Assembly: GCA_902500055.1 (NCBI GenBank)
Contig: GCA_902500055.1_4131.1
Length of the DNA stretch: 64,000 nt
Strand: one strand, 5' to 3'
Source: Escherichia coli
GTDB taxonomy: Bacteria; Pseudomonadota; Gammaproteobacteria; Enterobacterales; Enterobacteriaceae
Below the pieces are notes generated by a model. The model saw only the letters and a program-made list of their open reading frames with translations. It ran no database searches and was not told the DNA's origin. Of the stretch, positions 1-64,000 are shown one piece after another (position 1 is the stretch's first letter; every line of letters starts with the position of its first letter). The translations under genes and the position numbers were made by a program.

Positions 1-2
1 CT

Positions 3-839
3 AATACTTTCCAACAAGGATATACTGACTGGGCTGTGTATTTCACTGGTATAGATGTTACCCAAATTAAAAAAATGTTATGTGGTTATACAGCATTTAC
101 ATTAATGAAAGACGGAACACTTTATGGAAGAGGATGGAATCGAAGTGGTTCATTAGGTTTAGGACATAAAAATTATGTTTCAGCGTGGACTGTACTTGAC
201 ACTAATGTGGATAATATATTTGGCGGTTACCTTGGCGATACATTGTTTAAGATTAAAAACGATGGAACTGTATATGGTTCAGGTTCAAATAACAGCTTTC
301 AAGTTAAAGCAACATCGGGTGATGCAACCACATTTGTTCCGTTGTTTGATGATATATCTTATGATATAAAATGCAGTTTTGTTTCTGGTGTTGGTTTTGT
401 AATGATAACATCTGATAATAAAATATATGCAACTGGAACTACTTTTGCTGGTAGTGGTGCACATAGTAAAGTTTTTGATGTTGGTTTTACTATAGGTGAT
501 ATGAGTAATATATATCATCCTGATTCGTTGGACTATTCGACTAGTGTTGTATTTTTAATTAATGCAGATACAAACAAACTAATAGCAACTGGGCATACCC
601 CATTTACGGGAAGTAGTTCAAGTTCCCTTCCATATTTTACAGCATTTCAAGAATTCAATTTTACATCGTTCAATTCGAATACACGATATAGTGGGTCTTT
701 ATACTGGAATACATTTTACGAAGGTAATAATGTATGGATGAATGGATATAATCCTAAAAATACGGGTGGAAAGAATTTCTCATTGTGTTCAATACCGTTA
801 GATACTATTATTACTAAGCAAATTGATTTACCTTTTTGA
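3..839 (+). CDS. RCC1-like beta-propeller repeat protein, 5' end cut by the window edge (array paralog 1)
   Basis: The frame is open from nt 3. It has RCC1-type glycine repeats (GWNRSGSLGLGHKN, GSGSNNSFQV) and a C-terminal ...QIDLPF like the other paralogs. Confidence 0.8.
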   Translation, partial: NTFQQGYTDWAVYFTGIDVTQIKKMLCGYTAFTLMKDGTLYGRGWNRSGSLGLGHKNYVSAWTVLDTNVDNIFGGYLGDTLFKIKNDGTVYGSGSNNSFQVKATSGDATTFVPLFDDISYDIKCSFVSGVGFVMITSDNKIYATGTTFAGSGAHSKVFDVGFTIGDMSNIYHPDSLDYSTSVVFLINADTNKLIATGHTPFTGSSSSSLPYFTAFQEFNFTSFNSNTRYSGSLYWNTFYEGNNVWMNGYNPKNTGGKNFSLCSIPLDTIITKQIDLPF

Positions 840-846
840 ATACTAT

Positions 847-911
847 GCCAGTACTCAAGTACTGGCTTTTATTTTTGATTAAATATAGTATAATGAATAA
901 AGGAGGGAAAT
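847..911 (+). promoter_or_regulatory. Intergenic cassette: terminator hairpin, conserved TATAAT box and SD
   Basis: Hairpin gccagtactcaagtactggc (847-866) plus a T-run, then TAAATATAGTATAATGAATAAAGGAGG. TATAAT lies at 889-894 and the ATG at 912. Confidence 0.75.
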
Positions 912-2105
912 ATGTTACCTTTTGCTAGAATGGTTAAATACGGGAATAAACTGCCTATTCCTGATCCAGTTGAGTTCACTGATGTTTTACAGCAACATTA
1001 TACTAATGCTATGTATCTACATAAGCCCACGAATACACTATACGGTTATGGTGGTAATAACTTGAGCCAATTAGGTCTAGGGAATCGATCGGCAGTTTCT
1101 ACTTTTACAGTACTGGCAACGCACTGTGCAGCCTTTTGGTTAGGCGTTCATGGATCATTGATGATTGACTTGGATAATAGAATATATTTCACAGGGAATA
1201 CAGTAGCATTCCCCGATTATGGAGATGCAACTCCAGTTAATGGTTATTTTAGAACATGGACTGATGTTACTGCCGCATTTAACAAAATAAATGTACACGC
1301 TAATTTAATCAAGAGTGTACATATAGGTGAAAGTACTAGAATATTACTACACGATGGAAGAGTCGTTGTTTGTGGTAAAAATGCAAATGCCGAATGTGGA
1401 ACAGGTAACCAAAATCCCATTCCAGTACTAACAGTTGTTACTGGTATGGGTGAAGTTTCTCAATTGGCGTGTTCATTACAGGGTACGCACTATCTCAAAA
1501 CAAATAAAGAAGCATGGTTTTGTGGTAAGGATAACTTTGGTGAAAGTGGTGGTGGGACTAGCTCATACGTTTTTACTAATAAATTAATACGAACCAACGT
1601 CGATTATATAAGTACTACTTATGATGTTACCTGGTGGTTTACTGCCGGTAGGGTGTACTGGAGTGGTAGAAACAATTCTGGACAAGCTGGGAATGGTACT
1701 ACTTCAACTACAAACCAATTAACTACAGTTCAGAATTCACAGGTTATAGTGAATATTAGTGATGGTTTCCTGTGTCCTAGTAATATGGGTAACTCAACAA
1801 TTGGTGCACCTATGGCTCAATACCCATCATATGTCAGGAGTGCAGGCATCAATACATATGGTCAAGAAGGGACGGGAAATACAACAATAATTACTTCGTG
1901 GGGGGCGTTTTCTTTAAGTGCGATACAGGGTGGATATGACAATGTTCTTATGGCATCCAAAGACTGGTCCAGAACAATAATTATAACTAAAGATTATAAA
2001 TTATATGCATGTGGGGGCTTTAACGGTTCAGGTAGTAAATTACCGGATGGTACTTACTTAATTAAAACATTAACATTAATGCCAACGCAGTTATGGCAAT
2101 CATAG
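912..2105 (+). CDS. RCC1-like repeat protein with MLPFARMVKYGN leader (paralog 2)
   Basis: Contains GGNNLSQLGLGNRS, GRNNSGQAGNGTTS and GINTYGQEGTGNT repeats. A strong SD lies upstream. Confidence 0.85.
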   Translation: MLPFARMVKYGNKLPIPDPVEFTDVLQQHYTNAMYLHKPTNTLYGYGGNNLSQLGLGNRSAVSTFTVLATHCAAFWLGVHGSLMIDLDNRIYFTGNTVAFPDYGDATPVNGYFRTWTDVTAAFNKINVHANLIKSVHIGESTRILLHDGRVVVCGKNANAECGTGNQNPIPVLTVVTGMGEVSQLACSLQGTHYLKTNKEAWFCGKDNFGESGGGTSSYVFTNKLIRTNVDYISTTYDVTWWFTAGRVYWSGRNNSGQAGNGTTSTTNQLTTVQNSQVIVNISDGFLCPSNMGNSTIGAPMAQYPSYVRSAGINTYGQEGTGNTTIITSWGAFSLSAIQGGYDNVLMASKDWSRTIIITKDYKLYACGGFNGSGSKLPDGTYLIKTLTLMPTQLWQS

Positions 2106-2114
2106 GAGAAAATC

Positions 2115-3224
2115 ATGTTACCTTTTGTTAGAATGTTTGATTATGGGAATATCACACCTGGTCCTAAAAATATAATTAAAGTTGGTGCTTCTACACAGGG
2201 TCAATTCTTATTGACAGATTCACATGATTTATATTACATAGGTAGAAATCAAGGTGGTGAATCTGGAAATGGAAATACCAACACAGTATCCTCATGGATA
2301 TTAGTAAGTACAGATGTTTCTAATTTTTTCGTGGGTGATCGTACACTTGTTATTATTAAAAATGATAATACGATATGGTCATCAGGTCAAACGTACTGGT
2401 TCACATCTTCCACAACTACTTCTTACAGTACTGTATTAGTTGATAGAACCAGTTGGTTCACAAATGCAATACCAGTAAGTGAAATTGCTAATATTGTATG
2501 TACATATGGTTTAATATTTGTACTTAGCACTAATTCAGTACTCTATGGTGCAGGGGCTAATGGATATCGTGGTGCTTTAGGTATTGGTTCATCATCAATT
2601 TACACATTAACTCAATGTGCTACTAATGTGCGTAAAGTAATGACGAATTCAAATGACAGTATGTATATTACATTAGATAATAAGTTATATAGTTCTGGGT
2701 GGAATGACAGGGGTCAGCATGGCACGGGGAACCGAACACAAATTAACACGTGGGGATTACGTAGTACTGGAGTAATAGATGCAGCTATTGGTGGACATAC
2801 ACTCAATTACTATAATGGTACATCATATTTCACATGTGGTACAACTCCAAACTTTCTTAGTTCAGATTCAACTACATTCAAAGCAGTTCCTGTAAGTACT
2901 TTACCTAATAATTCACCTTTGTTTATGACAAATTCAGAGGCAACAAGCACGGCTACGCAAATTATATTAACTAGTGCATATCAGAAAGGTATTGGGGGAA
3001 ACCGTGGTTTGGGATTAAACAATTCTCAAACGGGTGCTATCTATAGTGCTGCTAATTTACAATTACCTGTAGAAGTTAGTGAGATTAGTGATGTTGCTTT
3101 TAGTGACGGATTAACATCATTATTAACCAAAGACGGGAATGTATATAGTACTGGATCGTATTACGCCATTCCAGGTGCAAGTGCAGATGTTGCAGTCTTT
3201 ACTAAAATTGATTTACCAAAATAA
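2115..3224 (+). CDS. RCC1-like repeat protein with MLPFVRMFDYGN leader (paralog 3)
   Basis: Contains GWNDRGQHGTGNRT and GANGYRGALGIGSS repeats. It is joined to paralog 2 only by a GGAG SD, so the two form an operon. Confidence 0.85.
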   Translation: MLPFVRMFDYGNITPGPKNIIKVGASTQGQFLLTDSHDLYYIGRNQGGESGNGNTNTVSSWILVSTDVSNFFVGDRTLVIIKNDNTIWSSGQTYWFTSSTTTSYSTVLVDRTSWFTNAIPVSEIANIVCTYGLIFVLSTNSVLYGAGANGYRGALGIGSSSIYTLTQCATNVRKVMTNSNDSMYITLDNKLYSSGWNDRGQHGTGNRTQINTWGLRSTGVIDAAIGGHTLNYYNGTSYFTCGTTPNFLSSDSTTFKAVPVSTLPNNSPLFMTNSEATSTATQIILTSAYQKGIGGNRGLGLNNSQTGAIYSAANLQLPVEVSEISDVAFSDGLTSLLTKDGNVYSTGSYYAIPGASADVAVFTKIDLPK

Positions 3225-3230
3225 CATAAT

Positions 3231-3295
3231 GCCAGTACTCAAGTACTGGCATTTCTTTTTGGGGTAAATATAGTATAATGAATAAAGGAGGAATT
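3231..3295 (+). promoter_or_regulatory. Intergenic cassette: terminator hairpin, conserved TATAAT box and SD
   Basis: Hairpin gccagtactcaagtactggc (3231-3250), TATAAT at 3274-3279, AAAGGAGG, ATG at 3296. Confidence 0.75.
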
Positions 3296-4465
3296 ATGTT
3301 ACCTTTTGTGAGATTGTTTGATTACGGGAATATTGCACCTGATAAACCAAATATTAAAAAAATACTTGCTAACAACTATAATGTTGCTGTTTTAACAAAC
3401 AGTGGTGATTTATATGTGCGTGGTGATAATGCATATGGTATTTTGGGTTTAGGTCACAAAAATACTGTTACTACATGGACTTTTAGTACTTCTGGTGTTG
3501 AAGATTTTTGGATGGGAGCCACGTCGATAGTTGTTAAGAAAAGCAATAATGAAATATGGTACAGTGGAAGTTCAACAACTGTTGGTATGAAAGGGTCAGG
3601 AGTATCAATATGGACATCTGCTATGCCTATATTCAATACATTAACATTACCAATATTAGATATAGCCGTTAGTTATCAGACTACAAGTGTGTTACTATCA
3701 GACCAAACAATATGGAGTACTGGAGTAGGGTCGGATGGTCAGTTGGGTGATGGGACAACAATTAACCATGTTTCTGGTAGATTCGTCAAAAGTACTGTTC
3801 CTACCGCAGCAAATCAATTACCTGTTAAATTGTTTGCAAGTAATTTAATGCACGGTTATGTTACAAACCAAGGATGGTTATTTTATACAGGAAGAGTCAA
3901 TGCAGTTACAAGTTCAGGAAGTAAGTTATATAATATATATTATGGTGCTCCTACCAGCTTAAGTAATACAATTAATATAAAGTACTATGTGAATAATGGT
4001 ACTTCAATGGCAATGGCAATAGGCACTGATCCCACTGGTAAAACTATCATCGCAAATGGTGGTTCAAGAATATTTGGTGCACAAGCAGATGGGAAAGATG
4101 GTTCTCTCAAAGATTATAGAGCATTTGAGGTACAAACAGCATCACTAATGCCACCTGGTGATGTAGTAAGCATTGCTAACAATACTTCATATTATAACCA
4201 AGTTATTGCTACAACAGATGGTATATATTGTTGCGGCTACAATCAATCTACACAAGCTGGTATGTTAGGTATTGGTACATCTACTAATGCATTAGTATAT
4301 ACCAAAGCAATCGTACCTGATGGGTTTGATTATAGTAAGTCACAGATGGCAGGTAGTTATAACCGAACTTATATAACTGATGGTAATTTTGTATATAGCA
4401 CGGGAACAGATGTCACATATGGTGGCATTAGTAGTTTAGAATTTATATTAGATTCGCCAGTTTAA
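3296..4465 (+). CDS. RCC1-like repeat protein with MLPFVRLFDYGN leader (paralog 4)
   Basis: The start was moved to the MLPF ATG because the track ATG lies inside the SD box. Contains GDNAYGILGLGHKN and GSDGQLGDGTT repeats. Confidence 0.85.
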   Translation: MLPFVRLFDYGNIAPDKPNIKKILANNYNVAVLTNSGDLYVRGDNAYGILGLGHKNTVTTWTFSTSGVEDFWMGATSIVVKKSNNEIWYSGSSTTVGMKGSGVSIWTSAMPIFNTLTLPILDIAVSYQTTSVLLSDQTIWSTGVGSDGQLGDGTTINHVSGRFVKSTVPTAANQLPVKLFASNLMHGYVTNQGWLFYTGRVNAVTSSGSKLYNIYYGAPTSLSNTINIKYYVNNGTSMAMAIGTDPTGKTIIANGGSRIFGAQADGKDGSLKDYRAFEVQTASLMPPGDVVSIANNTSYYNQVIATTDGIYCCGYNQSTQAGMLGIGTSTNALVYTKAIVPDGFDYSKSQMAGSYNRTYITDGNFVYSTGTDVTYGGISSLEFILDSPV

Positions 4466-4471
4466 ATATAG

Positions 4472-4536
4472 GCCAGTACTTGATACTGGCTTTTCTTTTT
4501 TGTATTAAATATAGTATAATGAATAAAGGAGGAAAT
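4472..4536 (+). promoter_or_regulatory. Intergenic cassette: terminator hairpin, conserved TATAAT box and SD
   Basis: Hairpin gccagtacttgatactggc (4472-4490), TATAAT at 4515-4520, ATG at 4537. Confidence 0.75.
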
Positions 4537-5727
4537 ATGTTACCTTTTGCAAGAATGATGAATTATGGGAATATTGTGCCTGTACCACTACAAATTAAGA
4601 AAATAATACCAACTGATACTGAGGTTGTTGTACTTTATACCGACGGTCAACTATACGCACGAGGCAGTAATAGTTATGGGAAGTTTGGTAGAGGAAATAA
4701 TAATGCAGTAAGGTCGTGGACATTAATTAGAGAAAATGTCAAAGATTGCTGGATGACACAAGGAACTTTGTTAGTACAAGATAATGACTTAAATTATTTT
4801 TATTGTGGATATGGTAGTCATATTGGTTTAGAAACTAGTACTACATCATTTTTAAGTTATAACCAATATATTGAAAATTTGTACACACAAAGTTCAAGTA
4901 CTTCAATTAAACAGATGTATGCAGGTACTACGTGGTTTACTTTCTTAATGGATAATAATACAATATGGAGTACAGGGTGGAATAGTGCTAGACAATTCGC
5001 AGATGGTACAGGAACTACTTATCAAATATCAGATGGTTCATTTGTTAAAGCGGTAACACCAGATGTAGATATTGCACAAATACAGTCAACAAATTACTGT
5101 GCAATGTTTTTTGATACACAAAATAATTTATATATTGGTGGTAGTACATCTGGCATAAGTACTAGTACCACATGGACACCATTTAATGAATATACTTTGT
5201 ATAAGCCAAGTACCACATATACAAAAACATTACAATATACTGTTTGTTCATTTGGTGCTGTCAGTGCTTTAGTGGAGAATCCAAATACAGGAGCACGTCA
5301 GTTTCTAGTTGGTGGATTAGCTAATAATGGGGCATGGGGTAATAACACTACGAATAGTACAGCACTAGCAGTATTAGGGAATAATAGTACTACATTACCA
5401 TCAGGAACTTATTATTCAATCCATACTGGATATGCATCACAATCTAGTATACTAGTTACGAGTACAGGTGTATATGCAACTGGTTTAAATGCGAGTGGTT
5501 ATGCTGGTACATTAGGTGTTGGTTCTAATGTTACCATTGGTAAATTTACTGCATGTCCATTGCCGTCAGGAATAACATATTCTATGTATGATAAAATTAA
5601 AATATATCGCGGTTCGTATCGTACTTTCCTAACTGCTGATATGAAAAATATATATTCAACCGGAACGCATGATGATGGTGGTCCTCGTACAAATAGATAT
5701 GTACTGGATACTCCAAGACAGTTATAA
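4537..5727 (+). CDS. RCC1-like repeat protein with MLPFARMMNYGN leader (paralog 5)
   Basis: Contains GSNSYGKFGRGNNN and GLNASGYAGTLGVGSN repeats. The start was set at the MLPF ATG. Confidence 0.85.
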   Translation: MLPFARMMNYGNIVPVPLQIKKIIPTDTEVVVLYTDGQLYARGSNSYGKFGRGNNNAVRSWTLIRENVKDCWMTQGTLLVQDNDLNYFYCGYGSHIGLETSTTSFLSYNQYIENLYTQSSSTSIKQMYAGTTWFTFLMDNNTIWSTGWNSARQFADGTGTTYQISDGSFVKAVTPDVDIAQIQSTNYCAMFFDTQNNLYIGGSTSGISTSTTWTPFNEYTLYKPSTTYTKTLQYTVCSFGAVSALVENPNTGARQFLVGGLANNGAWGNNTTNSTALAVLGNNSTTLPSGTYYSIHTGYASQSSILVTSTGVYATGLNASGYAGTLGVGSNVTIGKFTACPLPSGITYSMYDKIKIYRGSYRTFLTADMKNIYSTGTHDDGGPRTNRYVLDTPRQL

Positions 5728-5733
5728 TATAAT

Positions 5734-5799
5734 GCCAGTACAGAGTACTGGCTTTTCTTTTTTGTATTAAATATATTATAATGAATAAAGGAGGGAATT
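5734..5799 (+). promoter_or_regulatory. Intergenic cassette: terminator hairpin, conserved TATAAT box and SD
   Basis: Hairpin gccagtacagagtactggc (5734-5752), TATAAT at 5777-5782, ATG at 5800. Confidence 0.75.
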
Positions 5800-6537
5800 A
5801 TGTTACCTTTTGGAAGAATGGTTAAGTACGGGAATAAAATTGAATATAAGCCACATGGTGAACAATTAATCACGACAATAGGAACAACACAATTTACAGT
5901 TCCTGCTGGCGTTACCGAAATATCAGTATGTGTTATTTCGCCGGGTGGTCAACGTGGTGCTGGTGGCGGCTTATCGTGGCGTAATAATATTCCGGTTACT
6001 AGTGGTGAGTACTTAAGTGTTTCTCTTACACATCCCAACACTACTACACCAGTTGAAAACGGTTTATATCGTGGAACTGAAAAACTATGTGTTAGCTTCA
6101 CTGGTGAATATAGGGTTGGTGGACTAGGTGGGAAAGCTGCTAACGCTATTAATGATGGTGGTGGTAATGGGGGCAACGCTGGTGTAAGTGGTGGTGCAGT
6201 CATTGGTGGTGGTGCTGGTGGCTACACTGGTAAAGGTGGTAACGGAGATGCAATCACTGGTGAAAATGGTGCTGGCGGCGGCGGTGGTGGTGGTGCATTC
6301 TATAATACCTCGTTCATTGGTACGGGTGGTGGTACTGGTATCATTGTTCAAGGTGCTAATGGCATTGGCGGTAGATACGATGGTTCATATAATGGTGGTG
6401 CTGGTAGTGGTGGTGCTGGTAAGATGTATGGTGGTGGTGGTAGTATATGGGATAATTTTTCTTATACGGCTGCTGGTGGTGGTGCTGTGCGAATAATATG
6501 GGGACGTGGGAGATATTATCCTAACAATTCAGTCTAA
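5800..6537 (+). CDS. Glycine-rich domain protein with the same MLPFGRMVKYGN leader (array member 6, not RCC1)
   Basis: Begins FTVPAGVTEISVCVISPGG, continues with long GGxGG tracts and ends GGGAVRIIWG. This is the layout of glycine-rich-domain proteins. Confidence 0.8.
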   Translation: MLPFGRMVKYGNKIEYKPHGEQLITTIGTTQFTVPAGVTEISVCVISPGGQRGAGGGLSWRNNIPVTSGEYLSVSLTHPNTTTPVENGLYRGTEKLCVSFTGEYRVGGLGGKAANAINDGGGNGGNAGVSGGAVIGGGAGGYTGKGGNGDAITGENGAGGGGGGGAFYNTSFIGTGGGTGIIVQGANGIGGRYDGSYNGGAGSGGAGKMYGGGGSIWDNFSYTAAGGGAVRIIWGRGRYYPNNSV

Positions 6538-6544
6538 AATATAG

Positions 6545-6608
6545 GCCAGTACAGAGTACTGGCTTTTCTTTTTGTATTAAATATAGTATAATGAATAAAG
6601 GAGGAAAT
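6545..6608 (+). promoter_or_regulatory. Intergenic cassette: terminator hairpin, conserved TATAAT box and SD
   Basis: Hairpin gccagtacagagtactggc (6545-6563), TATAAT at 6587-6592, ATG at 6609. Confidence 0.75.
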
Positions 6609-7718
6609 ATGTTACCTTTTGGGAGAATGTTAAAGTACGGGAATATAGCACCTGAAGATCCAAAGATAAAGAAAGTACTGTGCGGTCTTGATAATTTGTA
6701 CGTCCTCTATGGCGATGGCTCACTTTATGGTTGTGGGGTTAATACTTATTTTCAGTTAAACGTTGAAAATACAGCAACAAGAAATACTTGGATATTAATT
6801 TCAGAAGGTGTTACTGATGCATGGGCTGGGGCGTACAATATTCTTTATCTCAAGGGTGAAGAATTCATAATGCATGGAGTTACCACACAATTAGGCACAG
6901 GAAATACTACGATTCCGTTGGGTGGTTTGAATGTTACTTCTTCATTTCCACATATATCTAATATTAAAATGATATCAATTGGTGTAGATACAATGCACTA
7001 CGTTGATGCTAGTGGTTCGATTGTTTATGGTAGAGGCATGAATGGTAACTATTCACTCGGTGGTGGGTATTCCACGGCTCAGAGTACTTTTGTTTCAGTT
7101 ATTAATACCGGAGCTAATACAGTCCTTGATATATTGGGTACACAGAATAACACATTAATATTAACATCAAATGGTGAACTTCTCGGTTGTGGGAGTAGTG
7201 GGTATGGTTCACTTGGCGTAAGTCCAGGACAGTATACTACACTAGTAAGCAGGTTAACCAGTGTTAAACTGTTTGGTGGTAACAGTACTGGTACTCTTGC
7301 TTATTCAGCCAGCAATATATACAACGCAGGTTGGCAGTATATTGGTCAACTTGGTAACGGTATTACAACGAACACACAAGTATATCCATTTGCATTTAAC
7401 TCCACTACTATTGATAGTAAGATACATAAAATATCAAAATCAAGTGCGACTTCATATGTTAATATGTACGCAACAACCGAAGGAAAGATATACAGTACTG
7501 GTGAATTTGGTAGAAATGGTTCTGGTGGTGGTTTGAGTAGATTCACCAATACACTAACTTTAGATAATTACAACCCAGAAAAATCAGCATTATACACATG
7601 TGCACATTTTAGTATAGTATTTGATGGTAATAATCAAATTTATGCTTGTGGTTCTTTTTTGTATGTGCCAGGTCCTATTACCACGAACTCATGGTCTGCA
7701 ATTACAATGCCGAAATAA
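6609..7718 (+). CDS. RCC1-like repeat protein with MLPFGRMLKYGN leader (paralog 7)
   Basis: Contains GVNTYFQLN, GMNGNYSLGGG and GSSGYGSLG repeats. The start was set at the MLPF ATG. Confidence 0.85.
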   Translation: MLPFGRMLKYGNIAPEDPKIKKVLCGLDNLYVLYGDGSLYGCGVNTYFQLNVENTATRNTWILISEGVTDAWAGAYNILYLKGEEFIMHGVTTQLGTGNTTIPLGGLNVTSSFPHISNIKMISIGVDTMHYVDASGSIVYGRGMNGNYSLGGGYSTAQSTFVSVINTGANTVLDILGTQNNTLILTSNGELLGCGSSGYGSLGVSPGQYTTLVSRLTSVKLFGGNSTGTLAYSASNIYNAGWQYIGQLGNGITTNTQVYPFAFNSTTIDSKIHKISKSSATSYVNMYATTEGKIYSTGEFGRNGSGGGLSRFTNTLTLDNYNPEKSALYTCAHFSIVFDGNNQIYACGSFLYVPGPITTNSWSAITMPK

Positions 7719-7732
7719 TACTATAAAACTAT

Positions 7733-7796
7733 GCCAGTACTTTGTACTGGCTTTCTTATTTGTATTAAATATAGTATAATGAATAAAGGAGGAATT
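7733..7796 (+). promoter_or_regulatory. Intergenic cassette: terminator hairpin, conserved TATAAT box and SD
   Basis: Hairpin gccagtactttgtactggc (7733-7751), TATAAT at 7775-7780, ATG at 7797. Confidence 0.75.
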
Positions 7797-8966
7797 ATGT
7801 TACCTTTTGGAAGAATGTTAAAGTACGGAAATATTAAACCAACTCTTCCCGAAATAAAGAAATTGGATGGTAGTCAATTACATGTCGGATTACTTTATAG
7901 TACAGGGAATATGTATATGCGTGGTTCTGGATCGAACTACAAATTAGGAACAGGGAATGATAGTGATGTATTAGGTGGTTGGGTACATGTACCCTATGAA
8001 GTTGATGATTTTTGGGCGTGTGTATCCGGTACATTAATAAAGACGGTTGATAATAAGTTATATTGTGCCGGACTATACATGGGTGGATATTTTGGGGCTA
8101 GTGGTTCATATGTTAACTGGACTGAAGTAACTTCATTATTTGTAGGTATTGACGTGTCGCAAATAAAGAATATAGAATTTACGTCAGCAGGTACGTCAGG
8201 TAGTACACTAATATTGATGTTAGATGGTCGTTTATATGGGTTCGGTATGAACAGTAGATCTGAGTTAGGTGTTAATAACAAAGTTGTATCTCCCATTCTT
8301 ATAGATACTGGGGTAAGTGAAATAGGAGCACATAAGTTAGGCGGTTCATCGTTCCATTATATAAAAGGCGGTAAGTACTACAGATGTGGAACATCGGTTG
8401 GTAGTAATATTGGAAGTTCTTCTTTAACTACTTTTACGGTATTGAGTATTCCTGATAACGTTATATCTATGCAAATTTTATATGACAACGTACAGTTATT
8501 ATGTTTAGGAAGTTCTGGATATAGTATCTATATGGCTGGTTCTAATGATTATGGTGGAAGAGGTGTTGGTGGTTCTACTGTTTACACTACATTCAGGAAA
8601 ATAGATCTTACAGGATTTGGTGTTGTTCCCAGTGAAATACTATTTGAAAATGCCGGAAATGGTTATGTTAATATATCAACTGATAGTACTGGAGTATATA
8701 CATGTGGTGGTGGAGCGGGTGTTAACGGTTTAGGTAGACCAACTAATGTAATACCAAGTTCACAGTTGGGGGTAGTTCAGTTCAGTACTGGAGTAGAACA
8801 ATCAAATATAAGTCGTGTGTATTCACAGAGTTCGAGTTCTGTTATATATTGTATAGTCAATAATGAATTGTACTGGGCTGGGAGTAATTCATATTTTACT
8901 GATCAAACCACAAATACTGGTACACAATTTTCATTTATTAAGATGAAGAATATGCCTTCTGCTTAG
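7797..8966 (+). CDS. RCC1-like repeat protein with MLPFGRMLKYGN leader (paralog 8)
   Basis: Contains GSGSNYKLGTGN, GMNSRSELGVNN and GSNDYGGRGVGG repeats. Confidence 0.85.
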   Translation: MLPFGRMLKYGNIKPTLPEIKKLDGSQLHVGLLYSTGNMYMRGSGSNYKLGTGNDSDVLGGWVHVPYEVDDFWACVSGTLIKTVDNKLYCAGLYMGGYFGASGSYVNWTEVTSLFVGIDVSQIKNIEFTSAGTSGSTLILMLDGRLYGFGMNSRSELGVNNKVVSPILIDTGVSEIGAHKLGGSSFHYIKGGKYYRCGTSVGSNIGSSSLTTFTVLSIPDNVISMQILYDNVQLLCLGSSGYSIYMAGSNDYGGRGVGGSTVYTTFRKIDLTGFGVVPSEILFENAGNGYVNISTDSTGVYTCGGGAGVNGLGRPTNVIPSSQLGVVQFSTGVEQSNISRVYSQSSSSVIYCIVNNELYWAGSNSYFTDQTTNTGTQFSFIKMKNMPSA

Positions 8967-8973
8967 ATTTTAT

Positions 8974-9037
8974 GCCAGTACTTAACACTGGCTTTTCTTT
9001 TTGATTAAATATAGTATAATGAATAAAGGAGGATTTT
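8974..9037 (+). promoter_or_regulatory. Intergenic cassette: terminator hairpin, conserved TATAAT box and SD
   Basis: Imperfect hairpin gccagtacttaacactggc (8974-8992), TATAAT at 9015-9020, ATG at 9038. Confidence 0.7.
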
Positions 9038-10243
9038 ATGTTACCTTTTCCAAGGATGTTAAAATACGCAAATAAAATGAAAGTTCCTGAAGTGAAAGAA
9101 ATCTTTATGTACAATGGTTATAGTGCGTCAGTTATTCCAGCAACAGCACTCTTACTATTATATAAAAATGGAGACTTAATGGGTATAGGTGGAACTAGTT
9201 CACAAAACTATGGATTCGGAAATGGTGTACCTAATGCGAAAGTAAAAGAGTGGGCTTTAATATACCAAAATGTAAAACGTTTTAGAACAGCCCAAGGTTC
9301 TTTTAATTTAATCCAAACCGAAGATAATAAATTTTATTACAGTGGCGTAGGTAGAGCTATTGGTACAGGATTAAGTACTGTCAGTACTTATACTGATTGT
9401 ACTTCATATTTTACATCAGTATTCAATGCAACACAATTGTCGCAAATTAAGGACATTCAAATTGTAGGGGAGGGTATTTTTGTTTTACTTCAAAATGGTA
9501 CGCTATATGGAATGGGGGCCAATACACAGGGATATTTTGGTAATAACACAACCACAAGATTATCAACATTTACTTCAATTAATACGAATGTGGATAGTGT
9601 AAAAACAGGTTCAAGTGCAGTGATTGTGCAGAAAATTGATAAAACACTTTGGGTCACTGGTCAAAACACATGGGGTTCACTTGGTATAAGTAATGGTGAA
9701 ACTAACATTAGAGTATGGACACAAATGGGTGCATTAGCCAACAATACTGTTATACATTATGAACTTGGTGGGAGTGCATCATGGGTTGTATCTAAACACA
9801 ACACGAATAATACATATACAGTTCGTGCAAGTGGGATTCAATCGGAAGGTAACTTGGGTAATAGTTCAGCCGCTTCATCAGGGACAGTATTATCTACAAT
9901 CTCCACTCTACCAATATCAGATAATATGGAAATGAAATCAAATTCATTAACATATGGTGGGCTTACGGTTAAAACTAACAATTCACTTTATATGTGTGGT
10001 ATAAACACATATGGTAGGCTCGGTCGCGGTAATACCACATCAAGTACTACATTTGTAGTTCCAGTTGATGCACCTAAAGTTGGCAGCATCGAGTTATTCT
10101 GTCCAAGTGAATGTACAAATGTGTATATGGATAATCAAGGGGATGTGTATTTGAGTGGCTATATCCCACAAGCAGCAGGGACAACAGTTTCTGATTACTA
10201 CACTAAATTCCAATTATATCAAATACCCAGTCGTGGTATATAA
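9038..10243 (+). CDS. RCC1-like repeat protein with MLPFPRMLKYAN leader (paralog 9)
   Basis: Contains GANTQGYFGNN, GQNTWGSLGISNG and GINTYGRLGRGNTT repeats. Confidence 0.85.
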   Translation: MLPFPRMLKYANKMKVPEVKEIFMYNGYSASVIPATALLLLYKNGDLMGIGGTSSQNYGFGNGVPNAKVKEWALIYQNVKRFRTAQGSFNLIQTEDNKFYYSGVGRAIGTGLSTVSTYTDCTSYFTSVFNATQLSQIKDIQIVGEGIFVLLQNGTLYGMGANTQGYFGNNTTTRLSTFTSINTNVDSVKTGSSAVIVQKIDKTLWVTGQNTWGSLGISNGETNIRVWTQMGALANNTVIHYELGGSASWVVSKHNTNNTYTVRASGIQSEGNLGNSSAASSGTVLSTISTLPISDNMEMKSNSLTYGGLTVKTNNSLYMCGINTYGRLGRGNTTSSTTFVVPVDAPKVGSIELFCPSECTNVYMDNQGDVYLSGYIPQAAGTTVSDYYTKFQLYQIPSRGI

Positions 10244-10250
10244 AAAAAAT

Positions 10251-10315
10251 GCCAGTATTTTGTACTGGCATTTTTTTGTCCTAAATATAATAACGATTTA
10301 CATTTGGAGGATACA
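10251..10315 (+). promoter_or_regulatory. Divergent copy of the intergenic cassette
   Basis: Hairpin gccagtattttgtactggc (10251-10269) flanked by an A-run and a T-run. TATAAT at 10286-10291, GGAGGA SD, ATG at 10316. Confidence 0.6.
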
Positions 10316-11468
10316 ATGCTACCCTTTGGAAGAATTATCACATCATCAAAAAAGAACATACAACCTTCTGTAACAAAAATAGCTTCATCTGATACAACAG
10401 TTTTTGCCCTTATGTCAGATGGTACGTTGTACAGTAGAGGCTCTCAAGAGTTTGGGCAAATGGGTATAGGTAATATTATAACACAAACCAAATGGGTTTT
10501 GTGCAATACAAACGTAGAAGATATATGGGTGCGGGTATGAGTCAACCTTAATAAAAAAGAAAGATAATACGATGTGGTACGCTGGAAATGGTGCATCATT
10601 CGGATTATCAACTGATAAGTCAACAACATGGGCTTCTGCAAAGATAGTGTTTGATAGAATAACCGCCCTAGGCAAAACAATAAAACAAATTGCAGTTAGT
10701 GCAGGTGCATTAAGCGTATTATGCACAGACAACACTATATGGAATACGGGCTATGGTAGTTATGGTCAACTGGGAAATGGTAGAAGTACCGATTCACTTT
10801 CATCATTTGTACAAGGAACAGTACCTACTGGAGTAACACCATCCAAAATACTGGCAAATTTTCTTATGCAAGGATTTATTGGAACCGATGGGAGATTGTA
10901 TTATACTGGTGCAATATCAGGCGTAGGTACAACCGACATGACGTTATATTCAAAGTACACGTTATGTTCTCAAATAACTAATACCTATACGGTGAAAGAT
11001 TATACAACAAACTCAAGTTACTTCGCTTTTGCTATAGCAAGTAATAATAGTAGTAATAAATTATTTGCATATCATGGTGGTGGACAATACTTTGGTCAGT
11101 TAGCAAATGGTTCTACATCACAAACATATATTTCGTTAAGACAAACAACACAAGCACCAGGTGATATAATAAGAAGCAGTGTGGGTTATTCATATTTTTC
11201 TAATCATATTATAACTTCATTAGGTGTTTACGCAACTGGTTATAACACAGGCGATAACGCAGGTCAATTAGGTATAGGTACACAAACAGATGTCTCAGCC
11301 TATACCAAATGTGTACTACCAATAGAGATGAATATGAATAACGTATATGTTACAGCAACTTTATACAGAACTTACTTAACCGATGGTATACAAATTTACA
11401 GTACTGGACAATATGTTACAGACGGTGGAGTTGCCAGTACTGTATTTGTCAAAGATTCACCATTTTAG
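10316..11468 (+). pseudogene. RCC1-like paralog 10, reading frame broken by a +1 shift between 10518 and 10540
   Basis: The MLPFGRIITS... frame stops at 10538-10540. The +1 frame is open from 10518 and reads GCGYESTLIKKKDNTMWYAGNG, which continues the paralog alignment to 11468. Confidence 0.6.
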
Positions 11469-12111
11469 GAATATTGTACAAAGTGTATGCGGTTATTTTA
11501 GAACTCTTTTTAAATTCATCGTAAAGATAATTCAAAATTTTGGAGCATTCAATATACTTTTCAATATCTTTATGGATTAATGAGTACTGAAACATTAAAT
11601 CAGATGATATAGTGTAGGTACTACCTTTTAAACTGTTTAAAATATCACAGATTTCAGGGTTTACTGGTACTTCGTCAAAATTATCATCTAAAACATTTAT
11701 TTCAAAATCAAAGCTATCTTTGTTTTTGATTAATTTGATAATAGAATCACCATAAACATTATATTGTTTTAATGGATTTACTACAATGTTAAAAAGATTG
11801 GATGTATTACAATCAATATCCATAAAGTATGTATTATCATTGTACTTAATATTGAAACATCCGTACTCAATAAAATCACCAGGAGTTATTGATGAGTTTC
11901 TTCTCGTTTCAACATAAGAAGCTTTAATTTTGTTTTTATGTAAAAGAGTAATAAATTTCTTAGACTGTTTAGCACCAGCTAAGTAAGTATTATAACTTGG
12001 TCTTTTAAAGATTATAGGACTAGACTTCTCGCCAGAGAAATATTTTTTTATAAATTTACGTTGTTTAACAAAATAGTTTTTATAAAACAAACCTAATTTT
12101 GATTTCATCAT
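11449..12111 (-). CDS. Hypothetical protein, distant member of the F-Q-x-S motif family
   Basis: Intact 220-aa ORF, convergent with the array. Carries the C-terminal motif SDLMFQYSLI. Confidence 0.7.
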   Translation of the reverse strand: MMKSKLGLFYKNYFVKQRKFIKKYFSGEKSSPIIFKRPSYNTYLAGAKQSKKFITLLHKNKIKASYVETRRNSSITPGDFIEYGCFNIKYNDNTYFMDIDCNTSNLFNIVVNPLKQYNVYGDSIIKLIKNKDSFDFEINVLDDNFDEVPVNPEICDILNSLKGSTYTISSDLMFQYSLIHKDIEKYIECSKILNYLYDEFKKSSKITAYTLYNIPKMVNL

Positions 12112-12123
12112 AACTCCTTATAC

Positions 12124-12147
12124 ATCCAGTACTTAATAGTACTGGAT
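12124..12147. other. 10-bp perfect hairpin ATCCAGTACT-taat-AGTACTGGAT
   Basis: Inverted repeat read directly from the sequence. The T-run lies only on the + side, so its role as a minus-strand terminator is doubtful. Confidence 0.5.
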
Positions 12148-12153
12148 TTTTTA

Positions 12154-12525
12154 TTATGACATACGCTTATTATGAATGGAATTATGAATGGATTTTAAAT
12201 AATTATATAATTTTATCAATCCACTACCAGTAGCTACAAACAGTAGTGCTGTTGGTATCATACATCCAAACATGGTTATTAATTCATGTATTTCCATACC
12301 ATCACTATTTGGTCCCACATCAAATATAACAACCAAAACAACACCTAAAATGCTTAGACAATAATATCCCATAAAGACCATAAAAGTGATATATCCGGCA
12401 CTTGATTTAATATTAGATAACATATTATACACTGGATTAATACAGAAGAAGTATAATAACCATACCAGTGTTCCAGTACTGAACATAATAATTGAAATAA
12501 TGGAAAATATCTCACGGTAACTCAT
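12154..12525 (-). CDS. Small multi-pass membrane protein (TM family, cluster 1)
   Basis: Has several hydrophobic segments and a basic tail ...SIHNKRMS. It abuts its neighbour. Confidence 0.7.
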   Translation of the reverse strand: MSYREIFSIISIIMFSTGTLVWLLYFFCINPVYNMLSNIKSSAGYITFMVFMGYYCLSILGVVLVVIFDVGPNSDGMEIHELITMFGCMIPTALLFVATGSGLIKLYNYLKSIHNSIHNKRMS

Positions 12526-12526
12526 A

Positions 12527-12889
12527 TTATTTCCTCATACCCAAACGTTGGTGGATTTCAGAGATCTTTATATACAATAGTACCACAAGGTGCAGTACTA
12601 AACAACATATAATTACGGCTAATACCAATGAACATATCATAAGACCGAAGGTTATTGTATTCAAAGAGGATGTGAACAGTCCAATTATTAATACAATAAA
12701 ACCAAAATTGAATACTGTACCCAACACAGTATATGCTGGACTATATCTCTTTTGGATTACATCATATATATTTGATAATGGTCGCTTATGGAAGTACTTC
12801 CCAATGCACACGAATGCATTCAGTGAGAAGATAAATGTATACGCCATTACTAGTAATTGACCAACGAAAGATAATTCTATCCCGTTCAT
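12527..12889 (-). CDS. Small multi-pass membrane protein (TM family, cluster 1)
   Basis: The start was moved to MNGIELSF (12889), just after the upstream stop at 12891. It is hydrophobic and ends ...HQRLGMRK. Confidence 0.7.
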   Translation of the reverse strand: MNGIELSFVGQLLVMAYTFIFSLNAFVCIGKYFHKRPLSNIYDVIQKRYSPAYTVLGTVFNFGFIVLIIGLFTSSLNTITFGLMICSLVLAVIICCLVLHLVVLLYIKISEIHQRLGMRK

Positions 12890-12890
12890 A

Positions 12891-13259
12891 CTAACCTCGT
12901 TTACGTTTTTTAATTGTACTGTGCATCTTTTCGAAATAGGGAACCAAAACATATTGAACAGTTTGCCAGATAACCATTAGATTATGCACTGCACCACCAA
13001 GGATACCAAACACTAGAACAATAATTGCCATAATAGGATCACCGTCTACCATACCCCATTTAAAGATATGTAAAATCCAAGCAATGACTAGACAAAATAA
13101 ACTAAGCCAATACGTAATGAAAAATCCGGCTTGTAGTTCATAATCATCAGCAATTTCATCGTATACCGTTTCTAAAAATGATACACAAAAGAATTTACCA
13201 ATTATAACCACAGTACTAATAAACAACATAGCAGTTAAGATAATAAGAGCAATTTCCAT
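12891..13259 (-). CDS. Small multi-pass membrane protein (TM family, cluster 1)
   Basis: Hydrophobic segments with a basic tail ...STIKKRKRG. Confidence 0.7.
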   Translation of the reverse strand: MEIALIILTAMLFISTVVIIGKFFCVSFLETVYDEIADDYELQAGFFITYWLSLFCLVIAWILHIFKWGMVDGDPIMAIIVLVFGILGGAVHNLMVIWQTVQYVLVPYFEKMHSTIKKRKRG

Positions 13260-13573
13260 TACATCCCTCGTTTACGCTTTTGATTGCGTCTAAATTCTGT
13301 TAGTCCACGGCTAATCGGCGGCATCAGACTACATAAAAAAGTAACAGTTGTTGGTAGTAACATCAAGTCAATCATTGCAGTGTTATCTGGTGGATCAAAA
13401 ACCAAAAAATACACACAAGAAACACTAATAATGGTTGAACCGATAAAAGGAATACAAAATTCTTTTATCTGTTTTTCAACATAATCAAACATCTTGAGTA
13501 CAAATAAAAATCCAACCCAACACATAATGAAATAGAATGAATACAACGTGTAAATCAATGTTACTATATCCAT
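13259..13573 (-). CDS. Small multi-pass membrane protein (TM family, cluster 1)
   Basis: Hydrophobic with tail ...RRNQKRKRGM. It has a 1-nt start/stop overlap with both neighbours. Confidence 0.7.
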   Translation of the reverse strand: MDIVTLIYTLYSFYFIMCWVGFLFVLKMFDYVEKQIKEFCIPFIGSTIISVSCVYFLVFDPPDNTAMIDLMLLPTTVTFLCSLMPPISRGLTEFRRNQKRKRGM

Positions 13574-13911
13574 TAGTACCTCGCATCAGGAACTTTAGCA
13601 CGTAACTTATGAACGACTGGGAACAACAACAAACTTACATATGCAATAGTTGAACCCCAATAGAATACTAATACAATTGGTTCACCATTAGAACGGAAAC
13701 CTCTACTAATCATTGAGTAGTGAATAATAGGCATAATCATCGCCATACCAAACCATGCGTGTAATTTTAATTGCAGCATGTTATCAGCGATGAATACTGA
13801 AATTGGTCGTTTAAAGAACCACATCAGAAAGTAGAATCCAGCACTAATAATATAGTACATGGTACTAACTTTCATATACCACGGCAGTAAATCAATAAAG
13901 TACTCCATCAT
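13573..13911 (-). CDS. Small 3-TM membrane protein (TM family)
   Basis: WFFKRP motif after TM1. Tail ...HKLRAKVPDARY. Confidence 0.75.
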   Translation of the reverse strand: MMEYFIDLLPWYMKVSTMYYIISAGFYFLMWFFKRPISVFIADNMLQLKLHAWFGMAMIMPIIHYSMISRGFRSNGEPIVLVFYWGSTIAYVSLLLFPVVHKLRAKVPDARY

Positions 13912-14255
13912 TCCTCCGGTATCTTATTTCGAAGTTCAATCATAACACAACAAATTTTAATGGTCAATATAAAAGTTAAACATATCATCCCAAGTGTGCC
14001 GTAAACTGCGGAAAAAGCTGGTAGTACCTTTCCTGTGAGTGTTGCTACAATACATGCAATCAATGTTGATGCAAACAACGATTGATTAATGGCAGAATTC
14101 ATAAAATCTTCACCATTACGTTTATAGAATTGTCGTTTAAAATACCATCCTAGAAACATAACTACCCAAAATGATACATAAGTTGTTAGAATAATCCCTG
14201 CAAGTGAATGTGCAACTGAACTACTCCTTAAAAACTCAAGATAAGCTTCAAACAT
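13908..14255 (-). CDS. Small 3-TM membrane protein (TM family)
   Basis: WYFKRQ motif, tail ...ELRNKIPEE, ATGA overlap with the neighbour. Confidence 0.75.
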   Translation of the reverse strand: MFEAYLEFLRSSSVAHSLAGIILTTYVSFWVVMFLGWYFKRQFYKRNGEDFMNSAINQSLFASTLIACIVATLTGKVLPAFSAVYGTLGMICLTFILTIKICCVMIELRNKIPEE

Positions 14256-14593
14256 TAGAAGTCTCCGCGAATTTTATCTCTACCATGAATAATGAGATGG
14301 ATTAAGTATACAACTAACCAAATGAACAACCCAAAGAATACAATATATTGTGAGATTGAGTTCAAGTGAGGATTGGCACAATAAATTAAGTGTGCCATAA
14401 GACCAACAATTGCAAACAAACCTTGAACTAGTGTGTAAAGAACTAGTGATGAATTCCTTACTGGATACAGTTTAAAAACAATTTTCTTTTTAAAATACCA
14501 CAGTACTACAACCAGTGCATGATAAAAGAAAAAACCAAACAGATAAATCAAAGTAATACTAATCATTGTATCTGAATTAAAAAACTCAAGCAT
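14255..14593 (-). CDS. Small 3-TM membrane protein (TM family)
   Basis: WYFKKK motif. Tail ...HGRDKIRGDF. Confidence 0.75.
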   Translation of the reverse strand: MLEFFNSDTMISITLIYLFGFFFYHALVVVLWYFKKKIVFKLYPVRNSSLVLYTLVQGLFAIVGLMAHLIYCANPHLNSISQYIVFFGLFIWLVVYLIHLIIHGRDKIRGDF

Positions 14594-14622
14594 ATCGTAT
14601 CTCCGGTGGTGAATATTAAGTT

Positions 14623-14651
14623 ATAGTACTACCATAGTGTAGTACTGTCAA
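14623..14651 (-). promoter_or_regulatory. Sigma-70-type promoter TTGACA-N17-TACTAT
   Basis: The reverse complement reads TTGACAgtactacactatggtagTACTAT, upstream of the TM gene cluster. Confidence 0.6.
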
Positions 14652-14660
14652 TACATGTAA

Positions 14661-15434
14661 TTAAATTTTCTCAAGGAACATATTCTCTGCCATTGATTCC
14701 CAATCGTATGGGAATTTATTATACAAACCAGCGATCAGTACTGGCATACGCAGTGATGGACTACGCAAACGTTCTTCGTTGTTCAGCATCCAATTCAGGA
14801 TTGCTTTACAACCATTTTTGTTAACACCATTGTTTTCAAGGATGTTAGTTTTGTTCATGATGTTCTCAATGTGAATCATCACTTCTTCGTTGGTGAACAG
14901 TTGCAGGTCAACAAAGATACTACGAGTGATCAGTGCATCGATGTGTGGTGCTAAGCTGCTTTTACCTTTAGCAATCTGTGACAGGTTTTTGTTAGTCAGA
15001 AAGATTACTTTACCACGGAATTCAAACTGCTTAGGGATACCCTGCTGTTCCAGGTACTTAGCAGAAGTCGCGTAAGAAACTACACGCTTCTCTGACGTAT
15101 CCAACACAGCTTTAAGCAAATCAATATTAGTCTCGTCAGAGAAGATATCAACGTCATCAAGTAACAGTACTGATGCGGCATGACGTGAACGATACAGTGC
15201 TTCGTACAGACCCAAAGTAGTTACTTTACCACTGATTTTCTTGTAGTCGATTTCAAAGTTATCATCAGCTTTCTGTAACCGTTGGTCAACGTTATAAGTT
15301 TTACCAACACCACCTTTACCTGATACGATCAGAGAGTTGATAGAGTTAGCTTGTGTATCAAGAAGGCATTCCAGTGCAGCCATCATGCTATTGAAGTTTT
15401 TTTCGATTTGGATTGCTTTCTCTTGACGGGTCAT
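14661..15434 (-). CDS. P-loop NTPase (AAA-like ATPase)
   Basis: Walker A VSGKGGVGKT and Walker B VLLLDDVD. The SD AAGGAGA precedes the ATG. Confidence 0.8.
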   Translation of the reverse strand: MTRQEKAIQIEKNFNSMMAALECLLDTQANSINSLIVSGKGGVGKTYNVDQRLQKADDNFEIDYKKISGKVTTLGLYEALYRSRHAASVLLLDDVDIFSDETNIDLLKAVLDTSEKRVVSYATSAKYLEQQGIPKQFEFRGKVIFLTNKNLSQIAKGKSSLAPHIDALITRSIFVDLQLFTNEEVMIHIENIMNKTNILENNGVNKNGCKAILNWMLNNEERLRSPSLRMPVLIAGLYNKFPYDWESMAENMFLEKI

Positions 15435-15462
15435 GGTTTGTCTCCTTCGTTTCGATATAGAT

Positions 15463-15494
15463 ATAATAGCAAAAGGGCCGACCTAAGTCAACCC
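15463..15494 (-). promoter_or_regulatory. Composite hairpin element (terminator-like stem with embedded -35 TTGACT) plus TATTAT -10
   Basis: The minus sense reads GGGTTGAC-TTAG-GTCGGCCC followed by TTTTGC. TTGACT (15486-15491), N17, TATTAT (15463-15468). Confidence 0.6.
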
Positions 15495-15504
15495 TTTTTT
15501 TATT

Positions 15505-15864
15505 CTATTCTAACTCACTCATTGTGGTGATAGTTAATCCCATTTCTTCTGCAATGTTGCATAGCAAACCAACTGCATTGCGAAGAATATCAGTGTTATC
15601 CACCGAGAATGATGAGTTTTCATTTACAGTTGAAGACTCAATGTAGTACTCAAAATAACGAGAAGTTGAACGGACAACTTTAACACCTTCATACTTCTGT
15701 AGTTCAGAGTTGATACGCTCGATGAGCGAATCTTCCAGTACTCGATAGTCACCATTCATTCCACGTTTCCATCCATCAGCAGGACGGAAGTAAAACGTCT
15801 TGGTGCGTTGAACAGTACTAATTACCAGTGGATTCAGTTCAGTGATTTCAGATAAAGATGCCAT
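15505..15864 (-). CDS. Hypothetical protein
   Basis: Intact ORF tiling the minus-strand block. I recognise no motif. Confidence 0.7.
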   Translation of the reverse strand: MASLSEITELNPLVISTVQRTKTFYFRPADGWKRGMNGDYRVLEDSLIERINSELQKYEGVKVVRSTSRYFEYYIESSTVNENSSFSVDNTDILRNAVGLLCNIAEEMGLTITTMSELE

Positions 15865-15894
15865 TTCCGATTCCTCATTAGTTGGTGTACATAC

Positions 15895-15923
15895 ATAATA
15901 CAGTTAAATGAGTACGGTGTCAA
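15895..15923 (-). promoter_or_regulatory. Sigma-70-type promoter TTGACA-N17-TATTAT
   Basis: The reverse complement reads TTGACAccgtactcatttaactgTATTAT. Confidence 0.65.
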
Positions 15924-15929
15924 TACCTT

Positions 15930-16199
15930 TTACTCAACAATTCCCAACTTAACAATCTCATACCCATCGAGTTGCCCGTGGGGACACTCAGGTGTTTCAT
16001 AAGATGAACCATCATGGATGTCCTGGCATTGACTTTTGGAATTCTCAAGCAATCGTTGCAGTACTGATACGTCATCAAGAACGTAATACAAGTTAGCATA
16101 TAAGTCCGTTACAATACAGTACTCCAACATGTCAAATGTATCAATCGAAATTTCAACCTTAGCAAATCGTTTCTTTTCTTTATTATACAGTGCGTACAT
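15930..16199 (-). CDS. Hypothetical protein (paralog of 18063..18317)
   Basis: The start was moved to MYALYNKEKK (GGAGA SD 5 nt upstream). It shares the M[FY]AL.NK...YEI..L pattern with 18063..18317. Confidence 0.7.
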   Translation of the reverse strand: MYALYNKEKKRFAKVEISIDTFDMLEYCIVTDLYANLYYVLDDVSVLQRLLENSKSQCQDIHDGSSYETPECPHGQLDGYEIVKLGIVE

Positions 16200-16200
16200 A

Positions 16201-16572
16201 TTAATCTCCATAATCAAGTTTAACCAACTTACCACACAGATACCCAAAGTTTTCTGGCTTCGCATCTGAATAGAAGAAGTCAGTACTTAACTCTGAATCC
16301 AATGCTAAAGCTCACAACTCCACCCAAAATAAACCCCTATGTTGTACTGGCTTACAACGTTTCTGTACAGTTACTAGTCCAGTACATGATGACCACAACG
16401 TAGGGCAGATACCACTATTACTACGCTTGGAGTACTGCATCCACGAACGTTCATTGAGGTTAGCTATCATCCCTGTTAAGAATAGCTTCCAACTTTTAAA
16501 GGTTGGAATCTTGATAGCATATTCCCCAATGAGTATGACAGTTCGTGTTGCACCTTTCAAATCTATATTCAT
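16201..16572 (-). pseudogene. Minimal protein-kinase-like gene interrupted by an in-frame TGA (16312-16314); pseudogene or readthrough
   Basis: The N-terminal part has TRTVILIGEYAIKIP (glycine loop and VAIK-like Lys). After the in-frame TGA the same frame reads ...FFYSDAKPENFGYLCGKLVKLDYGD (catalytic D-x-K-x-x-N and DFG-like DYG). Confidence 0.55.
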
Positions 16573-16583
16573 ATTTTTTTTAA

Positions 16584-16835
16584 TTAGAAGAACACAAACC
16601 AAGTCCAGAATAAATTCCACACTACAAATAAAGACATAGTGGTTTTATGTACAATATCAGCAGTACTGGTCCATCCTCCACCGTGTCCTATTCCATTTAT
16701 GAATAGAACTAAGAACAAGATACCATTTACTACAATAGTACATAGTAAGTACACAAACACATTCCATGCAAGTTCAGGGGATACTAACGTAAATGGTAAA
16801 ACAATTAGTAGTATTAGAACTAATAAAATTTTCAT
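16584..16835 (-). CDS. Small membrane protein
   Basis: 83 aa, almost entirely hydrophobic, with an N-terminal signal/TM segment. Confidence 0.65.
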   Translation of the reverse strand: MKILLVLILLIVLPFTLVSPELAWNVFVYLLCTIVVNGILFLVLFINGIGHGGGWTSTADIVHKTTMSLFVVWNLFWTWFVFF

Positions 16836-16863
16836 TTATCGCCTCACTTAATTAACGTGACAA

Positions 16864-17040
16864 TTAGTACGAATCAGATTCCCAGTACTCGATTGCTTCT
16901 TTCAGCAATTCTTTAGCACGTTGTTTTGCAATGCGAGCGGGAAACTGATATGTGTACATTAACTGACGCTTCACTTCATTCAGCGAAAGCTGTTCATGGT
17001 ACAGTGCATCCATCAGTCGATTACGAGTACGTAGTTTCAT
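16864..17040 (-). CDS. Hypothetical 58-aa protein (below the ORF-track cutoff)
   Basis: My own translation is MKLRTRNRLMDALYHEQLSLNEVKRQL...EYWESDSY. It fills an otherwise empty gap. The + ORF 16926..17129 is antisense to it. Confidence 0.55.
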   Translation of the reverse strand: MKLRTRNRLMDALYHEQLSLNEVKRQLMYTYQFPARIAKQRAKELLKEAIEYWESDSY

Positions 17041-17051
17041 ATAAGTTATCC

Positions 17052-17606
17052 TTATTTCAAAGAATCATAGTAAGCAGTGTCAAAGATTGGAGTCATAATA
17101 ACATAGTCAATACGGTCAATGTAAGTTGAACTCCACATTTCTGGTTTGTCATATAACTGACGCTCGCGTTCATTCATACGAGTCAGTACTTCTTCCAATT
17201 TACTACGTGAAGCCATCAATGTATTACGCGATCCATAAGTGAAGTACTCAGTCCATTGATATTCATATTCAGTACTGATAGATTGAATAGTACCATCTTT
17301 GAAATGAGCTAATGCATAACCTTTCTCTACAAAGTTATCAGGTGGAAGAACACCATCTGGATTAGTTTTCAATGCTTTTTCTAACTTTTCTTTAATTTCA
17401 GTTAACGTGCATACTGAACGAATGTTCTTCAGGTTTGATACTTGAAAATCACTGTACTTTCCAAAGAAAAATACACGCCAATCTTTAGGTTCATTATCAG
17501 ATACGGTAACATCAGGATGATGGGCGAGTAAACGAAGAAGGCCAGCTTTGTGACCGTTAATGTAGATTTCATGGATGTGGTTAGCAGTTTTCTTAAAAGT
17601 AATCAT
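17052..17606 (-). CDS. Hypothetical protein
   Basis: Intact 184-aa ORF with a GAGGAA SD upstream. Confidence 0.75.
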   Translation of the reverse strand: MITFKKTANHIHEIYINGHKAGLLRLLAHHPDVTVSDNEPKDWRVFFFGKYSDFQVSNLKNIRSVCTLTEIKEKLEKALKTNPDGVLPPDNFVEKGYALAHFKDGTIQSISTEYEYQWTEYFTYGSRNTLMASRSKLEEVLTRMNERERQLYDKPEMWSSTYIDRIDYVIMTPIFDTAYYDSLK

Positions 17607-17653
17607 GGTAGTTCCTCGATTGTAGGGATGAGAAGTTCATCCCCTTGATAAGC

Positions 17654-17681
17654 ATTATACAGTACTGAATGTGTTTGTCAA
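17654..17681 (-). promoter_or_regulatory. Consensus sigma-70 promoter TTGACA-N16-TATAAT
   Basis: The reverse complement reads TTGACAaacacattcagtactgTATAAT. Confidence 0.75.
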
Positions 17682-17682
17682 C

Positions 17683-18078
17683 TCAAAATAAATTCATTTC
17701 ATGTGCGTATTGTGGTTCAAGATAAGATAAGTTTTTGAAACTGTCTTTCAATTCCGCATCATCTACGTACACAGTACCAGGTACATTCCCCATAGTGAAG
17801 CCAACCCAAACAGTCATGTTTCCAGTTCCTAAGCGGGGCATTGATAGCGTCCCGTCAGGTGAAACATCAAACGCTACACTAAAGTCATCCGTTACAACTT
17901 CCGACCCATTTTCCAGAATAATACAACCACGTTCTTTAAGCTTCTGAATGTGGATAGCAGCCTCTACAGCACGTTTAAAGTTATAATAAGACTCTTTATC
18001 CTCGAACATTGATTGTTTAACCAGACGCTTGTTTAGCTCGGTTACTTTGTGCATTTGACGCATTACTTCAACTCCCAC
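17683..18078 (-). CDS. Hypothetical protein
   Basis: Intact 131-aa ORF in the tiling. Confidence 0.7.
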   Translation of the reverse strand: MGVEVMRQMHKVTELNKRLVKQSMFEDKESYYNFKRAVEAAIHIQKLKERGCIILENGSEVVTDDFSVAFDVSPDGTLSMPRLGTGNMTVWVGFTMGNVPGTVYVDDAELKDSFKNLSYLEPQYAHEMNLF

Positions 18079-18317
18079 AGTTGTAGAATTTCATAAGAGC
18101 CTGGTGGTGCTGGATTGATAATCTCAGGGTATTCAGTACTGTTAGGATTACCACCAGCATTGAACTCAGCAAGTAATAATTCGAGTTCATTCCTATCATG
18201 AACAACAAACACGCAATATCCAGTTCCTTCTTCAAGAACTGTAGTTGATCCCGCACAATCCCATACGGTATCAATACATAATAATTCTTTAGTGTTTTTA
18301 TTACGCAACGCAAACAT
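18063..18317 (-). CDS. Hypothetical protein (paralog of 15930..16199)
   Basis: Intact 84-aa ORF. The overlapping 137-aa ORF 18068..18481 has low-complexity composition and was rejected. Confidence 0.7.
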   Translation of the reverse strand: MFALRNKNTKELLCIDTVWDCAGSTTVLEEGTGYCVFVVHDRNELELLLAEFNAGGNPNSTEYPEIINPAPPGSYEILQLWELK

Positions 18318-18326
18318 ATATGTCTC

Positions 18327-18671
18327 CTATCGATTCGGCATATTCTTTCGTAGTCGCAAGAGAAATTCAACCACTGACCATGTTGTAATGAAGGCAATAT
18401 AAGTTGCAAGGAATCCAGTAAGAATAAATGCAACCAGCGTACTACCATTTGGGGAATCAGTTTTAATGCCGATGACACCATCGGCTACAGTGAAACATGT
18501 AGCCATTAATGTGTAACCTACGTACAACACAAAGAAAAACTCATTCTCCATTGAAGGATAGAAACGGTTAAACACTTTATAAAATTTAAAGTACAGTAGG
18601 ATTATACCAACAAAGGCATAGAATGTAAACAGTGTTGTTATAATATATGAGATTAGGTTCAAATTATACAT
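18327..18671 (-). CDS. Small 3-TM membrane protein (TM family, cluster 2)
   Basis: The start was moved to MYNLNLISY (GGAG SD). YFKFYKVFNRFYP motif and tail ...LRKNMPNR. Confidence 0.75.
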   Translation of the reverse strand: MYNLNLISYIITTLFTFYAFVGIILLYFKFYKVFNRFYPSMENEFFFVLYVGYTLMATCFTVADGVIGIKTDSPNGSTLVAFILTGFLATYIAFITTWSVVEFLLRLRKNMPNR

Positions 18672-18672
18672 A

Positions 18673-19020
18673 TCAACGCTCCGGTAGATTATCACGTAAT
18701 GTTTTAATTCGATGATACATTTTCATACCAATATTACCAAAGATACCATATCCAAGTACTAAAATGTATGCAATAAGCATAGTAATAATTACTATAGTGC
18801 CAAAACTATAATGTACACTACTGATACCCATTGTAGTTTCAACGATTATTTGAGAAACTGAAAGAATCAAAAGTACAACTACAATTGGATGATTTGGGTA
18901 CATTCGGTTGAACAACGTTTTGTACTTAAAGAAGCACAGTACTCCACCGAATAAGAAGTAAACAATGTAAATGCAAGCAACAGCATAGGCAAACATGTTA
19001 GTGTAATAAATCATTTCCAA
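18673..19020 (-). CDS. Small 3-TM membrane protein (TM family, cluster 2)
   Basis: FFKYKTLFNRMYP motif. Tail ...LRDNLPER. Confidence 0.75.
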   Translation of the reverse strand: MEMIYYTNMFAYAVACIYIVYFLFGGVLCFFKYKTLFNRMYPNHPIVVVLLILSVSQIIVETTMGISSVHYSFGTIVIITMLIAYILVLGYGIFGNIGMKMYHRIKTLRDNLPER

Positions 19021-19023
19021 TCC

Positions 19024-19362
19024 TTACTTTTCAGGGATATTAGAACGCCATATATCAATGCGATGAACTAGTCCAAAGAACAACCATACTGGAACGGCAG
19101 CTATCATAACAACAAATGAAAACCCAGTCAACACCGATACCAGATTTAATTCATCAGTACTATACCCACATATCAGTACTTCTAATATTCCCCACGTACA
19201 TGCACAAAACATCAAGAATGAAATTGGGGCATCATAGTAGATACGTTCATATAAAGTAGTATATCGGAAGAATGCAATAATATAGCAAAACATATAATAC
19301 ACCCAAACCAAAGATACTACATAAAATGATACTTTGTTTATTAATTCAAAATATTGTTCCAT
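19024..19362 (-). CDS. Small 3-TM membrane protein (TM family, cluster 2)
   Basis: FFRYTTLYERIYY motif. Tail ...WRSNIPEK. Confidence 0.75.
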   Translation of the reverse strand: MEQYFELINKVSFYVVSLVWVYYMFCYIIAFFRYTTLYERIYYDAPISFLMFCACTWGILEVLICGYSTDELNLVSVLTGFSFVVMIAAVPVWLFFGLVHRIDIWRSNIPEK

Positions 19363-19364
19363 TT

Positions 19365-19646
19365 TTACCCCAATATATATTCAGAGAGTAATGTATTAGC
19401 TTCATCTTTGTTCTTAAGGTAATACATGTAATATAGATTCGGTTCACCATCTTTAGAACTCAAATCGAAGTACTTTAAACTATGTACTTTCATAGTAAAA
19501 ACAAATAATGACTTAAAACCAATCTCACCGTACTTAATAAACAGTTCATCCAAATGAATGTAACTTTTTGATTTGGATAATTCTTTAACGTCTGCATCAA
19601 TTTCAGATAAAAGATGCTTACCTATTAAGTTTTCAAATGAACGCAT
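19365..19646 (-). CDS. Hypothetical protein
   Basis: Intact 93-aa ORF in the tiling. Confidence 0.7.
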   Translation of the reverse strand: MRSFENLIGKHLLSEIDADVKELSKSKSYIHLDELFIKYGEIGFKSLFVFTMKVHSLKYFDLSSKDGEPNLYYMYYLKNKDEANTLLSEYILG

Positions 19647-19682
19647 GATTTTATCCTTTACCGCAATTTTTATGGTTTATTA

Positions 19683-19711
19683 AGAATACACCAGAACATC
19701 AGTTCTGTCAA
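19683..19711 (-). promoter_or_regulatory. Possible sigma-70 promoter TTGACA-N17-TATTCT
   Basis: The reverse complement reads TTGACAgaactgatgttctggtgTATTCT. The -10 is weak. Confidence 0.4.
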
Positions 19712-20349
19712 TAAAAAACTGGATCTTCTTCAGTAACTGGTATTTCTCTACGTACATCACACGAAAGAGGATCAGTAATGAATACATTGCCATCTTTATC
19801 CATCATCACATTACTTGAATGAATGTCTGGTACAAAACGCCCGTGAAACTCTTTCATGATGTTAGCAGCGACCGTTGCAATAGCAATCTCTTCAGAATTT
19901 CCACGCATATCATTCACTGAAGTAGCGTACTGACCAGCATGTGCATAAGAATATAAATCTCCAATTTTAGTACTAACAAAGTCATCATAATTATTTTTTT
20001 GTTTAATTATAGGATAGTACTTGTCCATCTCATACCATCCAAAGTTTCCTTGTTCGTTGGCACTGTAGATCACTGGAAGAAACTTGGTTCCTGCGTTTTC
20101 AATGCAGTACTTTGCATAAGCACGAAAACCATCCCAGCGTGAAGTGGTTACTTTAAATGCACGTCCAGGATAGTTTTTATGTTCAACTACTACAGAGTAC
20201 ATCCCCATTCCAAGCAAAGTAAGTCCAGCAGCTTTAACTTGTGGAAAGATTACGCGTTCAGCATAAGGAATATCAAACTCCATCGCACAACGAGTTTTTG
20301 ATGGACGCAAAATGTCAATTAAAGTTTTGAATATGTCTTGCTTAGTCAT
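19708..20349 (-). CDS. Protein-kinase-like protein (atypical, short)
   Basis: GMGMYSVVV...GRAFKV (glycine loop and Lys) and FVPDIHSSNVMMDKDGNVFITDP (catalytic D-x-H-x-x-N and a DFG-like motif). The start was set at MTKQD after a GAGGA SD. Confidence 0.6.
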   Translation of the reverse strand: MTKQDIFKTLIDILRPSKTRCAMEFDIPYAERVIFPQVKAAGLTLLGMGMYSVVVEHKNYPGRAFKVTTSRWDGFRAYAKYCIENAGTKFLPVIYSANEQGNFGWYEMDKYYPIIKQKNNYDDFVSTKIGDLYSYAHAGQYATSVNDMRGNSEEIAIATVAANIMKEFHGRFVPDIHSSNVMMDKDGNVFITDPLSCDVRREIPVTEEDPVFY

Positions 20350-20378
20350 TACTTTATCCTCTGTAGTTAATACCAACA

Positions 20379-20409
20379 TCATAACAAAAAAGGCTGACCG
20401 AAGTCAACC
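20379..20409 (-). terminator. UUCG-tetraloop hairpin element GGTTGAC-TTCG-GTCAGCC plus U-run
   Basis: Hairpin at 20392-20409 followed (minus sense) by TTTTTTG. It carries an embedded TTGACT, but the -10 is only TTATGA. Confidence 0.65.
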
Positions 20410-20419
20410 TTTTGTTTTA

Positions 20420-21679
20420 TCATTTACCGTATTTGCTCATGATATCCTTTTCCCAAGGAGTTACATTTCCATTTTCGTAATCACGGAAAGAGTCATCAAG
20501 TGTAGTCAATGCATAATCATATGCCTCACCGGATTCAACATCAATGTCAACAGCACCATTCACTACATCAGTCCACGCTTTTTGTAGTTTACGAGCGTTG
20601 TTACCAACTTTATCTTTAATCCAACTAAGATTTCGGTTTATACTCTTCTTATCAGCACCAGCTTTTTCACCAACATCTGCAACCCATTGCATTAATTTCT
20701 GTAGTTCGTTATGGGATTTTTCAGTCATTTGGCGGTCTTGTGACAGTTCAGCTTCCATGTCATCAATTTCTTCGTCTGAATGAACATCATTCTGTTCTAC
20801 TGCACCTTCTTCATCATCACGCATCAGATAACCATCTCGTGTAACCTTCTCACCATGATCAGCTTCATACTTTTTCATAGTATTGAATGCAGCATCCATT
20901 GCAGTTACAAAACGACTCTTTTCACCTTGTACATAAGATTTAAGTGCATCGTTAACTGCATCAGATACTAATTTAATCTTATCGTCTTTACCTTCCAGAC
21001 GGTTTTCTAACTTAGCTAGTACATTCTTAACTTGTTGAGCATTAGCACGGTCTTCTTTACCAATACTATCAAATGTTTTAAGTACGCTTTCAAGACTTAC
21101 TTCCTCTTGTGCAGGCACATCACCTTGTTGCGTACCTTCAAGTGCACGCATTATAGTACTGAATACTTCAGTTGGTTCAGTACTGGTATTTCCACTCATT
21201 GCATCAAGTACAGCTTGTGCTTTGACTTTTAATTCTTCTTTAGGTACAGATTGCAATTCTTTCACAATACCTTGGATAAGTTGTGGTTTATTAGCAAAAA
21301 TCTTACCTAACTTATCAGACAGTTCTTTGACAGGGTTAACCGCCTTTGGTGCTTCTTGTTTTGGTTCTTCTTTCGCAGGAGCAGACTTTTCTTTTTCTTC
21401 ACGTTCCATATCAGCTAGACGTTGTTTTTGTGTAGCATTAAGAAGTCCCAATGAATTAACATAACGTAGCTTTTCTAGCTCAGTCATGTTCTCAGTACTC
21501 TTAACTTCACCTGCTTCTGCGTTTGCCTTACCAGCAAGTCCCGTTCCTTGGTTTCTGGAACCACGTGAACCTTGTCCTGCTTGATAACTATTTTTGCGAC
21601 GATTTCGGTCGGCCCATTTATCCGAGTGTTGTACTAGTCCACCATTACGATGTTTCATATCCCCATTATCTTGTGGCAT
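20420..21679 (-). CDS. Highly charged, Lys/Glu-rich hypothetical protein
   Basis: 419 aa with a basic Gly/Arg N-terminus. It shares the Y(V/L)(N/D)SLGLL...Q segment with 23024..23407. Confidence 0.75.
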   Translation of the reverse strand: MPQDNGDMKHRNGGLVQHSDKWADRNRRKNSYQAGQGSRGSRNQGTGLAGKANAEAGEVKSTENMTELEKLRYVNSLGLLNATQKQRLADMEREEKEKSAPAKEEPKQEAPKAVNPVKELSDKLGKIFANKPQLIQGIVKELQSVPKEELKVKAQAVLDAMSGNTSTEPTEVFSTIMRALEGTQQGDVPAQEEVSLESVLKTFDSIGKEDRANAQQVKNVLAKLENRLEGKDDKIKLVSDAVNDALKSYVQGEKSRFVTAMDAAFNTMKKYEADHGEKVTRDGYLMRDDEEGAVEQNDVHSDEEIDDMEAELSQDRQMTEKSHNELQKLMQWVADVGEKAGADKKSINRNLSWIKDKVGNNARKLQKAWTDVVNGAVDIDVESGEAYDYALTTLDDSFRDYENGNVTPWEKDIMSKYGK

Positions 21680-21683
21680 ATTT

Positions 21684-22226
21684 TTAATCCTCTATCCATG
21701 TTTGATTGTATAAAATACGACGTATTGTTTTTTTACATACACGGTATTTATTACAATTTTCTCGTGCATATTCTATCACATCATTATAATTATCATTATA
21801 ATCTTTTCTTATTTCTCTTACAATTTCCCATGTCAACACAGCAGCACCACGATTAGTTGTTGCGTTACCATGTGAATAAGAATATAGTACGTTTTCAGAT
21901 GCTGTGTTCCATTCCAAATTCAAATAGTGATTGTTACTTCTATTACAATCTTTATGGTTTATGTGAACAACTTTTTTCTTTGTTCTACTCGCCCACTGTA
22001 ACTGTTTCTGTGTGGGTGGTGGTAAAAATGCTTCAGCTACTAGTCGATGAATCGCCTTTCTATTTTTCACAGAATTGCGATACAAATCGACCTTCACATA
22101 CCCATCTTTATTTTTAAATCCACAACTTATATATCCAGTTTGTTCGTTTCTTACTCTTCCATGATCAGAAATTGAATAGTCATAATCAGGAATTAATTTC
22201 CAACGTTCCATGTTTATTTCTTCCAT
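21684..22226 (-). CDS. HNH homing endonuclease (NUMOD4-type N-terminus plus HNH_3-like core)
   Basis: ERWKLIPDYDYSISDHGRVRN, IHRLVAEAF and HINHKDCNRSNNHYLNLEWNTASEN. Confidence 0.85.
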   Translation of the reverse strand: MEEINMERWKLIPDYDYSISDHGRVRNEQTGYISCGFKNKDGYVKVDLYRNSVKNRKAIHRLVAEAFLPPPTQKQLQWASRTKKKVVHINHKDCNRSNNHYLNLEWNTASENVLYSYSHGNATTNRGAAVLTWEIVREIRKDYNDNYNDVIEYARENCNKYRVCKKTIRRILYNQTWIED

Positions 22227-22254
22227 TATATATAAAGGTTGACCGAAGTCAACC
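22225..22254 (-). promoter_or_regulatory. Composite hairpin element GGTTGAC-TTCG-GTCAACC with embedded TTGACT-N16-TATAAT
   Basis: Perfect 7-bp stem at 22237-22254. TATAAT at 22225-22230 (minus sense). Confidence 0.6.
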
Positions 22255-22276
22255 CTATTTTCACTGTACTATACCA

Positions 22277-22573
22277 TTAGTAGTTACAGTCAGCTTTCGC
22301 TGTGAATGTTTTACTTTCTCCGCGTTGTGTGGTGATTCGTCCGAGTAAAGTAGTTTTGTCAATAGTCATTGTAGTTAGTACTGGAACATTACCTTCAAAG
22401 TCAATAGCTTTGAAATTGTAGGTGGTTTCATTCTCCACTACACTTGGACCAAAGAGTTCATATGTGTTGATTTCAAGTGTGTCACCATCTGAACGCAACA
22501 GTGTGCAGTCCAGATTAGGAGTAGCCAGTACAGGGAAAGCCAAACACATTATCATTGCTATAATTAATTTCAT
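22277..22573 (-). CDS. Small secreted protein (signal peptide)
   Basis: N-terminus MKLIIAMIMCLAFPVLATP. Related in pattern to 26448..26798 and 27191..27550. Confidence 0.7.
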   Translation of the reverse strand: MKLIIAMIMCLAFPVLATPNLDCTLLRSDGDTLEINTYELFGPSVVENETTYNFKAIDFEGNVPVLTTMTIDKTTLLGRITTQRGESKTFTAKADCNY

Positions 22574-22833
22574 TTCACTTCTCCTGATTTTTTCTTAGGA
22601 TCAACCAATGACCAAATGAAGAATCCGAGAATTACAAGTACCCACAGAATCATGATAAAGAAAGCAAACAGTACAATAGTATTTGTCAAAAAGAAATACA
22701 ATAGAATGTTCGACCCAATACTACATACAATCAATGCAGCTTCATGTTTAACAACACGAATGGCTGTAATGAGTGCGGGAAGAAATCCGACAAATAACAG
22801 TACTAACGCATATAGTGATAATGTTTCAGCCAT
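22570..22833 (-). CDS. Small membrane protein
   Basis: 87 aa with three hydrophobic segments. ATGA overlap with the downstream gene. Confidence 0.7.
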   Translation of the reverse strand: MAETLSLYALVLLFVGFLPALITAIRVVKHEAALIVCSIGSNILLYFFLTNTIVLFAFFIMILWVLVILGFFIWSLVDPKKKSGEVK

Positions 22834-22841
22834 GATATCCC

Positions 22842-22955
22842 TTATTTGGTTTGTTCAACACTAGGTGTATTGATATAGGTGTCAATTGAATAACATACTG
22901 TACCCACTACAACAGCAGCGATTAGGGCAGCAACTACAAATTTCAAACCTTGCAT
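22842..22955 (-). CDS. 37-aa single-TM peptide (below the track cutoff)
   Basis: My own translation is MQGLKFVVAALIAAVVVGTVCYSIDTYINTPSVEQTK. A GAGGT SD lies 7 nt upstream. Confidence 0.5.
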   Translation of the reverse strand: MQGLKFVVAALIAAVVVGTVCYSIDTYINTPSVEQTK

Positions 22956-22984
22956 ATATGATACCTCAGTTATATTGAGAAGTT

Positions 22985-23016
22985 ATGATACAACAAAGGG
23001 CTGACCTTAGTCAACC
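22985..23016 (-). promoter_or_regulatory. Composite hairpin element GGTTGAC-TAAG-GTCAGCC with TTGACT-N18-TATCAT
   Basis: Hairpin at 22999-23016. The -10-like TATCAT is at 22985-22990. Confidence 0.5.
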
Positions 23017-23023
23017 ATTTTTA

Positions 23024-23407
23024 TTACTTCTTGAACTTATGTTTTTCACTTTCGATTGCATTCACGATTTCATCATGAATTTTACGAAGATTGTGAGTTT
23101 TCTTTAGAGAATCATGCAATGCACGGAATGCAGAGTGTACAGTTGCTTTAAAGTGCTCTTTAGGAGTTACTTTAAGTTTCTCGATAATATCACGTACATA
23201 GATTGGGTGATCCTCAAACACACGATTAAGCTCATGGCCTAGTGATTCTAGGCTAAATGCTTTTTCACGGGATGGACGATCATGTGCAAGACTTTGGTCT
23301 GGTTTTAGAAGACCTAGTGAATCTAGATACTTGTGCTTATGTGCATTGTCTAGACCAGAAATATCAACATCATGTGATGGATCTTTCTTATTCCATTTAC
23401 CAACCAT
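23024..23407 (-). CDS. Hypothetical protein (short paralog of 20420..21679)
   Basis: The segment KYLDSLGLLKPDQ...IIEKLKVTPKEHFKA parallels RYVNSLGLLNATQ...IVKELQSVPKEELKV. Confidence 0.7.
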   Translation of the reverse strand: MVGKWNKKDPSHDVDISGLDNAHKHKYLDSLGLLKPDQSLAHDRPSREKAFSLESLGHELNRVFEDHPIYVRDIIEKLKVTPKEHFKATVHSAFRALHDSLKKTHNLRKIHDEIVNAIESEKHKFKK

Positions 23408-23522
23408 TTTTATAACTCCTATAAGAGATAAATTTTACTATAATATTTATAGTTCCGTTGTCATTTATATCGAATGACATAAAACATTATATCATAATAA
23501 GAATGGTTGTCCCAAAGTTAAA

Positions 23523-23966
23523 TTAGTACTGATCAAGTTCAGATGTAAAAATGAATGCATCCATGTCTTCCAACGTAAGTTTTAAGTCTGGTACATACTT
23601 AAGAATAACGCACTCTGGCTTCTTAATAGCAGCTTGATAAGCAGCAATGGCAAGGGATTCCAACTGCTGTGCTGTATAATTTTTCCGTTCTGCATTAAAA
23701 ACTTTGTTTTTGATATCACCACCTGGGAGTTTTTCAAACTCACGCATAACTGCGGCAAGAACATCGTCGGCAGTGTTACTATATACCCATTGGGGTAATT
23801 GCATTACATTATAAATCACACCACTATCATCCATCAAAGAGATCCATTTATATCCATCACTCGCACTGAACAAACGCCCTTTTAGTACTGTATTATTGGT
23901 TAAATTTACAAATGCAAAAATATCTTGTTCGTTAAGTTCAATACTATTAACATTTACCCAACTCAT
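23523..23966 (-). CDS. Hypothetical protein
   Basis: The start was moved to MSWVNVNS to clear the upstream stop at 23980. Confidence 0.7.
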   Translation of the reverse strand: MSWVNVNSIELNEQDIFAFVNLTNNTVLKGRLFSASDGYKWISLMDDSGVIYNVMQLPQWVYSNTADDVLAAVMREFEKLPGGDIKNKVFNAERKNYTAQQLESLAIAAYQAAIKKPECVILKYVPDLKLTLEDMDAFIFTSELDQY

Positions 23967-23979
23967 TACGATTCCCCAT

Positions 23980-24552
23980 TCATAAATCACGAACAATATT
24001 CATTAAACACAATTTAGGCTTTATAGAATTCAAAACCCATATGCACTCTTTGTAAGTAGCTATTATATCATCTAAATGCTCAGTCACAATACTTTCTTGA
24101 AAATATTCTTCATCATTGAGCTTTGCTAATTTAGTAACATCACATGTAGGCACTATAGGTCTGGATTGTACACCCATTCCATTATTGATATTAGTGAAAT
24201 GTACAAAATGGTACTTCACAACACCTTTATCTAGATTTATTATACATGACAAATTTTCCAACTCAGTTAGTTTTTTATTACAAGTAACATTAATGAAACC
24301 AGCATTATAGGCTCTATAATCATCTACTGATATCTCAAAATCATTACGTTCAAATATAAGTGAAATGAGTTGGTCCAGTGGTTTGACATTCATATATTTT
24401 AATGAATTTACGTATGATACTTCAATCTTAGATGAAATTATCTTTTTACTAAGTGCAGTTAAATCTTTGTTAGATTTAACTGTTAAAACAATAGGTTTAA
24501 ACCTAGAACTTTTGTTCTTTTTTGATACTTTAAAACGACCTTTACGATTCAT
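23980..24552 (-). CDS. Hypothetical protein, F-Q-x-S motif family member
   Basis: The start was moved to MNRKGRFKV (GAGGA SD). C-terminal motif DEEYFQESIV. Confidence 0.7.
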   Translation of the reverse strand: MNRKGRFKVSKKNKSSRFKPIVLTVKSNKDLTALSKKIISSKIEVSYVNSLKYMNVKPLDQLISLIFERNDFEISVDDYRAYNAGFINVTCNKKLTELENLSCIINLDKGVVKYHFVHFTNINNGMGVQSRPIVPTCDVTKLAKLNDEEYFQESIVTEHLDDIIATYKECIWVLNSIKPKLCLMNIVRDL

Positions 24553-24559
24553 AATTTCC

Positions 24560-24781
24560 TCAATTAATAATTTCACATTTAACGTGTGGTTTATATAGCA
24601 TAATTAACCCATTTTTAAGTACAATGATTGTTGCTCTGTTAGTAATCGAAACGTTTTTAATTATACTTTTTTTATATGTTTCAACATATTTCTCTTCATA
24701 ATTTATACATTTAACATATTCTTTTTGTTTAGCACTTACAACAGTACTGAATAATATCAGTACAAGTACTATATATTTCAT
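24560..24781 (-). CDS. Small secreted protein
   Basis: Signal peptide MKYIVLVLILFSTVVSAKQ. Confidence 0.65.
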   Translation of the reverse strand: MKYIVLVLILFSTVVSAKQKEYVKCINYEEKYVETYKKSIIKNVSITNRATIIVLKNGLIMLYKPHVKCEIIN

Positions 24782-24833
24782 TACTATACCTTATAAACAA
24801 AAAGGAATTCATTTAAGAATTCCTATTTTACAA

Positions 24834-25127
24834 TCATTTATCTAACATACCATTGTGTAAACGTTCATATACTTCAGTTCGACGCAAATTCACAATATCT
24901 TCTGCGTATTTTAATGTAAATGCCCATGCTTTTGGATGTACGTTAAGCTTCATACGAATTCGATTTTTCATCAACTCTCCACTTAAACGAATAAATTCGT
25001 GTACACCACGACTACCGTATTCAGTAATTAAATCATTAATGTACATATCACGAAGAGTTTCATCTGCACATTCTTTAACCATTTCTACGTCAGCGACGAT
25101 GCTTTCATTAACTGAAGTACTGATCAT
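24834..25127 (-). CDS. Hypothetical protein
   Basis: Intact ORF. The antisense + ORF 24853..25146 was rejected. Confidence 0.65.
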   Translation of the reverse strand: MISTSVNESIVADVEMVKECADETLRDMYINDLITEYGSRGVHEFIRLSGELMKNRIRMKLNVHPKAWAFTLKYAEDIVNLRRTEVYERLHNGMLDK

Positions 25128-25138
25128 TTTAATTTACC

Positions 25139-25405
25139 TTATTTAAATTCGACTGTAATTTTATCACCTTCAACTACGAACTTACAGTTGTAGCGACGTG
25201 CCATATCCATGTACATATGCTCAGAGTACCAAGGAACATCAATAATCGGATGCTCTGCATATTGTAGAACTTCACGGTCGCCCACTGTAGTAATGATGAA
25301 AGGAATGTTCATCTCTCGTAAAAACAGTTCAGCACCAGGAGAACGATTAATAAATTCAGTATCATTACGTAAAGTAAATCCATTATATTGTAATTTAAGC
25401 TTCAT
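25139..25405 (-). CDS. Hypothetical protein
   Basis: Intact 88-aa ORF in the tiling. Confidence 0.65.
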   Translation of the reverse strand: MKLKLQYNGFTLRNDTEFINRSPGAELFLREMNIPFIITTVGDREVLQYAEHPIIDVPWYSEHMYMDMARRYNCKFVVEGDKITVEFK

Positions 25406-25419
25406 ATGTTATCCTCTAT

Positions 25420-25764
25420 TCAATACCATTCTTTAAAACCATTAAGTTCGGCTACGTGAGTGATTATAACACATATAACATTCAGGTCAAGTATAATTTG
25501 ATCATAATTTAATTTTATACGATCATCATTATATGCTCTAAAAACTACATCGTAATCAAAGAAATTTGCGTTTTCATCATTCATTGAAACGATTCGGTAT
25601 CTACGTCTTCCATCTGTATTGAATATAGTTAAACACTGTTGAAACTTTCTCATTAACTGTTTAGATAGGATATTATAATATTCAATATCTTTTTGTGAAT
25701 TACGTGGGTCATCAGGAAGATAGAATGAAACAAATTTCTTTAATTCTATTTGAGTTTTATCCAT
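25420..25764 (-). CDS. Hypothetical protein
   Basis: Intact 114-aa ORF in the tiling. Confidence 0.65.
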   Translation of the reverse strand: MDKTQIELKKFVSFYLPDDPRNSQKDIEYYNILSKQLMRKFQQCLTIFNTDGRRRYRIVSMNDENANFFDYDVVFRAYNDDRIKLNYDQIILDLNVICVIITHVAELNGFKEWY

Positions 25765-26197
25765 ATATTACCTCATGTGTTTCTCTTTTACTTTGTCGGA
25801 ACTCATCCTTTGCTTCCTTAACTGACATGATACGAACTAATTTAGCACTACCGCAATAGTACTGAACCTGATTACGACCAATGTCTACATGGTGGTCTGG
25901 AACTTCATATACAGATATAGCAAACCCAGCACGATGCAATTTACCTAAGTCCATAGTGAAGAATCTGAACAAATCTTTCAAACTTTGACAGCCAAATACC
26001 CATCCACTTTTGATTGAATAGATCCCATCCTCAGTTGGTTCAGGTTGGAATTGAGAAGGTGTAGTCATGAGCAAACGGTCAAATCCATTTTTAGTACTGT
26101 ATCTGGTTGAATACCGTGCAAACGGACCTACAGTTCGTGCAGGATCTAAGTTAGGTTCAATGTAACTAAATTTAAGTTCAAAACGATATACATACAT
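25757..26197 (-). CDS. Hypothetical protein
   Basis: Intact 146-aa ORF in the tiling. Confidence 0.7.
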   Translation of the reverse strand: MYVYRFELKFSYIEPNLDPARTVGPFARYSTRYSTKNGFDRLLMTTPSQFQPEPTEDGIYSIKSGWVFGCQSLKDLFRFFTMDLGKLHRAGFAISVYEVPDHHVDIGRNQVQYYCGSAKLVRIMSVKEAKDEFRQSKRETHEVIYG

Positions 26198-26225
26198 AAT
26201 TAAAATCCTCTAATTTATTAAGAGA

Positions 26226-26257
26226 ATTATAACAAAAAAGGCTGACCGAAGTCAACC
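26226..26257 (-). promoter_or_regulatory. Composite hairpin element GGTTGAC-TTCG-GTCAGCC with TTGACT-N18-TATAAT
   Basis: Hairpin at 26240-26257 plus TTTTTTG. TATAAT at 26226-26231 (minus sense). Confidence 0.6.
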
Positions 26258-26443
26258 TTTGTTTTGAAGTTCTTGAACTAATTGTCGTACTTCGTTAATA
26301 TTATTACACTGCTTTACAGTGAAGTAATCATACTTACGACCATAGGTTCTTGGGTCATCACCTTCCATATACTGCTGCACATCAAAGATTTGTAAGTAGG
26401 GATGCTGCATAACACGAATATTTTCACTTTGATAAATCAACAT
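26252..26443 (-). CDS. Hypothetical 63-aa protein
   Basis: The start was moved to MLIYQSEN, clearing the upstream stop at 26448. AAGGA SD. Confidence 0.6.
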   Translation of the reverse strand: MLIYQSENIRVMQHPYLQIFDVQQYMEGDDPRTYGRKYDYFTVKQCNNINEVRQLVQELQNKG

Positions 26444-26447
26444 AATA

Positions 26448-26798
26448 TCAATCCTTATATTTACACAAGCCACCAAAACTAGTTTCTTTAGCACCACGAC
26501 GCATCATAACTAATTTAGCATATTGTGTACCATTACTATCTTCATATACATCTACTTCAATAAACGCTAAGAAGTTAGGGTCTGTGTCGTTAGAAAACTC
26601 AGTGAAGCTAATGTCGCCTACTGTATGCTCTTTAACAAACGTATATGATTGTCCATCAATATATACAATATCTCGATCGTCACTATCACCTTGATAGATA
26701 TGTTTAATATTACCATCTGTACAAACTAAACCTTCCAATGGTTCAGCATATGACAATCCACACATTAACATACATACAAAAAATAAAATAATTTTCAT
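26448..26798 (-). CDS. Small secreted protein (paralog set with 27191..27550)
   Basis: Signal peptide MKIILFFVCMLMCGLSYAEP. Core pattern C..G......G......V.IDG..Y.F. Confidence 0.7.
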   Translation of the reverse strand: MKIILFFVCMLMCGLSYAEPLEGLVCTDGNIKHIYQGDSDDRDIVYIDGQSYTFVKEHTVGDISFTEFSNDTDPNFLAFIEVDVYEDSNGTQYAKLVMMRRGAKETSFGGLCKYKD

Positions 26799-26800
26799 GA

Positions 26801-27178
26801 TTATTTTCCTCCAACGTTAAGTGATTTCTTGTACTGATATTCTTTATAAGTACTATACCATATATCACCAACGTAAATCAAGTACCACGTAGCAGGATAA
26901 AGAGCCAATCCAGTACTGATGTATACGAACTTTTGGTCAAGGACATCAAATACATGCAGAAGGAAAGTTACTCCCATAATGCAAGAACAAATTAACCATA
27001 AGTTATAAGCCATTGAATCGCAAGCAAAAATAGAATCAAGCTTAGAAATTAGGACATATTTGTTTGTTAAAATAAAATGAATTACTGCAACTAAACAATA
27101 TCCTGCCATAAAAATAGAAATTAAAAAAGACAGAATAATTGGAATATTCAACAACAAAAGTAAAATAGTGTTTACCAT
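26801..27178 (-). CDS. Multi-pass membrane protein
   Basis: 125 aa with four hydrophobic segments. Confidence 0.7.
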   Translation of the reverse strand: MVNTILLLLLNIPIILSFLISIFMAGYCLVAVIHFILTNKYVLISKLDSIFACDSMAYNLWLICSCIMGVTFLLHVFDVLDQKFVYISTGLALYPATWYLIYVGDIWYSTYKEYQYKKSLNVGGK

Positions 27179-27190
27179 TTTTTTTAAGTC

Positions 27191-27550
27191 CTATATTTCA
27201 CAGTGTAAGTTCAATTTATCTATATCTAGGTCACGGCGTACCGATGAGTCCAAGTAAATTACTATATAGATATCACCATTACCAGTTCTTGGGTCTACAA
27301 TTAATATTACGTTTGCTAATGTACCAGAATCATCTCTATAAGTCGAGATTTTTTTATTACCGATAATACTTTCTACTTTAAAACGATAAATCACACCATC
27401 AACAACTATATTTTTACCATTTCTAGGGTCGTTAGTCAATACATGCCACGTTCCCTTAGTACTACGACAATATGTTTCTGCTGCTACACCATAACTAAAA
27501 CATGAAAATAATGCACACACAAGTGCTATTAATTTTATATAGCTTTTCAT
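27191..27550 (-). CDS. Small secreted protein (paralog set with 26448..26798)
   Basis: Signal peptide MKSYIKLIALVCALFSCFSYGVAAE. Confidence 0.7.
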   Translation of the reverse strand: MKSYIKLIALVCALFSCFSYGVAAETYCRSTKGTWHVLTNDPRNGKNIVVDGVIYRFKVESIIGNKKISTYRDDSGTLANVILIVDPRTGNGDIYIVIYLDSSVRRDLDIDKLNLHCEI

Positions 27551-27628
27551 AACAAACCTCTAACGAGAAATACTTCTGTACTATATATATGTACAGAAGT
27601 ATTTAATACTATAGAGGTATTTTGACTG

Positions 27629-27955
27629 TTACATCTTATTCGTGAACTTGAATTTGATAATATCAATCCAAATTTTAACATTTCCTGCAAATAGTGCTTT
27701 GATTAGCCACATAATTGCAACAAAGTTCTCAACTAAATCCAAAGTTTTAACTACTGCACCGAGTGGGAAGATAAAACTCAAAACCCATACAATTACTGAA
27801 ACCACAACGACTGTATAGAAAATACGCACAATCGGTGAATCAAGCATAAACAACTCAGAGAACTCTTTTTTATCATTATCATCAGTAATAAAGCATTCGT
27901 AAACCAGAAGCCAAATCAGAATTAAAGACGGAATTGAAATTAGTACTGATAGCAT
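27629..27955 (-). CDS. Small membrane protein
   Basis: 108 aa with three hydrophobic segments. Confidence 0.7.
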   Translation of the reverse strand: MLSVLISIPSLILIWLLVYECFITDDNDKKEFSELFMLDSPIVRIFYTVVVVSVIVWVLSFIFPLGAVVKTLDLVENFVAIMWLIKALFAGNVKIWIDIIKFKFTNKM

Positions 27956-28001
27956 ATTTTTTACCTCAAGTTTAAGTGTTAAGTTTCAGACTACAGGAAC
28001 C

Positions 28002-28029
28002 ATTATACAGTACTACTAATTGTTGTCAA
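28002..28029 (-). promoter_or_regulatory. Consensus sigma-70 promoter TTGACA-N16-TATAAT
   Basis: The reverse complement reads TTGACAacaattagtagtactgTATAAT. Confidence 0.75.
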
Positions 28030-28255
28030 CTGGTTTTTCTTCAATAAGCATAAGATAACTGATTACGAAGAGTAATACCGACACAATATCAATAACAGTA
28101 AAGCTCACGGGAATGATAATAGAAACCAGTACTAATGCCACGTTTAGCAAGAATACAGTAGTGATATCTACAATCGGTCGTTTAGTGGCTAATGCTACTA
28201 GTGTAGGATAAAACATAAACAATAGTGCAACAACAAAACTTAGTACTAGATACAT
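28016..28255 (-). CDS. Small membrane protein
   Basis: 79 aa with two long hydrophobic segments. Confidence 0.65.
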   Translation of the reverse strand: MYLVLSFVVALLFMFYPTLVALATKRPIVDITTVFLLNVALVLVSIIIPVSFTVIDIVSVLLFVISYLMLIEEKPVDNN

Positions 28256-28926
28256 TTCTTTTTCACCTTAATAAAATTATAACACAAAACCACATCAACA
28301 TCTGGTTCATCATACAAGTACTCAAAACGTTCTTTACTTCGTTTAGTACCAATATAATCACCATTCTTATGCCAACGCCATCCACCATCCTTTGGTTGTT
28401 CAGACTTCAGTACTGGGTGATAGCACAGGACAATTTCTTCTGGACCTTCAATTAGGTTCTTGTACTTATTCATAATCTGTTCAAGCGTATCTGCTACACC
28501 ATAAGATGGATGCATAAGATAAGACTCAGGACGTGGACGTCCACTTGGTAGAATATCATCAGTACTATTAAAGATAGCACGGAAGTCTTCAGATGTGTAT
28601 AGACTTCCATCTTCATGGATCATTGGGTATTCATCCACTACATCGTAATCAGTGAAGTGTTCAATTGCATGTCCAGGTCGATAACCTGCAAGGATACCTG
28701 CATGTTTAGTCTGGACAATAGTCATAACAGATGTATTGTTGTTTACAGTTGGATCATGAATTTCAGCCCAGAACGGATGATTTGGGTCAAAAGTTGCATT
28801 TACCAATGTACACTCACCAATGTAATCAAACATAGTTTCCTTGAAGTTTAAAGAAACCCCACGTAATGCCCAGTCAGGTGAAGTGATGAAATTAAGATTA
28901 ACTAACATAAGTATCCTCAGATGCAA
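28246..28926 (-). CDS. Hypothetical protein
   Basis: Intact 226-aa ORF. The start codon is uncertain (several Met near the N-terminus). Confidence 0.7.
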   Translation of the reverse strand: MHLRILMLVNLNFITSPDWALRGVSLNFKETMFDYIGECTLVNATFDPNHPFWAEIHDPTVNNNTSVMTIVQTKHAGILAGYRPGHAIEHFTDYDVVDEYPMIHEDGSLYTSEDFRAIFNSTDDILPSGRPRPESYLMHPSYGVADTLEQIMNKYKNLIEGPEEIVLCYHPVLKSEQPKDGGWRWHKNGDYIGTKRSKERFEYLYDEPDVDVVLCYNFIKVKKKCI

Positions 28927-28939
28927 TTTTTTGATGTGG

Positions 28940-29155
28940 TTATTGTATCAAAGATGTATCGATTTGTACAACATTTATTGTAACTATTTCGTACATATAG
29001 TCAGGTGCATTGAACTCAGCATACCACTCAATGATCTCACAGGCAGCATCAACTTGGTTGTTCGCATTAACACGTCTTGCATAGGTACTAGACATTTTAT
29101 ATCTACCATTTACATACACGTTATATACACCATGACACCACCACATCTTAGTCAT
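28940..29155 (-). CDS. Hypothetical protein
   Basis: Intact 71-aa ORF in the tiling. Confidence 0.6.
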   Translation of the reverse strand: MTKMWWCHGVYNVYVNGRYKMSSTYARRVNANNQVDAACEIIEWYAEFNAPDYMYEIVTINVVQIDTSLIQ

Positions 29156-29366
29156 TTATGCTAGGCCATACTTTGTATTGTAAGTTCTGGTATTGAAATT
29201 TACCAATTTCATTTTTCTTACGGAATGATTCATCTACTTGAATTTCCGCATCGTACTGACCATCAGCCTGTACAACGTACTTAAATTCTTCTACGTGTGA
29301 AAAACGTTGACCTTCACCTTCTGGTTTATAGACTTGTACTAAACCTTCAACTAGATATAAATTCAT
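29148..29366 (-). CDS. Hypothetical protein
   Basis: Intact 72-aa ORF in the tiling. Confidence 0.6.
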   Translation of the reverse strand: MNLYLVEGLVQVYKPEGEGQRFSHVEEFKYVVQADGQYDAEIQVDESFRKKNEIGKFQYQNLQYKVWPSIND

Positions 29367-29369
29367 TTA

Positions 29370-29591
29370 TCATTCCTCATCACTTTCAGTTAGCATAATG
29401 CTATGTACAGTTTCCACATAGCGGTGTGTTTTAGGTGTGTTATACTTTGTAATTTCATCAAACAATTTAAACAGTGCATCTACTTCACTAAGAGCACGAA
29501 TGAATACATCCATCTTGGTGACTACTCTGGAAAACCCGCGTATGTTATTAAATTCAGAGACGTGTTCATACACAACATAGTATCTATTCAT
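29370..29591 (-). CDS. Hypothetical protein
   Basis: Intact 73-aa ORF in the tiling. Confidence 0.6.
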   Translation of the reverse strand: MNRYYVVYEHVSEFNNIRGFSRVVTKMDVFIRALSEVDALFKLFDEITKYNTPKTHRYVETVHSIMLTESDEE

Positions 29592-30106
29592 ATATTAAAA
29601 AGTTCCATGAATTCATTGAATAAAGAAGTTCTAATGCACATAACAAATTCAAAGTCAACATCGATGGTGTCAAGTAGTTTGAACAACTTTGGTACTAATG
29701 GATCATTCACCTCAAAGTTATAAATCAAACTTTGTTGAAACACATTTTCTTCAGTACTATAATCAATAACAAAATATTCAGCAATACCAGGTGGTGTGTA
29801 AACATCATATAAAATATGGCGGTGATGATTTGTTTTAGAACTAGGGGAATATATAAGTTCTATTTCATAAGATTTATCAGCACTGCGTGCGTAACAAACA
29901 ATATCAGTACTTGTTATTTCTGAACCATCACTTCTCTCTGAAAAACAAATATCAGCATATCGTTTTCCAGAAAGATTCAAAAGATCATGAGTTGTTTTAC
30001 CATAACAGAAATCAGTTTCAATGCGTATCACATCTTGATATTCAATTGGTCTTGTATCGCGGCGTTCACGATTAAACACTAATGTCAACAACTCATTAAT
30101 ATCCAT
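29588..30106 (-). CDS. Hypothetical protein, F-Q-x-S motif family member
   Basis: C-terminal motif STEENVFQQSLIYN. Confidence 0.7.
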   Translation of the reverse strand: MDINELLTLVFNRERRDTRPIEYQDVIRIETDFCYGKTTHDLLNLSGKRYADICFSERSDGSEITSTDIVCYARSADKSYEIELIYSPSSKTNHHRHILYDVYTPPGIAEYFVIDYSTEENVFQQSLIYNFEVNDPLVPKLFKLLDTIDVDFEFVMCIRTSLFNEFMELFNI

Positions 30107-30306
30107 TACTTAGTCTCAATAACCTTTAGATTTACAAAGTCACCTTTAACCTTCATACATTTGTATTCAGTGCGAGTTTCATCACCAGCATCACGAGGCC
30201 AATGAGTTGCAGAGTAACACTGATCAGGTGTTTTATATACACCTTCACCAACGGTGCGAGTGATTTCACCATTAGTTAGTACTACTGCAAGATATAAAGT
30301 AAACAT
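30106..30306 (-). CDS. Hypothetical protein
   Basis: Intact 66-aa ORF in the tiling. Confidence 0.6.
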   Translation of the reverse strand: MFTLYLAVVLTNGEITRTVGEGVYKTPDQCYSATHWPRDAGDETRTEYKCMKVKGDFVNLKVIETK

Positions 30307-30314
30307 ATTAGTCC

Positions 30315-30461
30315 TTACAATAATTTATTAATAATAATAGCACCCAAACCAAGTACTGCAATAATTGCAGATACCCACATTACCGCGTTCACTGTACCTG
30401 TGAGTTCTTTATCAAACTCTCGGCACTTCTTGCGGTAATCTTCCCACTCTTTGTTATTCAC
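30315..30461 (-). CDS. 48-aa tail-anchored membrane peptide (below the track cutoff)
   Basis: My own translation from a GTG overlapping the upstream TGA (GTGTGA) is VNNKEWEDYRKKCREFDKELTGTVNAVMWVSAIIAVLGLGAIIINKLL. Confidence 0.45.
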   Translation of the reverse strand: MNNKEWEDYRKKCREFDKELTGTVNAVMWVSAIIAVLGLGAIIINKLL

Positions 30462-30673
30462 ACTGCCACTCCTAATAGGTCGGTAGCTTTCTTGAGTACT
30501 ACGTCAATGGTTTCCAGTACTGCACCTTTGTGTTCAATTGATACAATATTATTATAAGTATCAAGGTCCAAGTACTCCATATATTCAGTTTTGAATACAC
30601 GAACATCAGTACTAGTGATTTTAATATCACAACCTTTATCCCAAATAACCTGCATCATTTCATTGGTAGTCAT
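30458..30673 (-). CDS. Hypothetical protein
   Basis: Intact 71-aa ORF in the tiling. Confidence 0.6.
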   Translation of the reverse strand: MTTNEMMQVIWDKGCDIKITSTDVRVFKTEYMEYLDLDTYNNIVSIEHKGAVLETIDVVLKKATDLLGVAV

Positions 30674-30948
30674 TATTCAACCTTATCATAAACAAGTTTG
30701 TGTGTGCTTAGTACTTTGTTGTGATGTCCAGGGCATTCATATACATACAATCGCTCCTGTCGTTTTTCCCAACCACCACAGATACGACCTGATTGTGTAC
30801 ATACCTCATACTCGTTAATAAAAGACTTACCTGTGAATGTACAATCCTGACGAACTAAGTCTTTTGCACTAAACCTGCCGTCATCATTACATGCTGTAAG
30901 AAACATTGTACAGAATACAAAGACAACTGTCAATAGTTTTTTAATCAT
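30673..30948 (-). CDS. Small lipoprotein
   Basis: Signal peptide with lipobox: MIKKLLTVVFVFCTMFLTAC-NDD. Confidence 0.7.
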   Translation of the reverse strand: MIKKLLTVVFVFCTMFLTACNDDGRFSAKDLVRQDCTFTGKSFINEYEVCTQSGRICGGWEKRQERLYVYECPGHHNKVLSTHKLVYDKVE

Positions 30949-31313
30949 TGAACATCACCCCAACGGAAGCCATTCATATAATTCAAATTCACCTCAACGA
31001 GTTCATGTGTTTTTGTACACCAAATTGATAGAGTTTTTGTAACATCACCAGGTGAACTTTCATACTTCACACAATACCCTTCAATGCGAAGAGTTTTGTT
31101 AGTCCAATGTTGCCACTCAATCCAAATTTCATTAGGATAATAAACCATATCTTCCTTGAACCTATGGTATTGATCCATCGGTAAGTGACCTTCAACTTCA
31201 ATTACTTCAGCACTTCGAGCCAGTTTTTCAAGCTTGTACTTTATTTCAGCAAGATATTCTTCATCATTCAGACGAGTTAATAAATCTGCTGCACGTGTTG
31301 TATCAAGGCTCAT
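30945..31313 (-). CDS. Hypothetical protein
   Basis: Intact 122-aa ORF with an ATGA overlap. Confidence 0.7.
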   Translation of the reverse strand: MSLDTTRAADLLTRLNDEEYLAEIKYKLEKLARSAEVIEVEGHLPMDQYHRFKEDMVYYPNEIWIEWQHWTNKTLRIEGYCVKYESSPGDVTKTLSIWCTKTHELVEVNLNYMNGFRWGDVQ

Positions 31314-31315
31314 TG

Positions 31316-31561
31316 TTATTCTCCATGAATTACGGAAGTGTTGATTCGTGTTTTACCGCTAGTGTATCCAGTACTTGTATTTGCATTAGGACAGTACACA
31401 GTGTATAAAGTCGCACCAGCACCATCTTGTTGCATACGATAAATCTTACACCCTGCTTCTTTTAATTCAGCAGGTAGAACAAAATCACTTGTACGTTCTT
31501 TGGTAGAAGCATCACATGCAGTGAGTAGAAATGCGACGAGTACTGCTACAATGTATTTCAT
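31316..31561 (-). CDS. Small lipoprotein
   Basis: Signal peptide with lipobox: MKYIVAVLVAFLLTAC-DAS. Confidence 0.7.
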   Translation of the reverse strand: MKYIVAVLVAFLLTACDASTKERTSDFVLPAELKEAGCKIYRMQQDGAGATLYTVYCPNANTSTGYTSGKTRINTSVIHGE

Positions 31562-31869
31562 TAACGAACCTCCACTTCTTGAGAAAGAGCATGAGTCAGT
31601 GCATTTGAATTCGAACCATTCATTTCACGCTGACATACAAACATAATGGCATCTTGTACTGAACCTGCGATTTCATACTCACGACCTTCTGGATCAGTTA
31701 CCAGATGTTCAACGATACAACCACCTCTCAGTACAGAAGCACCAGTACTTACACTAATCCTGTAACCTAAAAAATCAAACTGCATACATGCGTCAGTAGG
31801 TTTCATCCAATAACCGCTGTTTTGATTCAAATCGATGATTACAAAACCTTGAGTGTTAGTTTGAAACAT
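31561..31869 (-). CDS. Hypothetical protein
   Basis: Intact 102-aa ORF with a GAGGAA SD. Confidence 0.7.
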   Translation of the reverse strand: MFQTNTQGFVIIDLNQNSGYWMKPTDACMQFDFLGYRISVSTGASVLRGGCIVEHLVTDPEGREYEIAGSVQDAIMFVCQREMNGSNSNALTHALSQEVEVR

Positions 31870-31962
31870 AGTTAATTCCTCATTTAATTTAAAAGGGCGG
31901 GAACGCAGTGACGAGTACGATTATGCTGTCTTTCCTTTCACTGCATTCCCTTTGATATAAAC

Positions 31963-31991
31963 ATTATACTGCTATTATTCAGTACTGTCAA
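31963..31991 (-). promoter_or_regulatory. Consensus sigma-70 promoter TTGACA-N17-TATAAT
   Basis: The reverse complement reads TTGACAgtactgaataatagcagTATAATgtttatatcaaa. Confidence 0.75.
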
Positions 31992-32266
31992 TCGATATAA
32001 GTACCTTTTTTAACATCACAGACTTCTTCCATCCAATGTGGATTTTCGTTTTTATCAGTGAAGATTTGTTCTGCTTCTTCTTTTGTTTCAGCTAGGACAA
32101 TACGATCCCCTTCATCCAAATCACGGATACGATACACTTTCAGTTCTTGTTTCTTCTCAAGAATATTACACAGTTCACGTGCTTTTTCTTCATCGCACTT
32201 CCCTTCATTAGCATAAAACCAAATTGCTTTTTTAATAAGGTCACGTTCTTCTTTAGAAAAAGACAT
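31988..32266 (-). CDS. Hypothetical protein
   Basis: The start is probably MSFSKEERD. An acidic 92-aa ORF. Confidence 0.65.
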   Translation of the reverse strand: MSFSKEERDLIKKAIWFYANEGKCDEEKARELCNILEKKQELKVYRIRDLDEGDRIVLAETKEEAEQIFTDKNENPHWMEEVCDVKKGTYID

Positions 32267-32311
32267 AATATTTCCTATCATTTGTTAAAGTGGATTTCGT
32301 TTGATATAAAC

Positions 32312-32339
32312 ATTATACAGTACTGATATCTTATGTCAA
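32312..32339 (-). promoter_or_regulatory. Consensus sigma-70 promoter TTGACA-N16-TATAAT
   Basis: The reverse complement reads TTGACAtaagatatcagtactgTATAATgtttatatcaaa. The downstream box is the same as in promoter 31963..31991. Confidence 0.75.
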
Positions 32340-32342
32340 GTA

Positions 32343-32426
32343 TTAATCACCAAAAATCATCAGATACCCAAACCAACCCACACAGACGACTAAGCTAACA
32401 ATACCAAAGACAATCTCTAAAGTCAT
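32343..32426 (-). CDS. 27-aa hydrophobic peptide (below the track cutoff)
   Basis: My own translation is MTLEIVFGIVSLVVCVGWFGYLMIFGD. A GGATG SD-like sequence lies 4 nt upstream. Confidence 0.35.
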   Translation of the reverse strand: MTLEIVFGIVSLVVCVGWFGYLMIFGD

Positions 32427-32435
32427 GTTACATCC

Positions 32436-32636
32436 TTAATCAATGATTTTATATTCACGATGACCATAGAAGCCAGCTTCAAGGATGCGATTACCATCAG
32501 CATCTTCCAAGTCCCAGCCACGGGATGTTTCGGCAATAATAGTCATGATGTGACCTCTTGGGAAAATCCCACTCAGAGTGGATACATCCTCAAGTAATTG
32601 AACTTTCTTACCAACATTGGAATTCGGTTTAAACAT
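32436..32636 (-). CDS. Hypothetical protein
   Basis: Intact 66-aa ORF in the tiling. Confidence 0.6.
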   Translation of the reverse strand: MFKPNSNVGKKVQLLEDVSTLSGIFPRGHIMTIIAETSRGWDLEDADGNRILEAGFYGHREYKIID

Positions 32637-32646
32637 TTTATTTCCC

Positions 32647-32829
32647 TTATTCGTTGATTACATCAAGTACTTTATCCAGCTTTTTACCAATGCTTTCCTT
32701 TGGTTTCTCACCATTCTGGAATACATTAGTACTGCAATACTCAGGACGCGTATTAGGAAACTTCTCGTTCATCCAGGAGTGACCGTAAACACCCAGCATG
32801 ATGCCAACGATAAGAATGATAATTTGCAT
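32647..32829 (-). CDS. Small N-terminally anchored membrane protein
   Basis: Hydrophobic start MQIIILIVGIMLGVYG. Confidence 0.55.
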   Translation of the reverse strand: MQIIILIVGIMLGVYGHSWMNEKFPNTRPEYCSTNVFQNGEKPKESIGKKLDKVLDVINE

Positions 32830-32844
32830 GATAATTTCCTCTGA

Positions 32845-33633
32845 TTAAATGTTAGTAGTATAGTACTTGATTTCGTTTTGAATTGCAAGTTCTATTTGTT
32901 TATTGAAAAGAATTCCAAACTCTTTGATTGATTCACAATCGAATTCAATAGAAAAAGTATACTCTGGTACACGTACATTGTCAATACCCAAATACTCTTT
33001 TATGTAAATTTTAATGAGTTCACATAGTGCAGTACTAAGACATTGAATTTCAAAATGTTTTGCACCTTTGTCAAAATACTTGAATGCATCAATATCACCT
33101 ACAATAAAACTATTCTTTAATGTAGTGAATAGGTTCTCAGGAAACACGGTAATAGGTGACATTGATTTAAGAATGTATGTATCTTTGGCATTCTTAATGT
33201 ACTCAATGAAGCAGTAGTTAACGTCAGGCTCGATTGAACGATCCGCGTTATGATACCAGTGTTTAAACTCACTGTATTCAGCAAACTTATGCTGGCGTAA
33301 TGCGTTACAATCTTCACACAGTGCAGTCATGTTCTCTTTATCATTACCGCCCTGAAGACAGTCCAGTACATTATGGTCTAACGTCATGCGTACAAGGCGT
33401 TTCCCTTTAAGTACATAAGGTCTGAATTTATAACGATCTTTAGTACTGTGCTTGTGTAAAGTGAATACTACATTTGATTCACCGCAACAATCACATTTAA
33501 AGCCATCACGTGACATTACATGAATGAGTTTTCGAGTATTTGGACCAAACTCTGATTTGGTAATGTTACCTACAATTTCTGATGGTTGGTAATATTTTGA
33601 ATTCCGTCGAATCAGTTCATCTATAGTGCTCAT
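32845..33633 (-). CDS. HNH endonuclease
   Basis: CDCCG...TLDHNVLDCLQGGNDKENMTALCEDCNALRQHK (Cys pairs plus an H-N-H core). Confidence 0.75.
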   Translation of the reverse strand: MSTIDELIRRNSKYYQPSEIVGNITKSEFGPNTRKLIHVMSRDGFKCDCCGESNVVFTLHKHSTKDRYKFRPYVLKGKRLVRMTLDHNVLDCLQGGNDKENMTALCEDCNALRQHKFAEYSEFKHWYHNADRSIEPDVNYCFIEYIKNAKDTYILKSMSPITVFPENLFTTLKNSFIVGDIDAFKYFDKGAKHFEIQCLSTALCELIKIYIKEYLGIDNVRVPEYTFSIEFDCESIKEFGILFNKQIELAIQNEIKYYTTNI

Positions 33634-33634
33634 T

Positions 33635-33865
33635 TTACATTAATCCTTCTATGCTACAACCAATAAGTACTTTTTTAACTTCAACAACTCGTACCAAATA
33701 GAATCCATTTGAAAAGTTAAAACTATACATTTGTACTAAGGCATCTGCTTCAGATTTCGCACGGATACATGATAGATAAATTTCACGTATATCACCATCT
33801 AACGATACTTGTTTCTCTGCATCGATGACAATAGAACGAATCTCAAAACGAACACCATAACTCAT
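33635..33865 (-). CDS. Hypothetical protein
   Basis: Intact 76-aa ORF in the tiling. Confidence 0.6.
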   Translation of the reverse strand: MSYGVRFEIRSIVIDAEKQVSLDGDIREIYLSCIRAKSEADALVQMYSFNFSNGFYLVRVVEVKKVLIGCSIEGLM

Positions 33866-34071
33866 TGAGTTTGTCCTACAATAAGCTTTGTGTTAGTATT
33901 ACTATTGTAACACCACATTTGTTCTTTATTAACTGTAATCCAAATATCTTTGTTTACTTGTTCGTATGTACTATCACGTACTGCTATGCATTGATTCATG
34001 GAATTCATTGGGGTTATTTGTATACCGGAATTAACAGAGAAAGCGACTACTAAAAAGATTACTGAATTCAT
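33862..34071 (-). CDS. Small secreted protein
   Basis: N-terminal signal-like MNSVIFLVVAFSVNSG. Confidence 0.6.
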   Translation of the reverse strand: MNSVIFLVVAFSVNSGIQITPMNSMNQCIAVRDSTYEQVNKDIWITVNKEQMWCYNSNTNTKLIVGQTQ

Positions 34072-34135
34072 TGGATATTCCTTAATGGTTAATCATCCAT
34101 CTCTTCGAGATGTCTGTTCGCTTCTAATACTACGT

Positions 34136-34164
34136 ATTCTACGCGAATGATTAATAACTGTCAA
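34136..34164 (-). promoter_or_regulatory. Sigma-70 promoter TTGACA-N17-TAGAAT
   Basis: The reverse complement reads TTGACAgttattaatcattcgcgTAGAAT. Confidence 0.7.
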
Positions 34165-34660
34165 GGACTTTTAATATTGACGGGATTTGAGGAAGGGATT
34201 TTTCTTCCCCCCCCAAGGAGGGAAATTTGACGCTGATGGTATCAGAGCTATTGCATTGAAGATTACTCATAACGAGTGCGAAAGCGGGTCATCCTGTTTC
34301 TCTCTACTTCAGTTTCATATGACGGTCTACACTTTTAAACATAGTGTATCTTCATTAAGTATCTATGCAATCAAATACTTAATGTGAGTACTCAAATTTT
34401 GGACGCAACTTTCCTGTACAAAATTCGATAACTCTCCCTTAGATAATTCGTAAGGTGTTATCCTTATATGTCTATCAAGGAACCACCAGCTATCCTAACG
34501 TGGTTCTTTATACAGCCGCATTGCCGTGAGGGGTTCAAACTATGCCCACATCTAACGGGTTTCTTTTGCTGTTCGCACTGTCGGACTGCTCAACTGCCCT
34601 CTACGTTTTCGAGTGGATCAGGTACATGAATATCATGCCAACAGAATTGTACAAGATAAT
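34165..34660 (-). ncRNA. Candidate structured non-coding RNA region; class unknown and strand tentative
   Basis: About 500 nt without a credible ORF and visibly GC-richer than its flanks. It has many local hairpins (for example GGAACCAC...GTGGTTCT and TTAAGTAT...ATACTTAA) and a C8 run. It is bounded by the sigma-gene terminator and the next promoter. The extended -10 TGaTATAAT lies near 34655-34663 on the minus strand. Confidence 0.35.
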
Positions 34661-34695
34661 TATATCACAAACTTTTACTTCATCCCATAAAAAAA

Positions 34696-34713
34696 GGTTG
34701 GCATAAGCCAACC
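34696..34713 (-). terminator. Rho-independent terminator (bidirectional form)
   Basis: GGTTGGC-ataa-GCCAACC flanked by an A-run and a T-run, directly after the sigma gene stop. Confidence 0.75.
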
Positions 34714-34721
34714 TTTTTTCT

Positions 34722-35687
34722 TTAGAAATCTTCGTATTCGTACCCTTTTGCAAGTACTAACTTCTTAAGCTTTTGCATAGCTTCACTGTACTTTCGGTGT
34801 ATTGATGAACGGGATTTAACATATTTTCCATTATCATCAACAAAACCATTATCAGCAATCTCACGAAGCGTTTCAGGTTCATATTCACCTAGACCATGAA
34901 CACGCTGGATAATCTCACGTTCTTTAGTACTCAATTCGTTAGTCAGTTCATTGATAGCATAACGTAAAGGTGCACGGATACTATCAACATTGAGGTTAAA
35001 ATCAGAAGCAGGTGAATGAATAATGTCACCTAATGTACCATCTGTAACACCGTCTAATGGTGCATCCAGCGAAGTGTATTCGCTTTGAAATAACAAACAA
35101 TTATTAACATGCTGAATCTCAATCCCAGTACCCTCTGAGATTATTTCAGGAGTTGGGCGAACACCATGTTTACGCATATATTCCTGACAGAATCTTTTTA
35201 CTTTGATCTTATGAACACTCATATAACGTGGGAAGTGTACCATATAGTTAGCGTCAGAACTTTCGTTATAGACTGTCATGTAAATACTAGAAGAAGCATA
35301 GGTAATGAACTTAACATTCTTATTAAGATCAAAGGTTTTTAGTGCTCTCATGAACCCCTCAACACCATATGAAATCTTATCTTCAAATGGGATATAACAA
35401 GTACATTTACTTGCTACATCAATAATCAGTCCATAATTGTAACGAACTAACAGTTCAGTGTTTTTCTTTACATTGATACCAGCTTGAATATCACGAATTA
35501 GATCTTCATTGGAAACATTTGGTGGTCGCTTAAGTGTAATATTATATTTGAAACTGCTTTGTACTTTACCTTCATTTTCATCTTTATCTTCAACGAAATC
35601 TAAGGCTTCTAGTGTGTTGACTTCTTCATTAGCAAAACATTCATCCAGAACTTCTTCGGCAATTGTATTTAAATCAAGCTTTTTCAC
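34722..35687 (-). CDS. Sigma-70 family RNA polymerase sigma factor
   Basis: Region 2-like LLVRYNYGLIIDVASKC...EGFMRALKTFDLNKNVKFITYASSSIYMTV. Region 4-like LSTKEREIIQRVHGLG...TLREIA...SRSSIHRKYSEAMQKLKK. GTG start after a GGAGAT SD. Confidence 0.85.
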   Translation of the reverse strand: MKKLDLNTIAEEVLDECFANEEVNTLEALDFVEDKDENEGKVQSSFKYNITLKRPPNVSNEDLIRDIQAGINVKKNTELLVRYNYGLIIDVASKCTCYIPFEDKISYGVEGFMRALKTFDLNKNVKFITYASSSIYMTVYNESSDANYMVHFPRYMSVHKIKVKRFCQEYMRKHGVRPTPEIISEGTGIEIQHVNNCLLFQSEYTSLDAPLDGVTDGTLGDIIHSPASDFNLNVDSIRAPLRYAINELTNELSTKEREIIQRVHGLGEYEPETLREIADNGFVDDNGKYVKSRSSIHRKYSEAMQKLKKLVLAKGYEYEDF

Positions 35688-35708
35688 TTACATCTCCTAA
35701 TGACGAAA

Positions 35709-36206
35709 TCAAAATCGATATACATTAATATTATCATCTGTGAAGCAATCATGGTTATGCACATCCATGAAAGTACTAAACACTTTATCATATAAAGTTG
35801 TATGTTCTTCATGAATAGCAGCATCTACCATGTATTCTCCACCACTTCCCATAAAGAAAGTGTAGTCTTCATGTAGATATTCAAGTTTTTTAATAAACTT
35901 TCCTTTAGTTAAAATCATATGAATAACATAATCTTTAGAAAGAAGCACACAATGGCAACTTAACTTTCTGTCAGGTATAACTGGTACTTTATTAATTAAC
36001 CAATCCAGTACTTTATCAATTTCACTTACTGCCCCACTAGCACTGAATAAACGGTCATGTACATATAAAGTTTTTTGATTAACAACTCCATATTGATATT
36101 TTGGTCTTAGTGGAAAAAAACCAAATAAGTTTCGTGGTATAGTTGACGTAACTCTAGAATCGGTAATCAATAAATTTAATCGTTTATCAATATAAACAGT
36201 TGTCAT
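35709..36206 (-). CDS. HslV / proteasome beta-subunit-like N-terminal-threonine peptidase
   Basis: Starts MTTVYI (Thr directly after Met) and has ITDSRVT, FSASGAVSE and FFMGSGGEYMVDAAIHE. These are collinear with HslV TTIVSV, IAGDGQAT, FAGGTADA and IAIGSGGPYAQAAARALLE. Confidence 0.6.
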   Translation of the reverse strand: MTTVYIDKRLNLLITDSRVTSTIPRNLFGFFPLRPKYQYGVVNQKTLYVHDRLFSASGAVSEIDKVLDWLINKVPVIPDRKLSCHCVLLSKDYVIHMILTKGKFIKKLEYLHEDYTFFMGSGGEYMVDAAIHEEHTTLYDKVFSTFMDVHNHDCFTDDNINVYRF

Positions 36207-36207
36207 A

Positions 36208-36627
36208 TTAAACCTTATCTAAGAATTTATCGTATATATAAAATTCTTTATCGGTGAATACATTAATTCTAGTATCGAATCTTTGCATCGTGTTCATATA
36301 CAATGAACTTTTTAAATAAAAATACAAAGCAACAAATTCTGATATATGCATATTCTTTTTATTGTTACATAAATTCTTTAGCATTTTGATGCTATCAAAT
36401 TCTTCTTTATCAAATCTGTACTGGTAAAAATTATATCTATTGAACTGGCACTCATAGATACGAAGTGCCATTATATCAATACATGCTTGCGATTTACAGT
36501 ACTTATTCAATACGTCATAATCACCCGTACATAATGCTACAAAGATTTTATGTGCAAGTGTAGCTTTTCCTTCAATCGTATGATAACCAAAGAACTTAAT
36601 GATTAAGTACTGAAGAAATCTAAACAT
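36208..36627 (-). CDS. Hypothetical protein
   Basis: Intact 139-aa ORF in the tiling. Confidence 0.7.
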   Translation of the reverse strand: MFRFLQYLIIKFFGYHTIEGKATLAHKIFVALCTGDYDVLNKYCKSQACIDIMALRIYECQFNRYNFYQYRFDKEEFDSIKMLKNLCNNKKNMHISEFVALYFYLKSSLYMNTMQRFDTRINVFTDKEFYIYDKFLDKV

Positions 36628-36632
36628 TTTAT

Positions 36633-36893
36633 TTAGAATTTCTCCGAAATTACAAGTGTATCATCATAATCATCAGCAATATCATGAAGAACTTTTAAGT
36701 TACTTTCACCAGAAACGCTTTTTACTTCGTTCAAAAGATAGTTTAGATCAACTTTAGTTACTTTTTCTGAATCAAACACACAGAAAGTTAATTCAGCGTT
36801 TGGACAGATCTTCTTCAGATTATCAGCAACCACTTGTTTGAAGTTGAAAGATGGGGAAGCAACTAGGTTAACTGCAACGAGAATAGATTTCAT
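36633..36893 (-). CDS. Hypothetical protein
   Basis: Intact 86-aa ORF in the tiling. Confidence 0.65.
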   Translation of the reverse strand: MKSILVAVNLVASPSFNFKQVVADNLKKICPNAELTFCVFDSEKVTKVDLNYLLNEVKSVSGESNLKVLHDIADDYDDTLVISEKF

Positions 36894-36932
36894 AATGTTT
36901 TCCTTTCTAGCTGATAATTAAATTAGGAGCAC

Positions 36933-36961
36933 ATTGTACTCCATATTATTTGTTATGTCAA
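36933..36961 (-). promoter_or_regulatory. Sigma-70 promoter TTGACA-N17-TACAAT
   Basis: The reverse complement reads TTGACAtaacaaataatatggagTACAAT. Confidence 0.7.
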
Positions 36962-36967
36962 ATACTT

Positions 36968-37219
36968 TTAGATACCAAGTGCAGTAGATAACTCTTTACG
37001 TTTGTTATATGAATCAGATTCAATCTTACTTTTCTTGTTGAAAAGGGATTCGATATCCTTATAGATTGCTTCGATAGATTTAGTTACTACCCATTCTGAT
37101 TCTTGAAGCATACCTTGGAGTCGTGCGTACTCAACTTTGATAGTACTGCGAAGTTCTTCACAAACTTCTTCATTCTTAATTAGTGCAGCACTAAGTTCTT
37201 TGACCTTATCGATGTTCAT
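36968..37219 (-). CDS. Hypothetical coiled-coil-like protein
   Basis: Intact 83-aa ORF rich in Lys, Glu and Leu. Confidence 0.65.
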   Translation of the reverse strand: MNIDKVKELSAALIKNEEVCEELRSTIKVEYARLQGMLQESEWVVTKSIEAIYKDIESLFNKKSKIESDSYNKRKELSTALGI

Positions 37220-37253
37220 AAGTTCCTTACTCTAATTTGTTTTTAACAAAATA

Positions 37254-37282
37254 ATTATATATAACATACTAAATTATGTCAA
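37254..37282 (-). promoter_or_regulatory. Consensus sigma-70 promoter TTGACA-N17-TATAAT
   Basis: The reverse complement reads TTGACAtaatttagtatgttataTATAAT. Confidence 0.75.
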
Positions 37283-37704
37283 GTATTTTTAGTACCTTCT
37301 TCTGCCATTTTTGTGATATACCAATTAAGTACTGATTTGTGTACCATAAAAAATGTGAATGCAAATATAGCAATAGCTGCTGATGTAACACTATTAGATA
37401 ATGACCCAAGTTGGATGTTAGTACCTAAAATAACAATAAATGGATACAACACAATCAATCTACTGTAAGGTTCGTCTCCAGTATCACGGAGAAATCCAAG
37501 CCTTTCATGATCAGTATCCATAGTGACAATTGGACAGAACATAAGTGCAGACATAAGAGCAATACCAATTTGTGCTACATTGGAAATTGTAAACCACAAA
37601 GGATTTAAACCATATGAAATATTATTTTCTGTACAGTAGTAACCAAACGAATTGAATGCACAAACTAAAAATACAAAAATACAAATCTTATTATAACCTC
37701 TCAT
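37279..37704 (-). CDS. Multi-pass membrane protein
   Basis: 141 aa with four hydrophobic segments. Confidence 0.7.
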   Translation of the reverse strand: MRGYNKICIFVFLVCAFNSFGYYCTENNISYGLNPLWFTISNVAQIGIALMSALMFCPIVTMDTDHERLGFLRDTGDEPYSRLIVLYPFIVILGTNIQLGSLSNSVTSAAIAIFAFTFFMVHKSVLNWYITKMAEEGTKNT

Positions 37705-38123
37705 TTGTTTAGCTCCGTTAATTTTCGTTTAACTTCTAGATCATGAAATTCATCGGCATATGAGTTTTGAACAGTTCTGATGTATTCCAACATAACAAAC
37801 ATAGTTCCACATACCCATAGATATGTATAGTAATCAAATACAAATGCATATAACATACACGGTACTAAAATGAAAGTGTAAACAAAACTATATCGGGTAG
37901 TTCCAAATACTTTCAGATATAACAAACGTCGATAATCACGGGCAAATGTATTGATGCACACTGAAAATGTAATTAATGTATACCATGAAATACCCTGAAT
38001 TAAACCTGAAACATTTAAAAGTTTATGTTCATCGGAAAACCCCAGTGCATTTAGCACTGGAGCCATAACCCAACCAATAATACTAATAAGAAAAAGATAT
38101 TTTGCATTACTTAGTGTGAACAT
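37701..38123 (-). CDS. Multi-pass membrane protein
   Basis: 140 aa with four hydrophobic segments and an ATGA overlap. Confidence 0.7.
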   Translation of the reverse strand: MFTLSNAKYLFLISIIGWVMAPVLNALGFSDEHKLLNVSGLIQGISWYTLITFSVCINTFARDYRRLLYLKVFGTTRYSFVYTFILVPCMLYAFVFDYYTYLWVCGTMFVMLEYIRTVQNSYADEFHDLEVKRKLTELNK

Positions 38124-38124
38124 A

Positions 38125-38583
38125 TTACTTTAGTCCCCATGCTTTTTTGATTGCATCAACAGAGTTTTGGTCCACTACTTCCTTTTTTTCTGATGTAGTT
38201 TGAAGTTTATTAATTACATATTCCTTTGCATCTTTTTCTATCATAAATTTACCATCAACCAACACACCAAAAACTTTAGAATTTCGGGCTGGATATGGAT
38301 TAATTTCATCAAGAGTACGGACTTTCTTATCAACTATAATGGCTTTGATGTAACCAGTTTCAAGTACTGTTGTAATCACAGTCATTTCAATTGCAACTGG
38401 TGAATCTTCCCAATACGCAATCCATTTAGTAAAGCTACGATCAGGTGAATCTTTTGTGCATTTTAATTTAATTGCACTATTAAAAATGTATTGTTTAAAA
38501 TTGTCATCGACAACTTCACTAATACTCAAATAACCTTCACGCTCTTCTGTGTTACGTTTGAAATTTGTAGCTAATACATCCAT
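38125..38583 (-). CDS. Hypothetical protein
   Basis: Intact 152-aa ORF in the tiling. Confidence 0.7.
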   Translation of the reverse strand: MDVLATNFKRNTEEREGYLSISEVVDDNFKQYIFNSAIKLKCTKDSPDRSFTKWIAYWEDSPVAIEMTVITTVLETGYIKAIIVDKKVRTLDEINPYPARNSKVFGVLVDGKFMIEKDAKEYVINKLQTTSEKKEVVDQNSVDAIKKAWGLK

Positions 38584-38625
38584 TTTCCATCCCCCCTTGG
38601 GTTACTTGGTGTGTTAATTATAATA

Positions 38626-39102
38626 CTAAGAATCTTTGTTGTCAAACTTTTCCCTCAAGTATTTTTCTATTAATCTAATTTGTGTTGGTGGTAAGATAAA
38701 GTAATCGTACATAGATTTACTACCATGTATCGAACAACCTACACTAATACTATAATCATATGGATATAAGTATATTGGGTCTTGTATATCAGGTATGAAA
38801 ACTATTCTTGGTATATTACCATTTCCTATTCTTACTTGGACGTTATCATTATTATTAAGATAATTTCTTATACAGTACTCAATTATACCATTTACTTTAG
38901 AATCATAACCATAATTTTTATATTCAGGAAAAATGAAATAGCGTTCATGGTATAGATATGAGCATAGTAATGCTGGGAAAAAATTCCAAAAACCTTCATG
39001 CTTTGCAATTGTTTGTGCATATTTAAAATGATTAGCATTACTAAAAATATTATACAGCACAAAATACACAAATGGACTAACCAACAACACTATTGTTAAC
39101 AT
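38626..39102 (-). CDS. Hypothetical protein with N-terminal TM segment
   Basis: Hydrophobic N-terminus MLTIVLLVSPFVYFVLYNIF. Confidence 0.7.
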   Translation of the reverse strand: MLTIVLLVSPFVYFVLYNIFSNANHFKYAQTIAKHEGFWNFFPALLCSYLYHERYFIFPEYKNYGYDSKVNGIIEYCIRNYLNNNDNVQVRIGNGNIPRIVFIPDIQDPIYLYPYDYSISVGCSIHGSKSMYDYFILPPTQIRLIEKYLREKFDNKDS

Positions 39103-39563
39103 CAGAAGCCTCTGTATTTTTCATACACTTCAACGCATTCCATGATTTTGTCATCGTCCATCATATCATAGCCTTGTAGAAATTCTTCTTTATCAACCTT
39201 CCCTGCCATCATATCTGTGTCAGAAATTCTGGAGTCATAGAAGTAATACATATCTTTATAGTACTGGTTTTTGTGCTGCTCAATCTTTACTTTAGCATAT
39301 CCAGCACAAAATGAAGGAGATTTAACAACTTCCCATTTATGCTTCTTGATGGGTTTATCATTAGCATGTTTTTCCCTGTATGTCTGACGATAACGTTCAC
39401 GCATTTCAGGCATGTATTCTTCAGCAGTACGTTTAGGGGGAGTTTTACCAGTCCCAATAGTTTTAATAGTTTGACGTTGTTCTTCTGCGTGTACTGGGGA
39501 AATGAAACATGATGTACCAAACAGTACTGCTACGATAACCATAAAATTCTTAAACATAATCAA
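39102..39563 (-). CDS. Secreted protein
   Basis: Signal peptide MIMFKNFMVIVAVLFGTSCFISPVHAEE. Confidence 0.7.
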   Translation of the reverse strand: MIMFKNFMVIVAVLFGTSCFISPVHAEEQRQTIKTIGTGKTPPKRTAEEYMPEMRERYRQTYREKHANDKPIKKHKWEVVKSPSFCAGYAKVKIEQHKNQYYKDMYYFYDSRISDTDMMAGKVDKEEFLQGYDMMDDDKIMECVEVYEKYRGF

Positions 39564-39787
39564 ACCTCTTTTACAATAATATCGATTGATACTGGAATTG
39601 CAATTTCACTATTACATGAATATACATCAGCACAGTACTCAATATCTAGCACTTTATAATATTTCTCAAAACCACAAATGGTAAGATTCAACGTTGACCC
39701 AACTGCTGGGAGTACAGGAAATGATAAGAACGCAATTTTAGAATGAAATTCTTCATTGATATCTTGATATACAGTTGCAGTAATCAC
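39560..39787 (-). CDS. Hypothetical protein
   Basis: Intact 75-aa ORF with an ATGA overlap. Confidence 0.6.
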   Translation of the reverse strand: MITATVYQDINEEFHSKIAFLSFPVLPAVGSTLNLTICGFEKYYKVLDIEYCADVYSCNSEIAIPVSIDIIVKEV

Positions 39788-40368
39788 AATGGTAACTCCT
39801 GTAGTGGTTTCATAATACCGAGTACTGGGTGATTTTCAATCATTGGTCGCCCTGGTACACCAGTGAGGATAACTGGGATAGAACTAATATCTTTTACATA
39901 GTTGAATCCCTCAAACGTGAACTCTTGTTTTTTCTCATTATACAATACCCATAGTATTACGTCAGCTTTTTTCTGGATATTTTTTAACTGTCGAGTACTA
40001 ACACATGGTCCAAAGTCAGTCCATGATTTATACTTGATACCTTTTACTTCAATACGAAGGTTGTTTACCTTAATATCACATTCACCGTCACGTGCTTCAT
40101 TTTGGAATGCTGGATCGATATTAAGTTTAATACCAGTATTGTTTTCAATTTCATTAAAAAGTACTAAAGATGCGTGCTCACACACCATACCAACAAAATG
40201 ACTATGTGCATGATTAAAACCATATGGCGATTTACTTGCTGGAGCCAAAAGTTTATATCTTTCTGATTTTTCAATCGCTTTTGCCATAAAGGAATCAGCT
40301 TCATCTTTATATAACTTAACAGTCATTTTTCCATTTTTCAGTACTAATCTATTATCAATAACATTCAT
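39784..40368 (-). CDS. Possible PD-(D/E)XK-fold nuclease
   Basis: GECDIKVNNLRIEVKG has D...E-x-K spacing. The call rests on this motif alone. Confidence 0.4.
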   Translation of the reverse strand: MNVIDNRLVLKNGKMTVKLYKDEADSFMAKAIEKSERYKLLAPASKSPYGFNHAHSHFVGMVCEHASLVLFNEIENNTGIKLNIDPAFQNEARDGECDIKVNNLRIEVKGIKYKSWTDFGPCVSTRQLKNIQKKADVILWVLYNEKKQEFTFEGFNYVKDISSIPVILTGVPGRPMIENHPVLGIMKPLQELPL

Positions 40369-40395
40369 AAAAACACCTCATTATTCATTCACTAC

Positions 40396-40424
40396 ATGAT
40401 AACACCAAATCATACACCAGTCAA
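40396..40424 (-). promoter_or_regulatory. Sigma-70 promoter TTGACT-N17-TATCAT
   Basis: The reverse complement reads TTGACTggtgtatgatttggtgtTATCAT. It is divergent from the + promoter. Confidence 0.6.
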
Positions 40425-40433
40425 GCTCATTTT

Positions 40434-40462
40434 TTGGATATGCATAATAAATACGTTATAAT
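40434..40462 (+). promoter_or_regulatory. Sigma-70 promoter TTGGAT-N17-TATAAT for the lone + strand gene
   Basis: TTGGATatgcataataaatacgtTATAAT, then a GGAGGG SD and the ATG at 40485. Confidence 0.65.
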
Positions 40463-40484
40463 AATTATACCAATGGAGGGATAA

Positions 40485-41639
40485 ATGTCAAGGTCAATTG
40501 CTGCGGCTGGACGCTATAAGTTTGGTGAATGTGGTTATGTTGTTGATGGTGCAATCCTCAATGATGGAACTAGACTAAAAAATATTAGAATCTATCGCCA
40601 AAGAAGCCATAGATTATATGATTTAGTTGATCCAAGAACTAATATAATATATCGTAAAGTACAAATAACAACTAAAGATAATAAAGGTTATCTATTAAAT
40701 TACAATAAAACTAATGACCAACTATTAAGTGAAATTAATAAAAATTGTTTCTTTGTTCGTGGATATTCTGAAGAGCCACAAGAAACTGATACTGGATTTG
40801 TATATAAATTTATGCTACATAAAACAATTTTAGGTAGTTCACAAACCTTGTATCATATGTATACACCTGAATGTGGTATTATAGATCGTGATATAGATAA
40901 TATTCTCATTTCACCAGTATTTGTTGGTAATGACTCAATTAGTGGTAAATTATTCAACACTGGTTCAGAAATTGATACTAACGGTATGGTAATAACAATC
41001 GTATTACCAGACGGGACAGAATACTTTACTACCCAATTTGTTAATGATGCATTTACAATTCCAGTTGATGTTATCACACAATCAGGGAAAGGTACTGCTA
41101 CACTCACTTCTCCATATTATAACACTAAAGTGGTGGAATTTGATGTTCTTGAAAGTGGTGAGGATATTGATTTTGTTACATCAGTTCTTCTATCCCAATT
41201 TGAACCTGTTTCGGAAGGTGTATTTTCTGCGGTTGTTCCATTTGATGTTCATGATCGTGGACAGTACTTAGCACTTCAAGCATACAGTGGTGACTTATAT
41301 CAAGTTGGTGTAGATCTTTCTGTAGACGCAGAAGGTAATATTACTGTGTATCAAACTGACAATTTACCTGTTTCTTTGAGTATAATCGGAAAAACACTGC
41401 ATACTACTCCTTTCCATAAAGAATATACTTTAAGTGAGTGGGTTCTCGGTGAAGACTCTATGTACTCTATCTCAGTTCCAGTAACTGAACATGGTAAAGC
41501 ACTACCACAAGTTCAATTATATTCTTCAGACAATCATGTAGTTCATAGTGAAATACAAGTGGATGAAGATGATAATGTAATTCTTAAAGTAGTAGAACCG
41601 CTTGACTGCTCAGTCGTAATAGTTGGTTACAACGCATAA
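40485..41639 (+). CDS. Hypothetical protein with an internally duplicated C-terminal module (beta-sandwich-like pattern)
   Basis: Two collinear segments, ...FDVHDRGQYLALQAYSGDLYQVGVDLSVDAEGNITVYQ...LSIIG and ...VTEHGKALPQVQLYSSDNHVVHSEIQVDEDDNVILKV...VVIVG. It is the only + gene in the minus-strand block. Confidence 0.8.
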   Translation: MSRSIAAAGRYKFGECGYVVDGAILNDGTRLKNIRIYRQRSHRLYDLVDPRTNIIYRKVQITTKDNKGYLLNYNKTNDQLLSEINKNCFFVRGYSEEPQETDTGFVYKFMLHKTILGSSQTLYHMYTPECGIIDRDIDNILISPVFVGNDSISGKLFNTGSEIDTNGMVITIVLPDGTEYFTTQFVNDAFTIPVDVITQSGKGTATLTSPYYNTKVVEFDVLESGEDIDFVTSVLLSQFEPVSEGVFSAVVPFDVHDRGQYLALQAYSGDLYQVGVDLSVDAEGNITVYQTDNLPVSLSIIGKTLHTTPFHKEYTLSEWVLGEDSMYSISVPVTEHGKALPQVQLYSSDNHVVHSEIQVDEDDNVILKVVEPLDCSVVIVGYNA

Positions 41640-41646
41640 TAAAAAA

Positions 41647-41665
41647 GCCACTACATTGTAGTGGC
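41647..41665. terminator. Bidirectional rho-independent terminator
   Basis: GCCACTAC-att-GTAGTGGC flanked by an A-run and a T-run, between convergent genes. Confidence 0.8.
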
Positions 41666-41680
41666 TTTAATTTTATCTAA

Positions 41681-42469
41681 TTATTTGAAATTGTCACGTA
41701 GAACTTCTTCAAGTGTTTTATCTGGATTGCTAATGGCTACATTATAAATCAATTCTTTAAATGCAGTTAGTGCCTGCTCAGTTGCTTCTGGACCAAAGTT
41801 CTCACTAATGCTTTTAAACATACTTTGTGCACGTTCTGATTTGATACAACTAGTTACAAACTTGTCAATTTCATTACGAAGCTGCTTAGTTGTCATGTCA
41901 CCAATGAGCATCTCACTAATTTCTTTTGGTTCATCTGCACTTGTTCGGACATTCGTAAAACCAAACACATCATCACCTGAGCCAAAGCTACGTTTTTCTT
42001 TTTTAGTTTCTTTTACTGGTTCTTCTTCAACTTCTTGTTCGTATTCTTTAGTAAAGAGATGAGATAGTACATCATCAAGATTTTTAACCATACCGTCAAT
42101 ACGAGATTCAGCATTCTTGGATACATGTTTGAATGCTTGCTCTAGTGCTTTTTCTTGAATCTGGTCACGAACATTATTAACTACATTACGAAGTTTTTCA
42201 TTACAGTTGTCTAAAATTTCTAATACTTCACCAGTTTTGATTTTTTCCAAAAGTACATCTAAATCAGATTTTACATGTTGTTTTTGACTTACTTCACCAT
42301 TAAGAATTGAATTCAATTCTTTAGCACCTTCAACTGCTTCTTCATGTGTTTTAAATTCAACTGGTACGTCAACACCATCCAGTACAATATTAAGCACTTT
42401 ACCATCAACGTAGGCGTAGGAGTAAGATGCTTTTTTGAAAGAAATAGTTTTGAAGAAAATGTTGCTCAT
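41681..42469 (-). CDS. Hypothetical acidic protein
   Basis: The start was moved to MSNIFFKT (GGAG SD) to clear the upstream stop at 42483. Confidence 0.7.
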   Translation of the reverse strand: MSNIFFKTISFKKASYSYAYVDGKVLNIVLDGVDVPVEFKTHEEAVEGAKELNSILNGEVSQKQHVKSDLDVLLEKIKTGEVLEILDNCNEKLRNVVNNVRDQIQEKALEQAFKHVSKNAESRIDGMVKNLDDVLSHLFTKEYEQEVEEEPVKETKKEKRSFGSGDDVFGFTNVRTSADEPKEISEMLIGDMTTKQLRNEIDKFVTSCIKSERAQSMFKSISENFGPEATEQALTAFKELIYNVAISNPDKTLEEVLRDNFK

Positions 42470-42482
42470 ATTGATATACTCC

Positions 42483-42824
42483 TTAATGCCCACTAGCTGG
42501 GAAGGTTTTAAACATATAGTGACATTGTACTAAATCATCGAACTTCAAGCCGAAGTCTTTAGTACCCATCAGTGTGTGGTAAAAATAATGCGAAATTGTA
42601 TTAGTTTCAGCGTCTTTAATATATATACCAAATTCGGTACAGCAAAACTGAACAACTTCATTATAACTTTCTAACTTGGAAATTACAAGTACTTGATCAT
42701 AAGAATTTTTATCAAATCCAATGATGTACATTTCCTCTGTTTCTGGGTGTACAATCATCCCACCGCGAGAAATAATTTTCTCGAAGTTACTGCTCAAGTA
42801 CTGAATTGTTGAACTTAAGTTCAT
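42483..42824 (-). CDS. Hypothetical protein
   Basis: Intact 113-aa ORF in the tiling. Confidence 0.7.
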   Translation of the reverse strand: MNLSSTIQYLSSNFEKIISRGGMIVHPETEEMYIIGFDKNSYDQVLVISKLESYNEVVQFCCTEFGIYIKDAETNTISHYFYHTLMGTKDFGLKFDDLVQCHYMFKTFPASGH

Positions 42825-43037
42825 TTACAACTCCTTACGTATTACTCGTCCGGTAAGATGTTCATCTGTACAGAACTTCATTATAAATGCTTTTAGATGG
42901 AAGTCTTCTAAAATTCTATATGCTTGCTTTTTCATAACGACTTCCTTCTTCTCCACATCAACAATTATATCATGTTTCTCGTGAAGTTCCTGGATCATTT
43001 GATATGAATTCAAACTTAGTACGCTCATAACCACCAA
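42825..43037 (-). CDS. Hypothetical protein (start uncertain: 43037, 43034 or 43028)
   Basis: Intact ORF. It overlaps the tail of 42970..43344, and a GGAGGA SD lies just upstream. Confidence 0.55.
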   Translation of the reverse strand: MVVMSVLSLNSYQMIQELHEKHDIIVDVEKKEVVMKKQAYRILEDFHLKAFIMKFCTDEHLTGRVIRKEL

Positions 43038-43344
43038 TGTCCTCCATCTCCCACAAAATTTGAACTGCCACTTCTAATTCGTGGTGAATTTGAAAATAAC
43101 CATTACTTGCAGTATAGATGTAGCCATTTTTAGTAATTGCATAACCCCACTTTTTACTTTGAGAATGCATCTCACGTTTCAACCCATAAGGTGATGGTGG
43201 CTTCTTGACTGGTTCTGGTTCTCGGTTTTCGTTGTAAATCTCTTGTTCGATTCGCAACGCTTTATGATATGAGTATACATGAATCAGGCGACAAAGTACA
43301 ATAGTAATGCAACAAATAATTGTAAATGTTATCAAGCTCATCAA
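42970..43344 (-). CDS. N-terminally anchored membrane protein
   Basis: Hydrophobic start MMSLITFTIICCITIVLCRLI. Confidence 0.65.
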   Translation of the reverse strand: MMSLITFTIICCITIVLCRLIHVYSYHKALRIEQEIYNENREPEPVKKPPSPYGLKREMHSQSKKWGYAITKNGYIYTASNGYFQIHHELEVAVQILWEMEDIGGYERTKFEFISNDPGTSRET

Positions 43345-43760
43345 TTTGCCCTCTGCCTAGATACATATTCATTAATTGCATCTTCCAAATCATACCCTGA
43401 CATTTTTACATTATCAATTGAAACATGATATTTTTTCAGCACTTTTTGTCCAGCAGTGTTCTCCCATATAGACCCATCAGGCTCAATATGAACTTTATGG
43501 TTCAGGATGAAATCGAACATTTCTTCTTTTGATAAGTTTGCTTTACGGGTTTCAATGTGATTAGTATTAAGTAATTCACGAGTATGTTTAATGCCATATT
43601 CAGTGTGCTCACCAACACTACGATGCAAAACTTTTAACTGCTCGGCAGCAGTATCTTCATCATAAACATGAATAGTTTCAGTACTATATAAAATATCCTG
43701 AATATTACCAGTACTCACTTCTGTCCATGTGTCTTTGAAATGCACTTTGATTGTTTTCAT
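43341..43760 (-). CDS. Hypothetical protein
   Basis: Intact 139-aa ORF in the tiling. Confidence 0.7.
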   Translation of the reverse strand: MKTIKVHFKDTWTEVSTGNIQDILYSTETIHVYDEDTAAEQLKVLHRSVGEHTEYGIKHTRELLNTNHIETRKANLSKEEMFDFILNHKVHIEPDGSIWENTAGQKVLKKYHVSIDNVKMSGYDLEDAINEYVSRQRAN

Positions 43761-43771
43761 AAAAGCTCTTG

Positions 43772-44218
43772 TTAGTTATATGCAGTGAATAGATCAATAT
43801 TTTTATCATCTACACTGATTAATTTACCAGTTGAACTAACAAACACAATATTACCACCAGGGGTGATTTGAACACGCTGGTTTACTGAATATTGATCACT
43901 AAGGTTATAATTAGCCCATTCAACTACATAACGCTGTTCAACACCGTTAGTATCATATAGATAAACGTGTGTAACGTCACGCATTTTTAAACGGTCTAAC
44001 AGTGTAGAGTTGTCCATGAAATCCGATGGTGTATTGCTGCGTAATGCAATACCGAACTCACCGATAACAGTACTAATTGTCAGTCCGTTTGAAAAACGGC
44101 TACAAAGAGTCTTCTCATCAGCAATATGCATCCATAAAACATTCTTTACATCAATATCAACAAATTCACAGTTTTCAAAAACCAAACCTACTTTGGAAAC
44201 TTTACCATTAAATTGCAT
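43772..44218 (-). CDS. Hypothetical protein
   Basis: Intact 148-aa ORF in the tiling. Confidence 0.7.
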   Translation of the reverse strand: MQFNGKVSKVGLVFENCEFVDIDVKNVLWMHIADEKTLCSRFSNGLTISTVIGEFGIALRSNTPSDFMDNSTLLDRLKMRDVTHVYLYDTNGVEQRYVVEWANYNLSDQYSVNQRVQITPGGNIVFVSSTGKLISVDDKNIDLFTAYN

Positions 44219-44618
44219 TAGTAACTCCTATTTTTTTATATTTTAAAATTAAATCACTCACGGCTTTCATTAGCTTATATGGAATAGCTAACTCTTGAAC
44301 AGTACTTTCCATAAAATGTTCTTCTTCTGTATCATAAAATGTTGAACTATAGTGTTCACAATCATCTATACTATCATAAAAAGAAGACGTAAGTTTATCA
44401 ACAATGACAGTGATTTGTTTGTCAGTTTTGGCACATCCTACCTGAACGGTTAATCCAATATCATCAGCCTCTACACGAATTATAAACGAATTATTAGTAT
44501 AGTTCAGCCAACAATCTTCACCAAAGTATACAACACTGTGTTTCTTCTGAAATGAAGTTGCGGTGTTAAGAACACCAATAACAACATCAACTGTTTTTTC
44601 ATTTAAAATATTAGACAT
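44208..44618 (-). CDS. F-Q-x-S motif family protein
   Basis: Motif TEEEHFMESTV. The start was moved to MSNILNEK. Confidence 0.7.
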   Translation of the reverse strand: MSNILNEKTVDVVIGVLNTATSFQKKHSVVYFGEDCWLNYTNNSFIIRVEADDIGLTVQVGCAKTDKQITVIVDKLTSSFYDSIDDCEHYSSTFYDTEEEHFMESTVQELAIPYKLMKAVSDLILKYKKIGVTNAI

Positions 44619-45027
44619 TTTTATTCCTGCTTCGTATGTTTCGTGAAATCTCAAATATTCCATTCAACTGCTCAACAGTTAAACCCTGTAAATCGTAAAC
44701 TGTTGATAGCTGAAAGAACATCTCTGAATCTATAGTATCATGTTCAATTGGAAGACTCAAGAGGTCTTTATTAATAAAATAATCATATGTTCGAATTGTC
44801 AAAGAATCACCAAAGATATCAATGTAAAATTTCGGAACATTATGTAACGAAACATCTATTAATATGTTTTCAGCATATCTACAAGAAATTTTAGAATTAT
44901 TTTTATAAGATTGGTATGAAAAATTATAAGGTTCATCGACCAATGTGTATGATGAGGTATCACCTTCGGAAAATATTACACCACATTCAATAAGATGTGT
45001 TAACGACTTAGGTGGAATTTTTAACAT
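44611..45027 (-). CDS. F-Q-x-S motif family protein
   Basis: Motif DSEMFFQLSTVYDLQGLTVEQLNGI. The start was moved to MLKIPPKS. Confidence 0.7.
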   Translation of the reverse strand: MLKIPPKSLTHLIECGVIFSEGDTSSYTLVDEPYNFSYQSYKNNSKISCRYAENILIDVSLHNVPKFYIDIFGDSLTIRTYDYFINKDLLSLPIEHDTIDSEMFFQLSTVYDLQGLTVEQLNGIFEISRNIRSRNKNV

Positions 45028-45028
45028 T

Positions 45029-45448
45029 TCACTTCCCATCCTTACTCATATTACTACGGATCACCCCACTAAGAAAACATATTTTCCTTAATGTATCATA
45101 ACTGATATTTGTAAGATCATGTACAAAATTCAACTGCAAGTACATTTCTTCAGTTAATTGATTAAATGTATCATCAACATGAATGTTAGTATGTTCCGTT
45201 ATATCTATTTCTATATTATTTTCCCAAATATCAATGCTAACAGCATAGTCTGATGTATGTCTGGATTGAACTGAAATAAAAATATTATTACTGTTGTATA
45301 ATGTCTCTGTGTATCCATTCAAAAATGATCCAACGACAACATCAAAAATGCCATCTCTAATTGGGTTTTTTGTTTCAAACGTATCACTACAAACTTGACG
45401 GTATACAATGTCAACATACTTATCAATTAAAGTAAACAAATAACTCAT
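45029..45448 (-). CDS. F-Q-x-S motif family protein
   Basis: Motif TEEMYLQLNFVHDLTNISYDTL. The start was set at MSYLF (AGGTGA SD). Confidence 0.7.
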   Translation of the reverse strand: MSYLFTLIDKYVDIVYRQVCSDTFETKNPIRDGIFDVVVGSFLNGYTETLYNSNNIFISVQSRHTSDYAVSIDIWENNIEIDITEHTNIHVDDTFNQLTEEMYLQLNFVHDLTNISYDTLRKICFLSGVIRSNMSKDGK

Positions 45449-45472
45449 TGCATTCACCTATATAAGAAAAAA

Positions 45473-45493
45473 GGCCGATTCATCGAATCAGCC
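45473..45493 (-). terminator. Rho-independent terminator
   Basis: The minus sense reads GGCTGATTC-gat-GAATCGGCC followed by TTTTTTC. Confidence 0.7.
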
Positions 45494-45622
45494 TTAAGTA
45501 TAACACAGTAGAAGTTAAAAAGTCAACTTCTAAATTACAGCATCCAAGAGGAATAAAAAGATACTGTTAGAGGGTAACGAATATAATGAATTTGAGGGTA
45601 ATATCATTATACGTAAAAAAGT

Positions 45623-45669
45623 GATAGCTTCTATACATAAGGAGGAATCAGTACTGACTAGAAGCTATC
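45623..45669 (-). terminator. Long-loop hairpin followed by a U-run
   Basis: 11-bp stem GATAGCTTCTA...TAGAAGCTATC with a 25-nt loop, then ACTTTTTT on the minus sense. Confidence 0.5.
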
Positions 45670-45682
45670 GGGTTAAACGATT

Positions 45683-45967
45683 TCAGTACTGAGTGTTTAG
45701 TTTAGGATGAGTATTTCCATCTTCGATTTGTTTTAGAATCGAGTCACGAATTTCTACTGCCCCTTGATAACTATATTTATCTTTTGGGATCACCCATGTA
45801 TATTCGCCATCAGTGGTTTTAAAATCAATACATGGATTATCCCTGTATTCAGATGCAATGATTGCAATAACATGTAATGAATTCAATGAATGATTTGTAT
45901 AAGGATAATTGTTATTATCTCTGAACGTGAATGTTTTAAGTTCATCAGGTGCAACAATGAATTCCAT
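45683..45967 (-). CDS. Hypothetical protein
   Basis: Intact 94-aa ORF in the tiling. Confidence 0.7.
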   Translation of the reverse strand: MEFIVAPDELKTFTFRDNNNYPYTNHSLNSLHVIAIIASEYRDNPCIDFKTTDGEYTWVIPKDKYSYQGAVEIRDSILKQIEDGNTHPKLNTQY

Positions 45968-46158
45968 TATTCATCCTCGTACTTCTTGAATGGTGGAACA
46001 TCTACCTTGAAGTCTTTGCACATCTTAGTTGTACGAACTTCAGTATTGTTGTGATAATTTTTCTTAAATTCATAAGAAACATAATTACGAATACCAGGTG
46101 TATGAATAATAGCAAGAACCAATGTACGACCAAACAAGCATAATAAATTCCAGAACAT
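45967..46158 (-). CDS. Small N-terminally anchored protein
   Basis: Hydrophobic start MFWNLLCLFGRTLVLAII. Confidence 0.6.
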   Translation of the reverse strand: MFWNLLCLFGRTLVLAIIHTPGIRNYVSYEFKKNYHNNTEVRTTKMCKDFKVDVPPFKKYEDE

Positions 46159-46167
46159 ATGAATCTC

Positions 46168-46533
46168 CTAATTGTGGGTTTTAACCAAACGTGAGACAGC
46201 TAGTATAGCATTAACCTCATCCAATGTCAACCCACCAATGTCATTAATCATTGAGTACTGAAATAGTGATTCTTCAGTGTAATGGTAATCATGAGAAGCA
46301 ATAAAGATTGCTGGTTTAGATGCATCCAAAATTATCTTTGTCATTGTACTATATATATCAAATTGATATAATAGATTTTCACCTGTATATGCTACGTAGA
46401 TATTATTTGAATAGGCTGGATGTACCATTGTAAAACCATCATAACATAATATTTTTATGTTCGGATCGTCAAAATTGCCTGTATAAAGGTTATTACAAAC
46501 ATCTTGCATTATACGTACTATTAGACTAGTCAT
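46168..46533 (-). CDS. F-Q-x-S motif family protein
   Basis: Motif TEESLFQYSMINDIGGLTLDEVNAI. Confidence 0.7.
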   Translation of the reverse strand: MTSLIVRIMQDVCNNLYTGNFDDPNIKILCYDGFTMVHPAYSNNIYVAYTGENLLYQFDIYSTMTKIILDASKPAIFIASHDYHYTEESLFQYSMINDIGGLTLDEVNAILAVSRLVKTHN

Positions 46534-46954
46534 TTAACGGATTTAATACCTCTTCTGGAATCAATCTTTGAACTTTAAGGATAGCACTAATGTCATCAAA
46601 TGTTAATCCTAATGTGTTGTTAACGAGGCAGTACTGGAAGAATTTTTCTTCAGTGTTTATATCATCTACATTAAATTCAATGTTTTCATCAATATAATAA
46701 TCTTCATTAAAATTATCATATTCAGAAATTCTAAATGTAACAGTGTTCAAATACATATCAATTGAATAAAACTGCTTATTAAGTTCATAAGCCATAAAAA
46801 TATTAAAACATTTACTCAAATCAGTGATTTCATTCAATTCTGGATCATAGCAAAAAACACGCACTTCACCAACGTCTTCTACTTGTACATCGTGTAGTGA
46901 CCATGTTTTATTTTGTAATACATAATCAACAAATTTTACAATGTTCATTTTCAT
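46526..46954 (-). CDS. F-Q-x-S motif family protein
   Basis: Motif TEEKFFQYCLVNNTLGLTFDDISAI. Confidence 0.7.
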   Translation of the reverse strand: MKMNIVKFVDYVLQNKTWSLHDVQVEDVGEVRVFCYDPELNEITDLSKCFNIFMAYELNKQFYSIDMYLNTVTFRISEYDNFNEDYYIDENIEFNVDDINTEEKFFQYCLVNNTLGLTFDDISAILKVQRLIPEEVLNPLND

Positions 46955-46970
46955 TGTGTACCTTAAAAAT

Positions 46971-47672
46971 TTATTTACGATTCCTTGCGGAGTTTTTATT
47001 TCTTGCTCTAAATGTCGGTGTCATTGAATGACAATTCGGACAAAGAATTTTTAAATTCGATAGGTCATTATTTGTTGCATCACCATCAATATGTTCAACT
47101 TCGGTAAGGACTGCACCATCAACTGGATGACGTTCATCCCATCCACAATCTTCACATGCAGTTCCACGTGTTTCATGTAGGTATCTTCTCACATAATTAC
47201 TAATTTTGCAAGTCTTACCAGTACAACCCAGTTTATCACCAGCAAGCCAAGACTTAACATAAGTGTCATATTGGTGCTGTTTATGGCATTTCGAATCACA
47301 ATATTTCTTATCTGTTTTTCCTTTAGGTATAAATGTATTACATGATAAACAGTACTGATCCTTCACCATCTCACCTGTATGTCGGTTATAACCTTTATTA
47401 TTATAACTAGCAGCACAAGATTGATTGCAAAATTTCTTTACTTCAACCCCTTTACAAAAAGGTATTGAGTTATGACACATCAAACACAACGTTGGATTTT
47501 CATTATAATATCTTTCACGAAATTCTTTATTAAGATTCGACAATGTAAATCCATACTTTAATAGTATTGTATTATAAGAAGGTAGTTCTTTACATTCATT
47601 GATATCTTTTTTGGTTATATTTGATTTTTTATTTTTGTATAGATTGTACATAATCTCTTTCATAACATCCAT
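46971..47672 (-). CDS. HNH endonuclease with Cys-rich zinc-finger region
   Basis: CEDCGW...VEHIDGDATNNDLSNLKILCPNCHSMT, with multiple CxxC pairs upstream. Confidence 0.8.
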   Translation of the reverse strand: MDVMKEIMYNLYKNKKSNITKKDINECKELPSYNTILLKYGFTLSNLNKEFRERYYNENPTLCLMCHNSIPFCKGVEVKKFCNQSCAASYNNKGYNRHTGEMVKDQYCLSCNTFIPKGKTDKKYCDSKCHKQHQYDTYVKSWLAGDKLGCTGKTCKISNYVRRYLHETRGTACEDCGWDERHPVDGAVLTEVEHIDGDATNNDLSNLKILCPNCHSMTPTFRARNKNSARNRK

Positions 47673-47729
47673 ATCCTATATAAGTAATATATAGTATTTA
47701 GTGCTATGAAATAGATTCGAACTTATTTG

Positions 47730-47803
47730 TGCCCCAATTCCGACTCGAACGGAAAAATCTCACGATTACAAATCGTGTGCATTACCAATTTTGCTATTGA
47801 GGC
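47730..47803 (-). tRNA. tRNA-Thr (anticodon UGU)
   Basis: Cloverleaf folded by hand. Acceptor GCCTCAA/TTGGGGC, anticodon arm CACGA-TTTGTAA-TCGTG, T arm TTCCG-TTCGAGT-CGGAA. Confidence 0.85.
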
Positions 47804-47886
47804 TAATTTAGGAAGTAAGATAACCAACAAGTCTCCATACTCTTTCGCATTGAGGGGAGGTCATCTTACTGTATTATTTATCATTT

Positions 47887-48064
<178 letters not shown>

Positions 48065-48066
48065 TA

Positions 48067-48192
<126 letters not shown>

Positions 48193-48211
48193 GCATACTC
48201 GAAGTACCTCT

Positions 48212-48317
<106 letters not shown>

Positions 48318-48361
48318 AATTGCTTTATAAGCTACTGAATCGGGAATCACAACCTCCCCAT

Positions 48362-48616
<255 letters not shown>

Positions 48617-48625
48617 TAATACCCG

Positions 48626-49027
48626 CTAGTAGTTTAAGTCTGCGGCGTTGAATACACCAAGTGAAGTCTTACCACGTAGTTTAGGTGAAAGGACATACTT
48701 TGTCAATTTCTTTTTACCGTACCAGTGATTGAATTCGTCTTCAGTAACATGTGGGTTCTGGAAATCGTATTCACGTTTCTTATGAAGTTTTTTAGCTTGT
48801 TCTGCAATCTTAGTTCGTTGATCTTCTGGAATGTCGAATGTATTGTTACGTTTGCACCATTCGTGCACTAATGCTTCCAGAAGGAACTGTTCAGTTTCTT
48901 TGACTAGAGTGATTTTAGTCAAGCCTTTTTCGATGTTCATATAATCATCGACATATCCATTCCAAATAACAATCTCTGGATTGCCGTCAATCTCTTGAAG
49001 CATTTTGATCAAGTCATTCTTTTTCAT
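48626..49027 (-). CDS. Hypothetical protein
   Basis: Intact 133-aa ORF in the tiling. Confidence 0.7.
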   Translation of the reverse strand: MKKNDLIKMLQEIDGNPEIVIWNGYVDDYMNIEKGLTKITLVKETEQFLLEALVHEWCKRNNTFDIPEDQRTKIAEQAKKLHKKREYDFQNPHVTEDEFNHWYGKKKLTKYVLSPKLRGKTSLGVFNAADLNY

Positions 49028-49035
49028 TTAAATTC

Positions 49036-49293
<258 letters not shown>

Positions 49294-49316
49294 GTATACC
49301 TCTCGTTGTTTTTTTG

Positions 49317-49389
49317 CGACTCTGGAGGAACTCGAATCCCCAACCAATTAATTAACAGTTAATCGCACCACCTATTGTGCTACAGAGTC
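49317..49389 (-). tRNA. tRNA-Asn (anticodon GUU)
   Basis: Acceptor GACTCTG/CAGAGTC, anticodon arm ATTAA-CTGTTAA-TTAAT, T arm GGGGA-TTCGAGT-TCCTC. Confidence 0.85.
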
Positions 49390-49397
49390 ATAATTAT

Positions 49398-50102
49398 TTA
49401 TAAGCCATGTCTTTTCAAAAATCTAGCAAACACATTTTTGGAAGCACCATAACTTTCATATATACTAACTTTTTTCTCACCATTATTCAAACGTTGTTTG
49501 ATATCTTCTATGTTATCTTCTAAACGTTTTACGTTTGCAAATTTCTTAGATGGTATATTATTTTTGGTTCTATAATTCAGTACTGAACCTGAACTAATAT
49601 TCATTATTTTAGCAATTTCAGTATCTAATAAACCTTGGTTAATATATTCTTTTACCTTTTCATAATCAACAGATGTTTCACCACCCTTTGTATTAGAAGG
49701 AGGCTTGACCATTTTTTGTGAACACTCAACACTACAATATTTTGTATATGATTTCACTTTAGTATGCCTACGGGTAAATTCCATATTACAACAAGCACAT
49801 ACAAATGAATCATATCGTGCTTGCACACCATTCTTATGTGTTTTATAACGATGTTCATCAACATGAAGTATTTGCAAATTTGACAAATCATCATTTGTGA
49901 AATCATTATCAATGTGGTCTGCTTCTTCAGACTCAGTTAAATATCTACCTTCTTGTACTGCTAATAGATATCTGGCATATTGAGTACTGCTTCTATCAGT
50001 TGGAGAATTATAAAGTATTACAGTTCTTCTACCTTCAGGGTTTATCTGTATATACCCATTCTCCCAATCATTACTGTATGGATATTCTAATTTTATTTTC
50101 AT
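49398..50102 (-). CDS. HNH endonuclease with C-terminal helix-turn-helix-like region
   Basis: EADHIDNDFTNDDLSNLQILHVDEHRYKTH. The C-terminal DTEIAKIMNISSGSVLNYR looks like an HTH. Confidence 0.8.
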   Translation of the reverse strand: MKIKLEYPYSNDWENGYIQINPEGRRTVILYNSPTDRSSTQYARYLLAVQEGRYLTESEEADHIDNDFTNDDLSNLQILHVDEHRYKTHKNGVQARYDSFVCACCNMEFTRRHTKVKSYTKYCSVECSQKMVKPPSNTKGGETSVDYEKVKEYINQGLLDTEIAKIMNISSGSVLNYRTKNNIPSKKFANVKRLEDNIEDIKQRLNNGEKKVSIYESYGASKNVFARFLKRHGL

Positions 50103-50121
50103 TATTTTATTTCAAAGTTTG

Positions 50122-50426
50122 TGAGCCATCTGTGAGTCGAACACAGTACCTAACGATTCGTATAATCTATAGTTTTCACTATAGTACGGACTATATCATC
50201 ATCCCATAGGGATGCCGGACGCTAATGATGTATTACACAGTAAGATCGTACTGTACCATCTAGTCTCTGCACCTTCCCAATACGCTTATTGGGCTTGGCT
50301 CAGGATTGTCATCACCATTACGTGTTAAGATTTCCCTGAATTCATCCAGTTTTTCAATCACCATTACTGATGAAAGTCACCATTGTCGATGAGTCGTTTG
50401 CTCTAACCACCGTGAGCTAATGGCCC
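50122..50426 (-). tRNA. tRNA with CAU anticodon (elongator Met or Ile2), split by a group I intron
   Basis: 5' exon at 50389-50426 is GGGCCATTAGCTCACGGTGGTTAGAGCAAACGACTCAT. 3' exon at 50122-50158 is AATCGTTAGGTACTGTGTTCGACTCACAGATGGCTCA. Joined, they give a full cloverleaf with anticodon loop CTCATAA. It lacks the initiator features (1:72 is paired and there is no GGG/CCC in the anticodon stem). Confidence 0.85.
50159..50388 (-). mobile_element. ORF-less group I intron (230 nt) in the tRNA anticodon loop
   Basis: The conserved core elements are read directly. P-like TTCAGGGAAATC (50329-50340), Q-like AATCCTGAGCC (50297-50307), R GCAGAGACTAGA (about 50261-50270), S GATATAGTCC (50188-50197). 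The 5' splice site follows U and the intron ends in G. Confidence 0.85.
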
Positions 50427-50433
50427 GATTTAG

Positions 50434-50670
<237 letters not shown>

Positions 50671-50676
50671 AAATTA

Positions 50677-50695
50677 ATTATATCAGTACTGAAAA

Positions 50696-50705
<10 letters not shown>
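50677..50705 (-). promoter_or_regulatory. Sigma-70 promoter TGGACA-N17-TATAAT (extended -10 TGa) in front of tRNA-Ser
   Basis: The reverse complement reads TGGACAatagttttcagtactgaTATAAT. The tRNA 5' end lies 6 nt after the -10. Confidence 0.7.
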
Positions 50706-51085
<380 letters not shown>

Positions 51086-51448
51086 ATCACCAACTTTAAT
51101 TAAAAAAAATGGATGGTGACGCTTTTAAACGTCGCTGTCAATTCAGCTTTATAACCACCCGTTTTAACTTACCTTTCGGCTACCTTGACGTGGGGCGTAC
51201 AGGCTACTAAAAGCAACTTCTGTAAACATATTTCCACGCCTTACCCTTTTAAATAAAAGTCCATCCGGTTTTCCAGTTTGATGAAGGACTGTCACCTCTA
51301 GTTTAAACCTGCTAGTCAAGTAATAATTGCCTATCGTCCAATTATCAAACCCGTCTAGGTTAACATTCACCACTTCCTAGAGTACCAGAGATCTTGTTCT
51401 GGATTGCATCGACGTAACTTACACCATATACGTCTGATTGTGGAATTC

Positions 51449-51486
<38 letters not shown>

Positions 51487-51543
51487 ACAAATCTGGACGT
51501 TCATCTTTAAACATATTAATATCCTCAGTACTGAATTATTTAG

Positions 51544-51956
<413 letters not shown>

Positions 51957-51968
51957 GCTTTTTTTTAA

Positions 51969-52129
<161 letters not shown>

Positions 52130-52133
<4 letters not shown>

Positions 52134-52294
52134 ATTCGTACCATTAGTTCAATTAAGTACTTTTTATATTCTGGGTCGTTGATAAGTTTATCATACAGAT
52201 GCAACTTTGAAATGAATTCCCAATGATACTTTAGCCATTTACCAATACCTGCATATCTAAAATTAATATCATTCATCCATTCTTCATGCGTCAT
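52130..52294 (-). CDS. MTHEEW micro-protein, 54 aa
   Basis: My own translation is MTHEEWMNDINFRYAGIGKWLKYHWEFISKLHLYDKLINDPEYKKYLIELMVRI. ATGA coupling at both ends. Confidence 0.65.
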
Positions 52295-52455
52295 ATTCGT
52301 ACCATTATTTCAATAAAGAACCACGGATACACTTCATGATTTATAAGTTTATCGTATTCTGCTGGGTCTGATATAATCTCCCAATGATATTTTCGCCAAT
52401 TACCTATGCCGGAGTATCTGAACTTTAGTTCACTTAACCATTCTTCATGGGTCAT
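52291..52455 (-). CDS. MTHEEW micro-protein, 54 aa
   Basis: My own translation is MTHEEWLSELKFRYSGIGNWRKYHWEIISDPAEYDKLINHEVYPWFFIEIMVRI. Confidence 0.65.
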   Translation of the reverse strand: MTHEEWLSELKFRYSGIGNWRKYHWEIISDPAEYDKLINHEVYPWFFIEIMVRI

Positions 52456-52489
52456 GGTTTTCCCTTTTAATTAATGGAATATAATTGTA

Positions 52490-53032
<543 letters not shown>

Positions 53033-53046
53033 AATATTATATTTTA

Positions 53047-53118
53047 TAAAGGGCCGGAGAATCGAACTCCGATTGGATTCTTAGAAGGAATCTGTTTTAT
53101 CCGTTAAACTAGCCCCTC
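53047..53118 (-). tRNA. tRNA-Arg (anticodon UCU)
   Basis: D arm GTTT/AAAC, anticodon arm GATTC-CTTCTAA-GAATC, T arm CGGAG-TTCGATT-CTCCG. The acceptor has two G-U pairs. Confidence 0.8.
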
Positions 53119-53128
53119 AGTACTAATA

Positions 53129-53156
53129 ATTATATCACATCTTTTTGTGCTGTCCC
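53129..53156 (-). promoter_or_regulatory. Promoter GGGACA-N16-TATAAT (extended -10 TGa) in front of tRNA-Arg
   Basis: The reverse complement reads GGGACAgcacaaaaagatgtgaTATAAT. The tRNA starts 10 nt after the -10. Confidence 0.55.
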
Positions 53157-53161
53157 ATTAT

Positions 53162-53434
53162 TTATGATTCGGTTTGGGGATTAAATTTGATAAATTCATC
53201 TTTATGTTCATCTTCGATTGCAATATCTTCTACATCTTCAGGCCAGATTGTGGTGTCATCTTGGAAGAAGCGATAATTATCGAATTCTGCACTACGTGTT
53301 CTTCCCTGTTTCCAACCAATAGTGCAGTCATGATATACATCACCACTACGTGTACGAATACTAATTGAGTCTTGTGTTTCATAAAGAACATCAATGCGTG
53401 TGTCACGACTTGTGTTGAATTTTTCAAAATGCAT
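53162..53434 (-). CDS. Hypothetical acidic protein
   Basis: The start was moved to MHFEKFNT (GAGGA SD). Confidence 0.65.
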   Translation of the reverse strand: MHFEKFNTSRDTRIDVLYETQDSISIRTRSGDVYHDCTIGWKQGRTRSAEFDNYRFFQDDTTIWPEDVEDIAIEDEHKDEFIKFNPQTES

Positions 53435-53528
53435 AATATTATCCTCATTTAGAACCAATGATAATCATTATATAATGAATTAATCATTTATGCAAGTGCT
53501 TTAGATACACTAACGCAATTTTCTATAT

Positions 53529-53708
53529 TCATTGTTTGATTGTTTTTCTAAATGCCAGTTCGCATATAAACCAGGGTTTTCTGGTATCCAAAACATATGA
53601 CCTGAAAAGATTTTCATCTCTTAAGATGTCATAGTGTACCTGACGAATACCATTCCCAAAGAAATCATGTTCTTTATGTTGTTTGGACATCCATTCTTTG
53701 TGTGTCAT
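53529..53708 (-). CDS. MTHEEW-family micro-protein, 59 aa (MTHKEW variant)
   Basis: My own translation is MTHKEWMSKQHKEHDFFGNGIRQVHYDILRDENLFRSYVLDTRKPWFICELAFRKTIKQ. Confidence 0.6.
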   Translation of the reverse strand: MTHKEWMSKQHKEHDFFGNGIRQVHYDILRDENLFRSYVLDTRKPWFICELAFRKTIKQ

Positions 53709-53709
53709 T

Positions 53710-54045
<336 letters not shown>

Positions 54046-54050
54046 TCTTA

Positions 54051-54227
54051 CTATTTTTTATCTCTAATAGCAAGCTCGTAGATGAACCAGTGGTTGGAAT
54101 CTTCGTCCAAAACCAATGATTCGAACGTTTTTTTATCGTTCAAAATATCATAATGGCCTTGGCGTATACCAAATCCAAAATGATCATGTTTATATTTTAG
54201 TGACTCTATCCATTCTTCATGTGTCAT
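54051..54227 (-). CDS. MTHEEW micro-protein, 58 aa
   Basis: The start was moved to MTHEEWIESLKYKHDHFGFGIRQGHYDIL.... Confidence 0.65.
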   Translation of the reverse strand: MTHEEWIESLKYKHDHFGFGIRQGHYDILNDKKTFESLVLDEDSNHWFIYELAIRDKK

Positions 54228-54305
54228 TTTATGTATCCAGTTCAATTAAGTGTTTCATTTATTCTTCTGTAAAGAAAGCATTGCAATGGACAATGGAAAA
54301 GGTTA

Positions 54306-54485
54306 TTATATTTTTTTGTCTCTAACCGCAAGCTCATAGATGAACCAACGATTTCCATTCTCATCTAGTACATATGATTCGAACTTATATTTGTCTCGTA
54401 AAATATCGAAATGACCATCAATAAATCCATTTCCAAACTGGTCATAACGTTTTTTCATCATTGCCATCCATTCTTCATGTGTCAT
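54306..54485 (-). CDS. MTHEEW micro-protein, 59 aa
   Basis: My own translation is MTHEEWMAMMKKRYDQFGNGFIDGHFDILRDKYKFESYVLDENGNRWFIYELAVRDKKI. ATGA overlap with 54482..54667. Confidence 0.65.
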   Translation of the reverse strand: MTHEEWMAMMKKRYDQFGNGFIDGHFDILRDKYKFESYVLDENGNRWFIYELAVRDKKI

Positions 54486-54667
54486 CTCTTAATATCCATA
54501 ACGGCTATACTAAAATATGTACCAAAATCATCACAATTGATAATGTTGTTATAGTACTCAATTGGGTTACGCAATGATATATACAATTCAAGCTTAAAAT
54601 AGTATATATCTGCTGCATTTATATTATAGTGTAGATTAAACCACTCATCAAATGTCTTAGGCTGCAT
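54482..54667 (-). CDS. Hypothetical protein
   Basis: Intact 61-aa ORF in the tiling. Confidence 0.55.
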   Translation of the reverse strand: MQPKTFDEWFNLHYNINAADIYYFKLELYISLRNPIEYYNNIINCDDFGTYFSIAVMDIKR

Positions 54668-55061
54668 TATATTTATCTTTATAAAAATCCATGATTTTAG
54701 TCAACAGTACTGCAATCGTATAATCTAAATCAGGATAAAGTAAATTGTACTGAAATTCTTCCTCAACACTATAGTTAGTGGTACAGTACTGGTAATCTTT
54801 ATAACCTATTGAAAAATAATTCGGATACAATGTACAACGAAAGCGATAAGCTTCATCTGTCATATAATCATTGTATTCAACACAGAAGTATAGTGATTTT
54901 GAATTTAATTCGATAAGCTCCACGAAACCATCTGGTAATGAATGATTATAAATGGTATTATCATTATTAAACCATTCATAATATTTTTCTAAAAAATCAC
55001 TAATAGATACATCAAGACTTTGTATAGGTGGAGTTATGATAATTTGAACTTCGTTATTCAT
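54657..55061 (-). CDS. F-Q-x-S motif family protein (divergent)
   Basis: Motif SVEEEFQYNLLYPDLDYT. Confidence 0.7.
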   Translation of the reverse strand: MNNEVQIIITPPIQSLDVSISDFLEKYYEWFNNDNTIYNHSLPDGFVELIELNSKSLYFCVEYNDYMTDEAYRFRCTLYPNYFSIGYKDYQYCTTNYSVEEEFQYNLLYPDLDYTIAVLLTKIMDFYKDKYNAA

Positions 55062-55546
55062 TTTCTCCCCTTATTATATTTTACATATGGGTTATCATAA
55101 AGATCATAACTTTTCTGAGCACGTTCTTTTTTGCGTTCATACATAATTCTATCATACTCCTTCGCTTTCCCATTTGCTTCATTATACAGTTTTAAAATTA
55201 GCAAAAATGTATCAAGGTCAGGGTAGTTTGCTGGATTGATAGTACTTAACATAAATCGTTCTTCTTCAGTTCTAGCAACATCAAACTCATACTTAATAGT
55301 TTTATACCCACTCCATTTATATGTGTGTATTACTTTGTTAGTAAGTACATTATATTCAACGAAATCAGTACTACCATCAAGTACACGAGTAATCTTAATA
55401 GATGTACCAATGACAATCTGTACAGAACTCATTTCTGAAGTTTTAAAGTAATAAATGTTATTACGGCGAAGATTAACTTCTCGATCTCCAATGCGAACAT
55501 GCTTAATAACTTCCATTAATGGTTCTGGTACACCACGAATTGGCAT
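55058..55546 (-). CDS. F-Q-x-S motif family protein (divergent)
   Basis: Motif TEEERFMLSTINP. The start was moved to MPIRGVPE (GGAG SD). Confidence 0.7.
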   Translation of the reverse strand: MPIRGVPEPLMEVIKHVRIGDREVNLRRNNIYYFKTSEMSSVQIVIGTSIKITRVLDGSTDFVEYNVLTNKVIHTYKWSGYKTIKYEFDVARTEEERFMLSTINPANYPDLDTFLLILKLYNEANGKAKEYDRIMYERKKERAQKSYDLYDNPYVKYNKGRK

Positions 55547-55547
55547 G

Positions 55548-55766
55548 TTAATGCTCCTTTTTAATTCTATACATTTTAACAGCACTGGTTTCCCAAAAGT
55601 CACCATCTAAGTTGCTGAATTTATATATAGTTTCGAGATTTTCACCATCAAACGAAAACAACACAACATCTTCTTGTACAGTGCCGTTATGTAACATGAT
55701 ATCATAAACTTCATTTCTTACAAATAATTCTTTGGCCTTAGAAATATCAAAATCAATAAATTTCAT
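55548..55766 (-). CDS. Hypothetical protein
   Basis: The start was moved to MKFIDFD (GGAGG SD). Confidence 0.65.
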   Translation of the reverse strand: MKFIDFDISKAKELFVRNEVYDIMLHNGTVQEDVVLFSFDGENLETIYKFSNLDGDFWETSAVKMYRIKKEH

Positions 55767-55814
55767 ATATCCTCCTATTATCATTATTTGTATTATATCA
55801 GAGTTTCATTGCAT

Positions 55815-56207
55815 CTACCAGCATGTTTTCATAACTTCTGTGATGTGATTCATTTTATCTTTAAGTACGTAAGGGATGCAAATTTCACCTGGGCTTAACG
55901 TTGTGTTCTTTTGAAACTCATCTTCTTCGGAATCAGCCAGGTAAAATGGGTGTGTCACAAAGGTATCATCAACTGGACGATTATGTGGTTTCATTAATGC
56001 ATCATGATTGACAAAATAATAAGCATCAATATCAGGACGGAAATACAAACAATCAACCTTAATGCACGGGTGTAACCATAAGGACAAAGAATATGTTATT
56101 TGGTTACCAATTTGTCTTGGGCCTGATGCAATTGTATTGATGTTATTTTTATCTTGTACCATTTCATAAATGAAATCTATCATTTCGTGTAGTTCTGATT
56201 CAGTCAT
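55815..56207 (-). CDS. F-Q-x-S motif family protein (divergent)
   Basis: Motif SEEDEFQKNTTLSP. Confidence 0.7.
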   Translation of the reverse strand: MTESELHEMIDFIYEMVQDKNNINTIASGPRQIGNQITYSLSLWLHPCIKVDCLYFRPDIDAYYFVNHDALMKPHNRPVDDTFVTHPFYLADSEEDEFQKNTTLSPGEICIPYVLKDKMNHITEVMKTCW

Positions 56208-56224
56208 TTTATTTCCTTAAAAAA

Positions 56225-56247
56225 ATACCCAGTACTTGACTGGGTAT
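56225..56247 (-). terminator. Rho-independent terminator
   Basis: ATACCCAGT-caagt-ACTGGGTAT followed by TTTTTTT on the minus sense. Confidence 0.75.
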
Positions 56248-56261
56248 TTACAAAGTAACGT

Positions 56262-56411
56262 TTAATCAGATTTATTTTCGTAATCTGTAAAAACAGTCAG
56301 GATTGTTGCACATAGTGAATCAACTACTGATGCACGTGTGTTATCAAGGTCTTTAGCTAGTGCTTGAATCTCTTGAAGTTTTACTACTAAGTCGATTTTT
56401 TGATTACTCAT
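56262..56411 (-). CDS. 49-aa hypothetical protein (below the track cutoff)
   Basis: My own translation is MSNQKIDLVVKLQEIQALAKDLDNTRASVVDSLCATILTVFTDYENKSD. A GGAG SD lies 5 nt upstream and a terminator follows. Confidence 0.6.
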   Translation of the reverse strand: MSNQKIDLVVKLQEIQALAKDLDNTRASVVDSLCATILTVFTDYENKSD

Positions 56412-56433
56412 TACTTCTCCTATTGGATGTTTT

Positions 56434-56724
56434 TTAGATATTAATTTTTATACCACTAAGGTCTAGAACTTTTTTATTAGATACTGTTTCTGATTCTAAT
56501 TTAGTTTCTTTTACCTCAGTGTTAATATTTACGTCATCTTTGAGAATATCAGGGATAATACCATGTTGAATATCATCGTACATAGAAACAACGGTTTCGG
56601 CACAAGATAACATTTCACGAACTTTGTACTGATAACCCTGTGGTAACTCATTGATGATTTCCATAATATCTAATAATTTAGTTTGGACATCAATAAGAAT
56701 TTTTCTTGATTTTTCTGGTTCCAT
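56434..56724 (-). CDS. Hypothetical protein
   Basis: Intact 96-aa ORF in the tiling. Confidence 0.7.
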   Translation of the reverse strand: MEPEKSRKILIDVQTKLLDIMEIINELPQGYQYKVREMLSCAETVVSMYDDIQHGIIPDILKDDVNINTEVKETKLESETVSNKKVLDLSGIKINI

Positions 56725-57230
56725 TACTCCAACTCCACAACATTACTTTTTTTGGATTTAATCACTGATGGTGGCTCATTAACGCTTGTTTGACCACGAA
56801 GTGATTTTTCCAACGCAATGATGCGTTTTAAAGTTTTTATTGATGGTCGCTTCTTCGTCAACTCAGCTTTTGCTTCTGAATAATATTTTCTTACATATCC
56901 ATAGGCATAATATTTTGAACCAATGAAAATTTCAGCAACTACTGGATTTGAGTATTGTGTATCAATCCCATTCTGTTCTGTCTCTACAGTGTAAAATGAA
57001 ATATTTGTATCACATGCTGAAATTTTAGCCACCAAAAGATTTGCATCGAACTTATCTAAAATTAGAGAAATTGTTTTTTCGGCATCAGCACTATATGGCA
57101 TAGCAGACATTAAAAGTTGGAATGTCTTAAAGTACTTACTTCCACTAATCATGGTATTGAAAATCAATCCAATGGTGATTAATGCAAGTGTACCAATACA
57201 CACAAACAAAAACCAATATTCAACACTCAT
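56724..57230 (-). CDS. N-terminally anchored membrane protein
   Basis: Hydrophobic start MSVEYWFLFVCIGTLALITIGLIF. Confidence 0.7.
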   Translation of the reverse strand: MSVEYWFLFVCIGTLALITIGLIFNTMISGSKYFKTFQLLMSAMPYSADAEKTISLILDKFDANLLVAKISACDTNISFYTVETEQNGIDTQYSNPVVAEIFIGSKYYAYGYVRKYYSEAKAELTKKRPSIKTLKRIIALEKSLRGQTSVNEPPSVIKSKKSNVVELE

Positions 57231-57262
57231 TTATAAATCCTCTTACTTTATATGATTAAAAT

Positions 57263-57284
57263 GCCCCATCAAAAATGATGAGGC
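57263..57284 (-). terminator. Rho-independent terminator
   Basis: The minus sense reads GCCTCATCA-tttt-TGATGGGGC followed by ATTTTAAT. Confidence 0.65.
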
Positions 57285-57295
57285 GGTAAGATAAA

Positions 57296-57505
57296 TTACT
57301 TACGATTTGCTTTACGCAGTTCAGATAGTTCTTCTTGAAGACTTTTCTTCCATGCAATCAAGTGAGCAAAACGGATTGGCCTTGCACCAGTACCGTGGAA
57401 TACTGCTAGAGCTTCTTCTGCTTGATGAATCTGGAATTGAATATAGTTCACAGTGCGGTCGAAGTCGGTGATATCTAGTACTTGTGCGTTAGTTTCTTTA
57501 GCCAT
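57296..57505 (-). CDS. Hypothetical protein
   Basis: Intact 69-aa ORF in the tiling. Confidence 0.65.
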   Translation of the reverse strand: MAKETNAQVLDITDFDRTVNYIQFQIHQAEEALAVFHGTGARPIRFAHLIAWKKSLQEELSELRKANRK

Positions 57506-57588
57506 TTTAATACCCTTTTATTTCTTTTTTATGAAAAACCCTCATCATTGAGGAATGGTTTGCATTTTAATATCTGCCGATAACAAAC

Positions 57589-57616
57589 ATTATATCACAA
57601 TATCTGTTCTTGTCCA
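57589..57616 (-). promoter_or_regulatory. Sigma-70 promoter TGGACA-N16-TATAAT (extended -10 TGa)
   Basis: The reverse complement reads TGGACAagaacagatattgtgaTATAAT. Confidence 0.7.
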
Positions 57617-57620
57617 ATTT

Positions 57621-57917
57621 TTAATTATTAGAAAGAACAATTTTTGAAACTGGTAAATCTGTATTATTTACACGTTGTTCATTATATCCATTCTGTACAA
57701 GAATGTCAATAACTTTAGACTTATCAATTGTAAATGATTCTAACATATCATATCGGTAATAACCAATAGTCTGACTGAACTCATATTTTCCTGGCTGTTG
57801 ACGACAACACGTATTTGTTTCAGCCATAATCTTATTGATTAGGTAATATGTTTCAGTACTATCAATATTTGGAATATAGATCTTATCATCAAAATGAATT
57901 ACTTCATGTTTATTCAT
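57621..57917 (-). CDS. Hypothetical protein
   Basis: The start was moved to MNKHEVIHFDD, overlapping the upstream stop. Confidence 0.65.
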   Translation of the reverse strand: MNKHEVIHFDDKIYIPNIDSTETYYLINKIMAETNTCCRQQPGKYEFSQTIGYYRYDMLESFTIDKSKVIDILVQNGYNEQRVNNTDLPVSKIVLSNN

Positions 57918-58179
57918 AGAGTGATTCAATCTCCGCTTTAAGAATGGAAATAATCTCTTTCTGAAGGCCAGTAATTTCACTGTTCAAAGATGATAGTCGC
58001 TTCGATAATGCCATGAATTGCTTTGCATCTTCTTTAGAACGGTCATTTCGTACTTTATCAGAACTCCAGTTAGCATATGATTGCTCATCTTTCCTGTTAA
58101 GGATATCCCAGTCTAAACGTACTAGTTTACGTTCTTTCTTCAGTTCGCTTAAGCGAGATTTCATTTCTTCTTTAGTCAT
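57910..58179 (-). CDS. Hypothetical coiled-coil-like protein
   Basis: Intact 89-aa ORF rich in Lys, Glu and Leu. Confidence 0.65.
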   Translation of the reverse strand: MTKEEMKSRLSELKKERKLVRLDWDILNRKDEQSYANWSSDKVRNDRSKEDAKQFMALSKRLSSLNSEITGLQKEIISILKAEIESLYE

Positions 58180-58469
58180 TAAATTGTTCCTTTCATGAAG
58201 TCTGGAATAACGATTACGATAGGAGGATTATACTCTACATAACCATTTTTTGTCAATAGACTTTTAATATCTGAAATCACATTATCATGCTGTTCAATAT
58301 CTTTATCACAAAAGATTTCCAATTCTTTCTGAAACGGTTTTTTAACCGAGATGTTTTGAGTCAGTGTTTGGATTCTCTGTAACATATCAATTGGATCTGG
58401 ACTGAACTCATTACCAACATAAAGAGTACCAGATGCATCTTTTTCTAGCAAGACTTCTAAAATTTTCAT
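58179..58469 (-). CDS. Hypothetical protein
   Basis: Intact 96-aa ORF in the tiling. Confidence 0.65.
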   Translation of the reverse strand: MKILEVLLEKDASGTLYVGNEFSPDPIDMLQRIQTLTQNISVKKPFQKELEIFCDKDIEQHDNVISDIKSLLTKNGYVEYNPPIVIVIPDFMKGTI

Positions 58470-59302
58470 TTCTTATCCTTCAATTTACTAAAGTTTTCTC
58501 GTGTAAATCCAGGAACTGGAAAATATACATCACAGTCAACATCAGGATTAATAATTACCATGTCATTACATATTATATCACGAATTTTACTACCGTCCAC
58601 GATTTTTTGCATTAAATCATTCCATTTTTTACGAGAAACAACGAATGTACTAATTATACATAAATCATGTCCACGTTTTGAAATATATCCTAATACTTCA
58701 TTATCGTAAACAACACGTATGGTAACTTTTCCAATTGTTACCCCTCTTACTGGATTAATACTAGTATCTTCAAAAATTAATTCTAATTTAAGTTTACCAT
58801 TTGAAATAAGTGATGAAGTATATTTAGAAACCATTTTATCAATTTCTTGAGTCAAATCATCTCTACCTAGATATTCAAATACAGAATAAGTTAATTCGTC
58901 TGCACCTAACTGTTGGATAGTTGGAAGCTGGGCAACCATATCTAAAGATACAGGTTCGATATATATTCTTTCAATATCAGACGATTGTATAAATAGACAA
59001 CCATCAGGTGTCGTATCTCTAACAATTTCGGCATAATATGTATAAAGATAAAAAACATTAGACTCTGATGAGTCAGTTTCTACCCAAATCTCAGATTGTT
59101 TCATTTCATCTTTATGAAGAATTCGTTGAGTAAATCCTATGTAAAAACCAAGATATAAATCATCATCAGTTTCAAACGGATTAAACATCAAATACGGATA
59201 TTTGTCAAGGTACTCATTGAACTTACGCTGCACATCTCTATCACAATCCATGATATACTTTCGGAATTCAGAAATGATTATTTTTTCTAATGACATAATC
59301 AA
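58466..59302 (-). CDS. Hypothetical protein
   Basis: Intact 278-aa ORF in the tiling. Confidence 0.75.
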   Translation of the reverse strand: MIMSLEKIIISEFRKYIMDCDRDVQRKFNEYLDKYPYLMFNPFETDDDLYLGFYIGFTQRILHKDEMKQSEIWVETDSSESNVFYLYTYYAEIVRDTTPDGCLFIQSSDIERIYIEPVSLDMVAQLPTIQQLGADELTYSVFEYLGRDDLTQEIDKMVSKYTSSLISNGKLKLELIFEDTSINPVRGVTIGKVTIRVVYDNEVLGYISKRGHDLCIISTFVVSRKKWNDLMQKIVDGSKIRDIICNDMVIINPDVDCDVYFPVPGFTRENFSKLKDKK

Positions 59303-59496
59303 TCCTCAAGATGCATGTAGTACATAAACATCGCCAACCATATAAAAAAGCCGAAACAACGAAGTAAAATATCAATTGTTGGATCTGTCCCACCATTAAC
59401 TTGGTAAACGATTACTGGGATTAAAGCAATAGTAAGAGACACAGCACATAAGATGAATGCAACAAACACCTCAAACATAAACTTAATCGTTTCCAT
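59299..59496 (-). CDS. Small 2-TM membrane protein
   Basis: 65 aa with two hydrophobic segments. Confidence 0.6.
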   Translation of the reverse strand: METIKFMFEVFVAFILCAVSLTIALIPVIVYQVNGGTDPTIDILLRCFGFFIWLAMFMYYMHLED

Positions 59497-60055
59497 TATT
59501 ATCCTTCAGTGTGTAGTGTAGTACATCTAAAAAGTTATACATTGATTCATTACGCATAACCTTGATTGTTAAATTACGACAACCCAACATACGTTTGAGG
59601 CGACGCTTCACCGCAGTTAAATCATGTGTACTATTCGTATACAGACCATTAACCTGACCTGGAACAGTTGGCACATGAAGAATGTAATCATAATTCATTA
59701 GTAAGCGTTGATTATATTTCTTTAATGCTTGCTTGTATTCTGAAATATTTTCAAAGAATGTACAATAACGGTCGTAACGATTCATTTTATTCAAAATTGA
59801 AATACGAAAAGCGTTACCACTATTCCAATCATCTTCAGTTGGGTTTGGGTTGATATGTGCCATGTTAGCTGTACTGTACCCACCACTTGTGAAAACTTCA
59901 GAATATCCATTCTCAAAAACATACAATGTTGCTTTGTGGCCTCTGAATTCTTTACGGTACTTTGACAGTACTTGGATGTGATTACGCTTGGACTTGTACA
60001 TTTCGTAACCTTCATAATCTGAACTGAATTCACAAATTTTATCAACACCAGCCAT
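59483..60055 (-). CDS. Hypothetical protein
   Basis: Intact 190-aa ORF. The overlapping ORF 59791..60096 was rejected. Confidence 0.75.
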   Translation of the reverse strand: MAGVDKICEFSSDYEGYEMYKSKRNHIQVLSKYRKEFRGHKATLYVFENGYSEVFTSGGYSTANMAHINPNPTEDDWNSGNAFRISILNKMNRYDRYCTFFENISEYKQALKKYNQRLLMNYDYILHVPTVPGQVNGLYTNSTHDLTAVKRRLKRMLGCRNLTIKVMRNESMYNFLDVLHYTLKDNNGND

Positions 60056-60087
60056 TTCGTATATCCTCGTTTAATTAATATAGGAGT

Positions 60088-60116
60088 ATTATACATACTC
60101 CATTTTCATGTGTCAA
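60088..60116 (-). promoter_or_regulatory. Consensus sigma-70 promoter TTGACA-N17-TATAAT
   Basis: The reverse complement reads TTGACAcatgaaaatggagtatgTATAAT. Confidence 0.75.
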
Positions 60117-60256
60117 GCTTTATAATACGGAAGACTTTTTACTAAAGATTCAGACGTATTATTTTTTACCCATGTACTACCGTTGTCATTAGATACGTAT
60201 CCAGTACCATTAATAAATTTACGCATAATACCAGTAAAAATGTTAGTGTATACCAT
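60113..60256 (-). CDS. 47-aa hypothetical protein (below the track cutoff)
   Basis: My own translation is MVYTNIFTGIMRKFINGTGYVSNDNGSTWVKNNTSESLVKSLPYYKA. TAATG overlap with the upstream gene. Confidence 0.45.
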   Translation of the reverse strand: MVYTNIFTGIMRKFINGTGYVSNDNGSTWVKNNTSESLVKSLPYYKA

Positions 60257-60426
60257 TATTCAGTATCCTTCGGTTTAGAATGCAAACCATACTTTTCATC
60301 ATAACGATCATAGGTAGTGCCATTAGTACTGGCTTTGATGCTTTCTGTTCGATTGATTTTTTCAATCTTAACACCACGATAACCAATCTCTTCTTTAAAT
60401 TGTTCCCATGATTCACGTAGACTCAT
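60256..60426 (-). CDS. Hypothetical 56-aa protein
   Basis: The start was moved to MSLRESWEQ (GGGGC SD-like). Confidence 0.55.
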   Translation of the reverse strand: MSLRESWEQFKEEIGYRGVKIEKINRTESIKASTNGTTYDRYDEKYGLHSKPKDTE

Positions 60427-60440
60427 TTTAGCCCCTTTTG

Positions 60441-60584
60441 TTATTTCATACACTCACGTAGGTCAATCTTTTCAACTGAACCACCGAGTACTAGATAGTG
60501 AAAATTAGAATCTTTGTTTGCCATATTCAAAAGATCTGCTTTCTGTTGAAGCGTAAAGCGTGAAGTACTGTTACGTACTGGCAT
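60441..60584 (-). CDS. 47-aa hypothetical protein (below the track cutoff)
   Basis: My own translation is MPVRNSTSRFTLQQKADLLNMANKDSNFHYLVLGGSVEKIDLRECMK. A GGAG SD lies 5 nt upstream. Confidence 0.5.
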   Translation of the reverse strand: MPVRNSTSRFTLQQKADLLNMANKDSNFHYLVLGGSVEKIDLRECMK

Positions 60585-60586
60585 AG

Positions 60587-61030
60587 TTACTCCTTAAAGT
60601 AGATATCACGAATTTGCTTAATCATCTCTAACTCTTGAAGTCCTATCATACCAAAGTTTTCTTGTACTGTCAACTGTTGGAAGTACATTTCCTCTAAATT
60701 ATCATAAGGAATATCCACTAATGATAAAGGAACACGTTCACCACGGTATAGCAGATCTTCAACTAAAAGTTTTAAAATCATGATAGAAAATGAATCTTTT
60801 TGGATATGAAATTTGTAAAATGTCTGGTTAGTACTGAACATTGTATTTGATGGATTGAAACCCATTTCAACAAATACTGTATCTTTATCATTATGTGTGA
60901 CATATGTACATCTTGAATTCGCAAGAACTTTAGATTTTGGGAAATAAAAATCACCCATCAACTTCTGTCGTTTCCAATCCTCGTATACAACTGGATGCTT
61001 AACCTTCTTCAATTGGTGCAGTACTGTCAT
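60587..61030 (-). CDS. F-Q-x-S motif family protein
   Basis: Motif LEEMYFQQLTVQENFGMIGLQELEMI. Confidence 0.7.
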   Translation of the reverse strand: MTVLHQLKKVKHPVVYEDWKRQKLMGDFYFPKSKVLANSRCTYVTHNDKDTVFVEMGFNPSNTMFSTNQTFYKFHIQKDSFSIMILKLLVEDLLYRGERVPLSLVDIPYDNLEEMYFQQLTVQENFGMIGLQELEMIKQIRDIYFKE

Positions 61031-61410
61031 AGTTTTTTCCAGTCCAATGAATCGAAATCGATTTGCTCAGGATTATCAACAGCGACAACTCGTGCATTAT
61101 GAAGAGTTTCAAAGTAGCCGTTCCACGGTGTTCGTAATGGAACTGTCACATCGCCAACTTTAACCAAGAATGAATATTCTGGTGATATTGGGTCAAACCA
61201 CTCTTTTTGTTTAGCATTTTCAACGATAGTTTCGTGTTCTTTAGTATAGCAATTATCTTGCTTCATATAAAACACCCAATGCTCTTTTAGGCACTGTAAA
61301 GCAGCAACTGCTTCCTCTTTAGAAGACCATTGAATATCAATTGTATTAAGAACGTCATAACAATTTTCAGTGTCCCCTGTAGTGTAATGTACTTCAATGC
61401 TGTATTTCAT
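61027..61410 (-). CDS. Hypothetical protein
   Basis: Intact 127-aa ORF with an ATGA overlap. Confidence 0.7.
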   Translation of the reverse strand: MKYSIEVHYTTGDTENCYDVLNTIDIQWSSKEEAVAALQCLKEHWVFYMKQDNCYTKEHETIVENAKQKEWFDPISPEYSFLVKVGDVTVPLRTPWNGYFETLHNARVVAVDNPEQIDFDSLDWKKL

Positions 61411-61865
61411 TAATCATCGCCTTTTAGTAATTTACAAATTTCAATCATATGATAATAACATGTATTCCAAAATTGTCCATTAGTACTTCCAACATCATGC
61501 ACAGTACTTTGTTGGAAAACATATTCATCGTTGAACATCATTTTAATATCATCAATGTAAAATTCTGGTTTTGAATCATTATTGTATTCAATACTCGTTT
61601 CACCATCTGGATCAAGTGAAATTGATGATATGTCGTGAATTCCTCTCGGATTTGTTGGATAAATTCTCAACGTAAGAGGATAGAAGTCTGGATCGGTTTC
61701 ATAAGTATATTCGATTATGTAATAACCATCACCAGTAATTGATTGATATTTAAATGTAGTTTCAATTGAATTTGAGATGTTAAATCCCAGTTTCTTTATC
61801 TCATGTAGATGTGATAATATTTTATGTAAAGATCCTAAAACATGAATCAAATTATCAATTTTCAT
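61410..61865 (-). CDS. F-Q-x-S motif family protein
   Basis: Motif NDEYVFQQSTVHDVG. Confidence 0.7.
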   Translation of the reverse strand: MKIDNLIHVLGSLHKILSHLHEIKKLGFNISNSIETTFKYQSITGDGYYIIEYTYETDPDFYPLTLRIYPTNPRGIHDISSISLDPDGETSIEYNNDSKPEFYIDDIKMMFNDEYVFQQSTVHDVGSTNGQFWNTCYYHMIEICKLLKGDD

Positions 61866-62377
61866 TTACGATCCTTTGAAAAGTTCAGTTTAAAAGTTTT
61901 ACCAAATTCCATTGTAGCTTTACCCAGATTGTTAATATTTTCTTTCAACATTTCTTGCATCTTCCTAATACTTTCAATCCAGGCTTCTTCTTCGATACGA
62001 AGAATTGGTCGCAATCGTTCCTGAATATCGTTAAAACGTGTATTGAGTTCAACCAATGATTCATATGTGAAATCTTTCATATCGATAATAGTACTTCTTT
62101 GAAAGAATTCTTCTTCAGACAAATTACTTAAAATGATTTTATCACGACCAATAGATAATGTCAATTCATCATCTTTATTTTTTTTAATTACAATACTAAT
62201 AGGTGTTTTTAATGTAATGCAAATATCATGATTATTAAATGTTTCAGTTTGGTTTGACATTCTGAATTGAAGTTTCCCAGATAAAGCATGTACTGGTGAT
62301 GGTTGCTTTTTACCAGTAATAACATCTTCCCATGAATCGAGAATATTATTAATAATTTTAACATAAGGAATTGGCAT
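61862..62377 (-). CDS. F-Q-x-S motif family protein
   Basis: Motif SEEEFFQRSTIIDMKDFTYESL. The start is probably MPIPYVK (AGGTG SD). Confidence 0.7.
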   Translation of the reverse strand: MPIPYVKIINNILDSWEDVITGKKQPSPVHALSGKLQFRMSNQTETFNNHDICITLKTPISIVIKKNKDDELTLSIGRDKIILSNLSEEEFFQRSTIIDMKDFTYESLVELNTRFNDIQERLRPILRIEEEAWIESIRKMQEMLKENINNLGKATMEFGKTFKLNFSKDRK

Positions 62378-62419
62378 ATATGCACCTATGAAAAATCCAC
62401 GCATTGCGTGGATTTGTAA

Positions 62420-62950
62420 TTATTCAAGTATAGTAATTTCAATTAAACGAATTTCGATAAACTCGTTTTCAGTTTCCCATGACGTGCCAAATTTCTTTTC
62501 AAGTTCAGATTTCACATCACTTTTAAATTTTCCCATAGTATTAGGAATAATTTGTTTGGTTAATTTGTCGTAACCACAATAAAACATAGGTTTCTCCCTT
62601 CGAGATATTAGCTGAACAAAATCTTTTGGATATGCAGGTATGTTATGCATCACTTCATGAATACACTCAGTACTTGAATCTTGTACTTTGTACATTACAT
62701 TAAGTTTACCTCTGAAATTTGCGGTCATATCAACAATAGTTCCTTTACCCGATTTAAGTAAAGTTCCATTCTTTGAATGAGAGCAATAAAATACCTCATC
62801 ACCAATATTAGGATAATACAAATTAAATTCTAATTCAGATTTTACAGCCAGACGTTTGAAACTTTCTGCACGTTTTATATAAGTTTGGTGTTTGTTTATG
62901 TTCAAAAGAATATATCTCGTAGTAAGTGTGATATAACTGGCATAGTCCAT
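62420..62950 (-). CDS. Hypothetical protein
   Basis: Intact 176-aa ORF. Its first 49 nt overlap the methyltransferase 3' end. Confidence 0.65.
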   Translation of the reverse strand: MDYASYITLTTRYILLNINKHQTYIKRAESFKRLAVKSELEFNLYYPNIGDEVFYCSHSKNGTLLKSGKGTIVDMTANFRGKLNVMYKVQDSSTECIHEVMHNIPAYPKDFVQLISRREKPMFYCGYDKLTKQIIPNTMGKFKSDVKSELEKKFGTSWETENEFIEIRLIEITILE

Positions 62951-63762
62951 CCATTCCCAAGCATTTTGTATGCTTGTGTTGAACTACTAACTTTGAAGTA
63001 GTTTACATCAATTCCTTGCAACATGCAACACTCTTGTACTGTTAAATGACGATAGTCCACATTTCGCTTACCATGTTCAATAAGGAAATCCCTATCGATA
63101 TCAGGTTCTTTGAAAACAATTTGTCTTCTTGATTTATTAAAGTACTGGTTACAATCACCACCTTTAAAATAGTTAGCATCTATACAGTACGAAGCGGTTC
63201 TGTCAGTGTACCAACCATCTTCAATAATATCTTGAAGTTTAGGTGCATTGGATAATGCAGGTGGTATAAAAAGCTTATCAGTACTGTACCAGTAATATCT
63301 CTGCCTGAAGTGAGGCGTATAATGCTGGGAGTTTATCAGTACTGGTGCAACACCAATCTCTTTGTTGAATATATCCAATGATTCTTTTTTCATTTTAACA
63401 TTCTCAAACAAAAAATTCAAATTGGGATTTAAACTTTTTATGTGATTGAAAATGTCCATCATTGTGTAAAATAACATACTACGTGGATCTTGTAATCCTA
63501 ATTGTTTCCCAGCCGTTGATAGTCCTTGACATGGACTACCCCCGATAAGTAAATCAATTTTATCCCACTCAATATCCCATTCTCTCCATTTAGTTACATC
63601 ACCCAATTGGGTGATATCAGGAAAGTTAGCTTGGGATTCAGCTATTGCGTACTTGTCAATTTCGGATGAATAATATTTTTCAACAGGGATGCCAGCATCT
63701 TTTAATGCCATGTATCCCACACTCATCCCATTAAAAAGAGATAGTACTCGGATAGGTTTCAT
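62902..63762 (-). CDS. DNA (cytosine-5)-methyltransferase
   Basis: Motif I LFNGMSVG, motif IV GGSPCQGLS, motif VI FENVKM, motif VIII FRQRYYW, motif X LGNGWTMPV. Confidence 0.9.
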   Translation of the reverse strand: MKPIRVLSLFNGMSVGYMALKDAGIPVEKYYSSEIDKYAIAESQANFPDITQLGDVTKWREWDIEWDKIDLLIGGSPCQGLSTAGKQLGLQDPRSMLFYTMMDIFNHIKSLNPNLNFLFENVKMKKESLDIFNKEIGVAPVLINSQHYTPHFRQRYYWYSTDKLFIPPALSNAPKLQDIIEDGWYTDRTASYCIDANYFKGGDCNQYFNKSRRQIVFKEPDIDRDFLIEHGKRNVDYRHLTVQECCMLQGIDVNYFKVSSSTQAYKMLGNGWTMPVISHLLRDIFF

Positions 63763-63814
63763 ATAAAATCCTTTTTATATTGTTAAGGTACTATAATATA
63801 TTATAGCATCTTAT

Positions 63815-64000
63815 TTAGAAATCTTCCAAACTTTTTTCATCACACCATCGTGATGTACAGATGATTGCAGATGCCATAATTGAAGCACTTGCACGTCCTC
63901 CACCGAGTAAGTACTGGCTAATTACACCAATCATATTGAACACTTTATCATACTCGGTTAGTTGTTCAAAACCTTTCTTCCAATGCTGATATTCTTCTTC
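63815..64000 (-). CDS. Hypothetical protein, 3' end only (gene continues beyond the window)
   Basis: The frame is open from the window edge and reads ...EEEYQHWKKGFEQLTEYDKVFNMIGVISQYLLGGGRASASIMASAIICTSRWCDEKSLEDF with its stop at 63815. Confidence 0.5.
   Translation of the reverse strand, partial: EEEYQHWKKGFEQLTEYDKVFNMIGVISQYLLGGGRASASIMASAIICTSRWCDEKSLEDF

What the first reader, a model, noticed from the sequence alone, without database searches (positions are those of the whole stretch)
1..11468. Tandem array of ten self-contained gene cassettes: invariant MLPFxRMxKYGN leader fused to divergent RCC1-type propellers
Ten consecutive + strand genes fill 11.5 kb. Every complete copy begins MLPF[AVGP]R[MLI]xxY[GA]N, usually followed by P-x-x-x-I-K-K, and then diverges strongly. 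What survives is the RCC1-type G-x-N-x-x-G-Q/x-L-G-x-G repeat logic and a short C-terminal hydrophobic-D-[LST]-P ending. Seven of the nine junctions carry the same hairpin terminator, TATAAT box and AAAGGAGG cassette, and the last carries a divergent copy, so each paralog is its own transcription unit. Only the 2105/2115 junction is a plain operon join.

A constant short N-terminal peptide on a hypervariable binding-type domain is the architecture expected of a repertoire of interchangeable receptor-binding, decoration or effector modules that share one docking or targeting site. About 100 bp of near-identical DNA at each junction (the cassette plus the first 36 nt of the CDS) is a ready substrate for unequal recombination, meaning copy-number change or module shuffling. 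I do not know of a described phage system with this layout.
Basis: partly seen in the sequence, partly recalled or inferred. Interest (0 to 1): 0.85.

Follow-up and report, generated by a model that had tools for sequence, protein, structure and literature searches.

The report
Tagged virion-protein cassettes in jumbo phage
A giant E. coli phage carries a row of swappable genes whose products all start with the same 12-residue peptide followed by different sugar- or protein-binding folds; these proteins are found in phage particles, so the peptide is most likely a shared tag that plugs interchangeable binding modules onto the virion.

Summary
The window comes from an Asteriusvirus, the 121Q/PBECO4/phAPEC6 group of E. 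coli jumbo phages. Bases 1-11468 hold ten + strand genes. Eight intact genes begin MLPFxR[ML]xxY[GA]N, and seven junctions carry an identical hairpin, TATAAT and AAAGGAGG block.

The array itself is already published: "eleven RCC1-like proteins" in phAPEC6, eight of them found in virions by mass spectrometry.

The leader appears undescribed. In related jumbo phages (CBB, GAP32, Serratia BF, Yersinia and Erwinia phages) the same M[LI]PF leader heads RCC1, Kelch, laminin-G and glycine-rich bodies. AlphaFold leaves it disordered on two unrelated folds, and a proline-rich linker follows it. Amino acids are kept while codons vary.

Leader proteins are virion components in three published proteomes. 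Cassettes come and go between phages whose backbone is 97-98% identical, through PeSL-like junctions.

Best reading (about 0.5): a docking tag for interchangeable surface adhesin or decoration modules. The main rival is a T4 internal-protein-like capsid-targeting signal. I rate it a new variant of a known kind.

The parts
1..839 (+). 3' part of an RCC1-like gene (type 'U'), cut by the window edge
   Evidence: ORF and translation. Pfam RCC1-like domain and phrog_4219. No ortholog at 55% identity or more in six related arrays.
840..911 (+). Junction cassette: hairpin 847-866, T-run, AAATATAGTATAATGAATAAAGGAGG at 881-906
912..2105 (+). Leader + RCC1-like propeller gene (type E), 397 aa
2115..3224 (+). 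Leader + RCC1-like propeller gene (type A), 369 aa. Joined to the previous gene by 9 nt with its own GGAG but no hairpin or promoter box
3225..3295 (+). Junction cassette (hairpin 3228-3253; box 3266-3291)
3296..4465 (+). Leader + RCC1-like propeller gene (type M), 389 aa
4466..4536 (+). Junction cassette (hairpin 4470-4492; box 4507-4532)
4537..5727 (+). Leader + RCC1-like propeller gene (type B), 396 aa
5728..5799 (+). Junction cassette (hairpin 5734-5752; box 5769-5794, 1 mismatch)
5800..6537 (+). Leader + TNF-like beta-sandwich + glycine-rich domain gene (type F), 245 aa. Not RCC1
6538..6608 (+). Junction cassette (hairpin 6543-6565; box 6579-6604)
6609..7718 (+). Leader + RCC1-like propeller gene (type N), 369 aa. 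This is the modelled copy
   Evidence: AF2 pLDDT 90.5 with residues 1-11 below 50. Foldseek match to UVR8, RPGR, HERC2 and RCC1 at TM 0.75-0.79.
7719..7796 (+). Junction cassette (hairpin 7733-7751; box 7767-7792)
7797..8966 (+). Leader + RCC1-like propeller gene (type H), 389 aa
8967..9037 (+). Junction cassette (hairpin 8974-8992; box 9007-9032)
9038..10243 (+). Leader (MLPFPRMLKYAN) + RCC1-like propeller gene (type I), 401 aa
10244..10315 (+). Diverged junction: strong hairpin at about 10250-10270, degenerate promoter box, GGAGG
10316..11468 (+). Last RCC1-like gene (type C) with a diverged leader MLPFGRIITSSKK. A 1-nt frameshift splits it into 10316-10540 and 10572-11468
   Evidence: The same frameshift is present in UB, 121Q, PBECO4 and CRJP21. 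The gene is further deleted in phAPEC6 and G17.

Best explanation
The region is the hypervariable virion-accessory locus of a 121Q/PBECO4-type E. coli jumbo myophage.

Each cassette encodes a small, probably low-copy virion protein built in three pieces:
- A conserved 12-residue N-terminal peptide, M-[LI]-P-F-x-[RI]-h-h-x-Y-G-N.
- A short proline-rich linker.
- One of several unrelated ligand-binding folds. In this window these are RCC1-type 7-bladed propellers and one TNF-like/glycine-rich tail-fibre-tip fold. In sister genera Kelch propellers and laminin-G/concanavalin-like lectin domains also occur.

Inferred mechanism:
- The peptide is a docking or incorporation tag. It binds one common site on a structural protein of the virion, plausibly by adding an extended strand, since positions 2, 4, 6, 8, 10 and 12 are the conserved or hydrophobic ones.
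- Any body carrying the tag is therefore mounted on the particle.
- The most likely location is the outside of the particle, on the hair-like head and tail fibres or other decorations. There the modules would act as a mixed set of adhesins.

The repertoire is remodelled by homologous recombination. The substrate is the roughly 100-bp repeat formed by the hairpin terminator, the promoter-like box, the ribosome-binding site and the leader codons. This adds, deletes or replaces whole cassettes and swaps leaders between neighbours.

Shown: the anatomy, the fold assignments, the portability and selective conservation of the leader, the mosaic cassette content, and the published virion association.

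Inferred: that the leader is what mediates incorporation, the partner, the external location, adhesin function, and late per-gene transcription.
For: 1. Portable leader.
- A degenerate DNA pattern for the leader hit multi-copy clusters only on contigs of about 350-380 kb, plus one 109-kb fragment of the same kind. Two identical single hits on 20-kb contigs look like chance.
- The contigs hit include 121Q, CBB, GAP32 and Serratia BF.
- The ORFs found are RCC1, Kelch, Laminin_G_3, glycine-rich and one RCC1+Kelch fusion.
- Outside this clade the glycine-rich family has a different N-terminus, MLE[LM]L.

2. The leader is not part of the folds.
- AF2 models of two unrelated bodies are confident (pLDDT 90.5 and 93). 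Only residues 1-11 and 1-9 fall below 50.
- Residues 13-19 are 19% proline across 110 leader proteins.

3. Selection acts on the peptide.
- Among 117 distinct leader ORF starts, Y10 uses TAC 60 times and TAT 42 times. G11 uses GGG, GGA and GGT. R6 uses AGA and AGG.
- The amino acids at these positions are kept in 79-88% of ORFs.
- In CBB the genes are operon-joined with no shared upstream cassette, yet the leader is kept.

4. Virion association in three genera.
- phAPEC6: gp003, 005, 006, 007, 009, 010, 549 and 551 (PMC7247149).
- CBB: 7 of the 9 leader proteins, namely 536, 537, 548, 549, 551, 552 and 553 (PMC5259590).
- Erwinia Eneladusvirus phages: "DNA condensation" proteins of 41.5-41.6 kDa and a 25.9-kDa "PE-PGRS" protein (PMC7760394).

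5. Receptor-binding-type folds.
- Pam3 gp24 is a receptor-binding tip akin to the S16 gp38 adhesin.
- Some homologs are fused to fn3 domains.

6. Hypervariable island.
- The backbone 12000-36000 is 97-98% identical over 90% or more of its length in 24 phages. The array is only 28-38% covered.
- Seven arrays hold at least 21 types, 9-13 per phage, in collinear mosaic order.
- dS between the same two genomes ranges from 0.016 to 0.93 across cassettes, with dN/dS 0.06-0.5.
- Leader variants are shared by adjacent paralogs, not by orthologs.

7. Unassigned hair-like fibres on head and tail are reported for 121Q, phAPEC6 and CBB.
Against: - No experiment or model here shows the leader binding anything. 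AlphaFold-multimer could not be run.
- Low pLDDT alone does not prove a docking role.
- Mass spectrometry does not say whether the proteins are outside or inside the capsid. The phAPEC6 authors favoured an inner-body role, and 121Q does have an inner body.
- Proteins of 25-40 kDa that are globular cannot themselves be the 120-nm hairs.
- GAP32 has leader proteins but no hairs have been reported for it.
- The promoter box lacks a -35 element and has not been mapped.
- No specific ligand is predictable.
- The glycine-rich member was not in the phAPEC6 virion list. However, that gene is mis-annotated in the GenBank record.
Confidence: 0.5

Rival explanations
1. Capsid-targeting signal. The leader works like the capsid-targeting sequence of the T4 internal proteins. 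It directs a variable set of proteins into the prohead, so that they sit in or near the inner body and are injected with the DNA. They could then act as protein-binding inhibitors of host defences.
For: - A short constant N-terminal peptide on diverse proteins encoded in a hypervariable locus is exactly the T4 IP layout (my knowledge of T4 IPI-III and Alt).
- The proteins are probably low-copy virion components.
- 121Q and phAPEC6 have an inner body whose proteins are unassigned.
- Propellers and lectin folds can be protein binders.
Against: - No conserved T4-type (L/I/V)xE cleavage site follows the leader. It occurs in 33 of 110 proteins at scattered positions, against 27 of 110 in a control stretch.
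- The leader bears no similarity to known targeting sequences.
Confidence: 0.17
2. Hitch-hiking repeat. The leader has no function as a peptide. It is kept because it lies inside the recombining junction repeat (terminator, promoter, RBS and first codons), or because those codons serve translation initiation.
For: - Within the window the leader DNA is 84% identical between paralogs, and the identity extends upstream.
- Leader variants are homogenised between neighbours, which indicates gene conversion.
Against: - The amino acids are kept with synonymous codon variation across genera.
- The leader persists in CBB, where the upstream cassette is absent and genes are operon-joined.
- It is kept on four or more unrelated bodies and is followed by a Pro-rich linker.
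- Variable and invariant positions alternate in a pattern expected of a peptide, not of an RNA element.
Confidence: 0.08
3. DNA condensation. As the database name suggests, the RCC1-like proteins bind and organise the packaged genome.
For: - The annotation "DNA condensation protein" or "regulator of chromosome condensation" appears in many records.
- The phAPEC6 paper makes this suggestion.
Against: - The name is transferred from eukaryotic RCC1, a Ran exchange factor. The fold is a generic binding scaffold, with 144,610 clusters matching the profile.
- The same leader and locus hold glycine-rich, Kelch and laminin-G proteins that have no link to DNA.
- Paralogs share only about 23% identity, which is unlike a conserved DNA-binding surface.
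Confidence: 0.03
4. Assembly or host-directed factors. The proteins act in the infected cell, for example as chaperones for fibre assembly or as binders of host envelope components. On this view they only co-purify with virions.
For: - Spectral counts are low relative to the major capsid protein.
- Some tail-fibre chaperones stay on virions.
Against: - They are detected in three independent virion preparations from three genera.
- Sequence coverage reaches 50% in CBB.
- A repertoire of 9-13 different chaperones would be unusual.
Confidence: 0.07

Closest known systems
RCC1-like protein array of phAPEC6, 121Q and PBECO4 (Wagemans et al. 2020, PMC7247149; GenBank annotations)
   Same: It is the same locus. 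Orthologs of eight of the ten window genes (all but the edge-cut first gene and type I) occur in phAPEC6, at 73-99% identity for the seven intact ones. Tandem duplication and virion association were already noted there.
   Different: That literature treats the genes as RCC1 paralogs with a possible DNA-condensation role. It does not mention the shared leader, the non-RCC1 cassette, the junction cassette, or the link to the Kelch and laminin-G virion proteins of CBB.
PeSLs: composite promoter-early/stem-loop cassettes of T4-type phages (Arbiol et al. 2010, PMC2839356; Comeau et al. 2014, PMC4122927)
   Same: Both are a small repeated stem-loop terminator plus promoter block. Both flank variable genes in a hyperplastic region and serve as the point of homologous exchange for insertion, deletion and replacement of gene cassettes.
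   Different: Here the promoter-like box has a TATAAT but no sigma-70 -35 element or UP element. The repeat also runs on through the RBS into the first 36 coding bases, so it carries a protein tag as well. True PeSL-like elements, with TTGAC in the hairpin arm, occur elsewhere in the window on the other strand.
T4 internal proteins with a capsid-targeting sequence
   Same: A short constant N-terminal peptide on unrelated, fast-evolving proteins encoded in a hypervariable locus, giving probably low-copy virion components.
   Different: There is no cleavage motif after the leader and no sequence similarity. The bodies are lectin, propeller or fibre-tip folds rather than small basic proteins. Location in the head is not shown.
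Small tail-fibre tip adhesins with glycine-rich domains (S16/T2-type gp38; Pam3 gp24; Bxb1 gp33 brush)
   Different: The N-terminal attachment element is a 12-residue peptide, not an alpha-helical bundle or domain. It is also shared with completely different folds. No sequence-level match to any solved structure was found.
Branched multi-tailspike systems with conserved N-terminal anchor domains (for example K64-1, RaK2, phiKp24, CBA120, G7C)
   Same: One phage carries many receptor-binding proteins that share N-terminal attachment modules and differ in their C-terminal specificity domains.
   Different: Those anchors are folded domains of about 100 or more residues on large trimeric enzymes. 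Here the tag is a 12-residue peptide on 25-40 kDa non-enzymatic binding folds. The leader was not found on contigs of RaK2 or K64-1 length with two patterns, though that scan was not exhaustive.

Membership tests
RCC1-like domain proteins (Pfam PF25390, PF00415, PF13540) | RCC1-type repeat signature in the sequence | tested here: met
   Nine of ten genes hit WD40_RLD, RCC1 or RCC1_2 (E 1e-8 to 1e-23). Gene 5800-6537 has no hit.
RCC1-like domain proteins (Pfam PF25390, PF00415, PF13540) | Seven-bladed beta-propeller fold | tested here: met
   AF2 model of 6609-7718 has pLDDT 90.5. Foldseek TM 0.75-0.79 to UVR8, RPGR, HERC2 and RCC1. Only one paralog was modelled.
RCC1-like domain proteins (Pfam PF25390, PF00415, PF13540) | Ran guanine-nucleotide exchange or chromatin binding (the basis of the 'DNA condensation' name) | not testable with these tools
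   This is a functional property. The name is transferred by homology only.
PeSL mobile regulatory cassettes (T4-type phages) | Stable intergenic stem-loop acting as a terminator | tested here: met
   8-11 bp GC-containing hairpins plus T-runs at 8 junctions. z-scores are -2.1 to -4.8. Function as a terminator was not assayed.
PeSL mobile regulatory cassettes (T4-type phages) | Strong sigma-70 consensus early promoter (-35, -10, AT-rich UP) | tested here: not met
   A TATAAT is present, but no TTGACA-like hexamer lies 16-18 nt upstream. The consensus scan did not call these sites. Flanking early genes do have full TTGAC-N17-TATAAT promoters.
PeSL mobile regulatory cassettes (T4-type phages) | Flank variable genes in hyperplastic regions and mark the borders of insertions, deletions and replacements between close relatives | tested here: met
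   Whole-cassette presence or absence in seven arrays. The island has low coverage in a 97-98% identical backbone. Leader variants are uncoupled from body type. dS is heterogeneous.
PeSL mobile regulatory cassettes (T4-type phages) | Formation of mini-circles by recombination between neighbouring cassettes | not testable with these tools
   Needs inverse PCR on infected cells or phage stocks.
T4-type internal proteins with a capsid-targeting sequence | Short conserved N-terminal peptide on otherwise unrelated proteins | tested here: met
T4-type internal proteins with a capsid-targeting sequence | Prohead-protease cleavage site (L/I)xE at the end of the targeting peptide | tested here: not met
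   [LIV]xE occurs within the first 40 residues in 33 of 110 proteins at scattered positions. A control stretch gives 27 of 110.
T4-type internal proteins with a capsid-targeting sequence | Location inside the capsid and injection with the DNA | not testable with these tools
   Mass spectrometry shows virion association only.
Glycine-rich tail-fibre tip/adhesin domains (Pam3 gp24, S16 gp38, Pfam PF21722 relatives) | Glycine-rich motif lattice on a beta-sandwich, as in solved fibre tips | tested here: met
Glycine-rich tail-fibre tip/adhesin domains (Pam3 gp24, S16 gp38, Pfam PF21722 relatives) | Sequence homology to a solved member | tested here: not met
   A profile search of the PDB found nothing at E<=1. 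Pfam gave no hit for the window protein itself.
Glycine-rich tail-fibre tip/adhesin domains (Pam3 gp24, S16 gp38, Pfam PF21722 relatives) | Sits at the distal end of a fibre and binds the host receptor | not testable with these tools
   Needs structural or genetic work.

The most novel reading that the evidence does not exclude
The 12-residue M[LI]PF..R...YGN peptide is a universal virion address tag of the Rak2-like jumbo phages. A single docking site, probably on the hair-like head and tail fibres, accepts any protein carrying the tag. Each particle would then display a stochastic mixture of lectin-like adhesins drawn from a cassette library, and that library is reshuffled by recombination at the tag-containing junctions. 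This would be a natural plug-and-display system. It would explain what the "hairs" are for, and it would offer a minimal handle for decorating jumbo phages with foreign binding domains.
Probability: 0.3. Interest if true: 0.75.

Novelty: new variant of a known kind. Interest (0 to 1): 0.6.

Why it matters
- It re-reads a widely propagated annotation. "DNA condensation protein" or "regulator of chromosome condensation" would become a family of tagged virion accessory proteins.
- It links proteins treated as unrelated in different papers: the RCC1 array of phAPEC6 and 121Q, the Kelch and laminin-G structural proteins of CBB, and the "PE-PGRS" protein of the Erwinia phages. All would belong to one system defined by a shared N-terminal peptide.
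- If the peptide is a docking tag, it gives a direct experimental handle on three things. These are the unexplained hair-like appendages of these phages, how host-range or adhesion repertoires are diversified in jumbo phages, and how to engineer display on large therapeutic phages.
- The junction shows that PeSL-type shuffling can carry a protein-coding address tag as well as regulatory signals.

Tried and rejected
1. The exhaustive profile search with the RCC1 alignment was swamped by giant multi-repeat RCC1 proteins. It found 144,610 clusters, and the top 150 were all 1,400-7,200 aa. It said nothing about the leader family.
2. The word-based homolog search with an RCC1 paralog reached only 20 proteins. 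It was useful only for showing MIPF/MLPF leaders in metagenome fragments.
3. A PDB sequence search with the glycine-rich profile found nothing. Only fold comparison worked.
4. NCBIfam gave no hits for five proteins.
5. Rfam on 1-12500 gave only sub-threshold chance matches. The junction is therefore not a known RNA family.
6. PVP-SE1 gp19 was examined to see whether the alternative MLE[LM]L N-terminus marks an analogous array in rV5-like phages. There the gene is single, among replication and early genes, so the lead was dropped.
7. The right-flank gene (11449-12111) was tried as a synteny anchor to find the locus in RaK2. It is Asteriusvirus-specific. Absence of the leader from RaK2 and K64-1 therefore rests only on two DNA patterns.
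8. Paper supplements were searched for N-terminal peptides of the leader proteins. No peptide-level data are held.
9. I considered that the leader is the propeller's closing "velcro" strand. I rejected this because it is disordered in the model, and the same peptide sits on a non-propeller fold.
10. I considered a secretion or lipoprotein signal. I rejected it from the sequence: there is no hydrophobic core, no twin arginine and no lipobox.

Full report
**What the window is.** Bases 1-12000 match 37 phage records, 33 from Escherichia and 4 from Salmonella. All the records I opened (UB, G17, 121Q, PBECO4, CRJP21, phAPEC6) belong to the genus Asteriusvirus, jumbo myophages of about 350 kb. Identity is 85-98%, but only 28-38% of the query is covered in any one record. 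The adjacent 24 kb (12000-36000) is 97-98% identical over 90% or more of its length in 24 records. The finding therefore sits in a hypervariable island within a very conserved backbone.

**Check of the observation.** The ORF list shows ten consecutive + strand genes between 1 and 11468.
- A six-frame scan finds MLPF at nine gene starts (912, 2115, 3296, 4537, 5800, 6609, 7797, 9038, 10316) and nowhere else in the 64 kb.
- Seven junctions share GCCAGTAC-loop-GTACTGGC, a T-run, and the exact block AAATATAGTATAATGAATAAAGGAGG followed 4-5 nt later by ATG. The block occurs 7 times against 0.00 expected.
- The hairpins are called as terminator-like sites, 14 found against 4.8 expected. They fold well, with z-scores down to -4.8.
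- The 10316 junction is a diverged copy, and 2105/2115 is a plain join.
- In an alignment of the RCC1 paralogs and metagenomic relatives, bodies share 22-25% identity. M1, P3, F4, R6, Y10, N12 and one C-terminal Pro are invariant.

Three points need correction:
- Gene 5800-6537 has no RCC1 signal and is a different fold (see below).
- The last gene is interrupted by a 1-nt frameshift. The frameshift is shared by UB, 121Q, PBECO4 and CRJP21. The gene is further deleted in phAPEC6 and G17, so it is a decaying copy at the array edge.
- The first gene is cut by the window edge.

**What is already published.**
- The phAPEC6 paper (PMC7247149) reports "eleven similar RCC1-like proteins". It lists gp003, 005, 006, 007, 009, 010, 549 and 551 in the virion proteome. 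It also speculates about DNA condensation or the inner body, and cites the array as evidence for tandem duplication. The GenBank map shows these are the orthologous array.
- Hua et al. [quoted passage not shown]
- None of these papers mentions a shared N-terminal peptide. Neither does the 2021 comparative-genomics survey, the 2026 review of jumbo phages, or a full-text search for "MLPF".

**The leader is a portable module.** A degenerate DNA pattern for M-[LI]-P-F-x-R-h-x-x-Y-[GA]-N was scanned against IMG/VR.
- It hit clusters only on contigs of about 350-380 kb, plus one 109-kb fragment. Two identical single hits on 20-kb contigs are probably chance.
- The contigs hit include 121Q, CBB (378,379 bp), GAP32 (358,663 bp) and Serratia phage BF (357,154 bp).
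- The ORFs found there begin M[LI]PF and continue as several body types: RCC1 propellers (360-400 aa), glycine-rich proteins (245-280 aa), proteins of 215-245 aa, proteins of 285-307 aa, and one of 667 aa.
- Pfam assigns Laminin_G_3 (concanavalin-like lectin), Kelch propellers, and an RCC1+Kelch fusion.
- In CBB all nine genes CBB_536, 537 and 548-554 carry the leader.
- A second leader flavour, MLPFPIIS, co-occurs in BF and in Yersinia and Erwinia-type contigs.
- Outside this clade the glycine-rich family starts MLE[LM]L or MFEMML instead. The N-terminal peptide is therefore lineage-specific, not body-specific.

**Structure.**
- AF2 on the RCC1 paralog 6609-7718 gives pLDDT 90.5 and pTM 0.89, with only residues 1-11 below 50. 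Foldseek matches seven-bladed RCC1-like propellers (UVR8, RPGR, HERC2, RCC1) at TM 0.75-0.79.
- AF2 on 5800-6537 gives pLDDT 93, with only residues 1-9 below 50.
- Pam3 gp24 is a TNF-like plus glycine-rich receptor-binding fibre tip, related in architecture to the S16 gp38 adhesin.
- The same peptide is thus a disordered extension on two unrelated, confidently folded bodies.
- Across 110 leader proteins, residues 13-19 are 19% proline, as expected of a tether.

**Selection versus hitch-hiking.**
- Among 117 distinct leader ORF starts, positions that the search did not constrain keep their amino acid with mixed codons. Y10 is kept in 87% (TAC 60, TAT 42). G11 is kept in 79% (GGG, GGA, GGT). N12 is kept in 88% and R6 in 84% (AGA, AGG).
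- Positions 5 and 9 vary freely. Positions 7 and 8 stay hydrophobic.
- CBB keeps the leader although its genes are operon-joined without the repeated upstream cassette.
- This argues that the peptide itself is under purifying selection.
- The even positions (L2, F4, R6, h8, Y10, N12) being the constrained ones would fit an extended strand with one face buried in a partner. That is my inference and was not tested.

**Virion association.** Three independent proteomes place leader proteins in purified particles:
- phAPEC6.
- CBB, where 7 of the 9 leader proteins are "structural proteins" with up to 50% coverage.
- The Erwinia Eneladusvirus phages, which are 96-100% identical in these proteins to Serratia BF. 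There, "DNA condensation" proteins of 41.5-41.6 kDa and a 25.9-kDa "PE-PGRS family protein" were identified, with spectral counts of about 1-2% of the major capsid protein. Equating the PE-PGRS protein with the BF glycine-rich leader ORFs is my inference from size and composition.
- The CBB authors noted that four of the six virion proteins absent from the apparently hairless GAP32 lie in this cluster. They could not assign the whiskers.

**Cassette dynamics.**
- Clustering the leader ORFs of seven Asteriusvirus arrays at 55% identity gives at least 21 types, 9-13 per phage. Their order is collinear but mosaic (roughly E A M L D B F G J K N H I C). Only A, B and the decayed C are present in all seven.
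- Between the window and phAPEC6, dS of orthologous cassettes runs from 0.016 (F) through 0.05-0.10 (N, B, H) to 0.32 (A), 0.59 (M) and 0.93 (E). dN/dS is 0.06-0.5 throughout. The bodies are functional, and neighbouring cassettes have very different histories.
- Leader variants follow neighbours rather than orthologs. Adjacent window genes A and M share VR[ML]FDYGN, while their orthologs elsewhere have GRM[VI]KYGN. In G17 the three adjacent genes L, D and B share ARMMNYGN.

**The junction.**
- Functionally it resembles the PeSLs of T4-type phages. Those are composite stem-loop/promoter cassettes that flank variable genes and mediate modular shuffling.
- It fails one defining feature, because there is no sigma-70 -35 element. 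The - strand early genes next door have textbook TTGAC-N17-TATAAT promoters. Five of them have the -35 inside a conserved hairpin, which is a true PeSL-like element.
- The array is therefore probably transcribed by a different programme, plausibly late, as expected for virion proteins. This has not been mapped.

**Interpretation.**
- I commit to a docking or incorporation tag that mounts interchangeable binding modules on the virion, most likely externally. Confidence is about 0.5 for the whole chain.
- It is higher for "virion accessory repertoire with a functional shared tag", and lower for "external adhesins on the hairs".
- The chief rival is a T4 internal-protein-like capsid-targeting signal. 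It is weakened by the absence of a cleavage motif (33/110 against 27/110 in a control stretch) and by the fibre-tip and lectin character of the bodies. Mass spectrometry alone cannot exclude it.
- Hitch-hiking of the leader, a literal DNA-condensation role, and co-purifying non-structural proteins are less likely, for the reasons given under the rivals.

**Novelty and score.**
- The array, its RCC1 annotation and its virion association are known.
- Gene shuffling through terminator-promoter cassettes and constant N-terminal targeting or anchor elements are known kinds of things.
- Four points appear undescribed. First, one 12-residue peptide unites RCC1, Kelch, laminin-G and glycine-rich virion proteins across several genera of Rak2-like jumbo phages. 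Second, the peptide lies inside the recombining junction. Third, one cassette is a tail-fibre-tip fold. Fourth, the "DNA condensation" label is probably wrong.
- I rate this a new variant of a known kind, with interest 0.6.

Noticed in passing
window 15476-15492, 20392-20408, 22237-22253, 22999-23015, 26240-26256 (- strand): There are five copies of a second, different composite element, GTTGACTTnGGTCRRCC. It is a hairpin whose 5' arm contains the -35 TTGAC, followed by a T-run and a TATAAT-like -10, upstream of - strand early genes. It looks like a genuine PeSL-type terminator/promoter.
   Followed up: partly
window 10316-11468; L002, L004, L027, L028: The last array gene carries the same 1-nt frameshift in five phages, yet its 298-codon downstream part stays open in all of them. 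In phAPEC6 and G17 it is reduced to 52 and 44 codons. It could be a slowly decaying pseudogene, or less likely a programmed frameshift.
   Followed up: partly
window 12154-13259 and further left-to-right on the - strand; L026 10580-13496: A run of small (110-140 aa) multi-pass membrane-protein genes lies directly beside the leader array. A similar run of "putative membrane proteins" (CBB_539-546) flanks the leader cluster in CBB. The two arrays may be syntenically linked across genera.
   Followed up: no
window 47729-54023 (- strand): Five tRNA genes (Thr, Asn, Ser, Arg, Gly) are interleaved with five small paralogous ORFs of about 55-60 aa at 52130-54485.
   Followed up: no
protein P0002 (metagenome contig, 26,689 bp): This is an 81%-identical relative of the glycine-rich cassette. 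Its annotated protein starts MNKGGNKIEYKP: the upstream in-frame ATG inside the junction box is fused directly to residue 12 onwards. The leader is missing, and there is also an internal deletion in the Gly-rich part. It is either a natural leader-less variant or an assembly artefact.
   Followed up: no
L001 7325-8060 (phAPEC6) and L027/L028 'Q59' ORFs: In the phAPEC6 GenBank record the glycine-rich cassette is annotated only as a 100-aa fragment (gp004, 7716-8018). This may explain its absence from the published virion list. In PBECO4 and CRJP21 the gene at this array position is cut to a 59-codon leader ORF.
   Followed up: partly
L010 (Serratia phage BF), L012, L065: Two leader flavours coexist in one genome, MLPFPIIS(N/H)T and MLPFxRxxxYGN, with hybrids such as MLPFPIMNKYGN. 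This may mean two docking sites, or a tolerant single site.
   Followed up: no
proteins P0005-P0062; L029 9001-9843 (PVP-SE1 gp19): Glycine-rich family members from phages of about 150 kb (PVP-SE1 and other ~150-kb contigs) and other contigs share their own short N-terminal motif, MLE[LM]L or MFEMML. In PVP-SE1 the gene is solitary, among replication genes. Whether this is another lineage-specific tag is unknown.
   Followed up: partly

Follow-up and report, generated by a model that had tools for sequence, protein, structure and literature searches.

Excess of AGTACT in the window

The six-base palindrome AGTACT occurs in strong excess throughout the DNA analysed here, a stretch of 64,000 nucleotides (the window) from an Asteriusvirus-type Escherichia coli jumbo phage related to 121Q and phAPEC6. 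The explanation that we favour, while rating it at somewhat below an even chance, is that RaK2/121Q-like jumbo phages have in AGTACT a "highly iterated palindrome" specific to their lineage, read by a phage-encoded recogniser and selected for its density. No published description of the motif was found in a literature search.

An exact count over the 64,000 bases gave 193 copies of AGTACT, against 21.9 expected from base composition (0.34 per kb), corresponding to an 8.8-fold excess. The partial counts made earlier by eye (18 in 1-4500, 4 in 15001-16000, 6 in 16001-17000 and 4 in 17041-18000) were exact. Under the same composition null, the extended 8-mer form CAGTACTG showed a 62-fold excess in the window (39 copies, 0.63 expected). 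AGTACT ranked first among all 6-mers in the window under both Markov-0 and Markov-3 nulls. The Markov-4 (maximal-order) null gave a ratio of only 1.26, but this null conditions on AGTAC and GTACT, both themselves raised by the motif. The sites and their extended forms are as follows:

1..64000, unstranded: AGTACT, 193 scattered copies, about 3 per kb, 39 of them CAGTACTG
Starts at 17269, 45648, 45683, 48246, 48367, 49577, 50683, 51455 and 51525: the 10-mer TCAGTACTGA, 9 copies in the window
48244..48257, unstranded: 14-bp perfect palindrome ATTCAGTACTGAAT, with a TACAAT -10-like box about 40 bp downstream of its centre
48365..48378, unstranded: second copy of the 14-bp palindrome ATTCAGTACTGAAT

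The two 14-mers had been noted in the original prediction with coordinates each one base off. A contiguous 10-mer, CCAGTACTGG, had also been claimed, but has no copy in the window, where the common forms are the half-extended CCAGTACT and AGTACTGG.

An excess of this kind could be the by-product of another feature: biased use of codons or dipeptides, repetition among paralogues, a small mobile element, or nothing more than promoter and terminator consensus. We assign almost no probability to these origins. In their favour are the low Markov-4 ratio, the predominance of phase 0 (AGT-ACT, Ser-Thr) among the codon phases of the motif, and an array of RCC1-like genes that duplicates its own terminators. 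Against them stands a codon-aware null, in which synonymous codons were shuffled inside each gene. The window genes contain 154 AGTACT, compared with 43.3 ± 5.9 after shuffling (3.6-fold, z = 18.7), and the excess is present in all three phases (observed 69/37/48, shuffled 24.5/6.5/13.0). In the window, coding DNA has 2.8 sites per kb and intergenic DNA has 4.05, and the density is still 2.9 per kb once the paralogous array is set aside. The proposals that the motif is frequent inside ORFs, and that selection acts on the DNA rather than through codon usage, are supported, with the excess persisting in every phase and also outside genes. The original prediction had named a codon-aware null as the result that could refute it, and the excess withstood this test.

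Anatomy and spacing of the sites

AGTACT is a strict six-base word of duplex DNA with a mild flank preference. When single changes were compared, CAGTACTG was 48.6-fold in excess; any change within AGTACT reduced this to 0.6-5.5-fold, while a change in the outer flank left 11.5-14-fold. The enrichment is nested, rising from GTAC (2-2.5-fold) to AGTACT and then to CAGTACTG. Extra information is present at positions -1 and +1 only (C/G at 46%) and is about zero beyond them. This end of flank conservation after one base is a further point against a by-product, and a miniature mobile element or REP-like repeat was rejected because there is no conserved sequence past -1/+1.

The sites are scattered randomly, at 2-3 per kb. 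Their spacing is Poisson-like (CV 0.97) with no preferred pair distance, close pairs are slightly below expectation (194 vs 229), and genes show a flat profile along their length. AGTACT is its own reverse complement, and CAGTACT and AGTACTG number 60 and 76 in genes. A polar signal of the Chi or KOPS type was rejected, since the word is symmetric and without orientation bias.

Sites in promoters and terminators

It had been claimed that the motif lies in the spacer upstream of many -10 boxes. This holds for a subset: AGTACT is carried by 6 of the 18 consensus promoters (TTGACa-N16-18-TATAAT) in the window, and in 4-5 of the 18 AGTACTG occupies the same place, directly 5' of the -10 box (about 0.05 promoters expected by chance). 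The promoters and promoter-like regions concerned are:

17654..17681, minus strand: early sigma-70-type promoter TTGACA-N16-TATAAT, with CAGTACTG occupying spacer positions -20 to -13
28002..28029, minus strand: promoter TTGACA-N16-TATAAT, with AGTACTG abutting the -10 box on its 5' side
32312..32339, minus strand: promoter TTGACA-N16-TATAAT, with CAGTACTG abutting the -10 box on its 5' side
31963..31991, minus strand: promoter with AGTACT overlapping the -35 hexamer (TTGACAGTACT)
51929..51956, minus strand: promoter TTGACT-N16-TATAAT in the tRNA region, with AGTACTG adjoining the -10 box
51449-51477, and around 50685 and 51527: relatives of the promoter at 51929..51956
14620..14660, minus strand: promoter-like region with AGTACT at 14625 and 14641, 16 bp apart, one of them overlapping TTGACA

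The promoter at 17654..17681 has an orthologue that retains AGTACT in TH47, a relative at 85% identity that served as the comparison genome. The promoter-like region at 14620..14660 lies upstream of four consecutive small membrane-protein genes. A sigma-70 promoter element was rejected as the whole explanation: about 6 of the 193 sites lie in consensus promoters, and the promoter role, though fixed in position, is therefore a sub-use.

As had been predicted, AGTACT forms both arms of the array terminators, with stems GCCAGTAC...GTACTGGC in 13 of the 15 terminator-like hairpins within 1-13 kb. The hairpins include:

847..866, plus strand: intrinsic-terminator-like hairpin GCCAGTACT-CA-AGTACTGGC with a T run after it; first member of a paralogous set
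3228-3253, 4470-4492, 5734-5752, 6543-6565, 7733-7751 and 8974-8992: paralogous terminators
12124..12147, plus strand: terminator-like hairpin ATCCAGTACT-TAAT-AGTACTGGAT, where convergent gene blocks meet
56228..56244, minus strand: hairpin CCCAGT-CAAGT-ACTGGG followed by a T run, with one AGTACT, as read from the sequence

In the paralogous set, one terminator follows each RCC1-like gene. Intrinsic terminator stems were rejected as an explanation, as they hold roughly 10% of the sites, mostly in one paralogous family. Promoter and terminator sites together make up about 10% of the total, which also counts against promoter or terminator consensus as the sole source of the excess.

Distribution among phages

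AGTACT is 5-10-fold in excess in four ICTV genera (Asterius-, Alcyoneus-, Mimas- and Eneladusvirus), in Xanthomonas phage XaC1, and in all nine IMG/VR loci with a terminase identity of at least 64%. Pooled over the clade, the excess is 7.0-fold, and the genomes, of about 350 kb, carry roughly a thousand copies each. The clade boundary is sharp: the ratio is 0.28 at 60% terminase identity, 0.1 in PA5oct-like MIJ3, and 0.65 pooled across 70 more distant loci. Counts fall below expectation in E. coli (6 vs 23.2), in a phi92-like phage (0 vs 33) and in a T4-like phage (4 vs 13.8). This distribution indicates a single origin of the trait, and its retention in phages whose hosts span two bacterial orders.

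The synonymous shuffle gave a 2.9-4.2-fold excess of AGTACT (z 9.5-21) in every clade member tested. It abolishes the apparent palindrome excesses of the outgroups and leaves that of AGTACT in the clade standing. Given the codon-aware null in the window and the clade, together with the unconserved flanks, we regard a by-product origin as refuted.

The premise that phages deplete short palindromes applies strongly here, as GCGC is wholly missing from the clade and 19 of the 64 six-base palindromes do not occur there. A lineage that otherwise purges restriction-type palindromes keeps one, AGTACT, in strong excess. Ten restriction enzymes gave the predicted cuts in DNA of phage fEgEco12, indicating ordinary bases (PMC13070987).

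Conservation and turnover of the sites

Comparison of the window with TH47 showed that 113 of 153 AGTACT sites (74%) are kept, against 54% of local same-phase control hexamers. Third-codon-position identity is 87.1% within the sites and 73.6% outside them (p = 8e-7), the divergence within being about half that outside, and intergenic identity is 96.1% in the sites compared with 88.1% (p = 1e-4). Sites are lost at about 0.57 of the neutral rate, in agreement with a 3-4-fold excess at equilibrium, and gains and losses of sites are balanced (40 against 33). These comparisons indicate that each site is under weak purifying selection. In the tail-sheath genes of RaK2 and Mimas/Eneladus, only 1-2 of 6-9 sites are common, indicating that at deep divergence the density is held while the positions turn over.

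We consider molecular drive without organismal function, akin to the uptake-bias drive that has been proposed for DNA uptake sequences, unlikely. Here a sequence-specific activity (nuclease or repair), or gene conversion that is biased when infections are mixed, would turn near-cognate words into AGTACT or favour the transmission of alleles with it. The held density with turnover of positions is in keeping with such a drive, as are the weak constraint per site (with a loss rate that fits the equilibrium excess), the spread of sites wherever the context tolerates them, terminator stems included, as for Neisseria DUS, and the T4-type recombination apparatus (UvsX/UvsY/UvsW) of these phages. Sequence-specific conversion drive that brings no benefit also predicts excess conservation and held density, which counts against the recogniser that we favour. 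However, no depleted one-step neighbours of AGTACT were found in the window, and the window-only and TH47-only substitutions fall on all six positions, including both transitions and transversions, and no single mismatch-repair path is dominant. That the position in early promoters is fixed suggests use and not only drift, and no candidate enzyme for a drive is known.

Candidate readers of AGTACT

The excess of AGTACT and its evolutionary preservation suggest that some phage factor reads it. The mechanism, which we infer from sequence, would involve a phage-encoded, two-fold-symmetric protein with specificity of restriction/modification grade, possibly an orphan modification enzyme, a nickase or a tight binder, and its benefit would rise with the number of sites per genome. 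The functions listed in the original prediction (a binding or nicking site and a modification target, among others) are still the right list. AGTACT could serve as a sequence barcode distinguishing phage DNA (about 3 sites per kb) from host DNA (about 0.06 per kb). The setting of such a barcode is phages with ordinary bases, whose genomes are otherwise stripped of palindromes. At -19 to -14 of some early promoters, the recogniser, or a methylation that it writes, might switch early transcription. The use in terminator stems would be opportunistic: because the stem sequence is free to vary, the favoured word may build up there.

A search of all 122 window proteins with Pfam models found no candidate reader protein; the only matches were RCC1-like repeats, HNH/NUMOD4, one C5 methyltransferase, a sigma fragment and an AAA domain. 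No restriction endonuclease family was found among these 122 proteins, and C5 was the only type of methyltransferase.

Two orphan methyltransferases, C5 and Dam-like, occur across the clade genera examined, and in these genera neither is supported as the reader. The C5 enzyme of the window, which is reported to act at CpG, was set aside as a candidate. A specific version of the recogniser explanation, which we judge improbable, takes AGTACT as the target of a Dam-family (PF05869) orphan N6-adenine methyltransferase (121Q gp417, RaK2 "dam"). AGTm6ACT would shield the DNA from ScaI/Eco255I-type restriction, AGTACT being the ScaI/Eco255I site, and would serve as an epigenetic self-mark in parallel to HIP1, whose methyltransferase sites are nested. 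The gene is found in most clade genera examined, among them Asterius-, Alcyoneus-, Munch-like, Hallingskeid, XaC1/XbC2 and Eneladusvirus genomes (42-100% identity), with conserved synteny next to a cytidylyltransferase. The strict hexamer specificity resembles that of an enzyme, and a genome with about 1000 AGTACT would need protection, given that the word is depleted in E. coli and other coliphages. It is also consistent with this target that RaK2 is said to encode two methyltransferases only and to resist methylation-sensitive enzymes (PMC3622015), and that the nested enrichment of GTAC, AGTACT and CAGTACTG recalls the GATC, CGATCG and GCGATCGC of HIP1 (PMC4390886). However, protection accounts for tolerance of AGTACT and not for a 7-10-fold excess. 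As far as is known, the characterised PF05869 enzymes are GATC-specific or non-specific, and non-specific methylation is excluded by the clean digestion of fEgEco12 with EcoRI, HindIII and ClaI. Distant Dam-family homologues on IMG/VR contigs show no link to AGTACT (64 against 116 expected), and some are linked to a GATC excess instead.

It is quite unlikely that AGTACT is a site of the replication machinery, either a preferred primase start or a cleavage site of a T4-type type II topoisomerase, selected so that either strand of the 350-kb genome always has a site nearby. The division A-GTAC-T fits a two-fold-symmetric 4-bp staggered cut, the palindrome places an identical site on both strands, and the clade encodes a gp61-like primase, a gp41-like helicase and topoisomerase II subunits. 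The uniform spread, with the shortfall of close pairs, resembles a coverage requirement. Primases, however, read trinucleotides and topoisomerases are loosely selective; to our knowledge, neither has the six-base all-or-none specificity seen here. T4-like and PA5oct-like relatives, presumed to have homologous enzymes, are depleted in AGTACT, and a periodic or wider sequence signal around the sites is absent.

Recruitment of a host protein is very unlikely. SlmA, a nucleoid-occlusion factor, was tested as an example: its binding sequence GTGAGTACTCAC has AGTACT as its central six bases (PMC3020112), and most clade members have hosts in the Enterobacterales. The SlmA site is a 12-bp palindrome, GTRAGYRCTYAC, with G1, T2, A4 and G5 essential. 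The flanks that it requires are missing: the window has no match to GTRAGYRCTYAC, and 46% of the sites carry C in place of the required purine at position 3. XaC1, from a Xanthomonas host, shows an equally strong trait, and other Enterobacterales phages avoid AGTACT. SlmA is largely refuted by the missing site, the wrong base at position 3 and the trait in a Xanthomonas phage.

Relationship to known iterated sequences

Among the closest known systems is HIP1 (GCGATCGC) of cyanobacteria. Like AGTACT, HIP1 is a short perfect palindrome whose excess reaches one to two orders of magnitude. It occurs across a whole lineage, in non-coding DNA and in every phase of coding DNA, with sites conserved above background and a function still debated (PMC4390886, PMC5861425). 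Both have nested sub-sites. Unlike HIP1, the AGTACT word is AT-rich and not GC-rich, belongs to a virus and not a cell, has an essential core of six bases and Poisson rather than quasi-periodic spacing, and sits in a genome with extreme palindrome avoidance. HIP1 proper was rejected, as the word is another one, the genome is that of a phage, and GCGC is missing from the clade. AGTACT shows the hallmarks of a HIP-type word, namely excess, coding-independence, conservation above background and lineage-wide occurrence, where the mark for excess is at least ten-fold over composition and the values are 8.8-fold for AGTACT, 62-fold for CAGTACTG and 7.0-fold for the pooled clade.

The surrounding genome shows textbook restriction-site avoidance. 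AGTACT is of the same class of word, but with the sign reversed: avoided by other coliphages and by sister lineages, it is here in 7-10-fold excess. Neisseria DUS, Haemophilus USS and Chi resemble AGTACT in being over-represented, kept in density rather than position, and tolerated in genes. DUS often occur as inverted pairs forming terminators, a likeness to the AGTACT stems. In contrast to AGTACT, these sequences are asymmetric and are read from one strand by an uptake receptor or RecBCD, Chi being orientation-biased, while the AGTACT phages have no known uptake or exonuclease system.

The P1 C1 operators and mycobacteriophage stoperators, dispersed operator sets that belong to phage repressors, are short words reused across a phage genome, and, like AGTACT, place one word at many positions, including promoter spacers. 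Those sets comprise tens of asymmetric or oriented, intergenic sites, whereas AGTACT forms about a thousand symmetric sites, mostly within genes.

AGTACT excess in the window

The window contains 193 copies of AGTACT (21.9 expected). Each of the regional counts with which the original prediction had introduced this palindrome was exact on recount. AGTACT was the most over-represented hexamer of all under order-0 and order-3 Markov nulls, and its extended form CAGTACTG was the top octamer under the order-3 null. Under the maximal-order (order 4) null the excess was only 1.26-fold; this null is over-conditioned, because it is built from AGTAC and GTACT, whose abundance stems from the motif. The contiguous 10-mer CCAGTACTGG, claimed as a further extension, does not occur in the window, and the two reported 14-mers are present, each one base away from the coordinate assigned to it.

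A codon-aware null had been put forward as the decisive test of a DNA-level excess. Shuffling synonymous codons within each gene gave 43.3 ± 5.9 sites in genes, where 154 were counted (z = 18.7). Each of the three codon phases was enriched (2.8-, 5.7- and 3.7-fold), and the density was higher in intergenic DNA (4.05 per kb) than in coding DNA (2.83 per kb). The same shuffle gave a codon-independent excess of 2.9–4.2-fold (z 9.5–21) in genomes of the clade, comprising Asterius-, Alcyoneus-, Mimas- and Eneladusvirus and Xanthomonas phage XaC1, and ruled out a codon or dipeptide artefact in the window and five other clade loci. It abolished the palindrome excesses of the outgroups (ACCGGT and GGTACC in locus L031, CTGCAG in the PA5oct-like phage MIJ3).

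Distribution of the trait among phages

Megablast assigned the window to the E. coli jumbo phages of the Asteriusvirus group (121Q, PBECO4, phAPEC6, G17/Sharanji), with 95–98% identity across most of its length and several variable islands. AGTACT was also the top hexamer, at 4.4–10-fold, in other parts of 121Q, TH47 (an Asteriusvirus at 85% identity), ECO103, RaK2, a second Klebsiella phage, GAP32, CBB, Serratia phage BF and XaC1, the host of which lies outside Enterobacterales.

The edge of the trait was mapped by an IMG/VR scan with the terminase. Nine loci with terminase identity of at least 64% showed 5.0–8.1-fold AGTACT; the single locus at 60% identity (L031) showed 0.28-fold, and 70 loci at 41–46% identity showed 0.65-fold when pooled, with a maximum of 1.9. 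The palindrome was depleted in MIJ3 (1 vs 8.8 expected) and a T4-like coliphage (4 vs 13.8), absent from 100 kb of a phi92-like coliphage (0 vs 33), and scarce in 100 kb of E. coli K-12 (6 vs 23.2, P = 2.5e-5). The trait has one origin and is intrinsic to the phage lineage, against the trend of its surroundings.

In the phi92-like Justusliebigvirus OZ035770.1, AGTACT, GGTACC, CGTACG and GGATCC each had a count of zero in 100 kb (12–33 expected), a sign that other coliphages are under strong restriction pressure directed at AGTACT. The DNA of XaC1 is 32% GC, against about 64% for Xanthomonas genomes; like the enterobacterial jumbo phages, XaC1 is rich in AGTACT and free of GCGC.

Absence of GCGC and avoidance of other palindromes

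GCGC was absent from the clade, with 0 copies vs about 292 expected in 357 kb pooled from four genera, 0 vs 53 in the window and 0 vs 14 in XaC1. The absence was seen in the window, TH47, XaC1 and the comparison loci L001–L004, L013, L018 and L019; E. coli carries about 7 copies per kb. CGCG was merely 3–4-fold depleted in the clade, so the total absence is specific to GCGC. Outgroup counts were near normal (observed/expected 22/21 in MIJ3, 45/32 in L031, 39/55 in the T4-like and 30/67 in the phi92-like phage), and GCGC loss and AGTACT gain therefore have a common phylogenetic boundary. Both map to the same tree node, and have been kept across hosts of two bacterial orders. Possible causes of the absence of GCGC are a GCGC nuclease encoded by the phage and an extreme form of restriction avoidance.

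Among six-base palindromes, 19 of 64 were missing from the 357-kb clade pool (window, L001–L004, L018–L020), including CAGCTG, CTGCAG, CTCGAG, GAGCTC, GCATGC, GCTAGC, AGGCCT, TCCGGA and CGTACG (8.5–32 expected each), and most others containing G or C were strongly depleted. In the pooled clade AGTACT was 7.0-fold enriched, and the runner-up, GTGCAC, 2.1-fold. GGTACC was absent in Asterius-, Mimas- and Eneladusvirus, and 2.9-fold enriched in the Klebsiella phage RaK2; KpnI, which recognizes GGTACC, originates from Klebsiella.

Ten restriction enzymes cut the DNA of phage fEgEco12 as predicted, and its bases are therefore ordinary (PMC13070987). From the site densities in the window, ScaI and RsaI are predicted to give average fragments of ~350 bp and ~130 bp, respectively, unless the DNA is modified, and HhaI should not cut clade DNA at all.

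Conservation and turnover of sites

The window was aligned to TH47 over 48.9 kb. AGTACT was intact in TH47 at 113 of 153 sites (74%), compared with 54% for same-phase hexamers within 30 nt, 51% for composition-matched hexamers and 40–57% for other palindromes and one-step neighbors. Identity was higher inside sites than outside, both at third codon positions (87.1% vs 73.6%, p = 8e-7) and in intergenic DNA (96.1% vs 88.1%, p = 1e-4). With 40 sites private to the window and 33 private to TH47, gain and loss are in balance. In the tail-sheath gene, GAP32, CBB and BF have most AGTACT sites in common, and only one or two of the six RaK2 sites are common with these phages (68% nucleotide identity). 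What is maintained is the density of sites, not their position. The loss rate, near 0.57 of neutral, would fit a weak per-site advantage, which would in turn give a 3–4-fold equilibrium excess over the codon-aware baseline.

Alternatively, the excess could be produced by conversion drive. The differences between the window and TH47 fell on every one of the six positions and included both transitions and transversions, and no depleted one-step neighbor of AGTACT was found. These observations argue against a single mismatch-repair route, and a VSP-like repair signature was rejected for lack of neighbor depletion and of a dominant substitution path. We regard conversion drive as unlikely.

Anatomy and context of the sites

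In aligned sites, information was confined to the six core positions and the two bases that adjoin them (C at −1 and G at +1, each in 46% of sites). AGTACT is therefore not a repeat element, and a mobile element or longer repeat was rejected, as no flank was conserved. In Asteriusvirus, CAGTACTG was 48.6-fold enriched; the enrichment was 11.5–14-fold with an outer base changed, and 0.6–5.5-fold with any base within AGTACT changed. The other genera show this pattern too, with a constant core and a drifting flank preference (A equal to C in Mimas- and Eneladusvirus and XaC1).

Inter-site distances were Poisson-like (CV 0.97). Among 748 sites there was no favored pair distance or regular spacing, and close pairs were slightly rarer than expected (194 vs 229). 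Across 457 genes the density was flat, apart from dips at ribosome-binding sites and at stop codons. That AGTACT marks the sites of a replication enzyme is an alternative to which we assign a very low probability.

About a tenth of the sites lie within signals. The window has 122 genes by ORF calling, arranged as a plus-strand block (1–11.5 kb), formed by the RCC1-repeat array listed below, and then a long run of small early-type genes on the minus strand; tRNA genes cluster near 48–53 kb.

Features of the window referred to in the text
912–10243, plus strand: array of ten RCC1-repeat (beta-propeller) paralogs, ~370–410 aa
13259–14593, minus strand: four successive genes for ~110-aa hydrophobic, membrane-like proteins
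34722–35351, minus strand: 209-aa protein with sigma-70 regions 3 and 4, region 2 not recognizable
51969–52455, minus strand: three tandem 54-aa paralogs, each starting MTHEEW, adjoining the tRNA region and a homing endonuclease
52490–53014: NUMOD4/HNH homing endonuclease
62902–63762, minus strand: C5 methyltransferase

Every RCC1-repeat paralog has its own TATAAT promoter and a terminator with a GCCAGTAC stem, and the units of gene, promoter and terminator were evidently duplicated whole. Of the 15 terminator-like hairpins in the first 13 kb, 13 have GCCAGTAC/GTACTGGC stems, most of them in the family duplicated with the RCC1 genes. The window contains 18 consensus promoters (TTGACa-N16-18-TATAAT), all on the gene strand. 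AGTACT occurs in six, in four or five of them exactly at −19 to −14 (AGTACTG-TATAAT), where about 0.05 cases are expected by chance. In three promoters with AGTACT at this position the remaining spacer is unrelated, and the sites are retained in TH47. Intergenic DNA at 45.6–51.5 kb holds a cluster of the longest forms, TCAGTACTGA and ATTCAGTACTGAAT.

A LexA-like or extended −10 reading of AGTACTGTATAAT was rejected, since its TG is displaced by one base from the required register and a second half-site is missing. Chi was also rejected: of five GCTGGTGG copies, three lie within a single RCC1-repeat gene, and the copies thus reflect protein sequence.

Search for a protein recognizing AGTACT

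Pfam models run on all 122 window proteins revealed only RCC1-like repeats, HNH/NUMOD4, one C5 methyltransferase, the sigma-70 region 3/4 fragment and an AAA domain, and PHROGs families added nothing useful. Among the small proteins beside the extended palindromes (45–52 kb) and the remaining window proteins, HNH homing endonucleases and the sigma fragment were the only matches to DNA-binding or nuclease families.

The C5 methyltransferase is unlikely to be the writer of AGTACT. It is conserved in all clade genera examined, which we count among the reasons against this role, and has a 51% homolog in phi92-like phages with zero AGTACT. Furthermore, m5C in an A-m5C context would be a McrBC target on K-12. 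The CpG-context methylation reported for RaK2 from bisulfite data also counts against it (PMC3622015). The adenine methyltransferase BF_0129 is confined to Eneladusvirus, and an island encoding an annotated N6-adenine methyltransferase and a GmrSD_N protein in ph0011/TH47 is variable and absent from the window. The host protein SlmA, whose site is centered on AGTACT, was rejected because the flanks are wrong, no match to its binding site was found and the trait is present in XaC1.

The sole methyltransferase candidate remaining is a small Dam-family (PF05869) adenine methyltransferase, which is synteny-conserved from Asteriusvirus through XaC1 and Eneladusvirus. Distant PF05869 homologs elsewhere are not associated with AGTACT (64 vs 116 expected), and some occur in GATC-rich contigs. 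Six such IMG/VR contigs of ~50% GC (L123, L125, L131–L134) have a 2–2.7-fold GATC excess (e.g. 129 vs 48), a further palindrome excess co-occurring with a Dam-family methyltransferase.

Interpretation

These results establish AGTACT as a strict six-base word with two-fold symmetry, whose density is under selection at the DNA level in a single phage lineage. Specificity this sharp is characteristic of restriction/modification-type enzymes, not of transcription factors. The fixed position in early-promoter spacers suggests that whatever reads or writes AGTACT also influences early transcription, and the ~50-fold difference in density from host DNA means that the word could serve as a self-marker. 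We therefore tentatively favor a phage-encoded recognizer as a class, a reading that falls somewhat short of probable; that the recognizer is specifically the Dam-family methyltransferase is doubtful. Host-factor and artefact explanations are essentially excluded, leaving conversion drive and replication-enzyme sites as the rivals to be weighed.

A more speculative proposal, which we consider improbable, is that phage DNA is told from host DNA by sequence alone, through two opposite barcodes and no base modification. The absence of GCGC would spare the phage while a phage-encoded GCGC-specific nuclease shredded the host chromosome. AGTACT, at ~3 per kb in phage DNA and ~0.06 per kb in E. coli, would be the positive mark, bringing to phage DNA alone a phage factor that might protect, replicate, recombine or package this DNA or time its transcription.

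Of known phenomena, HIP1, the highly iterated palindrome of cyanobacteria, comes closest (PMC4390886, PMC5861425). AGTACT is not HIP1, yet has each testable defining feature of highly iterated palindromes, and would be the first described in a virus. No description of the motif was found in papers on 121Q, phAPEC6, Sharanji, fEgEco12, CBB, RaK2 and PA5oct, or in a jumbo-phage comparative survey. The question posed by HIP1 has been open for ~30 years, and a tractable phage analog could reveal the purpose of such words. Sharanji grows on E. coli K-12 MG1655, and in a phage system that can be cultured in this way, methylomes, pull-downs, nick mapping and recoding would be easy. Phages, as a textbook rule, avoid restriction-type palindromes. 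AGTACT reverses this rule in the genomes that obey it most strictly, which probably indicates a dedicated protein-DNA system. In metagenomes, an AGTACT-rich and GCGC-free sequence provides a one-line diagnostic for the clade.

Other features of the window

Upstream of the genes for membrane-like proteins (13259–14593) lies a promoter region with two AGTACT sites 16 bp apart. At a variable island (window ~15500–15930), TH47 has a ~4.8-kb insertion relative to the window. In the same island, ph0011 (L021:1074-3374) encodes a 401-aa GmrSD_N/DndB-like protein as well as the annotated N6-adenine methyltransferase, to which no Pfam model matched. CRJP21 has an annotated 'restriction enzyme'; the window is without these genes. 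No gene was called in the 357 bp upstream of the sigma-70 fragment (34722–35351), and beyond this gap lies a 165-aa ORF (35709–36206). This may be an early sigma factor that is split or unusual.

What the first reader, a model, noticed from the sequence alone, without database searches (positions are those of the whole stretch)
847..10315. Eight copies of a roughly 65-bp intergenic cassette with a -10-only promoter-like box, possibly read by the phage sigma factor
The consensus after the hairpin and T-run is (g)tatTAAATATAGTATAATGAATAAAGGAGG-N4/5-ATG. TATAAT is perfect, but the position 17 nt upstream is just the terminator T-run, so there is no TTGACA. This contrasts with the minus-strand block, where I read about 20 promoters with clear TTGACA/TTGACT -35 boxes. 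Two promoter classes on two strands, together with a phage-encoded sigma-70 family gene at 34722..35687, suggests temporal control: host sigma for the minus block and phage sigma for the array. The conserved AAATATAG upstream of the -10 would be the candidate specificity element. This is inference only.
Basis: partly seen in the sequence, partly recalled or inferred. Interest (0 to 1): 0.6.

Follow-up and report, generated by a model that had tools for sequence, protein, structure and literature searches.

The report
Terminator plus late-promoter cassettes between phage genes
Eight copies of a 65-bp "stop, restart, translate" cassette separate tandem virion-protein genes in a giant E. coli phage; the restart signal looks like a T4-type late promoter, and the cassettes are also the joints where related phages have swapped these genes.

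Summary
There are seven near-identical cassettes and one degenerate one. Each holds a hairpin, a T-run, TAAATA-N3-TATAAT and AAGGAGG, followed by ATG. They sit between RCC1-like paralog genes of an Asteriusvirus-type jumbo coliphage.

The temporal-class idea is supported. The minus-strand block carries about 35 canonical TTGACA-type promoters. The array has none, and its genes are orthologs of proteins found in phAPEC6 virions.

The mechanism needs correcting. Genome-wide in phAPEC6 the conserved late signal is (a)TAAATA, present upstream of 28 of 39 non-array virion genes with no fixed TATAAT. In 79 of 79 cassettes from ten phages TAAATA is exact. TATAAT varies in 12, usually losing the critical last T.

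This matches a T4-type late promoter. The likely reader is the clade's gp55-like late sigma, which lies outside the window. The RpoD-like sigma at 34722-35687 is a poorer candidate: it is poorly conserved, and its -10-reading residues change while the box does not. TATAAT at a fixed 3-nt spacing is still selected within the arrays, so a dual promoter is not excluded.

Homology breakpoints between relatives fall inside the cassettes (18 of 28, P about 1e-12). They therefore behave like PeSL-type shuffling joints carrying a late promoter. No transcription start data exist.

The parts
847..911 (+). Cassette 1. Hairpin 847-866, T-run 867-877, TAAATA 880-885, TATAAT 889-894, SD AAGGAGG 900-906; ATG at 912.
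   Evidence: (-13.2 kcal/mol).
3231..3295 (+). Cassette 2. Hairpin 3231-3250 (extended stem 3228-3253), TAAATA 3265-3270 preceded by GGGG, TATAAT 3274-3279; ATG at 3296.
   Evidence: (-16.1 kcal/mol).
4472..4536 (+). Cassette 3. Hairpin 4472-4490, TAAATA 4506-4511, TATAAT 4515-4520; ATG at 4537. A second TAAATATAG lies at 4463-4471, just before the hairpin.
   Evidence: (-11.5 kcal/mol).
5734..5799 (+). Cassette 4. Hairpin 5734-5752, TAAATA 5768-5773, spacer TAT, TATAAT 5777-5782; ATG at 5800.
   Evidence: -12.4 kcal/mol; 1 mismatch.
6545..6608 (+). Cassette 5. Hairpin 6545-6563, TAAATA 6578-6583, TATAAT 6587-6592; ATG at 6609.
   Evidence: (-13.9 kcal/mol).
7733..7796 (+). Cassette 6. Hairpin 7733-7751, TAAATA 7766-7771, TATAAT 7775-7780; ATG at 7797.
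   Evidence: (-12.4 kcal/mol).
8974..9037 (+). Cassette 7. Weaker hairpin 8974-8992, TAAATA 9006-9011, TATAAT 9015-9020; ATG at 9038.
   Evidence: (-8.6 kcal/mol).
10251..10315 (+). Cassette 8, diverged. Hairpin 10251-10269 (extended A/T stem), TAAATA 10282-10287 retained, TATAAT replaced by TAACGA, SD GGAGG; ATG at 10316. It precedes a split gene.
   Evidence: (-18.7 kcal/mol). The same sequence is present in phAPEC6 and EC22.5-2.
36..11468 (+). Tandem array of paralogous virion-protein genes, each starting MLPFxRMxxYGN. RCC1-like genes: 36-839 (5' end cut by the window), 912-2105, 2115-3224, 3296-4465, 4537-5727, 6609-7718, 7797-8966, 9038-10243. The gene at 5800-6537 is glycine-rich and not RCC1-like. 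The last gene is split into 10316-10540 and 10572-11468.
   Evidence: Pfam RCC1-like domain, RCC1 and RCC1_2, and PHROG 4219. N-termini. Orthology to the phAPEC6 virion proteins gp003, gp009 and gp010 (PMC7247149).
2105..2115 (+). Cassette-less junction of operon type between two array genes (TAGGAGAAAATCATG).
40448..40484 (+). An independent copy of the same two-part box, TAAATA-CGT-TATAAT, with a 31-nt gap to the ATG at 40485. The gene is the ortholog of phAPEC6 gp077, a virion structural protein (PHROG 10468). It is a plus-strand gene inside the minus-strand block.
   Evidence: PMC7247149 Table 1.
34722..35687 (-). RpoD-like sigma-70-family gene inside the early block.

Best explanation
Each cassette is a self-contained expression joint with three jobs.
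1. A GC-cored hairpin plus T-run ends the upstream transcript.
2. A T4-type late promoter restarts transcription 13-16 nt after the hairpin. Its core is TAAATA, equivalent to positions -11 to -6 of the T4 box TATAAATA, here with AT, GG or CC in place of the first TA. There is no -35, and the segment downstream is AT-rich.
3. A strong Shine-Dalgarno sequence, AAGGAGG, drives translation.

Every RCC1-like virion-protein paralog is therefore its own late transcription unit. With T4 geometry the start would be near 890-892, inside the TATAAT, giving a leader of about 21 nt.

The most likely reader is host core RNA polymerase carrying the phage's gp55-like late sigma. That sigma is encoded outside this window; in phAPEC6 it is gp237c. 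Its gene sits behind a third promoter type, GACAAA...TGnTATAAT. This suggests a cascade: host sigma-70 drives the early genes, which include the RpoD-like sigma; middle genes follow, including the gp55-like sigma; the late genes come last.

Because the roughly 65-bp cassette and the first 40-60 nt of each gene are kept nearly identical, they also serve as homology joints. At these joints whole gene units are inserted, deleted and reordered between related phages, as described for PeSL cassettes of T4-like phages.

Shown: the anatomy, the conservation pattern, the genome-wide motif statistics, the breakpoint positions, and the presence and conservation of both sigmas in relatives.
Inferred: the start site, the timing, which sigma acts, and that recombination at the joints is biologically used.
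For: Anatomy and terminators.

Late identity of the genes: window genes 3296-4465, 6609-7718 and 7797-8966 are 91-97% identical in DNA to phAPEC6 gp003, gp009 and gp010. Those proteins were detected in virions (PMC7247149 Table 1).

Genome-wide late box:
- De novo EM on the upstream regions of 39 non-array virion or structural genes of phAPEC6 returns aTAAATA.
- 28 of the 39 have an exact TAAATA 29-58 nt before the ATG. There is an A 6 nt after the box in 77% of them, and no conserved TATAAT.
- In sense orientation TAAATA lies upstream of 74 of 694 called genes, against 14 for the antisense control. It precedes only 2 of 272 genes in the early block at 250-350 kb.

Cassette census over ten phages of four host genera: 79 of 79 cassettes have an exact TAAATA. 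The downstream hexamer is TATAAT in 67. The rest are TATAAA, TATAAC, TAACGA, TATATT, TTACAA and CAACGT.

Match to T4: an 8-bp box at the -10 position, no -35, an AT-rich downstream segment, either polarity, and variation tolerated at -13 and -12 (PMC2988020). A late ATAAATA motif was already predicted in the relatives CBB and GAP32 (PMC5259590).

Sigmas:
- gp237c matches PHROG 234 'late sigma transcription factor' at 8e-18.
- It hits gp55 of T4-like cyanophages and lies next to gp47 and gp46 homologs.
- It is 73-100% identical across every phage that shares the box.
- The RpoD-like sigma is 36-100% identical across the same phages. Its region-2.4 equivalents read SSIYMTVYN, TTVYMTIYN and TAIRQTMYN, against WWIRQAITR in RpoD.

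Recombination joints: 18 of 28 internal homology breakpoints against six relatives fall in cassette zones that make up 9% of the sequence (binomial P about 8e-13). The rest lie at the adjacent stop codon or at the 2104-2166 junction. Gene order is permuted in CMSTMSU and Turkey3.
Against: - No transcription start or timing data exist for this phage group in the searched literature.
- The array boxes are atypical late boxes. The base before TAAATA is T in 66 copies, G in 10 and C in 3. In non-array sites it is A in 27, C in 10, G in 4 and T in 2.
- The gap from the box to the ATG is 25-26 nt, just below the non-array range of 27-69.
- An exact TATAAT 3 nt downstream is kept even where the flanking spacer and leader have diverged (CMSTMSU, Turkey3, Munch). 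Only 2 of 43 non-array sites have it. TATAAT is therefore under its own selection and may be a real sigma-70-type -10.
- The gp55-like protein has no Pfam, NCBIfam or PDB sequence match. Its assignment rests on PHROGs, tblastn and gene neighbourhood.
- CBB's authors found no homologs of gp33 or gp45, so T4-style activation by the sliding clamp is unproven.
- The window itself does not contain the gp55-like gene.
- Breakpoint endpoints are not independent, so the P value is indicative only.
- Virion detection by mass spectrometry does not prove late timing.
Confidence: 0.6

Rival explanations
1. TATAAT is the -10 of a -35-less promoter, and the upstream AAATATAG acts as an extended specificity element. 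It is read by the phage RpoD-like sigma encoded at 34722-35687.
For: - TATAAT is exact in 67 of 79 cassettes, at a fixed 3-nt distance from TAAATA, even where the neighbouring bases have diverged.
- The sigma gene lies in the early block behind sigma-70 promoters, so it could drive a later class.
- Its region 2.4 has diverged from RpoD, so it may have an unusual -10 specificity.
Against: - The sigma keeps a region-4.2-like helix, which implies a two-part promoter.
- Its -10-reading residues differ (Y-M against R-Q) between Escherichia phages and Salmonella or Erwinia phages that carry the same box.
- It is only 36-60% identical among phages with identical cassettes.
- Cassette variants lose the essential last T of the hexamer (TATAAC, TATAAA, TTACAA) but never change TAAATA.
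- Late genes genome-wide have TAAATA without TATAAT.
- The predicted start, at about 901, would fall on the Shine-Dalgarno sequence.
Confidence: 0.12
2. A dual, overlapping promoter. The TAAATA late box and a sigma-70-type TATAAT -10 are both functional. The array would then have a low basal or earlier expression through host sigma-70 (or the RpoD-like sigma) plus a late burst through the gp55-like sigma.
For: - Both elements are conserved at fixed spacing in arrays from Escherichia and Salmonella phages.
- The same 15-bp composite also precedes two unrelated virion genes, gp077 and gp274c.
- The first cassette of the array in relatives reads TAAATA-TGA-TATAAT. That creates a TGn extended -10.
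Against: - The internal cassettes have TAG, TAT or TAA rather than TGn, and no -35, so sigma-70 activity should be weak.
- A sigma-70 start would leave a leader of only about 11 nt.
- The TATAAT may simply be an optimal AT-rich melting and initiation segment. T4 late promoters also favour AT-rich sequence there (PMC2988020).
Confidence: 0.15
3. The host sigma-70 alone reads the TATAAT as a weak -10-only promoter, helped by the A/T-rich upstream tract. There is no phage-sigma control, and the array is expressed throughout infection.
For: The hexamer is a perfect TATAAT and the upstream region is A/T-rich.
Against: - There is no -35 and no TGn.
- The genes encode virion proteins.
- The TAAATA conservation and its genome-wide link to virion genes would be left unexplained.
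- Variants that lack the last T persist upstream of intact genes, for example G17_00076.
Confidence: 0.08
4. There is no promoter. The array is one long transcript, the hairpins are attenuators or RNA-stabilising and processing sites, and the sequence is kept identical only by gene conversion between repeats.
For: - The breakpoints show that recombination does occur in the cassettes.
- Some array junctions work without any cassette (2105-2115; 35 of 114 junctions).
Against: - Gene conversion cannot explain the same box upstream of non-paralogous virion genes.
- It also cannot explain the box surviving in phages whose proteins are only about 30% identical.
- The hairpin loops and T-runs vary while the box does not.
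Confidence: 0.05

Closest known systems
T4-type late promoters (TATAAATA, read by gp55 with gp33 and the gp45 sliding clamp)
   Same: - A single short A/T box at the -10 position and no -35.
- An AT-rich segment downstream of the box.
- Placement upstream of virion genes on either strand.
- A gp55-family sigma in the clade, lying next to gp47 and gp46 homologs.
- The TAAATA core is identical to T4's.
   Different: - The first two positions are AT, GG or CC rather than TA.
- A fixed TATAAT follows 3 nt later in the arrays.
- No gp33 or gp45 homolog has been reported for the clade (PMC5259590).
- No experimental start sites exist.
- The gp55-like protein is longer (279 aa) and matches cyanophage gp55 only distantly.
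Predicted late motif ATAAATA of the Rak2-like jumbo phages CBB and GAP32 (PMC5259590)
   Same: Same clade and same core motif, with the same association with structural genes. The same set of two sigmas is present, one RpoD-like and one gp55-like.
   Different: That work did not describe the terminator-promoter-RBS cassette, the TAAATA-N3-TATAAT subclass of the RCC1 arrays, or any role in recombination. I did not find CBB's TGAAACG-type middle class in phAPEC6. The third class there looks like GACAAA...TGnTATAAT.
PeSL cassettes (promoter-early stem-loops) of T4-like phages (PMC2839356, PMC4122927)
   Same: - A composite intergenic element of under 100 bp holding a stem-loop terminator, a promoter, a Shine-Dalgarno sequence and the ATG.
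- Many conserved copies flanking variable genes.
- Insertion, deletion and replacement breakpoints between close relatives map inside the element.
- Each gene travels with its own promoter and terminator.
   Different: - PeSLs carry strong sigma-70 early promoters and flank small orphan ORFs. These cassettes carry a late-type box and flank 1.1-1.3 kb paralogous virion-protein genes.
- The homology here extends into a conserved N-terminal coding segment.
- Mini-circles were not tested.
- True PeSL-like elements, with TTGACT inside the terminator stem, do occur in this window's early block.
Extended -10 (TGnTATAAT) sigma-70 promoters
   Same: Recognition is confined to the -10 region, with no -35 and a perfect TATAAT.
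   Different: The TG at -15 and -14 is absent from all eight window cassettes, which have TAG, TAT or TAA. It is present only in the first cassette of the array in relatives.

Membership tests
T4-type late promoter | Core of the 8-bp box (TAAATA, T4 positions -11 to -6) present at a fixed place upstream of the gene | tested here: met
   Exact in 8 of 8 window cassettes and in 79 of 79 cassettes from ten phages. The gap to the ATG is 25-28 nt in the window.
T4-type late promoter | TA at positions -13 and -12 (the full TATAAATA) | tested here: not met
   The window has AT in 6 copies, GG in 1 and CC in 1. T4 itself tolerates A at -13 at nine sites and has one TA-to-AT site. Aeh1 uses a/gC there (PMC2988020). 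phAPEC6 late sites show no preference at -13 and 73% A at -12.
T4-type late promoter | No conserved -35 element | tested here: met
   The -35 position is the terminator T-run.
T4-type late promoter | AT-rich segment immediately downstream of the box | tested here: met
   TAGTATAATGAATAAA has 14 of 16 bases A or T.
T4-type late promoter | Lies upstream of late (virion) genes | tested here: met
   Met by orthology to phAPEC6 virion proteins detected by mass spectrometry. The timing itself was not measured.
T4-type late promoter | The phage encodes a gp55-family sigma | tested here: met
   Present in all relatives examined, at 73-100% identity. It matches PHROG 234 at 8e-18 and hits cyanophage gp55. 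It is not inside this 64-kb window. It has no Pfam, NCBIfam or PDB sequence hit.
T4-type late promoter | Transcription starts about 6 nt after the box and depends on gp55, with gp33 and the sliding clamp | not testable with these tools
   This needs 5'-end mapping and in vitro transcription. CBB's authors found no homologs of gp33 or gp45.
Sigma-70 extended -10 promoter | TG at -15 and -14 upstream of TATAAT | tested here: not met
   The three bases before TATAAT are TAG in 6 copies and TAT in 1. Copy 8 has TAA and no TATAAT.
Canonical sigma-70 promoter | A TTGACA-like -35 placed 16-18 nt upstream of the -10 | tested here: not met
   At most 2 of 6 positions match there. The scan reports no such promoter at the cassettes.
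Intrinsic (Rho-independent) terminator | A stable GC-containing hairpin followed directly by a U-run | tested here: met
   All 8 cassettes: -8.6 to -18.7 kcal/mol, followed by TTTTCTTTTT-type tails. The orthologous hairpins are annotated as terminators in G17.
PeSL-type mobile regulatory cassette | A composite of stem-loop terminator, promoter and SD in one short intergenic element, repeated many times | tested here: met
PeSL-type mobile regulatory cassette | The promoter is a strong sigma-70-like early promoter | tested here: not met
   The box is of late type with no -35. This is therefore a variant of the PeSL idea, not a PeSL.
PeSL-type mobile regulatory cassette | Insertion, deletion and replacement breakpoints between related genomes map within the cassettes | tested here: met
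   18 of 28 internal breakpoints lie in zones covering 9% of the sequence. Gene order is permuted in two relatives.
PeSL-type mobile regulatory cassette | Excised mini-circles form by recombination between cassettes | not testable with these tools
   This needs inverse PCR or long-read sequencing of infected cells.

The most novel reading that the evidence does not exclude
The 15-bp composite TAAATA-N3-TATAAT may be a distinct promoter subclass served by two sigmas: the gp55-like late sigma, plus either host sigma-70 or the unusual RpoD-like phage sigma that lacks the tryptophan pair. On this reading, the cassettes together with the conserved N-terminal coding segment form an integron-like exchange system. 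That system reshuffles virion-surface beta-propeller proteins between jumbo phages. It might be helped by a protein that recognises the CAGTACTG palindrome, which forms the hairpin stems and is about 50-fold over-represented genome-wide.
Probability: 0.15. Interest if true: 0.65.

Novelty: new variant of a known kind. Interest (0 to 1): 0.4.

Why it matters
The analysis gives a concrete, testable transcription map for a group of 350-kb coliphages that has no transcriptome. It points to three promoter classes and two phage sigmas, and it supplies natural promoter variants that can serve as ready-made mutants.

It also extends the idea that regulatory cassettes act as recombination joints. That idea was described for early orphan genes of T4-like phages; here it applies to late virion-protein genes of jumbo phages. 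This would explain why every isolate carries a different set and order of RCC1-like paralogs. Those proteins are candidates for the unexplained hairy decorations of these virions.

For annotation, it warns against reading any perfect TATAAT as a sigma-70 -10 in a phage that uses T4-type late boxes.

Tried and rejected
- Rfam scan of 1-12000 at a permissive threshold: only two sub-threshold chance hits, so no known RNA family.
- Search for CBB's TGAAACG-type promoter class in the window and in phAPEC6: no enrichment and only one upstream match.
- De novo EM on upstream regions lacking both known boxes: it recovered only a conserved -10-plus-leader repeat of the early block at 325-345 kb, not a middle class. 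Reading upstream regions by eye suggested GACAAA...TGnTATAAT. I did not test this statistically.
- Pfam, NCBIfam and PDB sequence searches with the gp55-like protein: no hits.
- Literature searches for transcriptomes of Asteriusvirus or Rak2-like phages: none found. PA5oct RNA-seq reports only sigma-70-type motifs.
- A literature search for CAGTACTG was swamped by 'macrophage' papers.
- A mobile-element (MITE-like) reading was rejected. The cassettes occur only at gene junctions of the array and always in one orientation.
- I first counted the diverged copy 8 as strong evidence that TAAATA outlasts TATAAT. I then downgraded it, because the gene behind it is split and possibly decaying.
- My crude gene caller sometimes picks internal start codons. 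Genome-wide counts from it are approximate.

Full report
**What the window is.** The first 11.5 kb match, in a mosaic pattern, the RCC1-like gene arrays of E. coli jumbo phages of the genus Asteriusvirus: PBECO4, 121Q, phAPEC6, G17 and about 30 others. The genes all begin MLPFxRMxxYGN. They carry RCC1-like beta-propeller repeats (Pfam RCC1-like domain, RCC1 and RCC1_2; PHROG 4219). One of them, 5800-6537, is glycine-rich instead but has the same N-terminus.

**Checking the observation.**
Seven are near-identical, starting at 847, 3231, 4472, 5734, 6545, 7733 and 8974. One is diverged, starting at 10251. Each runs up to the ATG of the next gene.
- The 27-nt promoter-to-SD core occurs seven times with at most one mismatch, against zero expected.
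- The cassettes are 85-95% identical to each other. The proteins they precede are 23-31% identical.
- Each hairpin folds at -8.6 to -18.7 kcal/mol, far better than shuffles, and a T-run follows it. The orthologous hairpins are annotated as terminators in phage G17.
- There is no -35. The position 16-18 nt upstream of TATAAT is the T-run.
- One array junction, 2105-2115, has no cassette.
- The claimed contrast holds. The pattern TTGAC[AT]-N15-19-TAnnnT occurs 35 times on the minus strand and once on the plus strand, against about 7 per strand in shuffles. Most copies have A-rich upstream tracts.
- The ORF at 34722-35687 (minus strand) is a sigma-70-family protein. Pfam region 3 scores above its cut-off, while regions 2 and 4 fall just below theirs. 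It aligns to RpoD residues 373-578.

**What the downstream genes are.** The phAPEC6 virion proteome lists eight of its RCC1-like proteins: gp003, 005, 006, 007, 009, 010, 549 and 551. It also lists gp077 (PMC7247149 Table 1). Window genes 3296-4465, 6609-7718 and 7797-8966 are 91-97% identical in DNA to gp003, gp009 and gp010. The window gene at 40485-41639 is the gp077 ortholog (PHROG 10468, virion structural protein). These are virion components, so late expression is the default expectation. That is an inference, because timing has not been measured.

**Which part of the box matters.** I fetched the whole phAPEC6 genome and looked upstream of 39 virion or structural genes outside the array.
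- De novo EM returned aTAAATA.
- 28 of the 39 have an exact TAAATA 29-58 nt before the ATG. A precedes the box in 73%, and an A lies 6 nt after it in 77%. Nothing else is conserved, including any TATAAT.
- Genome-wide, sense TAAATA lies in the -70 to -12 region of 74 of 694 crudely called genes, against 14 for the antisense control. It is almost absent (2 of 272) from the block of small early genes at 250-350 kb.
- The 15-bp composite TAAATA-N3-TATAAT occurs 15 times in phAPEC6. Thirteen copies are in the array. The other two lie upstream of the unrelated virion genes gp077 and gp274c.

In the window the same box precedes 40485 (plus strand) and several minus-strand genes, such as the one starting at 23407, the ortholog of virion protein gp037c. 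The late class is therefore not confined to one strand.

**Comparative census.** RCC1-like arrays also exist in Salmonella phage Munch, Erwinia phage Hallingskeid and Yersinia phage fHe-Yen9-04. Their proteins are about 25-38% identical to the window's. I examined 114 MLP- or MIP-type gene starts across ten phages.
- 35 are cassette-less junctions of operon type.
- 79 have a cassette, and all 79 have an exact TAAATA.
- The hexamer 3 nt downstream is TATAAT in 67. It is TATAAA in 3, TAACGA in 3, TATAAC in 2, TATATT in 2, TTACAA in 1 and CAACGT in 1.

Most variants lose the last T, which is the base that sigma-70-family proteins need most (established knowledge of -10 recognition). TAAATA is never altered. 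However, TATAAT survives in cassettes whose spacer and leader have diverged (CMSTMSU, Turkey3, Munch), so it is itself under selection. The array boxes also differ from generic late boxes in two other ways. They have T or G rather than A or C before TAAATA, and a slightly shorter distance to the ATG, 25-26 nt against 27-69. They form a subclass.

**Geometry.** If TATAAT (889-894) were the -10, the start would be at about 901. That is the second A of AAGGAGG, which would leave an 11-nt leader beginning on the SD. With T4 geometry, where the box ends at -6, the start is at about 890-892 and the leader is about 21 nt. That fits the leaders implied for the other late genes. This is inference.

**Which sigma.** T4 late promoters are an 8-bp TATAAATA at the -10 position. 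They have no -35, an AT-rich downstream segment and either polarity. Variation at -13 and -12 is tolerated in T4 and in relatives such as Aeh1. They are read by gp55 (PMC2988020).
- phAPEC6 gp237c is annotated as a late sigma. It matches PHROG 234 at 8e-18 and hits gp55 of T4-like cyanophages. It lies next to gp47 and gp46 homologs. It is 73-100% identical in every phage that shares the box.
- The RpoD-like sigma of the window is 57-60% identical in Turkey3, CMSTMSU and fEgEco12, and 36-37% identical in Munch and Hallingskeid. All of these have the same TAAATA-N3-TATAAT or TATATT box.
- Its equivalents of RpoD's WWIRQAITR read SSIYMTVYN in the window, TTVYMTIYN in Turkey3, and TAIRQTMYN or VSIRQTMYN in Munch and Hallingskeid. 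The residues that read the -10 change while the box does not. It also keeps a region-4.2-like helix, which suggests a promoter with an upstream element.
- In phAPEC6 the gp55-like gene and several replication genes are preceded by GACAAA...TGnTAtAAT sequences. This fits an early, middle, late cascade like the one proposed in silico for phage CBB (PMC5259590).

The gp55-like sigma is therefore the better candidate, but only by inference.

**A second role for the cassettes.** I compared the window array with those of phAPEC6, G17, A4, CMSTMSU, Turkey3 and EC22.5-2.
- 18 of 28 internal ends of segments at least 90% identical fall in the cassette zones. A zone runs from 5 nt before the hairpin to 60 nt past the ATG, and together the zones make up 9% of the sequence (binomial P about 8e-13; the endpoints are not independent).
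- The remaining ends sit at the stop codon beside a hairpin or at the cassette-less junction 2104-2166.
- Whole genes are present or absent between cassettes. Their order is permuted in CMSTMSU and Turkey3.

This is the pattern described for PeSL cassettes of T4-like phages (PMC2839356, PMC4122927). The difference is that those carry early sigma-70 promoters and flank small orphan ORFs.

**Verdict.** The cassette is a terminator, late promoter and RBS joint whose key box is TAAATA. It is most likely read by a gp55-like sigma encoded elsewhere in the genome. The conserved TATAAT is either an optimised initiation segment or a second, sigma-70-type element. The cassettes double as recombination joints. 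This is a new variant of known kinds (T4-type late promoter, PeSL-type cassette) and of moderate interest. All statements about transcription remain predictions.

Noticed in passing
whole window, e.g. 850, 858, 3234, 3242, 12128, 12138; phAPEC6 genome (L003-L010); L011-L014, L016: The palindrome AGTACT is about 10-fold over-represented: 193 observed against about 19 expected in the window, and 918 against about 97 in phAPEC6. CAGTACTG is about 50-fold over-represented (39 against 0.8). It is by far the most over-represented palindromic hexamer, while several GC-rich palindromes are absent altogether. It occurs in coding sequence in all three frames and in non-coding DNA. It builds the cassette hairpin stems and sits just before the -10 of many early promoters. 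The excess, 9-20-fold, is shared by the Salmonella, Erwinia and Yersinia relatives. I have no explanation for it.
   Followed up: partly
window, minus strand: -35 hexamers starting at 15491, 20407, 22252, 23014, 26255: The early block contains compact terminator-promoter fusions of the form GGTTGACTTCGGTCAGCC-TTTTTTG-TTATAAT. The -35 hexamer TTGACT lies inside the 5' arm of a terminator hairpin. These resemble the PeSL elements of T4-like phages.
   Followed up: no
window 10316-10540 and 10572-11468: The last array gene, behind the degenerate cassette 8, is split into two frames with a stop at 10540. phAPEC6 lacks about 720 nt of it. The terminal paralog and its promoter may be decaying together, or there may be a sequencing frameshift near an A-run.
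   Followed up: partly
window 34722-35687 (minus strand): The RpoD-like sigma lacks the conserved tryptophan pair of region 2.3 (RpoD WW becomes SS). It has Y-M where RpoD has the R-Q that reads position -12. Relatives in Salmonella and Erwinia phages keep R-Q. There is also an insertion before the region-4.2 helix. Its promoter specificity is unknown.
   Followed up: partly
window 912, 2115, 3296, 4537, 5800, 6609, 7797, 9038, 10316 (first 12 codons of each gene): All array genes share the N-terminal peptide MLPFxRMxxYGN, including the glycine-rich protein at 5800-6537 that is not RCC1-like. Distant phages have MIPF instead. This may be a common virion-attachment or assembly module. It also extends the recombination homology into the coding sequence.
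   Followed up: no
L002 6840-6876 (G17); phAPEC6 348926; L016 about 3390; L011 about 300: The first cassette of the array in relatives has no hairpin and reads GGGG-TAAATA-TGA-TATAAT. It faces the divergent early block. The TGA creates a TGn extended -10, so the first gene of the array may also be read by sigma-70. This copy lies outside the window.
   Followed up: no
phAPEC6 155958-156088, and upstream of gp204c, gp219c, gp160c and gp246c (L005, L006): A possible third (middle) promoter type, (G/A)GACAAA-N12-14-TGnTA(T/C)AAT, precedes the gp55-like sigma gene and several replication genes. I saw it by eye only.
   Followed up: no
window 4463-4471 and 4506-4514; also 6537-6544: In cassette 3 the sequence TAAATATAG occurs twice, once overlapping the stop codon just before the hairpin and once as the promoter box after it. 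Cassette 5 has a similar AAAATATAG before its hairpin. These may be footprints of past crossovers within cassettes.
   Followed up: no
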